Below, in pieces: positions 1-64,000 of a DNA stretch of 64,000 bases. Below the pieces are notes generated by a model. That model had not been told where the DNA came from, searched no databases, and saw only the letters and a program-made list of their open reading frames with translations. Source of the DNA: Cetorhinus maximus (Eukaryota); NCBI RefSeq assembly GCF_964194155.1, contig NC_135896.1:8246001-8310000 (forward strand). The letters run 5' to 3'. How positions within the stretch are numbered: position 1 is the first letter of the stretch; every line of letters begins with the position of its first letter. Made by a program: the position numbers and the translations under genes.

Positions 1-365
1 TTGCCCTCAGGTCATGTCAAAATTGGCTTTACAGCCAATGAAGTACATTTATTTGAAGTGTAGTCGCTGTTGTAATGTAGGAAACGTAATGGGTAATTTG
101 CGCACAGCAAGATCCCACAAACAGCAATGTGATAAATTACTGGGTGACCAGTTTTAATGATGGTGACTGAGGGATAGAGGTTGGCCAGGGTACCTGGGAG
201 AATTCATTTGCTGTTCTTCTAAATTATGACCGTGGGTTCATTAGCATACTTGGTTCAAAATGTCTCATCTGAAAAAGGGCACCTCCTACAATGCAGCGCT
301 CCCTCAGTACTGCATTGGGAGAGCCAGCCTAGATGATGTGCTCAGGCCTTTGGAGTGGACCTTCC
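1..365 (-). mobile_element. Deu-domain tRNA SINE (SacSINE1/AmnSINE1-like)
   Basis: Minus strand reads tgctgtttgtgggatcttgctgtgcgcaaat...tttcctacattacaacagcgactacacttcaa (Deu core). Further copies or fragments at about 15290-15960(-), 31060-31160(-), 32570-33530(+), 35340-35720(+), 39345-39520(+), 40440-40655(+), 48420-48620(-), 60410-60890(+) and 61470-61800(+). Confidence 0.8.
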
Positions 366-380
366 ACCAACGACATCACT

Positions 381-511
381 GGCCGGAATTTTCCAGCCCC
401 TTATGCCGGTGGGATCTTCCGGTCTCACCGATGTGAATGGAGATCTCAATGGCTCTCCGGCCCTGCTGCTAGGTGGGGTGGGGGTGGGGGGGGTGTTTGG
501 AAAATTCCGAC
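381..511. mobile_element. Short MITE-like element
   Basis: Terminal inverted repeat ggccggaattttcca ... tggaaaattccgacc. Confidence 0.6.
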
Positions 512-1787
512 CACACTACAGTTTACACCACACCTTCCTTCATCTCCATTAATGTCAGTAAAACAGAAATTTGGTGGCCTACAAACGTACTTCATACTAA
601 TAATGGAAACCAATTTCACCCTCTTGAGTATCAAGTTTAAAAGACACCCCACAGTCTCAACTTCATCCTTAGCTGTTTGTCCCCTTGACAAGCAGCGGGG
701 GGAAATCACCAATGAACAAGTTTGAAAGACAGGCTAAAATGATAGGTTAAATTTTCCTGGTGCCACCCCAAGGTGATTTCACTGTCCCAGACCCTCTCCA
801 GATAACGCTGTTCTCACATGACTGACCTTTGTCCGCTCTTTTCAGCTGACATCCGAGATGCTGCCTGCTGTCACTGACGGTCAGGAGTGGTTTTGAAAAG
901 GGAAAGTCAATTTTAAACCCTGGGTAAGAAAATCTTTGTGCTCTGTCTCAATTTGACTGAGCCAGGGTGGAGTTTTAGGAAGGTTATTGTTGCCTGTACG
1001 AGTACTCGAGTGGGTTATCTTTAGATTAAATCAATGGATATGGTAGCGAGATGGTTACAAGACAGGACTAACTATCGAGAGGATCGAACTACAATCCAAA
1101 AAAAAAAACTGAGTTCATAACTCACCGTGACAATTCAAGAATTTGAACTCAGTTTAAAACAATTCTGGCTATAAAATGCTGGTATCAGAAAAAGTGGCTG
1201 TGGAGCTGCCCCCTTTCCTTAAAATGGTTCAGAACTGTCCTTGAGAGAAGGGAATGTGCCATGCTCACCGGGTCTGGTCTACATGGGACACTGGTACCGG
1301 TTTCACAGGTCACACTAGGCTTGACCTGCGCCCTGACGCCCGGTGAGTTTTAAGATGATGGCGGGAGTGTCGCGGAAAACGTTAAAGTGGTTTCTTTCTC
1401 AATGCTTTGCATGCCTGCCTGTAATTGATAGGGTTTTCAAATTCACCAAGGAAAGAAGAGGCTTTACTGGAACGTCATGGCCAAAGGAAAACTGGGATAT
1501 TCATAAGCACCAGGAGCAGCTGGAACACATGCAAGGTTACTTTAGGAAATTAGTCTAGAGATAGGGGAATGTGTGGCCGAGTATTTTTCACACATCATTA
1601 ACTAGTGAAAGTACCACAAAATTGAAAAATAGCTAACCTTCCAATTTTTCAAGGACATACAATCCTGGGAACTGTCGACCCATTCGGACTGACATTCAGC
1701 AGGAGAAAAATATTGGCCGATTTAAAAAAAAGCCCCAACTCATGCCCGGTAGAGGCGCGTCCTATCCATAACCTTAAAAACACAAAC

Positions 1788-2794
1788 TGTAACTGGTTTG
1801 GAATTTTCTGGAACTTTTTAGAGGAACGGACACTGAGAGGATGTTAAGATGGCTGCCGAGGGTCACCTGACTTGATTCATGGATTTAAAGTACCACACTG
1901 ACTTGGAAAGACAATGGGACCCATTTCAGAGGAAGAAGTGTCAACACCCATATCCCGAGACCATCCAGAACTATAATCCTGACTTGAATGGGTCTTATCA
2001 GAAATAACAACAGTAATGATCTCAAGACCCCTGGGGTGGGCTGAAGAAAACAATAGTCAGTTGTGGCTATTCAAAGTAAGGTCAGCCACCATATTTGGAA
2101 TGGTGCTGTGGGCAGCCACATGGTGAGGCAGCCATATTTTGGATTGCCCAATTCATTCTAAAAGGCAGCCTGTGAACAACAACTGCAGAGACAGCAGCAG
2201 ACCGGGGAGTAACAGCTACGCCTGTTAAAAGCCTGGAGACTGCAACATCTTAAAAGTCTCCCAGCCTGTTTCTTCTCAAGTCCACCAGTACAGAAACGTC
2301 ACCTCCTGGTAAGATAACTAACTTTGTGACCGGCTGAACAATCCATCTCTTCAAGGGAATCCTGCAATAATCCTGACTCTGGCTATTTGAACCCACCTAG
2401 GCTACACTGCAGGAGCGAAAATGCCTTCTTCAACATATGCTTCCTTCCTAAAATGAGCCAAACATGTGAATTACAAACTGTTCCTTTGCTTACAATTGGT
2501 AAAAGTGCACTATTCTTCTTAACTGTACTTTCCTTGTGTGTGTGTGTGTGTGTGTGTGTGTGAGTGAATGATGTAGCATTAGACTTTCAGGGTGAATACG
2601 TGAATAAAGAATTATTTTTATTTAACCCATGAAAGCTTGCTGCTGGTTATTCCAATTGACCCCACATTTTGGGGCTAAACACATTAATGAACTATTTGTT
2701 TTCCCAAACTGGATTACTACAAAGTGATGACTCAGCCAACAGCTTCTGGTAGCAAATTCAAGGGGCAAAAAAAAACTTTATGAAGGGAGCTACA
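1788..2794 (+). mobile_element. Putative solo LTR (~1 kb)
   Basis: Begins TGTAAC and ends TACA, with internal AATAAA (~2604) after a (TG)n tract. No coding capacity. TSD not clean (caaac/taaat). Confidence 0.4.
2536..2562. repeat. (TG)n microsatellite
   Basis: About 13 TG units. Confidence 0.95.
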
Positions 2795-2809
2795 TAAATA
2801 ATTGGATAA

Positions 2810-3800
2810 ATTCTCCACTATCAACATCCTGGGGTTACCGTTGACGAGAAACTTAAATGGACCAGTATGTAAATACTGTGGCTACAAGATCAGGTCAGAG
2901 GCTAGGAATCCTGCAGCAAATAACTCACCTCCTCACTCCACAAAGCCTGTCCACCTTCTACAAGGCACAAGTCAGGTGTGTGATGGAATACTCTCCACTT
3001 GCCTGAATGAGTGCAGTTCCAACAACACTCAAGAAGCTCGACACCATCCAGGCAAAGCAGCCCGCTTGCTGGACATCCATGCACCACCTTAAATATTCAC
3101 TCCCTTTACCACCGACGCACAGTGTCAGCAGTGTGTCCCATCTACAAGATGCACTGCAGCAACTCACCAAGACTCCTTCAACAGCACCTTCCAAACCCAT
3201 GACCTCTACTACCTAGAAGGACAAGGGCAGCAGATGCATGGAAATACCGCCACCTCCAAGTCACACATCAACCTGATATGTCACTGTTCCTTTGCTGTCA
3301 CTGGGTCAACACCCTGGAACTCTCTCCTTCATAGCACTGTACTGCACCACATGAACTGCAACGGTTCAAGAAAGCGGCTCACCACCACCTTCTCAATGGC
3401 ACTTGGAGGAGAGGCAATGGTATAGTGGTATTGTCACTGGACTAGTATTCCGGAGACTTAGGGTAATGCTCCGGGGACCTGGGTTTGAATCCCACCACAG
3501 CAGGTGGCGATATTTGAATTCAATAAAAATCTGGATTTAAAAGTCTGATGATGACCACAAAGCCATTGCTGATTGTCGTAAAAACCCATCTGGTTCACTA
3601 ACGCCTTTAGGGAAGGAAACCTGCCGTCCTTATCTGGCCTACATGTGACTCTAGACCCATAGCAATGTGGTTGACCCTTAAATGCTGTCTGAACTAGGGC
3701 AATTAGGGATGGACAATAAATGCTGGCCTTGCTAGCCCCCATGAACAGAAAAAAAAAAGTGCTGGCCTTGCCAGTAATGCTCACATCCCAAGAACAAATA
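2810..3800 (+). mobile_element. CR1/L2-group LINE 3' fragment interrupted by a SINE
   Basis: Encodes TLKKLDTIQAK-type ORF2 C-terminus, same family as 50855-52228. The LINE tail resumes at ~3765 after the SINE at 3410-3760. Confidence 0.85.
3410..3760 (+). mobile_element. tRNA-derived SINE sharing its 3' end with the CR1/L2-group LINE
   Basis: A-box tggtatagtgg, B-box-like ggtttgaatccc, and tail agggcaattagggatgg..aataaatgctggcc matching the LINE 3' end. Other copies at about 11870-12245(+), 21010-21410(-), 34050-34430(-), 37835-38025(-), 42675-43040(-), 45945-46275(+) and 61000-61370(-). Confidence 0.8.
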
Positions 3801-4032
3801 ATAAAAAGATCTCCATATTTCTGTTTCTTCTTTAAAACAGAAGATTCTGATGTCAAACCTTTTCACTTTAACACAGAAACAAACCAGTTCAGAACTAAAA
3901 CACACAGACCCCAAAAACAACCGGTAGTCCATATGCAAACAATGCTATAAAATTGTCCATAAATTAGGCAGAGCTTAATATCTATATTTTTATCTATAAG
4001 TATTTCAATTCTTTATCAAACAAAGTAATACA

Positions 4033-4846
4033 TAACAAATACAGAGTTACCTGGAAAAACTCAGCAGGTCTGGCAGCATCGGTGGAGAAGAAATCAGTTA
4101 ACGTTTCGAGTCTTCACGACCCTTCAGCAGAACTGAAGCATAGTTAGGAGAAATGTGAAATATAAGCTGGTTTAAGGTGGGGGGGGTGGGGGGGGAGAGA
4201 AGTTGAGGGTGGGGTGATTGTGGAGATAAGCAAGCAGTGATAGGAGCAGATAATCAAAAGATGTCATAGACAAAAGGATCAAAGAGGTGTTGAAGGTGGT
4301 GATATTTGTCTAAGAAAAGTGCTAATTAAGAATGGAAGACAGGATACTCAAGGTACAGCTCTAGTCGGAGTGGGGTGGAAAGACTAACAAGGTTTTAGTT
4401 TTAGATTTAAAAATAATGGAAATAGGTGGGAAAAGAAGAATCTATATAAATTATTGAAAAAAAAGGGAGGGGGGAGAAACGGGGTGGGGATGGGGGGAGG
4501 GGGAGTTTAAGATCTAAAGTTGTTGAATTCAATATTCAGCCCGGAAGGCTGTAAAGTGCCTAGTTGGAAGATGAGGTGCTGTTCCTCCAGTTTGCGTTGG
4601 GCTTCACTGGAACAATGCAGCAAGCCAAGGACAGACATGTGGGCAAGAGAACAGGGTGAAGTGTTAAAATGGCAAGCGACAGGGAGGTTTGGGTCTTTCT
4701 TGCGGACAGACCGCAGGTGTTCTGCAAAGCGGTCGCCCAGTTTGCGTTTGGTCTCTCCAATGTAGAGGAGACCGCATTGGGAGCAACGAATGCAGTAGAC
4801 TAAGTTAGGGGAAATGCAAGTGAAATGCTGCTTCACTTGAAAGGAG
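4033..4846 (-). mobile_element. Penelope-like retroelement, 5'-truncated (GIY-YIG end plus 3' terminal region)
   Basis: ORF 4507-4854 NLVYCIRCSQCGLLYIGETKRKLGDRFAEH (GIY-YIG). Near-identical to 54921-55726. Direct repeat AGTAATACA at 4024-4032 and 4845-4853. Confidence 0.93.
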
Positions 4847-5519
4847 TAATACACAAGTTATGCAATCTGTAAAGTATCAAATCACCTGCAATTCTGTTCA
4901 TCTTGTACTCAATGGTATCATTCACAAATATTCATTATCCTATTCTCGCAGATTCTGAATGAATGTTGACACTTCATGGGAACATTTTAACTGGAGATTC
5001 TTAAATCAATTGTCTGTTTGTCAGAGTGAAATGTTAGGGGATGAAAGGTTTTCCGATGTTATCACCAAGCACACCCCATGTAGAGTGTAGTTCCTTGCAT
5101 CCTCTTTTGGTAATTGGAATTAAATTGCAATCTTACAGATACTACTAACTAAAGCAGGCATGTTGTTGTCAACTGCTGGCATGAGGTGGTAGTGCCATTA
5201 CAGTACCCGCTATGTAGCAAGAATGTGGTAGGTCAAGATTCTGTGCAATGCAATTAGCTTTATTTTAACTGCTGTCGGTGTTCAGTACAGACTGTAATCC
5301 CACAGCACTTTGAGGGGATTAGTAAGGGTTCAAGGTCACAGAAGTTAATTGAACATTACTCACGTTTGTTTTTGCATTCAATGCACCTTAAAGAGGTGGG
5401 AACTAGTGAGTGGGCACAGCCTGTCTCTGATCATGTTAATACAGATGCTCTAACTGACAACTTTTACACTGAGGTAATATAAATGGGGAATGGCTTTTGC
5501 TTGCATACCCAATATAAAG

Positions 5520-5900
5520 CTATGAGGGGCCTAGATAGAAGGATAGGCTGTGAGGTCAGTAACCAGTGGTCACAGGTTTAATGTAATTGGTGGACGGATT
5601 GGTGAAGGTTGCCGGGGTGGGGGGGGTGGGGGGTGGGGGGGATGTGGTGTTGAGGTGAAGCTTTTTTGACCCAGAGGGTGGCGGGGGATCTGGAACTTGC
5701 TGTCGGAAAGGGTGGAAGAGGCAGAAACCCTCCATCACATTAAAGAAAACACTCAGATGTGCACTTGAAGTGCTGTAACCTACAGGGCTATAGGCCAAGG
5801 ACTGGAAGGTGGGATTAAGCTGGATAACTCTTTTTCAGTCAGCACGGATATAACGGGCTGAATATCCTCCTGTGTTGTGAATTTCTTTGCTTCTACGATC
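5520..5900 (+). mobile_element. CR1 LINE 3' end fragment
   Basis: Degenerate CR1 ORF2 end and 3' UTR (gggctgaat..cctcctgtgttgt..tttct). Similar fragments at about 16235-16445(+), 29710-30660(-), 31390-31670(-), 32740-33275(+), 36940-37515(-) and 46665-47410(-). Confidence 0.75.
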
Positions 5901-6084
5901 CTATGGTAAGTGACTTCCTATTTTATATGAATGTTGTAATTGGTGGGGACTGCTCTAACAAACCTGTGAGCATCTTTGTACAAAGGTTCATTGCTGACGC
6001 TACACGTCTCAGTCCTGTTCTCTAATGAAACATTTTTTCCATGTCTCACACCAGCTGTTGAGTGGCCTCTCTGAACAAAATTAC

Positions 6085-6603
6085 TAATGTGATGGAATAC
6101 TCTTCACTTGCCTGGATGAATGCGGCTGGAACAACACTCAGGAAGCTCAACACAATCCAGGACAAGGCAGTCTGCTTGATCAGTACCCCACTCACCACCT
6201 TAAGCATTCATTCCTTCCATCTCAAGTTCCTTCCGCCTCACTGGCAGCAGTGTGCACCGTCTACATTACAAGATTCACAGCAGCAACTCACCAAAGTTCC
6301 TTCAACAGCACCTTCCAAACCCACGATCTCTACCACCTAGAAGGTCAAGGGCAGCAGGCACATGGGGACACAACCACCTGCAAGTTCCCCTCCAAGTCAC
6401 TCACCATCCTGACTTGGAAATATATCGTCGTTCCTTCACTGTCGCTGGGTCAAAATCCTGGAACTCCCTCCCTATCAGCACCGTGCGTGTACCTGTACCA
6501 CATGGACTGCAGTGGCTCACCACCACCTTCTCAAGGGTGATCAGAGATGGGCAGCAAATGTTGACCTTGCCAGTGACACCTACATCCCATGAATGAATAA
6601 AAG
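6085..6603 (+). mobile_element. CR1/L2-group LINE 3' fragment
   Basis: VMEYSSLAWMNAAGTTLRKLNTIQDKA...HHPDLEIYRRSFTVAGSKSWNSLP, tail catgaatgaataaaa. Same family at 14910-15250(-), 38990-39255(+), 41715-42000(-) and 59480-59790(-). Confidence 0.88.
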
Positions 6604-6918
6604 ATAGTTGCACTAATGAGCTGAATGGCCTCCTTCTGTGCTACATGATTCCAGTCGGAAGCATTGTTATGCTGTGGTAGCTGGATTGGGATCACTCGAG
6701 CTCATTTAAATTAGGCCTCCCTGTTCACCTTTCCCTATAGCTAACATTAATGGAGCCGTTTCAATGTCTCTTTGAACTGAGCACCACATTATGACAAATG
6801 AGCCATTTCGTAATAACACAAATATCTCTCATTTTTTTTCATTGCTAACTGCTACAGCACTTTTGGTCACTAGTTAACCTTCAAGTCTAAAAATACCTCT
6901 TTGCCCCCCAGTCCACAG

Positions 6919-8329
6919 TTACAGTTCACTCACTTTACAACCTCTGGCAATTGCCACTGTTTGCCGGCAGTTACTGTAGTGTCGGTGAGGGCCGCAAGAG
7001 AAGTGATTTGTGTTGGTGAGGTTCAGTGGTGCCCCTCTGCCACCCCGGTTCCCAGAAAAAATGCTGCTGTTCTTTACAGAGATGGTCTGCCCCCGGTAGA
7101 GCTGGGCCCGGCGTTGGCAGAGGCCCACCTTGCTCAGCAAGATGAAGACATCACGGCGGAAAGCCTTGGTGAAGATGACGTAGAGGAAAGGGTTGGCACA
7201 GGAATTGAGCGGGTAGAAGAGGACCAGCAATATCTTGGAGTTGGTCACGGTTATCAGCGGCTTGTTCAAGATGGCAGACAGTGCGTAGAAAGAGATGGGG
7301 GCCATGCAGGTGAAGTCAGTGAAGATCAACACGGCCATCCTTTTGGCAATTTTTGTGTCTTTGCTGCCGGATTTGTAATGTGGGTTCTTCACGGTGACGT
7401 AGATCTTGACGTAGCAGGCACAGATTATGATGAACGCCAAGATGTTGGCCAACAGAACCAAAACGATGTAGCCCTGAGCCAACCGGGACTCTGTATCCAT
7501 GGGCAGGCAGATGCTAACCTTAATGTAGCTGCTTACTCCTGCAATGGGCAGAAGTGCCAAGGTGAAGCAGAACACCCAGCCTCCCACCATAACCATGGCG
7601 GCATGTCGAAGCCGCATCTTCCTGTCTAACCGCATGGCGAAGTTGATGGCGTACCAGCGCTCCAGCGTGATCACGGTAAGAGTGTAGACCGAGAACTCAC
7701 TGGCAAAGACGGTGAAGAATCCAGCAGTATTACACCCTGGCCCTGTCTGCCAGTCTATGGCATAATTGTAATACTCGGTTCTGGTGTAGAGGTCCACTGA
7801 GGCAATCAGCAGTAAGTAAATGCCCATGCAGAAGTCTGCCACAGCCAGGTTGCACATCAGGAAACGAGGGACAGTGAGCTTGTAGTGACTAGTCAGTAGA
7901 ATCAGGAGCACAAAAATATTGCCCAAAATGGCCAACAGATTAACAAACCACACGATAATTCTCAAAGAGTCATAACCCATAATGTCCTCGCAAGGGTTGA
8001 ATTCATCAGGCTCTGGTTTGCATACAATCTCCTCGTTGCCTCCGCACACCATGTAATCATAATGATTGTCAAAGGCTTGAACATGGTCCTCTTGAGGGTT
8101 CTTCAACTCTTGGCCAAACCCAATATCTCCATCTCCTTGTTCCTCAAAGAACACATAATAGTGGGAGTTGCTATGGAAATCTCTGAGCTTTGAACCCTGG
8201 TCAGAGGTGTGACCTGCGTTGTCATCCTCAGCATAGTTATGGTAAAATGGCCCATTGTATAAACTGAAGGATCGTTTCTGCCTGAGGCGATGACCTGTGG
8301 TTTGGTTGCACATTATTGACTCTAAAAGC
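6919..8329 (-). CDS. TSHR: Thyrotropin receptor exon 10 (hinge, 7TM domain, C-tail, stop)
   Basis: Acceptor ccctacag|G at 8329. Translation [10 protein letters not shown]...HYYVFFEEQ...[11 protein letters not shown]...YDY...[10 protein letters not shown]...ERWYAI...[18 protein letters not shown]...NPFLY...SEL*. It contains the TSHR-specific hinge insertion absent from FSHR and LHCGR. Confidence 0.98.
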
Positions 8330-8544
8330 CTGTAGGGTAAACTGAAGACCGAAAAGACAGATTATAGATCATAAAATATTGGGACAATATTTATTGAAAT
8401 AATTAAGACGAGTGTTTCAGCATCACTGTGCTGAATTCAGGACTCAGCATGTTTTCCCCTATTGTAACTCTTCCTTAATGACTGACAACCAGAACTCCCT
8501 CTTATTTTCCTCAGTCTTCCTTTCTGCCTGAAATCTATAGGCTA

Positions 8545-9140
8545 TGGGTCTTGATTTTAAAATTCTCACCCCTTTTTTCAAATCCCTCCATTGCCTCGGC
8601 CCTCTCTATCCCTGTAACCTCCTCCAATCTTACAACCCTCCGAGATATCTGCGTTCCTCTGCATCTGTCCTCTTGTGTAGACCCGATTTTAATCACTCTA
8701 TTATTGGCGGCCGTGTCTACACCCGAAGTCAGTGTTCCTCAACCAGGTTTCCCCGGTACTCACGGATTCCCCGAACTTCCCTAAAGGGTTCCGTACAATT
8801 TTCAGATCATTTCAAGATATATTGTTCTTCCAGTTAATGAAAAATAATCATTTATTCATTCAATAGTATTATAATTTGTTTTCGGGTTCCACAGAATTTC
8901 ACAATATATTATAGGCTTCCTTAACCAAGAAAAGGTTGAAAACCACTGCAAGTTCTGGAATTCCCTCCCCAAATCTCTCCTCCACTTTACTTCTCCCTCC
9001 TCATTTAAGACATTCCTAAAACCTATCTCTTTGACCAAGCCTCTGTTCATCTAACCTAATATCTCCTTATGTGGTTCAGTGTCAAACTTGGTTTGCTAAC
9101 GCTCCTGTGAAATGTCCTGGATGTTATACTGTGTTAAAGG
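8545..9140 (+). mobile_element. L2 LINE 3' fragment interrupted by a MITE
   Basis: FKILTPFFKSLHCLGPLYPCNLLQSYNPPRYLRSS is a typical L2 ORF2 C-terminus. Related pieces at about 20835-21000, 35030-35300(-), 37520-37830 and 41455-42155. Confidence 0.75.
8730..8948. mobile_element. hAT/Charlie-type MITE
   Basis: TIRs cagtgttcctcaacc / ggttgaaaaccactg (CAGTGGTTCTCAACC-type). It splits the L2 fragment. Confidence 0.7.
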
Positions 9141-9391
9141 TAAGTTGTTGTTCTCTTGGCTCAGTACCACGTCAGGTACTACATTTAACCCCTGAACAAC
9201 AATCTCAATCTCATTCATTCACCCCTCGCTCTCTTGAGGTCAGCAGGCTTCCCCACTATGAAACTTTGACTTAGCGGCGCACTAAAAAATTTTATTTTAT
9301 AAAATATCATTGGTGGATTTCAGTACCCGGAATCCCAGAGAAAGATCTTCACCCAATTTGTCCTGGCTTTCTTCATGGGGCACTGACTCAC

Positions 9392-9580
9392 CCTTTGTTT
9401 TTCTTCCAGTTCTTAAAAGCACAGCAGTGGCTTGGGTACGTGAGGTCAGCTCTCATTAGGTGAAGGAAAGTCTTCAGAGGAGGGAGCTTCTTCAATGTCC
9501 ATGTGTTCTTTGCCATTAATTCCTTCAGCGGTTCCAGCCCTTTGCTGGGAAGGGAGTGGACACTGGACTGGGATACATCA
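9392..9580 (-). CDS. TSHR: TSHR exon 9 (189 nt)
   Basis: ctcacag|T...AAAGG|gtgagt; [63 protein letters not shown]. Confidence 0.97.
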
Positions 9581-10324
9581 CTGTGAGCAGGAGAGACCAA
9601 TATTGTGTTATAAGGCCTAACTCCAAGTCATCTGAATTGACTGGCCACTCTCAAGATTAAATCAAACCATTTGATAAGGGGGTGAGTTATCAACCCTTGT
9701 AACCATAGCAATGCAGAACTGACCCCAGCGCCCCCCCCCACCCCCCCCTGCCCACCTGCCAATTTAGGTAAATACCAGCCCCTGCCCCAACCAAATCCAT
9801 GTTCCTGGATCAGGGACATTTCCATGAGGTAGGTGGGATGCTCACATCAATTGGGGCACAGCTGGGGCTGTCCACTAGACTGGGAATTGGGAAAGGGCGA
9901 GTCAGGGAAGCTGTTGAAATCGCAGCATTGGCAGGTGCCCACCAGCCTGGGGTACCTGGTGGGGTCTATCCCAATGCCACCTTTCCGAAGATCTCCCTGC
10001 CTGTGTCGGTGGTGTGTACAGAGTTGCTGGGAATTCCAGAGAGTGAGTCATCCTGTCAGTCCTGTCTCCCTCTGAGATACCAGTGCTAAAGCAGGTGGAC
10101 AACGACGTTGCCCATACTGCCCCTTCCCCCCCCCCTACCAATACCCCACTTCTCCAGGGAAACCCCAGGACATCTCCAATACATAGCGGAAACTCAATGT
10201 AACAAGATAATGCCCCAATTTTTCACCCCCAACTGCTACTACGGTGCCTCAAATGCCCACCAAAAACATTCACTGTTACTCGCTGAAATTGACCAGCTTG
10301 CCTGTTTCACAGATGATTGTTGTG

Positions 10325-10850
10325 AGGGGTGATGGGGGTGGAGGGCAGGTGGGGGGGTGATGGGGTGTTGAGGATGTTGAGGGTGAGGGGCTAGGGGTGG
10401 TGGGGTGTTGGGATGTTGGGGGTAGGGATGTTGTGGGGTGGGGGGCTGGTGGGGGATGGTGGAGTGTTGGGGGTGGGGTGATGGAGGTGGGGGATGTTGG
10501 GGGGCTGGTGGGGGTTGGTGGAGTGTTGGGGGTGGGGGGCTGGGGGTGGTGGGGTGTTGGGGGGTGGAATGGTGGGGGGTGGTGCGGTGTTGGGGGTGGG
10601 GGGCGTGGGGTGTTGGGGATGGGGTGATGGGGGTGGGGGATGTTGGGGGGCTGGGGTTGGTGGGGTGTTGGGGGGTGGAGTGGTGGGGTGGTGGGGGGTG
10701 GTGGGGTGTTGGGGGGGTGGAGTGTGGGGGTTTGTGGGGTGTTGGGGGATGGGGTGATGGGGGTGGGGGATGTTGGGGGGTGGGGAGCTGGGGGTGGTGG
10801 GGTGTTGGGGGGTGGGGTGATGGGGTGATGTGGGTGGGGTGTGGTGGGGT
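10325..10850 (+). repeat. G/T-rich degenerate tandem array in TSHR intron 8
   Basis: Recurrent ggggtgttgggggg / tggggtgatggggg / gctggggg units with almost no C or A. Confidence 0.93.
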
Positions 10851-11310
10851 TGTTTTGACTTTGCTTTCAGGGTGTAAAATAGATGATATTGAGTCAACTC
10901 CTCTTGCTACACCCCTCTCTCTCCCACTTTTAATTCCCGTCGCAATGAAAGGCTATGTCAGGTAGCACTGGCTTCGCTTGGCAGTCATTGCAGAAACGTT
11001 TCCGTTGGGAGATCACATTCAGAACAGAAATAACATACTGGCAAACCAATCAACGCAGATCTCCAACACCCCATGAACCCCCGGATTTCTCCTGAGGGAC
11101 CCACCACCCCCTCCTCCCGAATGCCTCACGCTGACCAATCATTTGAAAACCTGTGCGCAAAAACTGGCACCATTTGGTCAGCCATTTGCAATGCTTGTTT
11201 GTACATTATACATTCCGCTTTTGTCTTCTCGAAACTTTCCCAAGACTAAATCAATCTCAAACGTCACTTTTAATAGGTTCTTGTGGGAGTACTGACTGGA
11301 AATTACTTAC

Positions 11311-11388
11311 AGCAGAGTGGGTCCACTCAAGGCTCCTGTGAAGACATCTTCACTGAAGGATGTCAAGAGCTTATTCTTGTGCAGGTAA
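11311..11388 (-). CDS. TSHR: TSHR exon 8 (78 nt)
   Basis: ttaacag|T...CT|gtaagt; YLHKNKLLTSFSEDVFTGALSGPTLL (human [26 protein letters not shown]). Confidence 0.96.
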
Positions 11389-12496
11389 CTGTTAAAAAAA
11401 ACAACAGGATTCAAGCATCTCTTTATTCTGTAACTGTTCAAACGTGAGACTCTGTTGTGAACACACTTTACATTCAAACCTTGTTTGTAAAAAAAAAGTT
11501 TCAGCGTTTGATATTTAGGGTTTGCGACTGTCCAGGAATGTTCTGAAGTCTCCTGGAATAGAACATTCATCTCCAGCAACCTACTGTCAGCGACCCCCAG
11601 GAGAAGAGTCATTGGGTGGGGGGGGGTCTTTAAATATTGTTTTCCAAATACTTTCATTTATTTGTCATAAAATACATTGGAGACTGTTTCATGATTCAGC
11701 AAGATTCATCCAATTGGGCTTGACTTTAGCCTAAAAGGTGGGCGGGTCTTGAGTCAGGTGGGAGGTTAAAGTCTGAAACATCTATTTGCCAACACAAACT
11801 GTCTCCAACTTTCCCGTCTTCCGCCATTAACTGAGACTGGAAGGTTTGCAAGCGACTAACGTTAAGGGGAGATGGTGACGTAATGGTAATGAATACTAGG
11901 CTAGTAATTCAGAGGCTAAAGCCTTGGGGACATGGGTTCAAATCCCACCATGGCAGCATTCAATTAATAAAATTCAATGAATAAGTCGGGAGTATAAAGC
12001 TAGTCTCAGTAACGGTGACCATGGCAAATATCATCGATTGTCGTAAAAACACATCTGGTTCATTCATGCCCTTTTAAGGAAGGGAAATCTGCTGTCCTTA
12101 TCTAATCTGGACTACTCCAGACACACAACAGTGTGGTTGATTCTTAACTGCCCTCTGATATGGCCTAGCAAGCCACTCAATTCAGGGCAATTAGGGATGG
12201 GCAACAAATATTGGCCTTGCCAGCAATGGCCACATCTAATAAAAACCTTCTTCCAAGAAGGCGCGTTGGAACTAAACTCACTAAATATAATAATGAGGCT
12301 GTGAGCCTCTTTGTCATTCAACTTTATTGCTGCTGACTGGGGTTTCCCGAATTAAGTCAAGGGCTTGGTAGATTCAAAAGGGAATTGCCTTCATACCTAC
12401 CTCCTGCATCCATGTGTCTACCTGAGAAACCTGTGTGATTGGGTATCCCCCACACACCTGCCATGACCTTCCCCTGCGCCCCTGATCCTCTCCATC

Positions 12497-13660
12497 CTCC
12501 ACCACCAGGCCCTCAATCCCCCAATTCCACAACCAGACCCTCAATCCCCCAACTCCACCACCAGGCCCTCAATCCCCCAAATCCATCACCAAGCCCTCAA
12601 TCCCCAACTCCACCACCAGATCCTCAATCCCCCAATTCCACCATCAGGCCCTCAATCCCCCAACTCCACCACCAGGCCCTCAATCCCCCAGCTCCACCAC
12701 CAGGCCCTCAATCCCCCAACTCCACCATCAGGCCCTCAATCCCCCAACTCCACCACCAGGCCCTCAATCACCCAACTCCATCACCAGGCATCAAACCCCA
12801 ACTCCACCACCAGATCATCAATCCCCCAATTCCACCATCAGGGCCTCAATCCCCCAACTCCACCACCAGGCCCTCAATCCCCCAACTCCACCACCAGGCC
12901 CTCAATCCCCCAACTCCACTACCAGGCCCTCAATCTCCCAACTCCACTACCAGGCCCTCAATCCTCCAACTCCACCACCAGGCCCTCAAACCCCCAACTC
13001 CACCACCAGGCCCTCAATCCCCCAACTTCATCACCAGGCCTCAAACCCCAACTCCACCACCAGGCCCTCAATCCCCCAACTCCACCACCAGGCCCTCAAT
13101 CCCCCAACTTCATCACCAGGCCTCAAACCCCAACTCCACCACCAGGCCCTCAATCTCCCAACTCCACCACCAGGCCCTCAATCCCCCAACTCCATCACCA
13201 GGCCTCAAACCCCAACTCCACCACCAGACCCTCAATCCCCCAACTCCACTACCAGACCCTCAATCCTCCAACTCCACCACCAGGCTCTCAAACCCCCAAC
13301 TCCACCACCAGGCCCTCAATCCCCCAACTCCACTACCAGGCCCTCAATCCTCCAACTCCACCACCAGGCCCTCAATCCCCCAACTCCACCACCAGACCCT
13401 CAATCCCCCAACTCCACTACCAGACCCTCAATCCTCCAACTCCACCACCAGGCTCTCAAACCCCCAACTCCACCACCAGGCCCTCAATCCCCCAACTCCA
13501 CTACCAGGCCCTCAATCCCCCAACTCCACCACCAGGCCCTCAATCTCCCAACTCCACCACCAGGCCCTCAATCCCCCAATTCCACTACCAGACCCTCAAT
13601 CCCCCAACTCCACCACCAGGCCTCAAACCTCCACCTCCACCATCAGGCCCTCAATCTCCT
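12497..13660 (+). repeat. 28-bp C-rich minisatellite (~41 units) in TSHR intron 7
   Basis: Unit ggccctcaatcccccaactccaccacca, with 26-bp variant ggcctcaaaccccaactccaccacca. Three units give the 28-aa period of ORF 12439-13818. Confidence 0.97.
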
Positions 13661-15366
13661 CCTCTCACCAAAACAAAGCTTCTGAAAGCTCCCAGAGGCT
13701 TGTAATCCTCAAGCCCCCACCAACCTGTCACCTCCATGTCCCCAGCCAACCCCCCAGGATCAATAGCCCTAGCCGGTCAAATGCCTCCTCCACCCCACTA
13801 GATCAACCCTGCCTCTGAACGGATCCCCTCCCCTGCTCTCTCCCAATCAAGTGCCTCCAAACGGCTAAAATGAGCACCTTTTGGAGGAGGAGTTGTTTTT
13901 TACCCTCTGACTCCACAGTCCTGGTGATCGCATTCTTCCACCACCCCCCACCCTTGACCTGTTAGTCTCTGTCCAGCCTGAACTGCTACCTAACCCCCAC
14001 CCACCCAAAATTTAACTGAGGGTCGCACCCCCTCAAATTTGTAGACAAGGTTTGAGGACTAATCCCTGGTGATCCTCCAGCCTCTCCATAGCTGCCATTG
14101 GCATTTATCAGGAAGGAATGTATTAGGTCCCCTTCACACAACACCACCCCCCCCAAGCCCGCACCACCTTCCCACCACAAGTCCTGTTACGGCTCTCTGC
14201 AAATTTATGGAATTTAAATAAAAATATGTTAATGACGGTCCAATTTTGCAAGGGTCTTGCTTCCAGCCTGGTGCCCTCTTGCACGGTTTGTCAAGCAGAA
14301 GCACACATTTCACCACAGATAAGGTGACGGTGAATCTGAGGGAGCCACAGATTTTATGCCTGTGGTATATTGTCCATGCCCTTTATTAAAAGCACCTCGT
14401 CCTTGAACTCCCCGTGAAAACCCCACTGGCGGGGGAGGGGACACGCGGGTGGTGAGTCACCAGTGGGTTTTGTGCACAATGGGAAGGCCAACAGCAGATC
14501 TTCAAGGAACAGCACATGCGATTTTGCTAAGCCCCAGGATTAAAGTCAGGGATATTGGATTTCAAAGTTCAGCTCCGCACGGCTGTAGCCTCAAAGTGCT
14601 GATTGTTTGTTTGAACATGAGGCAGGTCCTAAGCATCTTGGATGCTGCTGGAAACTGAATGGGGACGCGTGCCAGGGTAAATAAACTGTGCCTTCACCCA
14701 GCCGTTCCTTTTTCAATTCAGCAGATTTCCACTGCTTTCTGTCGCTGTTATGAAGGTTTCGCCAGCTCCCGGGAATTTCTTTACATTCCTAGCCTCACTG
14801 GATCTATCACTATTGCCTCAACATTGACCAGAATTTGCACAGCCAGATTCCATTTGATCCCATGTTTGTGAGGCCTTCCATGGGCTGCTGTACTCAAGAG
14901 CAAACTTATTTTTTTATTCATTCGCAGGATGTGGGCTTCGCTGGCTAGGCCAGCATTTATTGCCCATCCCTAGTTGCCCTTGAGAAGGTGGTGGTGAGTT
15001 GCCTTCTTGAACCACTGCAGTCCATGTGGTGTAGGTACACCCACAGTGCTGTTAGGAAGGGAGTTCCAGGATTTTGACCCAGTGACAGTGAAGGAACGGC
15101 CGATATATTTCCAAGTCAGGATGGTGAGTGACTCGGAGGGGAACTTCCAGGTGGTGGTGTTCCCATGCATCTGCTGCCCTTGTCCTTCTAGATGCTAGTG
15201 GCCGTGGGTTTGGAAGGTGCTGTCGAAGGAGCCTTGGTGAATTCCTTGCATTTTTATCGTGCACTTCACGAAATAGCCCTTGAAATCTAGTCACTGCTGT
15301 GAAGTAGGGAATGCAGCAGCCAAATTGCGCACAGCAAGCTCCCACAAACAACGATATTATTAATGT

Positions 15367-15681
15367 AAAAGCAAAAAACTGCGGATGCTGGAAATCCAAA
15401 ACAAAAACAAAAATACCTGGAAAAACTCAGCAGGTCTGACAGCATCTGCGGAGAGGAACACAGTTAACGTTTTGAGTCCGTATGACTCTTCAACAGAACT
15501 AAGGAAAAATAGAAAAGAGGTGAAATATAAGCTGGTTTAAGGGGGCATGGAACATGTAGAGCTGGATAGAGGGCCAGTGATAGGTAGAGATAACCAAAAG
15601 ATGTCATAGACAAAAGGACAAAGAGGTGTTGAAGTTGAATTATCTAAGGAATTTGATAATAAAGGTACAGATAGCCCTCGT
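15367..15681 (-). mobile_element. Penelope-derived terminal fragment inserted in a Deu SINE
   Basis: Homologous to the 4040-4360 terminal region. 13-bp TSD ATATTATTAATGT at 15354-15366 and 15682-15694. Confidence 0.85.
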
Positions 15682-17370
15682 ATATTATTAATGTGTTTTA
15701 CGGTCTTATTGGTTCAGAGCTAAATATGGGCCGCAGTATTGAGAGTAACTCCTCTGCTCTTCTTCCGAATGGTGCCACTGGATCTTTTACGTCCACCTCA
15801 GAGGGCAGACAGGACTTGGGCTTAGCATATCATCTGAAAGATGGCACCTCAATACCGGACTGAAGTGCCAGCCCAATTTGTGTGCACAAGTGCTGGAGTG
15901 GGACTTGAACCCACTTGAACGTCTGACTCACAGACAAGAGTGCTACCAACAGAGCCATGGCTGACACACCATATTAACATCTATATTATCTGTTGTAAAT
16001 ATGTTAACTTATATTTTAACAATATGTAATACATGGGCTCCACTGCATCCAATCCTGCTTCCCAGAGAGCCTTTTGTTCTACTGCACTAGATTTGATGCT
16101 CTTCTGGTTGAACCCATTGTCATCTTCAACATCACCCCTGATTTTTGCCAGTGTGCCCACACAGTGCTTATTGGTGCTTCTCTTTGAGAATCAATTCCCT
16201 ATATCTCGTCACCAGCCAAAGCCATACTACCCAATTGTTGTGGCCTGGAATGCGCTACCTGATAGGGTGGTGGAAGTAGATTCAACATTAACATTCAAAA
16301 GAGAATTGACATACAGAGAGAATTCAAATATTCAAAGGGAATGAAAATACAGGGCTACAGGGAAAGAGCAGAGGAAGTGGGATCAACTGGATAGAGCCGG
16401 CAGAGACATGATGGGCTAAATGGCCTCCTTCCGCGCTCTATTCATTCCTCAGGCAATGACCTATCCAACCCTTCTTGTAAAAGAGAGAGGATGTCTTCCC
16501 CTTTTACCTCCCACTCGTTCCAAGTCCTAACGGCAGATCAACAGCCACAGACTTGCTCGATGGTTCATTCCAGAACATTTGCTCCCTCGCAAACAAGCCC
16601 CTTACTGTCCACAGCTTTAGGACGTCCTGAGGTTGTGAAAGGTGCTATCAAAATGCAAGTCTTCCATTTTAAAACTGGGCCTTGTTCACTCAGTGCTAAA
16701 ATAACAGTGACATTCTTTCCCCTCTCTTCACCTCATTTGCATTAGCTTGGAGGCCAGGAAAAGGATGAAAAAAACAAAATTTAAACCCCGCCCCCCCCCC
16801 CGCCCTCACCCCGTCACCCCACCCCAAAAACACGCCCAGGATGGAATTTTGTGGCCCCGACATGGTGGGAGCAGGGGTAAAATGCAGTGAGCCATTCAAA
16901 AGTTCATTGACTTCGAGGGATCATAAAATCCTGCTGGCGTAAAATTCTGACCACTAAATGACAAAGCCTTGTTGATGAGAAGATTGGAGAGACATCGCAA
17001 CTCCTCAACCAACACCCATCTGCTCACCGACCCGCAGACATCTTGATTCATCGATGTCAATCTGTTAATATCCAGGCAGGTTGTAATAATTGGAAGTATC
17101 CACTCTCTTCCCAGAAACTCAACCATTGAGACACAGCGGAAGGTGAATTGAAAAGAAAAACAATGGTAAGTATTTTAAAATTGCAAATGCGCAGCAAACA
17201 GGAGTCTGTTGAGGGAAGGTAATGTGAATCAGATTATTAATGATAAACTTGTGACTGAATCATCTGTGAAGCGCCAGATTTTAAAAACCTTCTTTAGCCT
17301 TTAGGCCCCAGCTTTTGCAGTATTGTGCTTATAAAACATTCGAACAGTTGTCCAATGAATGTAATACCTA

Positions 17371-17511
<141 letters not shown>

Positions 17512-17967
17512 TCATCACAGCTCTGAATGCTTCACAGTGAGGTTCTGATTACTGGGGTGGGGAATATCCTAGGGTCATAGGCCCGAATCTCCTGAGGAGT
17601 GGCTATCATCGTCGGATTGCTGCTCTACTCCTACTTTGCTGCACCACACAAGAGCTCTGCATTCTGCCTGGGACTTACAATCCAGCTTCTTCGGAAATGT
17701 GGAGTGCACCTTCAATGGAACTGTTTCCTTGTGGCGTTGGATCATCAGGGAAAGACAAGCCACGCCTCCTTTTGACGGCATTAGCCGCTGTATTCTAGTA
17801 AGTGTTCAATGACAGACTGGAAAGCTGGGACATTTAAACAGCTTTTCAGTGTGTTAGTGTTTGAATGCCTGAGTGAATGGGGGAATGTGTAGGTGGGTAA
17901 GGGGGTAGGGATGAGTGAGATAAGTGGGTAAGGAGGTAGGGTGGCAGGTGGGTGAGGTGGTAGGCTG

Positions 17968-18217
17968 TGTTAAGTGTTCGTTTAGCATCTCATTGATGAG
18001 ATCTTGAGACTTGTATGTTTAAACGTGAACCATTTATTGGTAATCCTTAACTATGTACACATCCCAGTTACTGCCATGCATGGTGCAGCTCCCATGCAGG
18101 TTCCTTCTAGACTGTTCTGCAAGTCTATTACCATGTGACCCTATACGTTACACCATGAGTGGTGCTATTCTCTAGTCACACATTAACCCCTGCTCTGCCG
18201 AGCACCCTTACATTACA
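17968..18217 (-). mobile_element. Putative short solo LTR
   Basis: Minus strand TGTAATGTAAGG...GGGTTAATGTGTGAC...AATAAA...TTAACA. Resembles the 52966/57702 LTRs (ggttaatgtgtg..aatagc). Confidence 0.6.
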
Positions 18218-18762
18218 ATGGCATGAAGGCACATACAACAGGTAGGGCAGCATGTAGGTAGTGTGGTGGTGGGTAGGATAGTGGGGTTGGGTCAGATTGG
18301 GTCGGGGGGAGTCAGGGAGGTTGGGAGGGGAGTTAGGTAGTGATGCTGGGTCAGATGTGGTCGGGGGTGTAGTAGGGGGCTCAGGGGGGAGTTGGTTGGT
18401 GAGGTTGGGTCAGGTTGAGTTGGAGAAGCCAGGGAAGAGTCATGTGGTCGGGGGGAGTTGGGAGGATAGCTGGGAGGTTGAAGAGGCAGTTGGGAGCACA
18501 GTGTGAGTGACTGGGGAGTCAGTTGTATAGTTACCCACGAATTAGACTAGGATTTTTCTGTTTAACATTTCCTGGGTAACTACCCAGGTAAGTACATCAG
18601 AACTCTCCGAAGTCTCCCACTCTGACTCAGAGTTAGAGACTGTTTTGAAGGGTCCCAGGGAGCGGGGGAATTGTTCATCAGAAGTCCAAACTTCCCGGGC
18701 CATTCCTATGGGGTCATTGCATTGGGACTTCCATGGGGTTCCGTAGCGCATCTTCCGGGGTA

Positions 18763-19943
18763 TGATTTGCTTCCCTCTTTATAACCAAAGGTGTATTTCC
18801 CAACCCCTCAGTTTTGGTGTGATCCAATTTTCTATTAACAACCCCACAGCCAACTCGAGGTAGAGACCGAAGACCAGAAGATCTGGGCCATTGAATCATT
18901 ACGACATAGAAGGAAGCCATGACAAATGTGAAGGACTAAGACCTCATCCTGTATATTTTTTAATACATAATATATAGGGTTATCTCTAAAAAAAAATTTC
19001 AAACTGGACAAAGACCTAAAATGGCTGAATCTATGTCTGTCTGTGATTCCGAACAAAATAAGCTACCTTTCAGTTTCGGGGAACCTCGCACATCATTATC
19101 CCCGAAGATTTACTATCGATCCCATGTAGGCTGCACAGACAAAATGAAAAGAGAGCTAGACAAAGGACATCTGCATTTCATAAGCCAGGCTGGCCAACAG
19201 GAGCCTGCTTATTTGCTAGAACAAAGGATCCCACAACCTTCCTTTCAATTCTTAATGGTTGAGAGGAGGATGCATATCTTTTGTCAAAGACAGAGTGGAG
19301 AGGGGCGAGTCATGTGACGTGGGACTCTGGCTTGTGGAACCAATAATATTGCCTTACTGAACTGCAAAGTCTCAGTCTGCGGTTTACCATCTAACTAGCA
19401 GCCTCACAGTAAAGGAGCTCTGACCAGGTTGAACACTGGCCCTGCCTACTCTGTTTCTGCTGGAAACTCTGTACTATCACTTACAAGACTGATTCATCCC
19501 TGCATGCCCATCTCATGGTGCAAAGTCAACACCTCTGGAAAAATGAATTATACAGCACCGGCTTTCAACCCACTGACCACCGTGAAGAAATATCTCACTG
19601 GACTTTGATTCTGGACTCTGGACCCATGTGAACCAATGTTTATTTTCTCTGTGGTCTCTGCACTGTAAAACTTTATTTTCTCTATCCCTCTTTTACTGTA
19701 TGAATGCAAAGGTGGGGTTGTTGCAAACCCTCTGTTCGCACTGTGAGTATGTGCAAATAAACTAACCCTTTGAGCTCATTCTATCTCAAGTTTGCTGTGG
19801 GGTTATTAATAGAAAATTGGATCACATCAAAATCGAGGGGTTGGGAAATACACCACCACTTGTAAAGATGGAAGCAAATCAAAAACACCTTTCTGTTTAT
19901 GGAGGTGTGCTGTTTAAATTAACCCCCCCCTCCTGTATGTAAC
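18763..19943 (+). mobile_element. LTR-like element with ~100-bp inverted repeats
   Basis: Arms 18763-18865 and 19780-19881 are reverse complements. AATAAA at ~19756; ends in TGTAACA. Confidence 0.5.
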
Positions 19944-21759
19944 ACAAGTAGAAATTAATAGAAAATGCAATACTAAAGGGAAGAATGAATAATGTAGAAC
20001 AGACTGAAAGAGAATAAGAGAAATAGAGACCAACCAATGGAGACAAAAACAGGATAAAGAGGCAGCAGGTATATGGAAAAATAATTAAATGAATGAAAGA
20101 TGTCATACTTGGCCTCTTTATTTTAGTTTACACTTACTGTACCATGATGTTGAGGATGTTTTTAAGGGTTTTAATTATTTTTTCACCATCAGCGAAGTGG
20201 TCACTAGTAGAGAAACCCAGATTCCACCTGATAAACTGACTGCCTCTGACCCTGCACTGACCCCTATTCTGACCCTGCGCTAACCCCTCACCCTCACTCT
20301 CTACTGGCCACTATCCTGACCACAATTGTGATTTCATACTGACCTTATACTAACCCCTAACCTGACCCCGTGCTGCTGCCTATCCTAGCCCGTCAATGCC
20401 CTTTCTCCTGTCTTTACCTAACTTTAACTTGGCAAAAAAATTCAATCCCAACGTGCTCCATCAGCAAGTAGACTTCATGCCTTTTCCTGACAGGAATGCT
20501 GCAACGCACTCAGATTATTTCATCAGGTTATGGACTGGAGACAGAAAATAACTTGGCAAAGGTGCAAGTGAGCTTCAATAAACTTGGATTGGATTTCGTG
20601 GAAGAAGGGCAGGTTTCTCTGTTATAAGAAGCGGTTGAGTGCCCAGTCAGGCTTGGGGGCTGCCATGCTGACTTTGGCCTGGCAATTCCTTTAGTGGTTT
20701 GGAGTTGGATGCAAGGTTGATGAACTAGAATCAGCTAAGGTGGAACCAGACTGAAACAATCCACTGAGACAGACTTCTCCACAAATACACACTTAGCATT
20801 TTAAATCCACAATTATGCCCTTGACTCTCATCTCTGATGATCTCTGCACTCCTCCAATTCTGGCCTCCCGCCCAGCCCTGATTTCCTTTGCTTCACCATA
20901 GGCGACTGTGCCTTCAGCTCTGGAATTCCCTCCGTAAACCACTCTTCCCCTCTCTTAAGGCACTCCTTTAAATCTACCTTGTTGACCATGCTTCTGGTCA
21001 CCTATTTTTTTTTATTTGTTTCATGGGATGTGGGTGTCCCTGGCAAGGCCAGCATTTGTTGTAGCTCCTTTACCACACAGACTTCAGTCATAATTTATTA
21101 GTTATCACTCTCCCTTCATTAGTAATTCCCCAGTTCTGAATCAAGAGACACAACATGTAGGCCAATCCAGGTAAGGCTGGCAGATTTCCTTCCCTAAAGG
21201 GCATTAGTGAACCAGGTGGGTTTTATGCCAATCACTGATAGTTTCATGGTTACCATTACTGAGACTAGCTTTCAATTCCCCGATCTTTTATTCATTGAAT
21301 TTAATTTCCACCAGCCACCATGGTGGGATTTGAACTTGTGCACCCAGAGAATTAACCTGGGCCTCCTGGATTACTAGGCCGGTGACATTAACACTACATC
21401 ACCATCTCCCTAGGCCTTAGTACTGCAATGAAGTGTCAGCCTTGGTTACATGACTGCAAAAACACAACCTTCTGACTCTGAGATGAGGGTAGTAAGCACT
21501 GAGCCACACTGACACAACTGAAGTTTCCCTTTCCTCTCTATGGTCTTAACACAGTAGAAGTAGCAGTCGTTCTTTGAAATCTAGAAACTTCTCACAGAAA
21601 TACATCAGTTGCTCCATCATTGAGAAGTCAAAATCCTAGCATTCTAACTGTATTGTGGGAGCTCCTTCAGCACACAGCCTCCACTCACCACACGGACTTC
21701 AGTCATAATTAACTAGTTATCACTCTCCCTTCACCAATAATTCCCCAGTTATCATGCTT

Positions 21760-23050
21760 CTGCATAGAATTGTTACAGCACAGAAGGAGTCCATTTGGCT
21801 TGTCATGCCTATGCTGGGCCCCCGAATGAGTAACTCACTTAGTCCCACTACCTCACTTTTTCCCTATTGCCCTGCAAGTCTTTTAAGCTTCAGATAGTTA
21901 TCCAATTATCTTTGAAGGCTTCGATTGAATCTGTCTCCGCCACACTCTCAGTCAGTGCATCCTCGACCCTAACCACTCCCCATGTAAAAAAGTGCTTCCT
22001 CATGTTGCCGTAGCTTCTTCTGTCAATCGCCTTAAATCTGTGTCCTCTGGTTCCTGACTCTTCCACCACTGGGAACAGTTTCCCTCTATCTACCCTGTCC
22101 AGACTCTTCATGATTTTGAAAACCTCTATCAAATCTCCTTCTTAGCTTCGTTAATCTCCAATTAGCTTCTCTAAGGCTTTCCTTAATTAATCCACATTCG
22201 TCCAAATAACTGTTAATTTTGCCCCAAAATGTCAATTATTTTGACTCTAGATTGAACCTTGTCCTTTTCCATAAATAACCTAAACTTTGTGATACCGTGA
22301 TCATTGTCCTAAATTTTCCCCTACTGATATTTGATCCACTTGACCCACCTCATACCCCAGAACCAGATCCTTTCTGATACTGATCTAGAAAATTCTCCTG
22401 AACGGACTTCATAAACTCTCCCCCTTTCTGCCCTTTATATTATTACTATCCCACTCTATATTAGAATAATTAGCCACATTACAACTATTCTACAATTCTT
22501 GCACCTCTTTAATTTCCTTGTAAATTTGTGCCTCTATATCTTTCCCACTAGTTGTGGTCTGCAGGATAGGCCCAGAATTGTCATGGTGCCTCTATTGTTT
22601 CTTAGCTCTAACCAAATAGATTCTGTCCTTGACCCCTCTAGGATATCCTCCCTCCTGAGCACTGTAATGTTCTCCTAGATTAGTACTGCTGCCCCACTCT
22701 TTTCCTTCCTTCCTTATCTTTCCTGAACACCTTCTATCCAGGAATATTTAGTACCCAGTCCTGCCCTTTTTTTGAGTCAGGTCTCTGTTTCACCGTGACA
22801 TCATATTCCCACATGGTTACCTGTGCCTGCAGCTCACTAACCTTATTTTCCAACTCCAGGCATTCACATGTATGCACAATAAACTTAATTTTATTCCCTC
22901 TTACTCTGACCTCATCTAAAAGACTATTTCTTACTCCAGTGCTATCTGTTTCTCTCAATTCTCTGTGCACCTTATTTTGCCTTGGTAATATTTCTTTGTT
23001 CCCATGATTTAAACCCTCTCCAATAGCACTAGCAAACCATCTCACAAGGA
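21760..23050 (-). mobile_element. Internally deleted CR1 (endonuclease region joined to 3' end)
   Basis: LENKVSELQAQVTMWEYDV...GQDWVLNIPG (APE N-terminus) followed by IEVFKIMKSLDRVDRGKLFP (ORF2 C-terminus), with the RT absent. Confidence 0.75.
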
Positions 23051-23665
23051 TATTCACTAGCAGTTCCCTAGTTATCGCCCTCCCTTCACCTTGTATCTGC
23101 AGCACCCACAAGTAGGGCCAATGTTTATTATGGGCTGTACCAGGAGCATGAAAGTCTATAAAGTAACAGGAACCCCTATAGATTCTTCACTTAACTTCCC
23201 GAGGTCTGATAAAGTTCAGTGGGTGGAACTTTGACTTTAGACGATAATGATGATCCAGCCATTGTGGTGGGAGGGGGCTTGGATTGATGAATCAGTTGGC
23301 ATTTTCCTGTCTGTCATCTTGGTATGTTTCTACATTTTGGTATATCGGATTGGTTGCCTGTTACACATCTCTCCCCGAGTTTCGGTTCAGGAGTAGCGTA
23401 CCACAGGCTGTCAATCTGACATTGGGGGTTTTCTTCTAGCTCCCAAACTTAACATGACCCCTGAGAGATTTCTCCTCTAATTTCATCTGACCTACACAAC
23501 CAATACAGCCTGTGTTACACAGAGAGCCCTAGACTAGTGTATGAGACCCATCCTATTCAATGTTAGTGAACCATCTTCTCTGGCTACGTATCCCCCCCTC
23601 CCCCCACAGCACCTCCCATTGACTGACAGTAAAGTGACTCTTCAACTACGTGATGCTCTACTTAC

Positions 23666-23743
23666 AGAGTTAGTGATTCATTGGATAACCCACCAAAGGC
23701 ATTTGCAGGGATGGTTGAAATGAAAGGATTGTCAGCGATTTCT
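23666..23743 (-). CDS. TSHR: TSHR exon 6 (78 nt)
   Basis: tttacag|A...CT|gtaagt; EIADNPFISTIPANAFGGLSNESLTL. Confidence 0.97.
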
Positions 23744-24597
23744 CTGTAAAAGAGAATAATGTAAACAGTACTCATATAAAGCTGCCCAGAGCTATTCCAA
23801 AGCAAGCAAACAACTGGATCGTGTTTAATTCCATAACCGCAGAAAATATGAGTTTGGAATGAGCTGCTCATTCACAGTGTGCTTCAGGAAGATGCAAAAG
23901 CTTCACAGATTCAGTGATGAAAACATGACATAGAATGTGCAGCACAGAAACAGGCCATTCAGCCCAAGTGGTCCATGATGGTGTTTATGCTGCACACAAG
24001 TCTCTTCCCACCCCTTTTGATCTTCATCCTATCAGCATATCCTTCCATTCCTTTCTCCCTCAAGGACTTGTCTAGCTTCCCCTTAAATGTATCCATGTTA
24101 TTCACCTCAACTACTCCTTGTGGCAGTTAGTCCCACATTCTAGTCACTCTCTGAGTCAAGAAGCTTCTCTTGAATTTCGATTGGATTTATTAATTGAAAA
24201 AGGAATCAAGCTGCACAGTCATTGAGAAAGACTGGAGACTGGGATTCTGGTGGGATTTCTAGTGTAGATGATTATGGATGATCTAACTGAGGTGTTTAAA
24301 TTTTGATAGGGTAGGATCATAGAACAGCACAGAGGGAGGCCCGCTGAGCCTGCGATGATAGAGAGAAACTATTTTCTCTGATCTCAAACAAGGGGCCATG
24401 ACCTTAAAAATTAGACCTAGGCTGTTCAGGGTAGATATCGGAAAACACTTCTTCACACAAAGGGTGGTGGAAATCTGGAACTTTCTTTCTTAAAAAGGTC
24501 TTGAAGTCTATTGAAAATTTCAAAAATGAGGTTGAGAGATTTTTGTTGAGTAAGGGTATTAAGAGATAGGGAACCAAGGCGGGGGGGGGTTAAATGG

Positions 24598-25660
24598 CAT
24601 ATGGGGCTGGATGTCGCTCTGCCTCATCATTAAGACGTTGTGACTCAAAGCGTGTTGCAGTTTGATGGACAAGTTGCTGTCCTCTGAACAATTAGTAGCA
24701 AACTCCTCCCAGTCATTAATATCGATGTTGTTGGGCTTCAAGGAGAGCGCGTTCTTGAAACGTTTCTTTGTCCTCCCCTGGAACGCTGGCCATTTGAGAA
24801 TTGAGAAAACAGGACCTGCCAGTGAAGCTGATTTTCAGTTATCCAGACATAGTGTCCAGTCCATTGAAGTTGATTTGGTAGGTGTTTTTGCCTGAATGCT
24901 CGTGGAGCCGGCTTCAAGAAGGACACTAGCATTTGCACAACGGTCCTCCCATTGAATTTGAAGGATGCAGCGGAGGCATCGCTGGTGGAATTTATCTAGT
25001 ACTCTTACGTGTCACTGATACACTGTCCAGGTCTTACTGCACAGGAGTGTGGTGAGGACAACTGCTCTGTACCCTGGGACTTTAGTTGACTTGTGGAGGT
25101 CTTTGTCATCAAACCCTCGCTGCTGTAGTTTGTAGAAGGCTGAGCTGGCAGAGCTGATCCGGTGTTGGATCTCTTCATCATTGGTGACCTTTTGAGAGAG
25201 GTGACTGCTGAGGTATGGGAAGTGCTCAACTTATTCCAGAGCCTCTCCTTCAACATGTATGGGAGGTGGAATATTTGGCTGACCAGGTGTGGGTTGATAT
25301 AAGTTTTGTTTTGGCAACACTCAAGGACAGGCTGCATTTCTTGCAGTGCAGAATTGAAGAGTTTGAGAATAGCTTGCAAATCTGATGCAGAGTGAGTAAC
25401 GGTACTGCAGCCATCCGCAAACTGTAGATCATGTAATCTATGGTAGGCAGTTTAGTTTTGGCACAGAGGTGACTGAAGTTAAAGAGTTTTCTATGTAGAT
25501 GGTGTTTAATATTCTGACACCAGAGGGCAGTTGATTTTTGATGAGGTGAATAGCGGCAGTCAGGTAGATTGTAAATAGTATGGGGGCTATCACACAGCCT
25601 CGCTTGACACCAGTCTGGATTTTGAAGGCGTCTGTTTCAGATCTCCCACTCAAGTTGAAG
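24598..25660 (-). mobile_element. RTE (BovB-like) LINE fragment nested in a CR1 3' fragment
   Basis: DAFKIQTGVKRGCVIAPILFTIY and LQWTGHYVW...NGQRSRGGQ (RTE ORF motifs). Flanked by TAAATGG direct repeats, with CR1 sequence on both sides (~24200-24595, ~25660-25800). Confidence 0.8.
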
Positions 25661-28600
25661 ACTAAATGGAGTTAAGATACAGATTGGTCATGATCTAACA
25701 GGCTCAAGGGGCTGAATTCTCACGTGTCGGTGCAGACTCGATGGGCCGAAAGGCCTCTTCTGCACTGTGATTCTGTGAATTCCCTGTTCATGTTCCTATG
25801 TTTTTATGGTATACATATTTGGGATTCCTCATCCCAGGCCCACCACTATCCCAGTTAGCTCCCCGTAGCTGTCCAATGGCCAGTGACTGGGAAAGGCTAG
25901 GAGCAAATTGTCAATCCTGACCTCTCAGTCTCAAGGAAAACACCATGGGAAGGGAACAATGCTTCCTGAGAAAAACAATGACTTCTACTGACAGAAGGAA
26001 TTGGGTATATTTTTGAAAAGAAATAGTCGCAGGGCTATGAGGAAAGAACAGGAAGTGGGGGACCAATTGGCTAACTCATTTAAAGAGCCAGTACAGGCGC
26101 AATGAGCTGAATGGTCCCCTTATATTCTGTACTATTTTGTAAGCACACATTTGCACAAATTAAAGTATGTTTTAAGTGTTGCCAGCAAAAAAAATTTAGA
26201 TCAGTCTTTTTGCTTTAAATTCATAAACCAAAGGAAACCAAAGAAATAACATTCCAATGTGTTAACACTCTGTTTTTGATGTTACCTGAAACATGAGGAG
26301 ATTCATGTTTATGCTTCTCTAAATCCCACTTCTAATCCCTCTTCCTCAAGCAGGGAATACAGAATACTTGAGCTACAGCCCATGCGGTGCTGTATTTCAT
26401 AGGATTAGAGAATCACAGAACAGTACAGCATAGAAGGGGGCCATTCAGGTCATTGTGTCTGTACTGGCTCTTTCAAAGAGCAATCCAGTTCGTCCCTCTC
26501 TGTGCATCTCTGCCATTTGCCTCAACCACTCTCTGTGGTAGTGAGTTCCACATTCTCACCAATCTCTTCTGAATTCCCTACTGGATTTCTTGGTGACTAT
26601 CTTGTATTGATGACCTGTAGTTTTGCTCTTCCCCGCAAGTGGGGTCATTCTCTCTGTATCGACTCTATCAAAATCTTTCATAAATTTAAAGGCCCCTATT
26701 GGTTCACCCTTTCTCTTACTGTGGATGAAACCCTGAAGTTTTCAGATATTCAATGATGGAGGGAGATATTTTACTTTTGAGGGGGCATTGCACTAACCCT
26801 CCGAAAGTTACTTGGTGCCCTCTCATCCACCAGTGTATTAGGAGGAGCGTATAATAGAGTGACTTCCATATTCAGTTGAAAAGGCTCCCATTTGCTTGAT
26901 TTTAGCTTTATTTTGATAGTAAGGAATTTTGGATGAAATGATGGAGTTGGATAAACACAGACTCCATCCAATTATTATTCTATAATAAGCATAGGATTCC
27001 AATTCGTACCAGTTCCTCCCACTCCTATTGTATGGGAACCCTAATCCAAGGAAAACATTTAAATTTACAATGCTGTTCTAAGCAGTGGTTTTGATCCTTT
27101 CACCTATCCTGTTTTTACTGATTTACTAACTAAATATAGTTAAACCCACCGCCCGATTTCAATCATTCGGGCAGCACTGTGTTTCAGCAGGCTGACTGCT
27201 TCTGGACAAGCTACATCTTTGTTCAAAATTTTTAGTTTCCTTTTCCATTGATACTGACCTGCTGAATAAATGAATAATTGGCTTGAGGTCCAAGAGATTT
27301 GGAAACTGTCCAATTTCCTCATTAGTCCCCGGAGATCAATGTGATCCGAATTCAAGCAACAAGAGTCTAATTGGCAAACTGGAGGAAATAAGCTCTCCTT
27401 AAGTGGACCTTTGTCGACTCTGTCCCTCTTAGGTTCTCATTCCTCTGCTGGGCTTGATTTGGCAGCACTTCCATTGCTGCCTCGGAGAGCATGGGACAAC
27501 TTCACCCTCAGGTATCTTTAATCAAGCCACCTTGATCCTTAGCTCCCAAGCTGTCATGTTGGGTGACTGCCCCTTTAAGCCATAATTGGCCTTTAAATCC
27601 TGCATCAGCAGCCTCAATGGCCAATCATCGGTGATATTCATACTCGCAACTGGCCTTGAATATTCAAATTAGGCTGACCTTTGAACCAAAGTGGGGTTAA
27701 CTCACCTCAAACTGCACGGGCACTAATCACAATCCACGCTATCTCTGAATTCATCTGAGTGGAAATTCTGCTGCTGAAGTGTGGATAAGCTAAGGCTACT
27801 CATCGTGTTGATGTTAAGTAAACACTAGGTGAGTTCATACACAAGACAGGTAAGAGATTGCAGACGTTGTGGCCATGGCATTTCCCATCCTTTACTTCTT
27901 TGTACCCTTTCCAAGTGCAACATAAAACTTGGCATGAACAGTGTCTGGTCTGAAGTACTCACATAGTTTTTTGATATTACAGAAATTTCAAAGGATATAT
28001 ATATAGATATATAAAATTATTTCTGGAGAGTTTGGAGTGGCCTCTTATCCCCTTCTTTTGCTCTGTGAAGGACACTAAAGAAAATTAACCTGGGGTATTT
28101 TTAAAATGACAAGTAGTCAGATAAAATTTCCACAGGGTCGGGGAGGGTGTGTGATCTTCTGTTTCCTAGTGTAACTTTGGAGCAAGATCAGCAGAAATCC
28201 AGAAAAAAACAGGCCTTTACATCACTTCTCCAAGATATGAGAGAACTCCTTGTGCAAATTCTATTCCAGTGACATCTACCTCATTTTTTTTACAAGTAGT
28301 GCTGAGTTTGGAGTGAGCCCTTGGTCTTTCAGTAAGTTGCGGTACGGACGGACTGAATTTCATTCAGAGCTCAATGTACCAGGAAGAGGCATCTTAGTCC
28401 TTGGGCCTGTCCCACCATTCAATGAGATCATGGTTGGTCTGCGACCTAACCCCATATCCCTCCCTCTGCCACAGTCATCTCTGAGTAATTTAGAAGGACA
28501 CTAACCTTTAAGGGCTAGGGGAGTGACCTTTAATTGACCCACACGTACAACTGCCCCGTGTTTAGGTTGTCAGTGATGGCATTGTCCACGGGGGACTGGT

Positions 28601-29541
28601 GTCCATGCACGTGTGGTTCTTGGCATGTTGGCACTGTTCCATTTTCTGCGTTGCACCCATGTGTTTGCCATGACTCACAAGGGTTCTGACAGAGCTTATC
28701 ATGTGTGTTGGCGTGTCCATTTCGTGACAATACTTTGCATCGCCCCACAGACCACTGATATCTAACATCCCCAAATGATCATCGGATGGAAAATAGGAGC
28801 AGCAGTAGGCTGTTCAGCCCCTTGAGCCTGGGACGCTATCCAAATAAATTATAGCTGATCTGTAATGAAGTCATTGTTCCACCAAGACCACCAAGAGGAT
28901 GAGACTCTGCCAGTAAGGCAGAGGACAATACACTTAGTGGATAATTTTGACCAAACCCACCCAACCTGACCATCATGGAACTAATCTCCTCAGCAGCATG
29001 AAACCGGTTAGGGGTGAATCAGCAGGCAATTTTTCACTGCGCTCAATCTTCTTTTCATTTAAGTTCGCAGAGAACAACGGTTCAAACTCTTTTTGGAGAC
29101 ATGCTTCCTAGTTTCACTGTCAATTCCTTGCTTTGAAAATAAAAATCTTGGCAATATTTTCCAAGTCAATGGAAAATAAAATGGGTTGGGCACCCAGCCC
29201 AGATTTTAATCCCCATTGAAGGACAGGACCTGTCGAGTTCCCACTGGGCAGATTAAGTTATAGCTGCTCCTTTGCACCTCACCCCAACCATTACAGCTGT
29301 GACTGTTCCATGTATTGGAAGTCATTGACAATGCGGTGAAAGAGATTTGTATTTCAGAATCTGTACCCAAGTAAAATAAAAATGCTCAAACACGCATTTT
29401 GTTAACCATGTGGAGCGGGCGACTCTTTCGCGAGGATTTTGAAAGTCCGATGTGTCTGAAGTCCCTTGGTCTAGAGCTCTGTTGGTTAGTTTAGTATCTG
29501 CAACTATTGGTGTGTGAATGGGTACCTTATGAACTACTCAC

Positions 29542-29616
29542 AGCAGGAAGTTCACATCAGTGGAACAGATTTTCGTCAGGTCAGGAAATATGTTCAACCC
29601 AGTGTTGAAAATGCCG
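29542..29616 (-). CDS. TSHR: TSHR exon 5 (75 nt)
   Basis: atttcag|C...CT|gtgagt; [25 protein letters not shown]. Not in the ORF track; found by manual translation. Confidence 0.96.
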
Positions 29617-32168
29617 CTGAAATCAGAGCAGAAAGGTTTGACATTAAAACTTTTTACTGGAGCCCAGTTTTAAAGTTTATTTCTTGTCTGCAAACACATT
29701 TTACATAGGATTATAAATACAGCATAGGAACAGGCCATTCAGCCCTACCAGTCCATGCTGGTGTTTATGCTCCACTCGAGCCTCCTCTCATCTTCCCTCA
29801 TCTAACCCTACCATCTTAACCTCCTATTCCCTTCTTCTTCATATGCTTGTCTAGCTTCCACTTAAATACATCTATACTATCCACCTCAACCACTCCCTGT
29901 GGTAGCAAGTTTCACAATGTCACCATTCTTTGGTAAAGGAGTTTCTCCTAAATTTCCTATTGGATTTCTTGGTAACTATCTTATATTGATGACCACTAGT
30001 TATGCTCTTTCCCACAAGTCGAAACATTCTCTCTGTATACACTCTATCAAAACCTTTCATAATTTTAAAGACCTACTAGGTCATAAGAACACGCGAACAT
30101 ATGAACAAGGAGCAGGAGTAGGCCATTCAGCCCCTCGAGCCTGCTCTGCCGTTTAATAAGATCATGGCTAATCTGATGGTAACCTGAAATCTGCATCCCG
30201 CCTACCCCTGATAGCTTATCATCCCCTTGTTTACCAAGAATTTATCCACCTCTGCCTTAAAAATATTCAAAGGCTCTGCTTCCACCACCTTTTCAGGAAG
30301 AGAGTTCCAAAGACTCACGACCCTCTGAGTGAAAAAAATTTCACCTCATCTCTGTTTTAAATGGGTGACGCCTTATTTTTAAACAGTGACCTCTAGTTCT
30401 AGATTCTTCCACAAGGCGAAATAACCTCTTGACATCCAACATGTCAAGGTCTTATATGTTTCAATAAAGTCACCTCTTACTCTTCTAAACTCCAACAGAT
30501 ACAAGCCTAACCTGTCCAACCTTTCCTCATAAGACAACCCACCCATCCTAGGTATTAGTCAGGTAAACCTTCGCTGAACTGCTTCCAACGTTCTTTATTC
30601 TTCAAGAAAAGAGAAGAGACCAAGCTTGTCAATCCGTTCCAAATATGTATACCCACGTATTTCTGGTATTATCCTTATAAAATCTTCTCTTTGCCCTCTC
30701 CAGTGCCTCTATATTCTTTTTATAAATATAATAGCCAGAACTGCCAAGATTTGACACTGGCTTTGTATAACTTCCCTACTTTTCAACTATATCCCTCTAG
30801 AAATAAGGCCTAATGCTTTGTTTGTTTTTTTTTATGTGCTAACCTGTGGTGCACCCTTTTAGTAATTGATGTATCTGTATTCTTGAGATCCCTGTGCTCC
30901 TCTACCTCACCTAGACTTGCATCTTCCAAGTAACGTGTGACTTCCCTGTATTGGTAACTTTGATGACAAATGCAACACCAACCCCCACCCCCCGCCCCCC
31001 ACCTTGCCCCCCACCGCCCCTTTGGTAAATGCTTGGAGGAGGAATGAAAGAATGAGTTTGCATTAACATAGCGCCCCTCATAACCTCAGGATACCGCAAA
31101 GTGCTTTACAGCCCATGAACCTGTTTTGAAGTGTAGTCACATTTGTAATGTAGGGAATGTGTAAAATGTCCATGACATCTTTGCTAAATCTCTCCTGAGC
31201 TCCCATCTATCCCTGACCTTCTATTTTGCTCCACCTGCTCCATCCCCTCTCAAACAGTATAAAATCCATCATGTTTCTACTTCTCTTTAGCTTTGAAGAA
31301 GAGTCATACGGACTCGATACGTTAACTCTGTTTCTCTCACCATAGATGCTACCAGACCTGCTGCGTTTTTCTAGCATTTTCTGTTTTTATGACAGAAGGA
31401 TCTATTTGGTCCATCGAATCTGCACCTCTTTTGAAGAACAAGCTATGTTCATCCCATTCTCCTCATATCCCTACAATTTTATCTCCTACAAATAATTATC
31501 CAATTCCCTTTCAAAGCTACTATTGGATCTGTATCCACCACCCTGTCACACAGTGCATTCCAAATCCTAATCACTTGTTAAGTAAAAACAGATTTTTCCT
31601 CATGTCGCTTTTGGTTCTATTGCCAATCACCTTAAATCTGTGCCCTCTGGTTATCAACCCTTCAGGCATTGGGAAAATGCCCAGGGCAGGAATTGATCCT
31701 CACAGAGGGATTTGTATTTACCTCTGTGAGGTTGCCTCCATCTTGAAAAGCCCCCATGATCACCAACCTGCCTCAGCAGCAACCACCTCTCGCATTGGGG
31801 CTGTGGAGGTTTCAGAGCTGCTATCCCTCTGACCGGGCCAGTTAGGAGGTGTTCTGCACTAAAATCATCGAGTTGGTCCTGCTGCCGGCAAGATCCACTC
31901 TTTGGCCCTCTGTCTCTATTTCCATTTAAGCCAGGACTAGAACTCAAGGTAGGTCAGGTCGGGGCCATCACCAAATGCATAACTACACCCCATAAAGGTA
32001 CAGTGAAGAGGCCAGCATGGCAAAAACACACTGCCTTTAAAGACCAAGCAAAGTTGCAATGCATTATGACCATTATGCAGTCAATGAGGAGGGCTTCCCT
32101 TTCCCCAGAAATATTTACCACCCAATTATCTATTACACAAGCATTCATTTTCGTTTTGCTGTACTCAC

Positions 32169-32243
32169 AGGTATTTTAGAATTGGGAGGTTCTTGAAAGC
32201 ATCTGGGTCAATGTGACTCAAACTCTTTGTGTTGCGTATCTCT
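32169..32243 (-). CDS. TSHR: TSHR exon 4 (75 nt)
   Basis: aaaacag|A...CT|gtgagt; EIRNTKSLSHIDPDAFKNLPILKYL. Confidence 0.96.
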
Positions 32244-33691
32244 CTGTTTTTAAAAAAAACACAACATATTATTGGTGTAATTTTGTTATTGTAGTGTCTC
32301 CCCTCTTAATTCCTTCCTCTCTGAAGGGACGGAACAGACTGGGGATCAAACCCTGGAGTTTTCATGATCTCCGTATGGATCTGATCCATATGAGACATTG
32401 AAAGGTACTATTCATTCTATAATACCTCAGCCAAGCGACTATGTGTTAGTCCAGACTGTGAATGTTAGCAGGCTGTGAACAGCATCACACCCAACTCCAA
32501 TCCTGACCTCCATACAAGTATACTTTCCTGCAGAGATCAGCGTATCATGATCAGGAGTAGGAAATCATGATTAATTTGTGACTCAGTTGGTAGCACACTT
32601 GCACAAAGTTTTTGGGTTCAAGTCTCACTCCAGGACCTCAGCACAATGATCATGGTACTGAGGGAGCATTGCATTGTCGGCAGTGCTGTCTTTTGATGAG
32701 ATGTTAAACTGAGGTTCTATCTAACTGCTTGGGTGAATGTTGAGTTCTGGGTACCACACTTCAGAAAGGATGCGAAAGCATTAGAGAGGGTGCAGAAAAG
32801 ATTCACGAGAATGATTCCGGAGATGAAGAACTTCAGTTAGGTAGGTAGATTGGAGAGTTTGGGACTATTTTCCTTGGAGAAGAGAAGGTTGAGAGGAAAT
32901 TTGATAGAGGTATATAAAGTCATGAGTTGTTTGAACAGAGTGGATAGGGAAAAACTGTTCCCATTAGTGGAAGGATCAAAAACCAGAGGGCACAGATTTA
33001 ATGTAATTGACAAAGGAAGCAATGGTGGCATGAGGAAAAGCTTTTTCATGCAGCAAGTGGTTGGGATTGCTGGAATGTGCTGCCTGAGAGTGTGGTGGAG
33101 GCATGTTCAATCGAGGCATTCAAGAGGGAGTTGGATTACCATCTGAAAAGAAAGAATGTATGAGGCTATGGGGAGAAGGTAGGGGAGTGGCATGAGGTAA
33201 ATTGCTCCTTCAGACAGCCGGCATAGACACGATGGGCCAAATTGACTCCTTCTTTGTTGTAACAATTCTGTGATTCTGTGAACGAGCTCATGGCACTGTT
33301 TCGAAGAAGAGTCGGGGAGTTGTCCTCGCCAATAACTTTCCCTCCATCAGCATCACAAAAAAGAGATTGTCTGGATATTGCTGATTGTGGGAGCTTGCTG
33401 TGCGAATATTGGCTGCTGCGTTTCCTACATTACAACAGTGACTACACTTCAAGAAGTATTTAATTGGCTGTAAAGTGCTTTGAGCTGCCGTTGGTTGTGA
33501 AAAGCACTAGATAGATGCATGTCTTTCTTTCTTTTTATTCTCTGCCTAGCCCAGAGGTGTTCCTGGAAAAAGAACTGATCGTAAAAAATCAGGTTGATAT
33601 GTTTGTGATCAGTTGGAAAGGGATGGGATCCTAAAATGGCCATTTCCTCTTAGAAAATTCACCTCAAATCAAAAGAATCTGATAAACATAC

Positions 33692-33784
33692 AAGGGTCAT
33701 GAGGACTCGAAACGTCAACTCTTTTCTTCTCCGCCGATGCTGCCAGACCTGCTGAGTTTTTCCAGGTAATTCTGTTTGTGTTTT
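33692..33784 (+). mobile_element. Very short Penelope 3'-terminal insertion
   Basis: Nearly identical to the reverse complement of 54921-55009. TSD ATACAAG at 33688-33694 and 33785-33791. Confidence 0.85.
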
Positions 33785-35744
33785 ATACAAGAAACACTGC
33801 TACTTAAAACCCAGCCCAGCAGCATAACAGAGTGTCCTTTCAAACAGACTGAGGTTGGATGTTCATGCCCCACCACTGACACCTTTCACGACCTCGACAC
33901 ATCCCTAGTTACTTTGCAGCCGCTTTTGAAATGTAGAATACACTTGAAATGAAGTGATACAAATATGGTAACTTGTGTTAGTTCTAAATAGGGCCACGAG
34001 TGATAACTTACCCACGGCGGCAGGTTGACTGAGTTCAGCTAATTCGCTTTTTTTTCCTTATTCTCTCATGGGAGGCGAGTGTCACTGCCAAAGCATTTGT
34101 TGCCCATCTCTAATTGGTCTTGAACTGAGTGGCTGCTAGGCCATTTCAGAAGAGGGCAGTAATGAGTCAATGACACTGCTGTGGGTCTGGAGTCATGTGT
34201 AGACCAGACCGGGTAAGGATGGCAGAGTTCCTTCCCCAAAGGACATTGGTAAACCAGAAGGATTTTTATGACAATCAGTGGTAGTTTCATGAGACTAGCT
34301 TTCAATTCCAGATTTTGTTAGTTGAATTTAAATTCCAACATCTGACATGGTGGGATTTAAGCCTGTGTCCCCTGGGCATTAGCCTCTGGATTACTAGGCC
34401 AGTGACTTTACCACGATACCATCCTCTCACTTAGAATGAGCGTGCCTCCTATTAGCCCAGCATGGAATAATACTAATTGTTTGCTGATTTCAGCAAAGGT
34501 TGAAGAAACTGATTTAATTGGTCAATGTCCAGATGTAATAAAAGAAGGACTCCCTCCATTTAATTGTAATTTGAAAATCCTTAAATTTATCGGCGATACT
34601 TTGATCCAACTACTAAGCCAGATCTTTGGAGATCCTCCTTCCCAAAGTTGTCCCCTCTCCTCCTGTCACTGACAATGACTGCCTGAAGTTGATTAGGGTG
34701 ACACATAAAACAGGCAACATGATCCCACGCTGTTTGCTCTGTGACTGAACTCTTCTAAATCATGAATGGCAAAGTCAGGAAGGAGCAGAGAAGAACTGTG
34801 TATTGCCACCCCCCTACCCTCTCCATTACCCTGCATTCTCCCACCATATCGCTGTCTAACACAAGTAAGGGTCAATTATCTCAGGTCAGGTCCCCTTGCA
34901 AACTAATCCTATCCTCCAAGTGCAGCTTGAACTATAATTCATAACCACACCGTTTTTGACTAAATTGGCTTTAATTGTTAAAACCAAAGTATTTGATCAT
35001 TTCAGTTCCGCTGCAATCTATGGCCTGCTTATTTAACAACAAAAACTTGCATTTATATAGTGCTTTTAACATGGTAAAACAATTCAAAGTGCCTAACGGG
35101 AGAGTTATCAGAAAAAAATTAACACCAGGCCACTAAGGAGATATTAGGACCTGTGATCAAAAGCTTGCTCAGAGACGTAGGGTTTGAGAAGCATCTTAAT
35201 TAATGGAGGAGAGAGAGGTAGAGGGATGGAGAGGTTTAGGAAGGGAATTCCAGAGCTTAGGGCCAAATTAGCTGAAGGCAAGGCCACAAACGGTGAAGCA
35301 GATTCAGAATAGAGGCTTCACTCTCACACCTCCAAATTAGAAAGTTGTGGGTTCAAATCGCACTTCAGAATGTGAGTACATTGATCTTGGCTGACCCTTC
35401 AGTGCTGTAGTGAGGGAGTGCTGCAGTGTCAGAGGTCATGCTTCGGAGATAAGATGCTAAGTTGAGTTCCTGCCCTCCTGTTCCAGTGATTGAGGTAGAT
35501 CCCACTGAGTCATTTGAAGAAGAGCAGGGATTTCTTCCTGGTGTCCTGGCCAACTTCATTCCTCGGTCAACATTGTCAGTAAAACAGATTAACTCATCAT
35601 TCATCTCATTGTTCTGAGTGGCATCTTGCTGAGCACAGACATGTAAAAGTAACACAAGGTGTGAAACACTTAGCGATGTTTCTGACCAATGTAATCATGC
35701 AAAATAAATCTTTCTACATTTAAAAAAAAATTTTGACTAAAACA

Positions 35745-36099
35745 TATGGCTGCCAACCCTCCAGGATTAGAGTCTCTAGGAATTGAAGATCTCTCTCCAG
35801 GACAAAGCTCTGTGCAGCCCTGGAGAAAAATCATTGGGACATTAAGTAAATTGTTCTTTTTGTCATTTTCTTTGAACGTTTCTCTTTACATATAAAAATA
35901 TTAAAAATGGGGGAAGATGCTGTTTAGCTGTCAGTCAAGTATCATCCAATTGGGTAATGAATCTATTTGCTTTCCAGTTGGCGTAGGAAGACAATGTGTC
36001 ACAAGGATGGATGTGTTGGCCAACTAATGGCAAGATCGTGGGGGGCAAGTCATGTGATGAAACCTCCAGGAATATATTTAATCACAGTTGGTGACCCTA
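35745..36099 (+). mobile_element. hAT/Tip100-type MITE (second, inverted copy at ~47857-48195)
   Basis: TIR tatggctgccaac ... gttggtgacccta (TAGGGTTGCCAAC-type). Internal sequence matches 47857-48195 in reverse complement. Confidence 0.7.
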
Positions 36100-36632
36100 C
36101 TAGTGCAGTGTAGGAAGGGAAGCAGCTTCAAGACTGCATGTGGACTGGGTATCTAGAATGCATACAGAATATAGAAGGATTGGATCCATAGACAACTCCC
36201 TTACTCTCTACACCAAGATAGCTATGGAGACCAGGTGCCTAAGACTTGGAATCCTGCACTGCCTCTCAAACTCTTTTTTTAATTGGTTCTTGGGATGTGG
36301 GCATCGCTGGAAAGACCAACATTTAAAGCCCATCCCGAGCTGCCCTTGAGAAGTTGGTGCTGACAACTTGTATTCAATCTAAGAACATAAGACCCGGAGG
36401 ATGCCATTCAGCCCCTCGAGCTTGTTCCAACGTTTAAGTAGACCATGGCTGATCTGTACCTCAACTTCATCGATCAGTCTTGGTTCTGCAATTCATTAAA
36501 CCTTTTCTTGATATTTTCTGTTGGCCCCAGTCAATTTTGATGGGGGTTGAGAGTTCCAGGTTTTCACTACCCACTTGGTCATATCAATCTCCAGGTCTTT
36601 GGGACCTGCAGCCTTATTGAACAAATACTCAC

Positions 36633-36707
36633 ATGTGTGTGACTTTATCCAGATTGAAGAATGCGTGTGCATCCACTTTCTGAAGTGTTGCATCGATAGA
36701 TATGTAT
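36633..36707 (-). CDS. TSHR: TSHR exon 3 (75 nt)
   Basis: ccttccag|A...AT|gtgagt; YISIDATLQKVDAHAFFNLDKVTHI. Confidence 0.96.
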
Positions 36708-38112
36708 CTGGAAGGAAAATGGACAAAGTTGACGTGAGAAATGGGATAAGACATTTTAAATAGGACAGATATCCATTTGTTTCTTAATTGCCATATTTAG
36801 ACAAATATTTATTTGTTTATTCATGTTACTGCATAGTAATTTCTCACACATCACGTTGATAAAAGATTTATTTCTTTATTTCCTTTCCCCTCTTCCCCAA
36901 AAATTCTCATCCGTGCTTTCAAATCCCTCCATGGTTTAGGAAATAGGAACAGAAGTCAGCTGTTTTACCCCTTCGAGCACATTGTGCCATTCAATGAGAT
37001 CATGGCTGATCTGTGACATAACTCCACATACCCACCTTTGCCCCATACCCTTTAATACCTTTAGTTAACAGAAATCTACCAATCTCAGAATTAAGATTAA
37101 CAATTGATCTAGCATCAATTGTCATCTATGGAAGAGAGTTCCAAACTTTACTACCTTTTGTGTGTAGATGTGTTTCCTAATTTCACTCCTGAAAGGTCTG
37201 GCAGTAATGTTTAGACTATGCCCCCTCCTCCTAGGCTCTCCAACCAGCAGAAATAGTTTCCCCCCCATCTACCTTACGAGTTCCCTTTAATATCTCAAAA
37301 ACTTTGATCAAATCAACCTTTAACCTTCTAAATTCCAGGGAATACAAGCTTTGTTTAATCGCTCCCCATAGCTTAACCCTTACAGTCCAGGTATCATTCT
37401 CGTAAATCTACTCTGTACTCCCTCCAAAGCCAATATAGCCTTCCTAATGTGTGGTGCTTAGAACTGCTCGCAAGTACTCCAGGTGTGACCTAACCAGGGC
37501 TTTGTATAGCTGAATCTTCTCCCTGTCTCTGTAACTTCCTCCAGGCCTCCGACCCTCCAGGGCTCCGTGCTCCTCTAGTTCTGTTTGCTTGAGCACCCCC
37601 CATTTTAATCACTCCACCATTGGTGGCCATGCCTTTAGCTGCCTAGGCCTTATCTGAAATTCCCACCCTAAAGCTCTCCGCCACTCTACCCTTCTCTCTT
37701 CCTTTATGAAGCTCCTTATAACCTACCTCTGTCCCATGTCTTAATATTCTCCTATGTGTCTCAGTGTCAAATTCTGTTTGATAACTACTCCTGTGAAGAA
37801 CCTTGTTTTATTGCATGAAAGGTGGTATTATTTTTTTATTCATTCACGGGGTGTAGGCGTTGCTGGGTAGGAGCATTTATTGCCCATCCCTAATTGCCCT
37901 TGTTCAGAGGGCATTTTAAGAGTCAACTACATTGTTGTGGGTCTGGAGTCACATGTAAGCCAGACCAGGTAAGGGCAGCAGATTTCCTTCCCAAAAGGGC
38001 ATTAGTGAACTAGATGGGTTTTTACCGTAAATGAAAGTTATTGTTGTTGAAAGTTCTGATTTGTGGGTAAATCACAAATATCTTCAGAGGTCAACCTTCG
38101 TGTTTGAGCTCG

Positions 38113-38801
38113 GGGCTGAATTTTACCAGCCCCTTGGGGATGGGCAGGGAAGCTGTGGAGGCCATTAGGATGACAAGGGAAGGCAGGGGTTGGAGTGCCC
38201 ATCATCTTACCAACTTGCTGTGGCAGGAAAGCTGGTTGACAGCCTCCCCCCATAGGTCAATTAAGCCACTTAAGTGGCCAATTAAGGGTCTCTTCTGGCC
38301 ACTGCTGGCATTTTACCAGGAGCGGATGGGCCATCTGTCATGTGGGCAAATTACCAGGTAAACCTTTGCGGCCTCCCAGCAGGCTCAGAGGAGGTGCTCT
38401 CCTATTCAGGCACTCTGTGGTCCATAGAGGGGCCATCAGGCCCACCCTGCCCATCCCCTGCTGGGGCCTGCTTGACTGGCCCTGGAGACCCCAGACTCCA
38501 CTTATCTTGTTGGGAGGATCCATCCTTCCATTCCATCCTCTTCCTTTCAGATGCAGTCCCAGCAGTGGCCACCGCTCCCACTGGCACTGCAGGGCTGCCA
38601 CACCCACCCACACCCCCTCTCTACGATTGGCTAACTATTCCTAGAGCCGTCCTTAATAGAGATGGCAGCCCCATCGGCAACTAATGAATTGGCTTCTGCC
38701 AGTGAGATGTGGCCCCAGTGCCACAAAACCCTGAAGCAGGATCGTTCCCCTGCTTTTGGGCCCATCAGCGGGACCCTTGCCACAAGAACAAAATTCCAGC
38801 C
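38113..38801. mobile_element. GC-rich MITE-like element
   Basis: TIR ggctgaatttt ... aaaattccagcc. Related element at 52954-52965 plus 57939-58473. Confidence 0.6.
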
Positions 38802-40826
38802 AATGAGTTTCAACGGGTGTATTTTCCACCACATGAATGATATCAGGGCTGTTAGCTGACATATCCTTCCCCACGTCCCCCTCCTTCCCCACTCCTTTCC
38901 TCAAACTCGCTACCATACCAGGTGGGACTGAGGCCTACTCTGGCCCTAGTTGCTATCCAGGCTGCGATTGAGCAAGTCACAAAGACTGGCTACCTCCCAA
39001 GGCACAGAATAAGGGCAGCTGGTGCATGGGAACGTCACCATCTCCAAGTTCCCCTCCCAGCCACACACCATCCTGACTTGGAAATATATCACAGTTTCTT
39101 CACTGCCGCTGGGTCAAAATCCTGGAACTCTCTAAAATAACAGCACCATAAGTGTACCTGCAAAACATGGATTGCACCTTTTCAAGGGCAATTAAGGATG
39201 GGTAATAAAGGCTGGGCCCAGCCAGTGATGCTCACATCATGCAATAGATAGAAAATACATTGAAGGAAACCTGGGACCTCCTTGCTGTCCATGCGTCAGT
39301 GCCTCACTAGCAAGTCACCCCAGAAGGTAGTGCCTCACACTTAATGTGTCAGCCGTGGCTCAGTGATTTTGCCATCACCTATTGGTCAGTCATTATTGTG
39401 AGTTGAAGTCCCACTTCAAAGACTTGAGCACAAAAAATAGGCTGCCACTCTCAGTGCAGCGCTGAGGGAGCGCATCGCTGGCTGAGGTGCAGTTCTTCAG
39501 GTGAGAGATAAAACCGAGGCAATTTCACTGGCCAGGGGAAACCCTCCCTTGTTGATTAAATGAAAGGTTAAATCTTCAGACATTAGGGATAAAGGAGACT
39601 TCCAGGTTTGCTATTAATGTGAAGGTCTTGTGCACAGTGTTAATGGACACATCATAAACAACCACAGTGTATGATTCCTATCTCCAGCCACCTCATCAAT
39701 AACAATCACAAGTCATGCTTGGTTTCTCCGGTGTAACCATTCATTAAATCACAAGGCTAATTGTGACATGTTTATCTCTAACAAGTGGAGAAGGTTTTCA
39801 AAGCGAATGATGCTGAGAATACTGGTTTTATCACACATCAAGGCTTCAAACTCTCTCTCTCTCTTTTTCCATTGTGTCGAATAACAGCTAGTGTTCCCTG
39901 GAACATTATTCTTGTTCCTAAACTGCACAATGAAGCTACATTTTCAGTCTACTGGTTACTAAATGGAAAGAAAACCTAGGCATTGATGCTACCAATCCAT
40001 GCTGGATTCTTGTTGCTTCCCAGGAGTCCAAAGCACAGAAAGAGACCATTCAGCCCAACTGGCTTGTGCTGATTGAGTATCTTCCACACCTCCTTCCATG
40101 CCTCTTCACCTAAATTTTTCAGAATATCCTTCTATTCCTTTCTCCCTCATGTACTTATCTAGCTTCCCCCTTACTCAAATTTGTACTATTTGCCTCAGAT
40201 ATTCTTTGTGGTAACGAGTTCCACATTCTCATCGTTCCCCTGAAACTTGTCCTGAATTCCCTGTTAGATTTATTGAGGAATATCTTACGTTCATGAGTTG
40301 AAACCAGTATTCACTATGGTGGGGGGTGGGGGGGGGGTTGACTCTGAGAAATTTCCTAGAATGGGTGTTATCCGATCAGCTCCCCATTAGGTATCTCTCT
40401 GCGTTTTCCATTCCCACCTCCGATTTGCAAGAGTTTCTCGTGGGTATTTGAAGAAGAACGAACAAGTCCCTCCATCCAACATCACTAAAGCAGATTAATT
40501 GATTGGATATCTCGTTGATGTTTGTAGGAACTTGCTGTGCATATATTGGCTGCCGTGTTTCCATACATTACCATAGCGACAACACTTTGAAAGTAGTCCA
40601 TTGACCGCGAAATGCGAAAAATGTGAAAGGCGCTATAGAAATGCAAGGTCTTCCTTTGTGTACTCCAGCACTTCAGGAGATAAGGACAGACAATCGGGAA
40701 AGAAAAATTGTTAATCGATAGGTCAACCCTGAATGTTTGTTCTGACAGGAATTATCACATAAATGGCAAGTCTAGTCTAGGATAAAGGGAGTGTTAAATG
40801 GACTGGTAGGAATCACAAATACTTAC

Positions 40827-40898
40827 ATCCTTGAAATGTTTGGGAGCTTTGTAAAAGCTTCAGTGGGAATTGTCTTGAGTTGAGTCTCCATGAATCGG
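40827..40898 (-). CDS. TSHR: TSHR exon 2 (72 nt)
   Basis: ttttgacag|C...AT|gtaagt; RFMETQLKTIPTEAFTKLPNISRI (human [24 protein letters not shown]). Confidence 0.96.
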
Positions 40899-43079
40899 CT
40901 GTCAAAAAAAATTAATATTAAGTGTCACTGACAGCGAATACTTGATCACAACACTGATAACAGCTTTGAGAACTAATGCTCTGCTCATCATATTTTCTCC
41001 CATCATGAATTTGTCTGGCTTTTACCATTGCCTGTTGGAAGAGTTTGGATTTGAGATGTCTCTGGGTCCATCACAACAGTCTTCATCATCGACCTGGCTG
41101 AGATCAGCAGAACCTGCACCATATTAGGATAGGTGACCAAAAGCTTGCTCAAACAGGAAAGAGCACCTGAATGGAGGAGAGAGAGAGACAGAGAGGTATC
41201 GGGAGGGAATCCCAAAACTTAAGGCCCAGACTCTCACTGTGAGACCTGTGCTTATGGATAGTGTGGGCTGGAGATGTGGCTTTTTTTGCCAGTTAACAGT
41301 GTACCATTCTACCAAAGTTATGTAATGCTTTTCAATGCACTGTTCAAACCATATTTAGAATATCATGGTCGCACCTGGTCATCATGACACAAAAGACATA
41401 TTTGTTGAGCTGACAGGAATAGCACAAACACTGTATCCAAGTGTAACCCTAAAGTTCAATTTGAAAGCTCATATACTTGTTTTCAAATCCCTCCATGCCT
41501 CGCCCCTCCCTATCTCTGCAACCACCTCCAGCCTACAATCCTCCGAGATATCTGTACTCCTAGAATTCCGGCCTCTTGCATATCCATGATATTCCTCATT
41601 CCAACATTAGTGGCTGTGCCCTCAGTGTCTAAGCTTTAAATTCTGAAATTCCCTCCCGCAATCTCTCTACCTCCCTCTCCTTTTTTAAAATGCTCCTCAA
41701 AACCTACCTTGTTTTTTTTTAAATTTATTAATTCACAGGATCATTGGCAAAGCCAGCATTTGTTGCCCATCCTAATTGTCCTTGAGAAGGTGGTGGTGAG
41801 CTGCCTTCTTGAACTGCTGCAGTCCATGTGGTATATGTACACCCACAGCGCTGTTAGGGAGGGAGTTCCAGGATTTTGACCCGGCGACAGTGAAGGAACG
41901 GTGAAGTAGTTCCAAGTCAGGATGGTGGGTGGCTTGGAAGGGAAATTGCAGTGGTTATGTTCCTATGCATCTGCTGCCCTTGTCCTTCGAGATGGTTGTA
42001 GGATATTGAATTCATTTAGTACTCTCTTTAAAATCTACCTCTTTTCCCAAGCTTTTGGCCACCTGTCCTAATATCTCCTTGGTGTCAAATTTTGTTTGAT
42101 AATACACCTGGGAAGCGCCTTGGGGCATTTTGGGTGCTACATAAATGCAAGCTGTTGAAGTAAAGAGAATGATTAGAGTGGGAAAGTTTGAGAAGCTTAC
42201 ATTTCAAAGTAAAGAAAGAAATGATTCAAGAAGAGACCTTGTTGAATTATATCAAATATTAAACCTTATGGAGATTGTTACTTCATAATCAGCCAACAAA
42301 ATGTCGCATGAAAGAATCACATAGAATACACAGAAACAGGCCATTCGGCCTGACCAGTCCATGCTGATATTTATTCCTCTCCCCATCCTTCCCTGGTCAG
42401 CGTATTTGCTTCTCCTTCATTTGTTTACCTAGCTTCCTCTTAAATGCATCTATACCACTTACCTCAACTACTCCCTGTGATAGTGAGCTCCACATTCTCA
42501 CCTCCATTAAAGCTGTCGGACTTGCACTTGCAATGTCCAGTCTTCACACGCTGGAAGCATTTTGCACCACCTGCTGGGCAGTCTTGTTGTGTTGTTTCTT
42601 TGCGTCACAATGTAAGCATCACAAAACAGCTGCTGTAGGGTTTCCTGCCCTTTTGCTAGGCTTCTGAGCAGATGCTTTTTTTTATTCACTGGATGGAGGT
42701 GTCACTGGCTAGGCCAGCATTTATTGCCCATGAGCACAGAGGGGCTTTCCAGGGCAGTTAAGAGTCAACCACATTGGCATGGGTCTGGTGTAACACATAG
42801 GCCAGACCATCAAACATAGGCCAGACCATCAAACTTCCTTCTCTAAAGGACATTAGTGAACCAGATGGGTTTTTAGGGCAATCAATTCATAGTCATCATT
42901 AGACTTTTAATTCCTGATGTTATTTATTGAATTTAATTTTCACCACGGCACATGGTGGGATTTGAACCCAGATCCCCATCATATTATCCTAGGTCTCAGG
43001 ATTACTAGTCCAGTGACAATACCACTATGCCATCACCACTGCCCATGGGGTTACCTAGTTAATGCAGTCATCTAGAACC

Positions 43080-44831
43080 TCGGCCCATTTATTGGCCCGC
43101 CTCGTGTTTTGAACCGCTTGAACGATTATGGGATTCTGTGGCAGACGAAAATATGTCAAAGGCTTTGAGGATGGTGTCGCACTTTGTGGAGGTCTCTTCC
43201 ACTCCCTGTCTCGAGAGGACATTATCATACACTGGTCCTACGGCATAAAGGAATAAACTAACCCGGTGCTGCTGCTCTTTAGCATGCAATCCGAAGCTGC
43301 TCGGTAACTTCTAAAACACCCAGCTCTGACCTCTCTGTAGACTAGTCTTCGAACTGCTGCAGAAAGGGCAGTGACTGTTCAACTGGTGCTGGCATCGCTA
43401 TCAGTTTCTAATTTGCCTCTTTCTTTGGCAGGTGCGTATATTCTTCCTTCTACCAGGTTTTCCTGCACTTTCTTTCCGTGGTCCCGTCAATGGCACCAAC
43501 CCTTTGTTAGATTGGCATTACCACTGCTGCTACCATGTTTCATATGCTGGTGGCGTGGTTGCCAGCGTCTGGTATGCATAACCTATCTTATCTAGAGACA
43601 CTGTAGTCATATTCTGGTACTTGCTTTAAACTGGTTTATTTACACCATATATAAAGATAGGTATGTCTCTCCTGAGTACAGAGTGTTTCTTTTTATTCAT
43701 TCATGGAACGTGGATGTTGCTGGCTGGGCCAGCATTTATGGCCCATCCCTAATTGCCCTTGAGAAGATGGTGGTGAGCTGCCTTCTTGAACCTCTGCAGT
43801 CCATGTGGTGTAGGTACACCCACAATGCTGTCAGGGAGGGAGTTCCAGGATTTTGACCCAGCGACAGTGAAGGAACGGCGATATATTTCCAAGTCAGGTG
43901 GTGGTGTTCCAGTGTGTCTGCTGCCTTTGTCCTTCTGGATGGTAGTGGTAGTGGGTTTGGAAGGTGCTGTCTAAGGAGCCTTGGTGAGTTGCTGCAGTGC
44001 ATCTTGTAGATGGTACACACTGCTGCCACTGTGCGTCGGTGGTTGAGGGAGTGAATGTTTGTGGATGTGGTACCAATCAAATGGGCTGCCTAGTCCTGGA
44101 TGGTGTCCAGCTTCTTGTTTATTGTTGGAGCTGCACTCATTCAGGCAAGTGGAGAGTATTCCATCACACTCCTGACTTGTGCCATGTAGATAGTGGACAG
44201 GCTTTGGGGAGTCAGGAGGTGAGTTTCTTGCCACAGGATTCCCAGCCTCTGATCTGCTCTTGTAGCCAGAGTATTTATATGGTTAGTCCAGTTCAGTTCC
44301 TAGTCAATGGTGACCTCCAGGATGTTGATAGTGGGGGATTCAGTGATGGTAATGCCATTGAATGTCAAGGGGCAATGGTTTGATTCTCACTTGTTGGAGA
44401 TGGTCATTGCCTGTGTGGCGCGAATGTTACTTGCTATTTGTCAGCCCAAGCCTAGATATTGTCCAGGTCTTGCTGCATTTGGATATCGACTGCTTCAATA
44501 TCTAAGGAGTCGTAAATAACGCTGAACATTGTACAATTATCAGCGAACATCCCCACTTCTGGCCTTATGATGGAAGGAAGGTCATTGATGAAGCAGCTGA
44601 AGATGGTTGGGCCTAGGACACTACCCTGAGGAACTCCTGCAATAATGTTCAGGAGTTGAGATGATTGACCTCCAACAACCACAACCATCTTCCTTTGTAC
44701 CAGGTATGACTCCAACCAGGGAAGAGTTTTCCCCTCCCTCGAGTGTCTATTAAATGACTGCTGATGTCATCGGTACATCATGGTCTACATCACTCATTAC
44801 CATAGCTATGCTATTAACCCATTACACTACA
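43080..44831 (-). mobile_element. Gypsy LTR retrotransposon remnant (5' LTR, PBS, gag start); LTR split by a LINE
   Basis: Minus strand: LTR starts TGTAGTGTAATGGGTTAAT (44831) and ends ...GAAACA, then PBS-like TGGTAGCAGCAGTGG (~43535-43521). Gag-like RVSLFLYAVGPVYDNVL...KCDTILKAFDIF at 43089-43289. Confidence 0.7.
43688..44735 (-). mobile_element. CR1/L2-group LINE 3' half inserted into the Gypsy LTR
   Basis: AGVPQGSVLGPTIFSCFINDLP...MFADN RT motifs. Tail gaatgaataaaa at the left end. gagtgt present on both flanks. Confidence 0.9.
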
Positions 44832-46897
44832 GTAGGGTTAAAGGGCAGGGTTAATTGGAGGGCAAGCAGATATAACTCTTTTATATATATATCCTCAGTC
44901 ATAAAAACATACAGCACAGAAGGAGGCCATTCAATCCATCATGCCTGTGCCAGCGCTTTGAAAGCTATCCAATTAGTCCCACTCCTCTACTCTTTCCCAT
45001 GTTTTATTCCTTTTCAATTATTTATCCAGTTGCCTTTTGAAATTTACTATTGAATCTGCTTCCACCAGGCAGTGTGTTCCAGATCATAATAATCATTGCA
45101 GAAGACCTTTTTTCCCTTTCACCCTTTTCTCCTGTAGTATAAATTGTTGTGAGCTTTTGAAATTTGGCATTCTTGCATTTGTCCTCACGAGTGCAAGGTG
45201 AAAAACTTCAGCAAGATGTCTCTCTTTCCAGCAACATTCAAAATAAAAATTCTCTTAATCTTCCTTTATTTTATCAATAACAAAAACGAGAGGACAGTTC
45301 TTATGGAACATTTCAATGTTGAAGACAGCAGTAGAGTACAAGCTAGAAAAAACTTTGCAAATAAAGAACACCCTTGTAGGTAGCTGCAAATCTGGTAACA
45401 TAATTGTTCAAATCTGTAAACAATAAGAGTGAGAGGTTGTTCTGTAGTAATTCAAAGATTAAAAAGAAAATTGTATGCCAGTGGGAATTCTAATTTCTCC
45501 TTGGCCAATTAGCATGTAATTATGAACTGTTATTTAGGGATCTAGAACGTGTGTCTAAAAACTGCACCTTGTCAACTAACAGTGAGCAGGATCCTGTGAA
45601 TTCTGCACATATGAGATCATTAGCGGGATGCTTGTTAAAGGATGCTTTACCAAAAGTAGTTCTTTCCCACTTTTTTTCTTTTGTCCATCCATTTTTTTTC
45701 TTCCTTTCTCTTCTTTCCAGGGGATAGTTCCAGCTGCTTCGAAGGTGGCTATTCGTCATATTTGTGCCTGGGTGGTCAGGCTCAATTGGCTGTCTCGCCA
45801 TGGGATGGGTGGGGGCCCGGGGGGGTGGAGGGAGTGGGGTGGGGGGGGTAAGAAATGGTGTGCTGGAGGGGGTAGGGATGTCACATCCAAGTTTACACTC
45901 TAGAGCAAGGCGGGCACTAGCAATAACAATCTATGGTGCAGGATATGAGGAGATGGTGGTGTAGTGGTTATGTCACTGGGCTAGTAATTCAAGCACCTAG
46001 GTTAATCCTCTGGGGACATGGCAGCTAGTGGAATTTAAATTCAGTCAATAAATCTGGAATATAAAGTGAGTCTTGATGACAGCTATCATGGATTGTTATA
46101 AAATCCTATCTACAGAAGGAGATTTTGCCCTTGTTACCTGGTCTGGCCTACATGTGACTCCAGACCCACAGCAATGTGGTTGAAATGGCTGAGCAAGCCA
46201 CTTAGCTCATGGTCAATTAGGGATGGACAACAGATGCTGGTCTTGTCAGTGTTGCCCACATCCAAAGAAACAAAAAATACCCTTTTTAATGTTAGCCAGG
46301 AAGGCTGTGTCTGCAGTTGTTCCGCTCTCCTGTGGGAGATCAGCAAACTGAAAACAGACCAACAGTGGATTCTTGAATATGTCAAACATCAATTCGGAGA
46401 AATTTACCTTTGCTGCTGATGGCGGAATCCAGGTGACTTTAAGATTATCTTTCACATTTTATTGAAATCTCCCTCCAGATGTATTTGCTACACATGCTGG
46501 AAGGTTACCCTTCCACACGTGGATTTCATCTATCATTGAAATGATGTCACTCTACACCCACCTCTGTCTCCCTCCTCCATGTCATGTCAGCGAGACCCCA
46601 TCATATCCTATTCTATTCATGTCAGCCATGGTTCAGTGGGTAGCACTCTCATGTCTGAGTCAAATGATTAGGAACATAGGAAGAGGAGGAGGCCATTTAG
46701 CCCCTCAAGCCTGTTCCGCCATTCAGAAAGACCATGGTTGATCTACATACATACCTACGAATTAGGAGCAGGAGTAGGCCATTCGGCCCCTTGGGCCTGC
46801 TCTGCCATTTGATAAGATCTATGTGGCCTCAACTCTACTTTCCTGCCTACCCCCCAATTTACTTTGACCCTTGTCAGTCAAGAATCTATCTAACTCA

Positions 46898-47114
46898 AAG
46901 ATGACAGCAAAATACAGCAGACGCTGGAAATCTGAAATAAAAACAGAAAATGCTGGAAAAATTCAGCAGGTCTGGCAGCATCTGTGGAGAGAGAAACAGA
47001 GTTAACGTTTCGAGTCTGAAGAAGAGTCATACGGACTTGAAACGTTAACTCTGTTTCTCTCTCGACAGATGCTGCCAGACCTGCTGAGCTTTTACAGCAT
47101 TTTCTGTTTTTATT
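46898..47114. mobile_element. Palindromic Penelope-terminus insertion
   Basis: Arms 46934-47016 and 47035-47116 are reverse complements. 13-bp TSD TCTATCTAACTCA at 46885-46897 and 47115-47127. Confidence 0.88.
47012..47051 (+). ncRNA. Minimal type I hammerhead ribozyme motif
   Basis: CUGAAGA-A-GAGUC(auacg)GACUU-GAAAC-GUU matches the hammerhead core CUGANGA/stem II/GAAA/NUH. Stem I is weak in this copy. Confidence 0.65.
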
Positions 47115-49544
47115 TCTATCTAACTCAGCCTTAAAGATATTCTATGACCCTGCCTCCACTGCTGTCCGGGAGAGAATTCCACGGACTAACAAACCTCAGA
47201 GAACAAACTTCTCATCTCCACCTTAAATGGAAGACCGCCTAATTTTCAAAACTGTGATCTATAATTCGAGTGTTTCCCACAAGGGGAAACATCCTCTCAT
47301 TATCCACCCTGTTACGTCCACTCAGAATCTTATGTGTTTCAGTAAATTCATCTCTTTCTTCTAAATCCCAATGGTTACAGGCCCAACCTGTCCAGCCTTT
47401 CCACATAAAATAACTCCAATTTTCTTCTCTGTATTTTTAAAAATCTGTGGCCTAGCCCCATATCCCTTAATATCTTTGGTTAACAAAAATCTACCAATCT
47501 CATGTTTAAAATTAACAATTGATCTAGTCTCACTTTATCTTAGACCAACAGCATTGTGGTTGCAATTATACTTCCTTGTGTGAGGTGATGCAAACTGAAC
47601 ACAAATCAAAATTGGTGTGTAGAGGTGTTTCATAGTTGTGGGTTCAAGCGCCATACCAGAGATTTGTGCATATATCTTCGCTACTTTAGAGAAGAGCAGG
47701 GGAGTTCTCCATCATGTCGGTTTTAAATCCTAAGCTTGATGCCTTAGTGACTGATTGGAGATCTATTTTCTTTCAAATCACATAAAGTGCAATACTTCTA
47801 ACGTTTTCAATGAGAATTTGGGATACCTAGTGACCATATACAATTCATCCTTTAACAGAGTTGCCAACTGTGATTAAATGTGTTCCTGGAGGCTTCATCA
47901 CATGACTTGCCTCCACACTCCATGCATTAGTCGGCCAACACATCCATCCTTGTGATGTACTGCCTTCCTACACCAATTGGAAAGCAAAAAGACTTATTAT
48001 TTAATTGGATGATGCTTGACTGTCAGCCAAACAGTCTTTTCTCCCCCCCTTTTGCAATATGTTTATATCTGGTAAAGAGTGTTCAAAGAAAATGACAAAA
48101 AAAACCCCAATCTCTTTTGATGTTCCAATGATTTTTCTCCAGGATTGTACACAGCAGTGTCCTGGAGATTGATCTTCAATTCCTGGAGACACCTTAACCA
48201 ATCATTTATTCATGCACTCACCCTCTCACTAACGTTCAAACTGTACACTTAAATTTACCATACGGCAGATGGTGCCGTAAAAGGGGGGCTTGTCCTATCT
48301 TCCCCCGGCTCCACCTCGCTTCGATGGAGCTCTCCGCATTGCTGGAGAAGCCAGACTCGGAGGGTCCTGGAAGAAATGCAGAGCAGCATTGCATTGGGGG
48401 AGTTTTCAAGTGGAGCAGCAATGAGAAGATCCAGGCCAGCATCTTATAAATCCATCTGAGAGAACAGACAGGGCTCAGCGTAAAACCTCAACTGAAAGAC
48501 AGCACCTTTGACAGTGAAGCAGCGCCTGGCTTTTCTCTCACGTCTCTGGAGTGGGTCATGAACCCACAACCTTCGGGCTCAGAGACAAGGGTGCGACTGA
48601 CTTCAACCACAGCTGCACACAGTGCACGTAAACCTCAGAAGATACTAAAGTTAAGGTTTAATTTAACTCCTCTAGCTATCAAACAAAACTCCCATTTTAC
48701 ATGTGACTTTGTGAAACAGGAGGGCCATTATGAACTTGTACAAATGCTTGAAAAGTCTAACGTGTGGCTTTTGTTTAGGAAGAGCAGCTGGAATGGACAT
48801 GGGAGAGAAAGGGACAAAAGCTGAGCACACTTATCAGGCGGATAACTTAATATACGGACCTCCCGAATCAGTTCTCAGCAGATTCACTGTGTTAATCTTG
48901 TGGGAGATTGGAGGCTGGGGGGACATGGTTAGGGTGGGAGTATTCAATATTGCCTCAAATACATCTGTGCAGTACTAATAGTATAAACGATGCTCACGAT
49001 CGAATTTCCTAAAGTCCTTTCCTAAAGCGCAGTAACTGAGCAATGAAGTAACTGACCATGTGAATAGGATCTTCATGTTAGTCAAGCCTGAGCTCTCTTA
49101 TTTATAGCCTCGAGGTGTTTTTGAACGCGACTGTGCGTTGACCATTCCTTGCCCTCCTTCTGCTGGTGATACCAGTTTCTTGGTGTGTGGTGTGCTTTCA
49201 CAAACAGGGGAGACTAGGCCACCAATTACAAAACATTCCTTACTCCTGATGGTACCTTTCACTTTCACTATTGCTGTGTATAGTCACAGGGATGGGGGTG
49301 GGGGGAGCAGGTCCAGAGTCTCAACGTGTGGCTTTTACTATAAGAAGGGCACAAAGTGGCGTGTTTTAAATCTCTGTTGCTTGCCAACATAAAAAGAATG
49401 GCTGCACTTGAAAGTAATTCATTGGTTAGGAAGCACCTTGGGATATTCTGAAGACATGGTGAGGCACTACCAGTGAAACCTGTTCTTTCTTCCTGTGTCT
49501 CCTTCCCTCCTGTCTCTCCTTCCCTCCTGTTTCCCCTTCCTTGA

Positions 49545-52500
49545 TTAGAATATAAAGAATGGCAGAGAATGACTGAAAGGTTAATTAGGAAAAAGGAAAT
49601 TAGAGCATGAGGGGAAGCTAGCTAGAAATATAAAGATAGATAGCAAGAGTTTCTGCAGTTTTTTAAAAAGGAAAAGAATAAGTAAAGTGAGTGTTGGTCC
49701 TCTAGAGAGTGACAGTCGGGAGTTAATTCTTGATAATAAGGAAATGGTGGATGAAATGAACAAATATTTTGCTTCTGTCTTCACTGTGGAGGATACAAAA
49801 AACATTCCAGTAATATCTGTAAATCAGGAGGTGGAAGGGAGAGAGGAACTCGGTGAAATTACAATCACTTGGGAAGTGGTACTGAGCAAAATGATGGAGC
49901 TGCGGGCTGACAAGTCTCCAGATCCAGTTGGACTTCATCCTAAGGTCTTAAAAGAGGTGGCTAATGAGGTAATAGATGAGTTGGTGTCAATTTTCCAAAA
50001 TTCCTTAGATTCTGGAAAGATTCCATCAGACTGGAAAGTAGCAAATGTAACCACTCTATTCATGAAGGGAGGGAGGCAGGAAACAGGAAACTATAGGCCA
50101 GTTAGCTTGACGTCTGTTGTGGGGAAGTTGTTAGAACTGATCATTATAAAGGCTGTAGCTGGGCACTTAGAAAAGCTTAAGGTAATTGAGAAGAGTCAAC
50201 ATGGTTTTGTGAAAGGGAAATCATGTTTAACCAATTTATTAGAGTTCCTTGAAGGAATAACATGTGCTGTGGATAAAGGGGAGCCTGTAGACGTGCTGTA
50301 CTTGGATTTACAGAAGGCATTTGATAAGGTGCCACATCAAAGGTTTTTGCAGAAAATAAAAACTCATTGTGTAAGGGGTAGCATATTAGCATGGATAGAA
50401 AATTGGCTGGCAGAAAACAGAAAGTATGCATAAATGGGTCCGATTAGCAGGATGTGACCAGTGGGCCTCAACTTTTTACAATTTACATCAATGACTTAGA
50501 TGAGGGGAGCGAAGGCATGGTAGCTAAATTTGCAGAATACACAAAGATGGGTAGGAAAGTATGTTGTGAAGAAAACATAAGGAGGTTGCAGACAGGTATA
50601 GATAGGTTAAGTGAGTGGACAAAGATCTGGCAGATGGAGTATAATGTGGGAAAGTGTGAAGCTGTTCACTTTGGCAGGAAGAATAATAAAGCAGAGGATT
50701 ACTTAAACAGAGAACAACTGCAGGATTCTGAGGTGCGGACGGATCGAAGTGTTCTAGTGCATGAGTCACAAACAGTTAGTACGCAGGTACAGCACATGTC
50801 CAAGAAGGCTAATGGAATGCTATCCTTTATTACAGGAGGAATTGAACATTTTTAAAAATTCTTTCACGGGATGTGGGCTTCGCTGGCTGGGCCAGCATTT
50901 ATTGCTCATCTCTAGTTGCCCTTGAGAAGGTGGTGGTGAGCTGCCTTCTTGAACCGCTGCAGTCCATGTGGTGTAGGTACACCCACAGTGCTGTTAGGAA
51001 GGGATTTTGTCCAGGATTTTGACCCAGCAATAGTGAAGGAACGGCGATATATTTCCAAGTCAGGATGGTGAGTGACTTGGAGGGGAACTTCCAGGTGGTG
51101 GTGTTCCCATCCATCTGCTGCCCTTGTCCTTCTAGGTGGTAGTGGTTGTGGGTTTGGAAGGTGCTGTCTAAGGAGCCTTGGGGAATTCCTGCAGTGCATT
51201 TTGTAGATGGTACACACTGCTGCTACTGCGCAACGGTGGTGGAGGGAGTGAATGTTTGTGATGTGGTGCCAATCAAGCGGACTACTTTGTCCTGGATGGT
51301 GTCCAGCTTCTTCAGTGTTGTGGGAGCTGCGCTCATCCAGGTAAGTGGAGAGTATTCCATCACACTCCTGACTTGCGCCTTGTAGATGGTGGACAGGCTT
51401 TGGGGAGTCAGGAGGTGAGTTACTCGTCGCACGATTCCTAGTCTCTGACCTGCTCTTGTAGCCACAGTACTTATATGGCTAGTCCAGTTCAGTTTCTGGT
51501 CAATGGTAACCCCCAGGATGTTGATAGTGGGGGATTCAGTGATGGTAATGCCGTTGAACATCAAGGGATGATGGTTGGATTCTCTCTTGTTGGAAATGAT
51601 CATTGCCTGACACTTGTGTGGCGCGAAAGTTACTTGCCACTTGTCAGCCCAAGCCTGGATATTGTCCAGGTCTTGCTGCAGTTGGACATGGACTGCTTCA
51701 GTATCTAAGGAGTCGCGAATGGTGCGGAACATTATGCAATCATCAGTGAACATCCCCACTTCTGACCTTATGATGGAAGGAAGGTCATTGATGAAGCAGC
51801 TGAAGATGGTTAGGCCTAGGGCACTACCCTGAGGAACTCCTGCAGTGATGTTCTGGAGCTGAGATGACTGACCCCCAACAACCAGAACTATCTTCATTTG
51901 TGTCAGGTATGACTCCAACCAGTGGAGAGTTTTCCTCCTGATTCCCATTGACTCCAGTTTTGCTAGGGCTCCTTGATGCCACACTTGGTCAAATGCTGCC
52001 TTGATGTCAAGGGCAGTCACTCTCACCTCACCTCGGGAGTTCAGCTCTTTTGTCCATGTTTGAACTAAGGCTGTAATGAGGTCAGGAGCTGAGTGGCTTT
52101 GGCGGAACCCAAACTGGGCACCAGTGAGCAGGTTATTGTTAAGCAAGTGCCGCTTGATAGCACTGTCGATGACCCCTTCCATTACTTTATTGATGATTGA
52201 GAGTAGACTGATGGGGCGGTAATTGGCAATTTGATAAATTGGTAATTTAAAAGTAATGATGTTATGCTTCAGGTATACAGAGCATTGATGAGACTGCATC
52301 TCGAATACTATGTGCAGTTTTGGTCTCCTTATTAAGGAAGGATATAAATGCGTTGGAGGTGGTTCAGAGGAAGTTTACTAGATTGATGCCTGAAATGAGT
52401 GGGTTGTCTTATGTCGAAAGGTTGGACAGACTGGGCTTGTTTCCACTGGAGTTTAGAAGAGTGAGGGGTGACTTGATTGATGTACACAAGATCCTGAATG

Positions 52501-52855
52501 GTCTTGACAAGGTGGGTGTGGAAAGGATGTTTCCTCTTGTGGGTGAGTCCAGAACTAGGGAGCACTGCTTTAAAATTAGGGGTCACCCTTTTAGGACAGA
52601 GATGAGGAGAATTTTTTTCTCTCAGGGGGTTGCGCGACTTTGGAACTCTCTGCCTCAGAAGACGGTGGAGGCAGGATCATTGAATATTTTTAAGGCAGAG
52701 GGAGATAGATTCTTGTTAGGCAAGAGGATCAAAGGTTGTTGGGGGTAGATGGGAATGTGGAACTTGAAACACAAACAGATCAGCCATGATCTTTATCAAA
52801 GGCAGATCAGGCCCGATGGGCTGAATGGCCTACTTCTGCTCCTATTTGATACGTT
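49545..52855 (+). mobile_element. CR1 LINE ORF2 (RT and 3' end), split by an opposite-strand LINE
   Basis: GNYRPVSLTSVVGKLLE...QHGFVKGKSCLTNLL...YLDLQKAFDKVPH; GPQLFTIYINDLD; continues at 52245-52748 (LEFRRVRGDLI...LWNSLP). Frameshifted. Confidence 0.93.
50855..52228 (-). mobile_element. CR1/L2-group LINE RT-to-3' end nested in CR1
   Basis: ORF 51223-52299 NYRPISLLS...QFGFR...LDIKAAFD...GVPQGS...FTDD; ORF 50912-51217 is the C-terminus. Confidence 0.93.
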
Positions 52856-53373
52856 TGCATGTCTCTCCTTCATTCCTGTCTTTCCTTCCTTTCTGTCTTT
52901 CTCTCTTACTTTCTAAGCCCATTTCACACATCTATGTCATTTTATTACTGTAAGGGGCTGAGATTTGTAAAATTGGATTTGTAAGGGTTAATATGTGGGA
53001 CTGTGTGAATAGCGCCTCACATGACTAAGAGTCTGAAAAAGAGAATGTTCATGGTTTCAGCAATGCAACACCTAGTCATGGATAGCTGTGTATAGTTTAG
53101 TTGTATAAAATAAACCAGTTGTTGTTTGAATATACCAACATCTCAGTAATCATTCAGAAGCTAGACTAACCAACATACAACATGCTGACAATGGCAATGG
53201 ACCCAAAACACTGAAGATTCAACTTTAAAGAAGGTTAGATGTCAGACCTGTAAAAGTGCAGCCGAAACTGCAGAACTCTGTAAGATACAATTGAAGAGTT
53301 CCACAACTGCTCCTTAGATGAAGAGTCAGAAAATCAACTTTCAAAGATCATTCAAGGCTGTGGCCACAGCACG

Positions 53374-53819
53374 TGGTGATCTATGAAGAAAATGCTGATC
53401 CAGTGATCGGAGATTTCGAGTTGGAGAACCAAGCAAAGATCGTGGAACTGGTGAGCAACCCTCACAAAGGGTAAAATTCAATTTTAATGGTGCATTGTGC
53501 AGGCAGCACTGGGAAAACCAGATTCCCTACCAAGGGTGGGTTACAGAAAGCCTGGGTCCGAGAAGAAAAAGCGGCAGCAAACGCTCGATGCTCCAAGGGG
53601 AGGGAGTGAAGTAATTATTGAAATAACTTAAAGCAAAGCAGTTTTTAACAATTTTGCAGTGTTCAAGAAATCTGGTTTTCCCAGTGCTGCCTGCACAATG
53701 CACCATTAAAATTGAATTTTACCCTTTGTGAGAGTTGCTCACCAGTTCCATGATCTTTGCTTGGTTCTCCAACTCGAAGTCTACAATAGCTGGATCAGCA
53801 TTTTCTTCACAGGCCACCA
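53374..53819. repeat. 151-bp inverted repeat with 144-bp spacer
   Basis: Arms 53374-53524 and 53669-53819, about 10 mismatches by manual alignment; the inner 64 bp are perfect. Confidence 0.93.
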
Positions 53820-54979
53820 GGTAATAAATACCAAGTGAAGCTGATGTAATCAGGAATTCTCTCTTTTAATTAGAAGAGTTTGTGTAGACCTCAATCTTAT
53901 CAGGCAAATGAAAGAAGTCGATCAGCAAGAACGCAAGGGTGACTTTAGAAATGAATCCTTGAAATTATCCAACTGAAATGAAGATCCGGATTGCAACTTC
54001 AGAGCTGACCTTTTTGACACTCTTCACAGAGACCGAGAGTCCAGCTGTTTGGCAGGAGGACGTCTAGGAAGGGGGAGGTCCACCCACTTACAATGAAGGT
54101 ACAGTGAAAAGATCAGACCAGAAAAAAACACGAGAATGAGAGTGATCACTCACCGCTCTGTAATATTTCTCAAAAGTGGAAGAACTGGTGATGAAATACA
54201 CTGTTCAAATACTACACTCATCCAATAGTGGTGATCTTCTAGAAAGTACATCTACACCTATCCATCCACCAAAAGTGATCCTCTAGGAGGCTAGCAGTCA
54301 AAGAAGTTAAAAACTAGACATGGAACCAGGCCATACAATGTCTGCCTTTTCTACATGGGACGAAAATGAACTTATTGATAAACCAGGTGTGCTGGATCTT
54401 GAGGGAAACCAAGACATTGATCAAGTGGATCCCCCACAGTGCCCATCCTATCCAAAGAATTACTTCCCAGGATAGAAGTCCAGGACTATCCGAGAGTTCC
54501 GGAATGAGAGACGTCAAGGAGTCATCGCTCCAGGAATAAGGAAGGACAGAAAAAGACGAACAAAGGAAAGAGGGCAAACTGAAGAAGCAAGGATAGGGGG
54601 CATGTGCAATGCAAAGAGAGAGATAAACCTGCAAAATCAAATAGAGAGGGAAATGTGGTCATGAAAAGTATAACTGTAAAGAGAGGAAGAAATGGATCAA
54701 GTCCAGATCCAGAATTCAGACCAAGGGAAAGAAGAAGTAATAGTCCAAAGAGATAACAATCACCAAAGGCCTATTTAGTACATACTTTAGAAGGTACTAT
54801 ACATAGAAACCAGAGGAATTTTATTTCTATTCATCAAAGACGACAATCATTTGGAAGAACCAGATGTTAAGTCAGAAATTAATAAAGAACCAGATACTAT
54901 AACACTAAATGAAGACCACGCAAAAACAGAATTACCTGGAAAAACTCAGCAGGTCTGGCAGCAACGGTGGAGAAGAAAA

Positions 54980-55019
54980 GAGTCGACGTTTCGAGTCCAC
55001 ATGACCCTTCAACAGAACT
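54980..55019 (-). ncRNA. Minimal hammerhead-ribozyme motif (variant core) in the Penelope terminus
   Basis: Minus strand agtt-CUGUUGA-A-GGGUC(augug)GACUC-GAAAC-GUC-gact. Confidence 0.6.
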
Positions 55020-55385
55020 GAGTATAGTTAGGAGAGGGGTGAAATATAAGCTGGTTTAAGGTGGGGGGCGGGGGGAGAGAAGTTGAGGGTGGGGTGGTTG
55101 TAGGGACAAGCAAGCAGTGATAGGAGCAGATAATCAAAAGATGTCACAGACAAAAGGATCAAAGAGGTGTTGAAGGTGGTATCATCTAAGAAAATGTGCT
55201 AATTAAGAATGGATGGCAGGACACTCAAGGTACAGCTCTAATGGGGGTGGGGTGGAAAGACTGACAAGATATTAGTTGTAGATTTAAAAATAATGGAAAT
55301 AGGTGGGAAAAGAAAAATCTACATAAATTATTGAAAAAAACAAAAGGGAGGGGGAAGAAACGGGGTGGGGATGGAGGGAGGGAGT

Positions 55386-57512
55386 TTAAGATCTAAAGTT
55401 GTTGAATTCAATATTCAGCCCGGAAGGCTGTAAAGTGCCTAGTTGGAAGATGAGGTGCTGTTCCTCCAGTTTGCGTTGGGCTTCACTGGAACAATGCAGC
55501 AAGCCAAGGACAGACATGTGGGCAAGAGAACAGGGTGGAGTGTTAAAATGGCAAGCGACAGGGAGGTTTGGGTCTTTCTTGCGGACAGACCGCAGGTGTT
55601 CCGCAAAGCGGTCGCCCAGTTTGTGTTTGGTCTCTCCAATGTAGAGGAGACCGCATTGGGAGCAACGAATGCAGTGGACTAAGTTAGGGGAAATGCAAGT
55701 GAAATGCTGCTTCACTTGAAAGGAGTGTTTGGGCCCTTGGACGGTGAGGAGAGAGGAAGTGAAGGGGCAGGTGTTGCATCTTCTGCGTGGGCATGGGGAG
55801 GTGCCATAGGTGGGGGTTGAGGAGTGGACCAGGGTGTCCCGGAGGGAATGATCCCTACGGAATGCCGTCAGGGGGGGTGAAGGGAAGATGTGTTTGGTGG
55901 TGGCATCATGCTGGAGTTGGCGGAAATGGCGGAGGATGATCCTTTGAATGCGGAGGCTGGTGGGGTGATAAGTGAGGACAAGGGGGACCCTATCTTGTTT
56001 CTGGGAGGGAGGTGAAGGCGTGAGGGCAGATGCGCGGGAGATGGGCCGGACATGGTTGAGGGCCCTGTCAACGACCGTGGGTGGAAAACCTCGGTTAAGG
56101 AAGAAGGAGGACATGTCAGAGGAACTGTTTTTGAAGGTAGCGTCATCAGAACAGATGCGACGGAGGCGAAGGAACTGAGAGAATGGGATGGGGTCCTTAC
56201 AGGAAGCGGGGTGTGAAGAGCTGTAGTCGAGGTAGCTGTGGGAGTCGGTAGGCTTGTAATGGATATTGGTGGACAGTCTATCATCAGAAATTGAGACAGA
56301 GAGGTCAAGGAAGGGAAGAGAAGTGTCAGAGATGGACCATGTGAAAATGATAGAGGGGTGGAGATTGGAAGCAAAATTAATACATTTTTCCAGATCCCAA
56401 CGAGAGCATGAAACAGCACCGAAGTAATCATCGATGTACCGGAGAAAGAGTTGTGGGAGGGGGCCGGAGTAGGACTGGAACAAAGAATGTTCCACATACC
56501 CCATAAAGAGACAGGCATAGCTGGGGCCCATGCAGGTACCCATAGCCACACCTTTTATTTGGAGGAAGTGAGAGGAGTTAAAGGAGAAATTGTTCAGTGT
56601 GAGAACAAGTTCAGCCAGACGGAGGAGAGTAGTGGTGGATGGGGATTGTTCGGGCCTCTGTTCAAGGAAGAAGCTAAGGGCCCTCAGACCATCCTGGTGG
56701 GGGATGGAGGTGTAGAGGGATTGGACGTCCATGGTGAAGAGGAAGCGGTTGGGGCCAGGGAACTGGAAATTGTTGATCTGACGTAAGGTGTCAGAGGAAT
56801 CACGGATGTAGGTGGGAAGGGACTGGACAAGGGGAGAGAGAAGGGAGTCAAGATAACGAGAAATGAGTTCCATGGGGCAGGAACAGGCTGACACGATCGG
56901 TCTGCCGCGACAGTTCTGTTTGTGGATTTTGGGTAGGAGGTAGAAGCGGGCCGTCCGAGGTTGGGCAACTATCAGGTTGGAAGCTGTCGGAGGAAGATCT
57001 CCAGAGGAGATGAGGTCAGTGACAGTCCTGGAAATAATGGCTTGATGTTCCGTGGTGGGGTCATGGTCCAGGGAGAGGTAGGAGGAAGTGTCTGCGAGTT
57101 GACGCTCAGCCTCCGCGAGGTAGAGGTCAGTGCGCCAGACAACAACAGCACCACCCTTGTCAGCGGGTTTGATGACAATGTTGGGGTTGGACCTGAGAGA
57201 ATGGAGTGCAGTAAGTTCAGAGAGAGACAGATTAGAATGGGTGAGAGGAGCAGAGAAATTGAGATGGCTAATGTCACGCCGACAGTTATCAATGAAAAGA
57301 TCAAGAGAAGGTAAGAATCCAGAGGGAGGGGTCCAGGTGGAGGGAGAATATTGGAGGTGGGTAAAAGGATCCGTTGAACGGGGAGAGGACTCCTGCCCAA
57401 AGAAGTGAGCACGGAGATGAAGACGGTGGAAGAAGAGTTCAGCATCGTGCCGAGCCCGAAATTCATTGAGATGAGGGCGTAAGGGTATGAAACTAAGTCC
57501 TTTGCTGAGCAC
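55386..57512 (-). CDS. Penelope RT + GIY-YIG endonuclease ORF (708 aa, uninterrupted)
   Basis: IKPADKGGAVVV, FYLLPKIHK, DVQSLYTSIP, GVAMG, RYIDD, LPFLD and C-terminal CIRCSQCGLLYIGET...RFAEH...GLN. Confidence 0.92.
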   Translation of the reverse strand: MLSKGLSFIPLRPHLNEFRARHDAELFFHRLHLRAHFFGQESSPRSTDPFTHLQYSPSTWTPPSGFLPSLDLFIDNCRRDISHLNFSAPLTHSNLSLSELTALHSLRSNPNIVIKPADKGGAVVVWRTDLYLAEAERQLADTSSYLSLDHDPTTEHQAIISRTVTDLISSGDLPPTASNLIVAQPRTARFYLLPKIHKQNCRGRPIVSACSCPMELISRYLDSLLSPLVQSLPTYIRDSSDTLRQINNFQFPGPNRFLFTMDVQSLYTSIPHQDGLRALSFFLEQRPEQSPSTTTLLRLAELVLTLNNFSFNSSHFLQIKGVAMGTCMGPSYACLFMGYVEHSLFQSYSGPLPQLFLRYIDDYFGAVSCSRWDLEKCINFASNLHPSIIFTWSISDTSLPFLDLSVSISDDRLSTNIHYKPTDSHSYLDYSSSHPASCKDPIPFSQFLRLRRICSDDATFKNSSSDMSSFFLNRGFPPTVVDRALNHVRPISRASALTPSPPSQKQDRVPLVLTYHPTSLRIQRIILRHFRQLQHDATTKHIFPSPPLTAFRRDHSLRDTLVHSSTPTYGTSPCPRRRCNTCPFTSSLLTVQGPKHSFQVKQHFTCISPNLVHCIRCSQCGLLYIGETKHKLGDRFAEHLRSVRKKDPNLPVACHFNTPPCSLAHMSVLGLLHCSSEAQRKLEEQHLIFQLGTLQPSGLNIEFNNFRS

Positions 57513-57938
57513 TGAATGTTCAGCATCGGAGAGGGGAAGGTCAGGGGGTAGACTGATCTTCCAAGTCTGACAAGAACACGATCAGGGGGAGTTGTGAAGT
57601 CACCTGACAGATTGAACCTGTGATGTCAGAGACTTGGCAGGGGAGATGGGTTTGTATGTAAATATGGAAGTAAAAAATATTCATGGAGACTTGAGGGGAG
57701 ATGTAGTACTAGGTTTGTAACGGTTAATGTGTGGGACTGTGTAAATAGCATCCCCCATAATAAAGATATAAGAGGCACATGACTAAGAGTCTGAGAAGGA
57801 GAATGTTCATGGCTTCAGCAGTGTATCACCTAGTTAAGGATAGCTATATATAGTTTAGAGCATAAAACAAACCAGTTGTTGCTTGAACACACCAACATCT
57901 CAGTAATCATTCCGAAACTAGACTAACCAACATATAAT

Positions 57939-58473
57939 AGATTTTACGCCCTGAGCCGAGCATGGTTTTGGCAAGGTGTGCGCATAAAATACAATGGGTA
58001 GCAAGCCCACGACCTTCCCGCCCAGCCCCCACCCCAGTCTCCAATATAGGAGAGGTGGGTCAGTGCCAGAATTGGCTTCCCATTCGCCATATTTAAATAA
58101 ATAACTAAGGGTCAATTGAGCTTGATAACAGCTCAGTTGACCTGTATGATATGCTGCTGTGCCATAACACAGCTGGCAATGGGCAGATGAGTGAGAGTGG
58201 ATAGGCCATTTAAAAAAAAATTGTGAAGGAAGGTGGGGGTACATCATCATGTCCCCTGTGCACACCAGGGGCACCACCCTAAGATGTTAATCCCTCACTT
58301 TGTTCTTCCCTGCCTGACTTCCAAAAATGTACCCTTCCACCCCCCCTGGTCCCCCTCCCTGGGCTCACTTGGGTCTGGGCACCATGGCTGCCTTCCTTGT
58401 GGGGCTACTTGCAGTCCCAGCAGCGCCCATTACTCCGCCTTGATGCTGTCCATCCCCCCATAAATTCCAGCCC
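57939..58473. mobile_element. MITE-like element whose left TIR was split by the LTR element
   Basis: Removing the LTR element restores ggggctgagattttac..., which pairs with ...cataaattccagccc at 58459-58473. Confidence 0.65.
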
Positions 58474-61400
58474 AGTATTTATTCTGGAATTATTAGGTGT
58501 GAACTGAATTTTTTTTAAAGGAATGGTCAGTCCTCAGAGATTAACTCCAACAGAGAACAAGCATTTGTCAGGTAAGGGTGAAAAGTGAAATGGACTAAAG
58601 GCAAGTAAATGGAGTTAAGGTACAGATCAAGGGGCTGAATGGCCTGTTACTATTCCTATGTTTCTATTCCTGGAGCTCATGGCTATCTAAGAGTTACAGA
58701 TGATAGATATACAGAATATTCTGATCTTCTGTCTTTGCGACAAGCTTTGCCATTGAGCTAGCAACATTTCTTGCATTTTTTGGCATTCATTTAGCACGCA
58801 GGCTTCACCTATACACCTGCCAAGATGAATAACACACTTTCTGATTTTCTAAAGAAGGAGTATAATTTCTGAGCCACTGCCAGGTCGACGACCCCTCATC
58901 AGAGCAATACCAATGCTGACTTCAAACACAAGATGGTGACGAACAATGTGCAAGCGAACGATAGTTGAATTGTTAAGATTCACGTAAGAGAGTCATCATA
59001 AAAGAAAAATACTGCAGACGTTGGAAACCTGAAATAAAAACAGAAAGTGCTGGAAAAACACAGCAGGTTTGGCAGCATCTGTGGAAAGTGAAACAGAGTT
59101 AATGTTTGAATTGAACATAACTGCTCTTCAGAACTCTTCCTCTTAATATATTTTCTATGAGAGTTATCACCCTGCTTTACCTCGAACAAATTCATTTGGG
59201 CCCTTAGAAAAAGTGCTTGACTTACAGGCCCAGTTGCATGAGGCGACTGAGAACATTTGGGATTTGCTGCTTCTCTCCGTGGCCAGCTCACCTGTCGAGT
59301 TTGTAATGGGGCTGTAGAACTCAAGTCACAACCATTCCAGTTTTTGATTATCTGGACCGGTTTTCTCTTGCCCCAAGTTACCCCACCCCACCCCACCCCC
59401 CCACCAAACAATTCCGCTTTGCTTTGGACAAAGGCGTCTGGCCTGACAAAATTATCCAGAGAGGAACAAATGAATGAAGATTTTTTTTATTTATTCATGG
59501 GATGCGGGCATTGTTGGCTCAGCCAGCATTTATTGGCCCGACTCTAATTGCCCTTGAGAAGGTGGTGATGAGCCGCCTTCTTGAACCGTTGCATTCCATG
59601 TGAGGTAGGTACACCCACAGTGCTGTTAGGAATGGAGTTCCAGGATTTTGACTCAGTGACAATGAAGGAACGACAATGTGCTTCCAAGTCAGGATGGTGT
59701 GGTGGCTTGGAGGGGCACTTGAAGGTGGTGGTGTTCCCATGCATCTGCTGCCCTTGTCCTTCAAGGTGGTAGAGGTCACGAGTTTGGAAGCTTAGGCTGA
59801 CATTTGAATCTGTAACCACTTGGATTGGGATTCCAGCTTTATTCCATTGTCGGAGCCACTGGGCTGAGTTCTAGGTATGGTAGATAACTCAGAGATTCGA
59901 CTAAATTCAACCCTGTAAGATGTAGGATGGAAAGGCACCGATGCAGCCCTAATCCTTATATGGTTCGGGTCCTCAGTGAAGTACTTAAATAATGTAATTC
60001 ATTTGTACTTCAGTGCCTGTAAAGTAGGAATAGTGTGTTGGTTTGTAATTTTAATACAATTTTAATTCAACATTACCCTTCTTTTAATCTCCTGACCACC
60101 TTCTGAATTTGTTTGCCTATTTTTGTTACTATATGATTGTTATTTGTTTGCATGTTTTCAGCCTGATTACTTAGTCTATATGTGAATTTTTCAATGTAAG
60201 TCACACTGCAATTCAGACTTTGGGTTGTGAACATGTGGAAATACCATCACCATTGTCATTATTATTATTATCGTTTTCATTGTCTACGCTCTCGGTTACT
60301 GCAACAAATATTATGGGTTTAAGTTCCACTATGGACGACCACATAATCACAGCTGAAAAGTTGTTTTTTTTTGCATAAATCAAGGCCCCTTTCAGGAGAA
60401 TGTACAAGATCCCAGGGCAGTATTTTGAAGAGGAACAGCTGAATTCTCCCCCTGGTCAATATTTATCCCTCAACCAATATTACTGAAGCAGATTATCCAG
60501 CCATTTGAGGGTTGTCGCTGATTAAAAATTGACTGCTGCATTTCCTACATTACAATAGTAACTACACTTCAATGGCTTTAAAATGTATTTTTTTCCTGAA
60601 GTGAATTAAAATGCTTTTCCCATTTTGGCATGTGTTTTAAATGTTGATTTTCTGATATGCGGTGCAACAGCTAAGGTGAATGTGTTAAATGTAATAGCTT
60701 TAGATTCCCTCTTTGGGATACAATCCTCAGACGAATTATCTGGTTATTGGATCTATTTCTTGGGGAACTTGCTGATCGAAAATTGGCTTCCCTGTTTGCC
60801 TACGTTACAACTGTGACTACACTTCAAAAATAATTCATGGGGCTGTAAAGTGCTTTGGGTTGTTAAAAATCATTGCTAAGTGCAAGTATCATGAGTCTTC
60901 CCTTTAAATATGAATCAGTAGCACCCCCCAGTGATCTGTATTTACAGAGGCATCTTTAGTGGTGGCGTGCTCTGTCTAAGGGAGCACTGGTATGGATATG
61001 TTTCTTATTCGTTCATGGGATGTGGGCGTTGCTGGCTAGGCCAGTATTTATTTCCCGTCCCTAATTGCCCTTGTTCAGAGGGCATTTTAAGAGTCAACCA
61101 CATTGCTGTGGGTGTGGAGTCATATGTAAGCCATGTATGTAAGAACAGCAGATTTCCTTCCTTAGAAGACATTAGTGAACCAGATGGGTTTTCAGCACAA
61201 TCAGCAATGGTCTCATGGTTATCATCAGACTTTTTAATTCCAGATTTTTATTGAATTCAAATTTTACCACCTGCTGTGACAGGATTTCAAACCTGGGTCC
61301 CCAGAGCATTACCCTGGGTCACTAGAATACCAGTACAGCGACAATACCACTATTCCACTACTTCCCCCTAAAACAGAGTAATGAATATAAATGTCCTTAC

Positions 61401-61802
61401 TTGACTGCTCAATTCTCCATAAGTGATATATTATCAGGTTAACTTTAAGTATCAGTTGATCGGATGGCTTTGGGTTCTTACTCCCATTCCAGAGATTTAA
61501 GCATATAATCTAAGCTGACCCTCCACTGCAACACTGAGCGAGTGCTGTACTGTAGCTAGTGTCATTCTTCAGATGAGACATTAAAGTGAGACCCCATCTG
61601 CCCTTTCAGGTAGGCATAACATGTCGCATAGCACCATTCTGAAGAAGAGTAGGGGAGTTCGCCCCAGTGTCTTGTCTAATATTTATCTCTCAAGCAATAA
61701 TAGTAAAATGGATGAGCTGGTCACTCTCACTTTGCTGTTTGTGGGAACTTGCTGTGCGCAAATCGGCAGGCATGCTTCCTATATTACAACAGTAACTACA
61801 CA

Positions 61803-64000
61803 GTCAGACTTTCCAGAGCTAGGGAGGATGTCAAAAAGGTGAACCTCAAAGGAAGCAATCTCTGGATTTCGACCAGTGTTGTGCACCAGCAAAAGTAGAA
61901 ATGGGAAGTATGTGGTGGATCAATGCACGGCTTCAGGCACGGTGCAGGAAGGAGGGCTTCAGATCCTTGGGACACTGGGGCCAGTTCTGGGGCAGGAGAA
62001 ACCAGAGATGGGTCGCTCCTCAGCAGGACTGGGACCAAAGTCCTCGCAGGGTCTTTCACTAGTGTGGTTCAGGAGGGTTTAAACTAAATTGGTAGGGGGA
62101 TGAGAATAACGTGCATAAAGTGAGAGTGTCAGATAAGATGGCAGTGGTACCTTATTAGATAGGAGCAGACTGTAAAGGACTACAAGGAGTACAAAAACAG
62201 GTTTGACTGCATGTAGGTAAAAGCACAAAGTGTGATGAATAAGGTTGTTGAGCTACAAGCACAAATAGCCCTGTAGAAACATGATGTGGTGGCAATAATG
62301 GAAACGTGGCTGAAAAATAGTGAGTACTGATTGTTTAATATTCAAGGATACAAAGTGTTCAGGAAAGATAGGAAAGGGAAAATGAGAGGCAGTGTGGCAG
62401 TTCTGATTAGGGAAGACACTGCAGTGTAGGAAAGCAAGGGAGAAAAGACAGAATCTATTTGGTTAGAGCTGAGAATCAAAAACAGTACGATCACGCTACT
62501 GGTATTCTATGGGCTTCCAAACAGTGAAAGAGAGATAGAGGAGCAAACCTTCAGGAAAATCTCAGAGATCTCAGTGATTTGCAAGAGCTATAGATTGGTG
62601 ATACTGGGGAACTTTAATTCCCTAAACATCGATTGGGATAATGTTAACTTAAAGGGAAAGGAGAGGGAAGAGTTTCTGAAATGTATTCAGAAGAACTGCC
62701 TTGGCCACTATGTTCTCAGTCCAACTAAGAAGGAGGCATTGCTGGATCTGGTGCTGGAGAATGGGATAGGCCATGTGAGCAAAGTGTCTGGTGAGAGAGC
62801 ATTAGGGTAAGAGTGATCATCTTATTATAATGTTTAATGAGTAATGCAGAATAGCATGGAATTATCCAAATTATGAATTATAAATTGGAAGAGAACCTAG
62901 CCTCAACAGGATGAGAGGGAATCTAGCAAGGGTAAGATGGACCCAAAGCTTGCTAGGAAAACGCAACAATGAGTGATCTTTCAGGAAGAGATGTTTCGGG
63001 TACAGGCTAGATAAGTTCTAACAAGTGGGAAATGCAGGAGAACCAAACCCAGGGTTCCTTGGAGGTCAAAGGAGATAGAGAACATGATGAAACAAAAAAA
63101 AGAGGGTGAATAATGTATGTCAAGTGAATTCTTCAAGTAAGAACCAGGCCAAATATAATAAGTTGAAAGGGCAAGTGAAGAGGCAAATCTGATTGGCAAA
63201 GAGAGAATATGAGAATAAAATGGTTAACATATAAGGTAACCTAAAAACCTTCCACCGACATGCAAATAGTAAGTGCATTAAGAGATGGAGTGGGGCACAT
63301 TAGGGACAAAGAAGGTGATATATGCTTAAAGACACAGGGAAAGGCTAGAATAATTAATGTGTACATTGCATCAGCTTGTAGCTCACCAACCTTATTCACC
63401 ACACTAAGGGAGAGAATGCTGACAAAATATTGGTAGAAATGGAGATGATAGAGGTAATGGATATGGTGAAGATTGATAGGAGGGATGTACTGGAAAGGCG
63501 GGCTTTGCTTAGAATGGATAAGTCACCTGATCCGGGTGGCTTGCATGCCAGGTTGCTAAGGAAAGTGAGGGTGGAGAAATCAGAATGGCTTGCCATAACC
63601 TTCCAATCTTCCCGAGATATGAGGGAAATGCCAGAGGATTAGGGATTGGCAAATATGTCACCCATGTTCCAAAAAGGGTGTAAGGACACTTCTGCTCACT
63701 CCAGGCTGGTCAGTTTAAACATTAGCGGTGGGTAAGGTTTAAGAAACAATAATCAAGGAAAAAAAGTCAACAGTTACTTTGAGAGGTTTGAGTTAATTAA
63801 GGAGAGCCAGCACAGATTTGTAAAAGGCAGGTCATGCTTGGTGAAGCTAATTCAATTTTTTGATGAAGTAACAGATAGGCTTGATGAGGGGAATGCAGTG
63901 GATGTTGTCTATATGGATTTTAAGAGAGTGTTTGACAAAGTGCCACATAAAAGGCAGATTAACAAAATTGAGATTCATGGAATAGGAGGGTCAGTGTCAG
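61803..64000 (+). mobile_element. Degenerate CR1 (ORF1 esterase end, ORF2 endonuclease, RT start)
   Basis: INARLQARCRKEGFRSLGHWGQFWG (CR1 ORF1 SGNH-like); VILGNFNSLNIDW...PTKKEALLDLVL (APE); DKSPDPGGLHARLL; many stops. Runs off the window. Confidence 0.88.

Follow-up and report, generated by a model that had tools for sequence, protein, structure and literature searches.

Minimal hammerhead ribozymes have been described from the Penelope-like elements (PLEs) of metazoans, a subject that Lunse et al. reportedly also treated in 2017. In the available part of the account by Cervera and De la Pena (2014, PMC4209133), U3-A8 is the only core variant named for them. The hammerhead of the anole Poseidon element, according to the accessible portion of its description (PMC11167929), cleaves only with its protein; in vitro insertion of that element does not need cleavage, RNA reads ending at the cut are absent, and that portion mentions no variant at position 6. 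Naiad elements thrive without hammerheads, and the role of hammerheads in PLEs has been called unclear in print (PMC8557442). Neptune elements are defined by a C-x2-5-C-x2-C linker between the reverse transcriptase (RT) and endonuclease (EN) domains, and Nematis also has a linker motif (PMC8557442). A natural A6C hammerhead cleaves slowly in Mg2+ (PMC3088659, PMC7151607), the same substitution costs an engineered ribozyme over 10,000-fold in Mg2+ relative to Mn2+, and C6 moves two other hammerheads towards Mn2+; the authors themselves state that Mg2+ is far above Mn2+ in cells (PMC7151607). Such an A6C penalty would add to the already weak minimal form.

The window analysed here is a stretch of 64,000 nucleotides from Cetorhinus maximus. 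Its host gene is TSHR, matching a named shark thyrotropin receptor at 92% and having TSHR as its best solved-structure matches. The gene lies on the minus strand, with 9 of 10 expected exons placed: the last coding exon at 6919..8340, further exons at about 9391-9600, 11300-11387, 17371-17439, 23665-23751, 32168-32242, 36632-36706 and 40826-40897, and exon 1 at 65940-66119, just beyond the window; exon 5 was sought and not found. A sequence-only reading had reported seven minimal type I PLE hammerheads in and next to this gene. All seven are present at the coordinates and strands claimed, and the identification holds, as they show stems I and II, G10.1-C11.1, an extra base after A9 and a palindrome replacing stem III. 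An eighth copy, partial and inverted, was overlooked at 46938-47018(-). Six of the seven motifs are located in TSHR introns, and the 4094 motif lies 2.8 kb beyond the TSHR stop codon. The copies have common flanks with 74-94% identity, and a degenerate pattern of 30 letters matches the whole genome exactly 48,897 times versus 0 for its reversed control, which together exclude a chance origin. An Rfam search gave seven matches up to E=10, none to a hammerhead family and all of them hairpin-type chance matches.

Among the window copies, C3, U4, G5, G8, A9, G12, A13, A14, A15.1-U16.1 and H17 are all intact only at 4094, 54980 and 47012. The first of these (4094..4136, minus) has a C6 core, a 6-bp stem I and U17, with C3 at 4130 and the predicted cut after U17 at 4100. 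It belongs to a young 3' fragment of a PLE (4036..4857, minus) comprising the end of the GIY-YIG domain, the 3' UTR, the hammerhead and the tail, and the predicted start A at 4134 is preceded, at a distance of about 30 nt, by a TATA-like word with a putative promoter role (4160..4165, minus). This fragment shares 93% identity across 817 nt with the PLE at 54921..57556 (minus). The hammerhead of the latter (54980..55019, minus) has a U6 core and C17, with C3 at 55015 and the predicted cut after C17 at 54985; its stem I is 4 bp including one G-U pair, misfolding is predicted, and the predicted start A, at 55019, has a candidate promoter word, again TATA-like, 29-30 nt ahead of it (55044..55049, minus). 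The third, 47012(+), has an A6 core, and its stem I is broken at the junction of a head-to-head inverted pair of A6-subfamily stumps (46934..47116, both strands), formed by 47011-47116(+) and the partial eighth copy. An older U6 pseudo-LTR (pLTR) fragment at 15402..15664 (minus) lies in sense in the intron flanked by the exons at 17371 and 11387, and its U6 hammerhead (15462-15500, minus) is predicted dead because of G12A. In an old A6-subfamily fragment (31207..31389, plus, antisense to TSHR), a canonical TATA box precedes the predicted start by about 31 nt, and the core is damaged by C3U and A14U in motif 31289(+). A short stump at 33692..33787 (plus, antisense to TSHR) runs from A9 onward plus the tail, without the 5' half of the core. 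The old A6-type stump at 59035..59136 (minus), in sense in intron 1, begins at the predicted transcription start, and its motif, 59096(-), is degenerate with a broken palindrome.

The motifs are the ends (pLTRs) of a Neptune-type PLE that is very common and recently multiplying in the shark genome, with about 60,000 exact matches over both stem II classes described below. As in EN+ PLEs, a single ORF, beginning 184 nt after C3, combines RT with a C-terminal GIY-YIG domain: a 731-aa frame matches RVT_1, a near-identical 116-aa end fragment matches GIY-YIG, and complete ORFs of 917 aa are present. The RT-EN linker, as read from the translation, carries C-x4-C-x2-C, which fits the Neptune motif. 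Nine same-strand repeat pairs with a spacing of 3202-3305 nt represent pLTR-ORF-pLTR partial tandems, inverted 5'-truncated copies appear as 33 head-to-head pairs among 257 insertion events, and the tail extension is present in loose ends.

Position 6, for which the consensus is A, is A in 11,476, U in 26,744 and C in 10,078 of the 48,897 exact matches and, by subtraction, G in 599. U6 or C6 is found in 36,822 of them, and the consensus A6 is kept only in older subfamilies. A further 10,801 matches carry a compensated C-G pair in stem II; of the 100 of these listed, 99 have C6 and all have U6 or C6. In a tree of 67 endonuclease-region rows (3 of 70 were removed as not collinear), a 52-row clade (100/99, the bootstrap not being settled at 0.954) contains U6 and C6 only. 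Median divergence from the own group is 3.7% for A6, 1.8% for early U6, 0.9% for later U6, 1.2% for C6 and 0.5% for the youngest C6; the subfamily age order is A6 > U6 > C6. Between early U6 and the youngest C6, pN/pS is 0.33, and every one of the 12 ORFs that reach 780 aa, a sample drawn with a U6 query, carries U6 (2) or C6 (10). Genome counts, tree and subfamily ages thus bear out a lineage-level U6/C6 core in younger copies. The sequence-only reading had proposed a lineage-specific variant core, which is not strictly specific, as the U6 core also occurs in one other organism. The extra A after A9, which it counted towards that variant, is rejected as a novelty, since this base is also present in A6 subfamilies and a conserved nucleotide between 9 and 10.1 is published in the available part of PMC4209133. 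Loss of A6 as removal of an upstream AUG was rejected as well, because the upstream AUG at +51 is kept in 4 of 5 representatives and later subfamilies gain a new one in loop II. An alternative register for the core, three bases off, was rejected on inspection: it would leave two bases ahead of G12 without partners and does not work in the G10.2 subfamilies.

Around the core, position 6 is the sole difference between the A6 and U6 majorities. Among the seven subfamily majorities after A6 loss, positions 6, 7 and 17 all vary and none of the 15 other core sites does (Fisher p=6e-4); the conserved residues listed above for the window are invariant in 7/7. The same majorities vary at 84 of 203 UTR sites, at 13 of 24 in the spacer and at 4 of 5 in loop II. 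Core against neighbouring sites, the contrast is 0/15 versus 23/44 (p=1.6e-4), for majorities that lie along one ladder and are not independent. Position 17 varies only between U and C among the majorities, and G17 occurs once among the 198 grouped copies, the other 55 of the 253 falling outside the named subfamilies. Despite two CpGs there, G8, G12 and the palindrome are fixed; G8 is mutated in 367 copies against 33,858 intact, the mutants are scattered over haplotypes, and no amplified G8-mutant subfamily was seen in this genome count. The tail, with 1 of 28 sites variable, is almost as conserved as the core, so core conservation need not be for catalysis. The stem II pair 10.4-11.4 is U-A in 48,897 matches, C-G in 10,801, U-G in 859 and C-A in 869, and the U-G matches listed include a recurring C6 haplotype. 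Covariation of the stems across genomic copies, a check that the sequence-only reading had proposed, is therefore found at this pair, as a single event counted many times. Pairing is kept at 4/4 variable stem positions, and in the C6 subfamilies stem I has gained two pairs, 6 in place of 4.

The likely start of the element RNA lies four bases ahead of the core, with a TATA-like word 29-30 nt further upstream. Eight of nine subfamilies have this word most often at -29/-30; the ninth, most of whose 28 copies are stumps, has it at -29/-31 in six. The 5' ends of 39 of 257 insertion events fall at -4..-1 versus 0.6 per base further upstream, counted from fetched loci with 94 of 384 copies under 90% identity excluded; in the 28 events that are unbiased, two begin at -4..-1 and one at +31. 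ORF-linked 5' ends extend beyond the TATA word in 40 of 67 cases and end at -4 in one. The 5' strand of stem I, at the 5'-end pile-up, forms what we take to be an initiator-like word. In the X14 reads, guessed to be RNA, the deepest contig starts one base before the predicted start and leaves the upstream word uncovered, contigs being unable to show a start. With the ribozyme at the transcript start, cutting would produce a decapped RNA or a severed copying start. A pile-up at the predicted cut was sought, and 1 of 257 events lies at +30..+32, with 1 of 28 in the unbiased subset and 1 of 67 ORF-linked ends; most loci were selected for an intact core, so copies starting at the cut are under-sampled. 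When 140 nt of downstream sequence are included, the predicted pairing of stem I does not exceed 0.14 in 13/13 copies, and the palindrome-paired active dimer is not the cofold minimum in 6/6. In locus L059 the two repeats belong to different subfamilies, for which template switching or read-through of a tandem is a better fit than a single circle. L048, which lacks about 89 nt, was rejected as a product of splicing, there being no clean GT-AG junction at the deletion.

The best explanation, to which we give about half of our credence, is that the ribozyme is selectively kept but slowed after A6 was replaced by U and then C, as a predicted self-cutter that probably depends on a dimer and on protein. 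The amplifying lineage retained every other core base and both stems as A6 was replaced, which points to the ribozyme's likely survival in slowed form. With the RNA predicted to begin four bases before the core, and the tail downstream of the ribozyme as the likely reverse-transcription start, ribozyme and tail would stand at both transcript ends. Rapid cleavage would take the cap off at the 5' copy and, at the 3' copy, separate the ORF from the copying start, so that a weak core would be favoured. Occasional cutting at both copies would yield unit-length RNA that could circularise, and the circle could template longer-than-unit insertions bearing the promoter.

Possible, and clearly the less probable, is that the motif does not cut and is kept as the transcript start, as an RNA hairpin that the element's protein binds and/or as a piece of the core promoter, position 6 having become free when catalysis was given up. 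No genomic footprint of cut RNA was found among the 5' ends, the tail is conserved like the core, and the presumed initiator-like word lies at the 5'-end pile-up. The Drosophila Penelope promoter is internal (PMC2377424), and cleavage is dispensable in vitro for the anole element in the available part of PMC11167929. However, the positions changed besides 6 are 7 and 17, the two left free by the hammerhead consensus, G is nearly excluded at 17, CpG-containing sites stay fixed, stem I grows in C6 subfamilies, and the compensated RNA pair is unexplained by a DNA promoter.

We consider it unlikely that the stepwise change from A6 through U6 to C6 tuned a gated switch at the first bases of the RNA, in which the element's protein or Mn2+ would activate cutting at both ends and a circular template would give promoter-bearing masters. 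Slightly more doubtful still is a U6/C6 ribozyme near off in Mg2+ alone and on with Mn2+ or its own protein, cutting being timed after translation. The shift of two other hammerheads towards Mn2+ by C6 (PMC7151607), the protein assistance demonstrated in the anole element (PMC11167929, available part) and the spread of C6, with stronger stems, in the youngest subfamilies are consistent with such gating. But U6 is the earlier and commoner change, cellular Mg2+ far exceeds Mn2+ (PMC7151607), and A6U came without a partner change. Neutral decay, with A6 lost in one hitch-hiking master copy and too little time for further decay, is already disfavoured and seems improbable: any change can reach high copy number via one dominant lineage, and a modest coding distance (17 synonymous changes in 138 sites) separates early U6 from the youngest C6, but the core is unchanged beside altered neighbours, the variable stem positions all stay paired and an amplified G8 mutant is absent. 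Cutting or regulation of TSHR pre-mRNA is highly improbable although three intronic copies (15462, 54980 and 59096, placed in sense by the sequence-only reading, correctly) and one partial copy are in sense, as one carries G12A, one is degenerate and one is partial, the best, 54980, has a predicted stem pairing of at most 0.08 and no intact same-strand partner nearby, and four sense against three antisense copies show no strand bias. The suggestion of a role in TSHR for the sense copies is unsupported; the window copies are passive insertions, unlikely to cut the pre-mRNA and probably irrelevant to TSHR biology.

The family arranges A6, U6 and C6 in a natural, dated series among elements still amplifying with intact ORFs, and its three real alleles allow a test of whether cleavage matters and how slow it may be. 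If the U6 and C6 forms cut, genome searches that rely on the core consensus overlook the majority of this genome's hammerheads; should they not cut, selection has maintained a ribozyme fold whose catalysis was lost. Were the gated reading true, standard CUGANGA searches would fail to see about 47,000 such variant hammerheads in a single genome.

Compared with the metazoan PLE hammerheads in the available part of PMC4209133, the shark family is alike in its type I layout without a real stem III, its palindromic 15.1-16.1, the extra base between 9 and 10.1, G10.1-C11.1, its pLTR location and thousands of solo copies. It differs in having U or C at position 6 in about 80% of matching copies, the youngest intact elements included, and its roughly 60,000 exact matches exceed the 4,000-9,000 given there for coelacanth and Xenopus. 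Poseidon PAc of Anolis, in the accessible portion of PMC11167929, shares pLTR-ORF-pLTR tandems, RT with C-terminal GIY-YIG, and a tail with an internal reverse-transcription start downstream of the hammerhead; its ORF begins inside stem II, whereas the shark ORF begins 184 nt after C3 and its RT-EN linker has the Neptune-type cysteine motif. As in Penelope of Drosophila virilis, transcription would start within the pLTR, but that promoter is TATA-less and internal (PMC2377424), in contrast to the TATA-like word 29-31 nt from the likely start across shark subfamilies. A natural C6 is common to the shark family and the hammerhead of phage Bcep176, which is slow in Mg2+ (PMC3088659, PMC7151607). 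The phage hammerhead is a single, active ribozyme with no dimer partner reported, whereas in the shark C6 was reached via U6 and is fixed in a minimal, dimer-type frame within an amplifying vertebrate retroelement.

All seven hammerhead motifs that the sequence-only reading had described in the window were recovered. They belong to a single repeat family, and an eighth, partial copy pairs in inverted orientation with the copy at 47012(+). The longest element (54921-57556, minus strand) contains an open frame that matches RT, and an end fragment near-identical to it (4507-4857, minus strand) contains a GIY-YIG match. An Rfam search of the window returned no hammerhead match. The host gene is indeed TSHR, on the minus strand, with shark proteins as nearest relatives; nine exons were located, exon 1 lies just beyond the window edge, and exon 5 was not found when exons were mapped. 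Also within TSHR introns are tandem repeats of a 28-bp unit and a low-complexity, G-rich tract (12464-13700 and 10330-10870), and intron 1 holds LINE-type RT fragments in both orientations (43700-44770 and 49585-52750). Head-to-head stump pairs are found at 46934-47116 and at many other loci (33 pairs among insertion events), with the junction in or just 5' of the hammerhead. The resulting hairpins are long and look perfect, and they give chance Rfam miRNA matches.

Complete copies elsewhere in the Cetorhinus maximus genome possess a 917-aa ORF between two hammerhead-region copies about 3.29 kb apart. Their RT-EN linker contains a C-x4-C-x2-C motif, of a kind tied to Neptune in the available part of PMC8557442, and by this motif the element is putatively Neptune-type. 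Minimal hammerheads in such repeats are already known, and a base between 9 and 10.1 is one of their conserved features (PMC4209133, available part); the extra A after A9, at first considered unusual, is therefore ordinary. Copies of a related, older family, in which position 6 is the canonical A and pair 10.1-11.1 is A-U, are frequent around the window (e.g. loci L186, L191 and L207). A candidate recent or source locus lies at G000:C7:136,637,000-136,650,000 (G000, the shark genome), where the youngest subfamily has four ORF starts (L211-L214), 100% identical to the query and arranged as two tandem units per orientation. The tail downstream of the hammerhead contains a splice-donor-like site in U6/C6 subfamilies, including window 54930-54935(-), that is absent from the oldest A6 subfamily; a search for a spliced element copy found none.

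With positions 6, 7, 10.2 and loop II left free and exact matches counted, the hammerhead pattern matched the genome 48,897 times and its reversed control 0 times. Position 6 was U in 26,744, A in 11,476, C in 10,078 and, by subtraction, G in 599, counts limited to this pattern family, as there are older A6 families whose stems differ. A second pattern, with C-G at 10.4-11.4, gave a further 10,801 matches (99 C6 and 1 U6 among 100 matches listed). A tree built from the final 600 bases of the coding region (67/70 distinct rows, midpoint root, bootstrap not settled) has a ladder-like shape: a 52-row clade (support 100/99) lacks A6 altogether, and the A6 and early U6 copies fall outside it. Divergence from the group majority declines from 3.7% in A6 to 0.5% in the youngest C6, and comparing early U6 with youngest C6 gives a pN/pS of 0.33. 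Every one of the 12 ORFs that reach 780 aa, in a set found with a U6 query, carries U6 or C6. Family identity, the order of core changes and continued amplification are established. Of the suggested lineage-specific core, U6/C6 in younger copies stands and the extra A does not; a U6 core also appears in organism C (loose-end consensus, 38 contigs). The youngest spacer is covered in organism A and uncovered in C and D. The oldest A6 subfamily (L102, L030 and others) mostly has a C-A mismatch within stem I, which may be another route to a weakened ribozyme.

In eight of nine subfamilies, the A located four bases 5' of C3 is preceded at 29-30 nt by a TATA-like word; in the ninth the word survives in 6/28 copies, at -29/-31. 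This placement suggests a promoter with transcription starting at this A. Among 257 insertion events (290/384 copies at >=90% identity, after merging 33 inverted pairs), copy 5' ends pile up at -4 to -1, with 39 events versus 24 across the 40 upstream bases; one event starts at the predicted cut, and the choice of loci biases this and other downstream comparisons, not the upstream one. The 5' ends linked to an ORF number 67, and at least two pairs among them are one place counted twice; 40 extend beyond the TATA word, one ends at -4, one at about -19, three within the core region, one at +33 and 21 further in. Judged from these distributions, short stumps resemble copies of the 5' end of the RNA, and ORF-bearing copies would derive from longer-than-unit templates (circle, tandem read-through or template switch). 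At locus L059 the two repeats belong to different subfamilies, which for that copy favours tandem read-through or template switch over a circle.

In predicted folds of the isolated -6 to +40 region, stems I and II mostly exceed 0.8 probability for the copy at 4094 and for the youngest C6 copies, and reach at most 0.08 for the one at 54980. Once 140 nt of downstream sequence is included, the probability of stem I is <=0.14 in 13/13 copies, and the active dimer is the cofold minimum in 0/6. On this modelling, cutting would need protein help, as reported for the anole element, in which cleavage is dispensable in vitro and no reads end at the cut (PMC11167929, available part).

After the loss of A6, the remaining core has stayed constant: across seven subfamily majorities 0/15 other core sites vary, against 84/203 in the UTR (p=6e-4) and 13/24 in the spacer, 6/15 in the linker and 4/5 in loop II (p=1.6e-4 for these neighbouring sites). 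Four stem positions vary, with pairing kept at every one, and the proposed covariation check found a compensated stem II pair, 10.4-11.4 (genome-wide U-A 48,897, C-G 10,801, U-G 859, C-A 869). A C6 haplotype recurs among the U-G matches listed, C-A matches are scattered across subfamilies, and the change at this pair is a single evolutionary event, not many. Copies with a mutated G8 number 367, with no dominant haplotype among them, versus 33,858 intact. We give about an even chance to the U6/C6 hammerhead being a slowed but working ribozyme, in which the altered core would cleave slowly, proteins would assist cutting, and cut RNA might form circles. The tail is almost as constant as the core (1/28 sites variable), and core constancy therefore does not prove catalysis; a non-cutting motif kept for a structural or promoter role is a tentative second explanation. 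The same tail also occurs in a different repeat (7 copies, 5' boundary at +29), which lacks a hammerhead and has upstream sequence of its own, the joint lying two bases before the predicted cut. A gated switch is improbable, and neutral decay of the core, with position 6 changed and 0/15 other sites variable, is very improbable. That the copies affect TSHR, in and near which they lie, is hardly credible.

As to novelty, the searched literature (Penelope, shark, A6U/A6C) contained no description of a U6/C6 Penelope-like hammerhead, although Lunse et al. 2017 may list such variants, and two supplements of PMC4209133 gave no match to the variant core. The position-6 variant is apparently new; the minimal hammerhead of Penelope-like elements is of an already known kind. 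One phage ribozyme is known to have A6C, and it cuts slowly in Mg2+ and better in Mn2+ according to the available parts of PMC3088659 and PMC7151607; C6 is common to it and the shark element.
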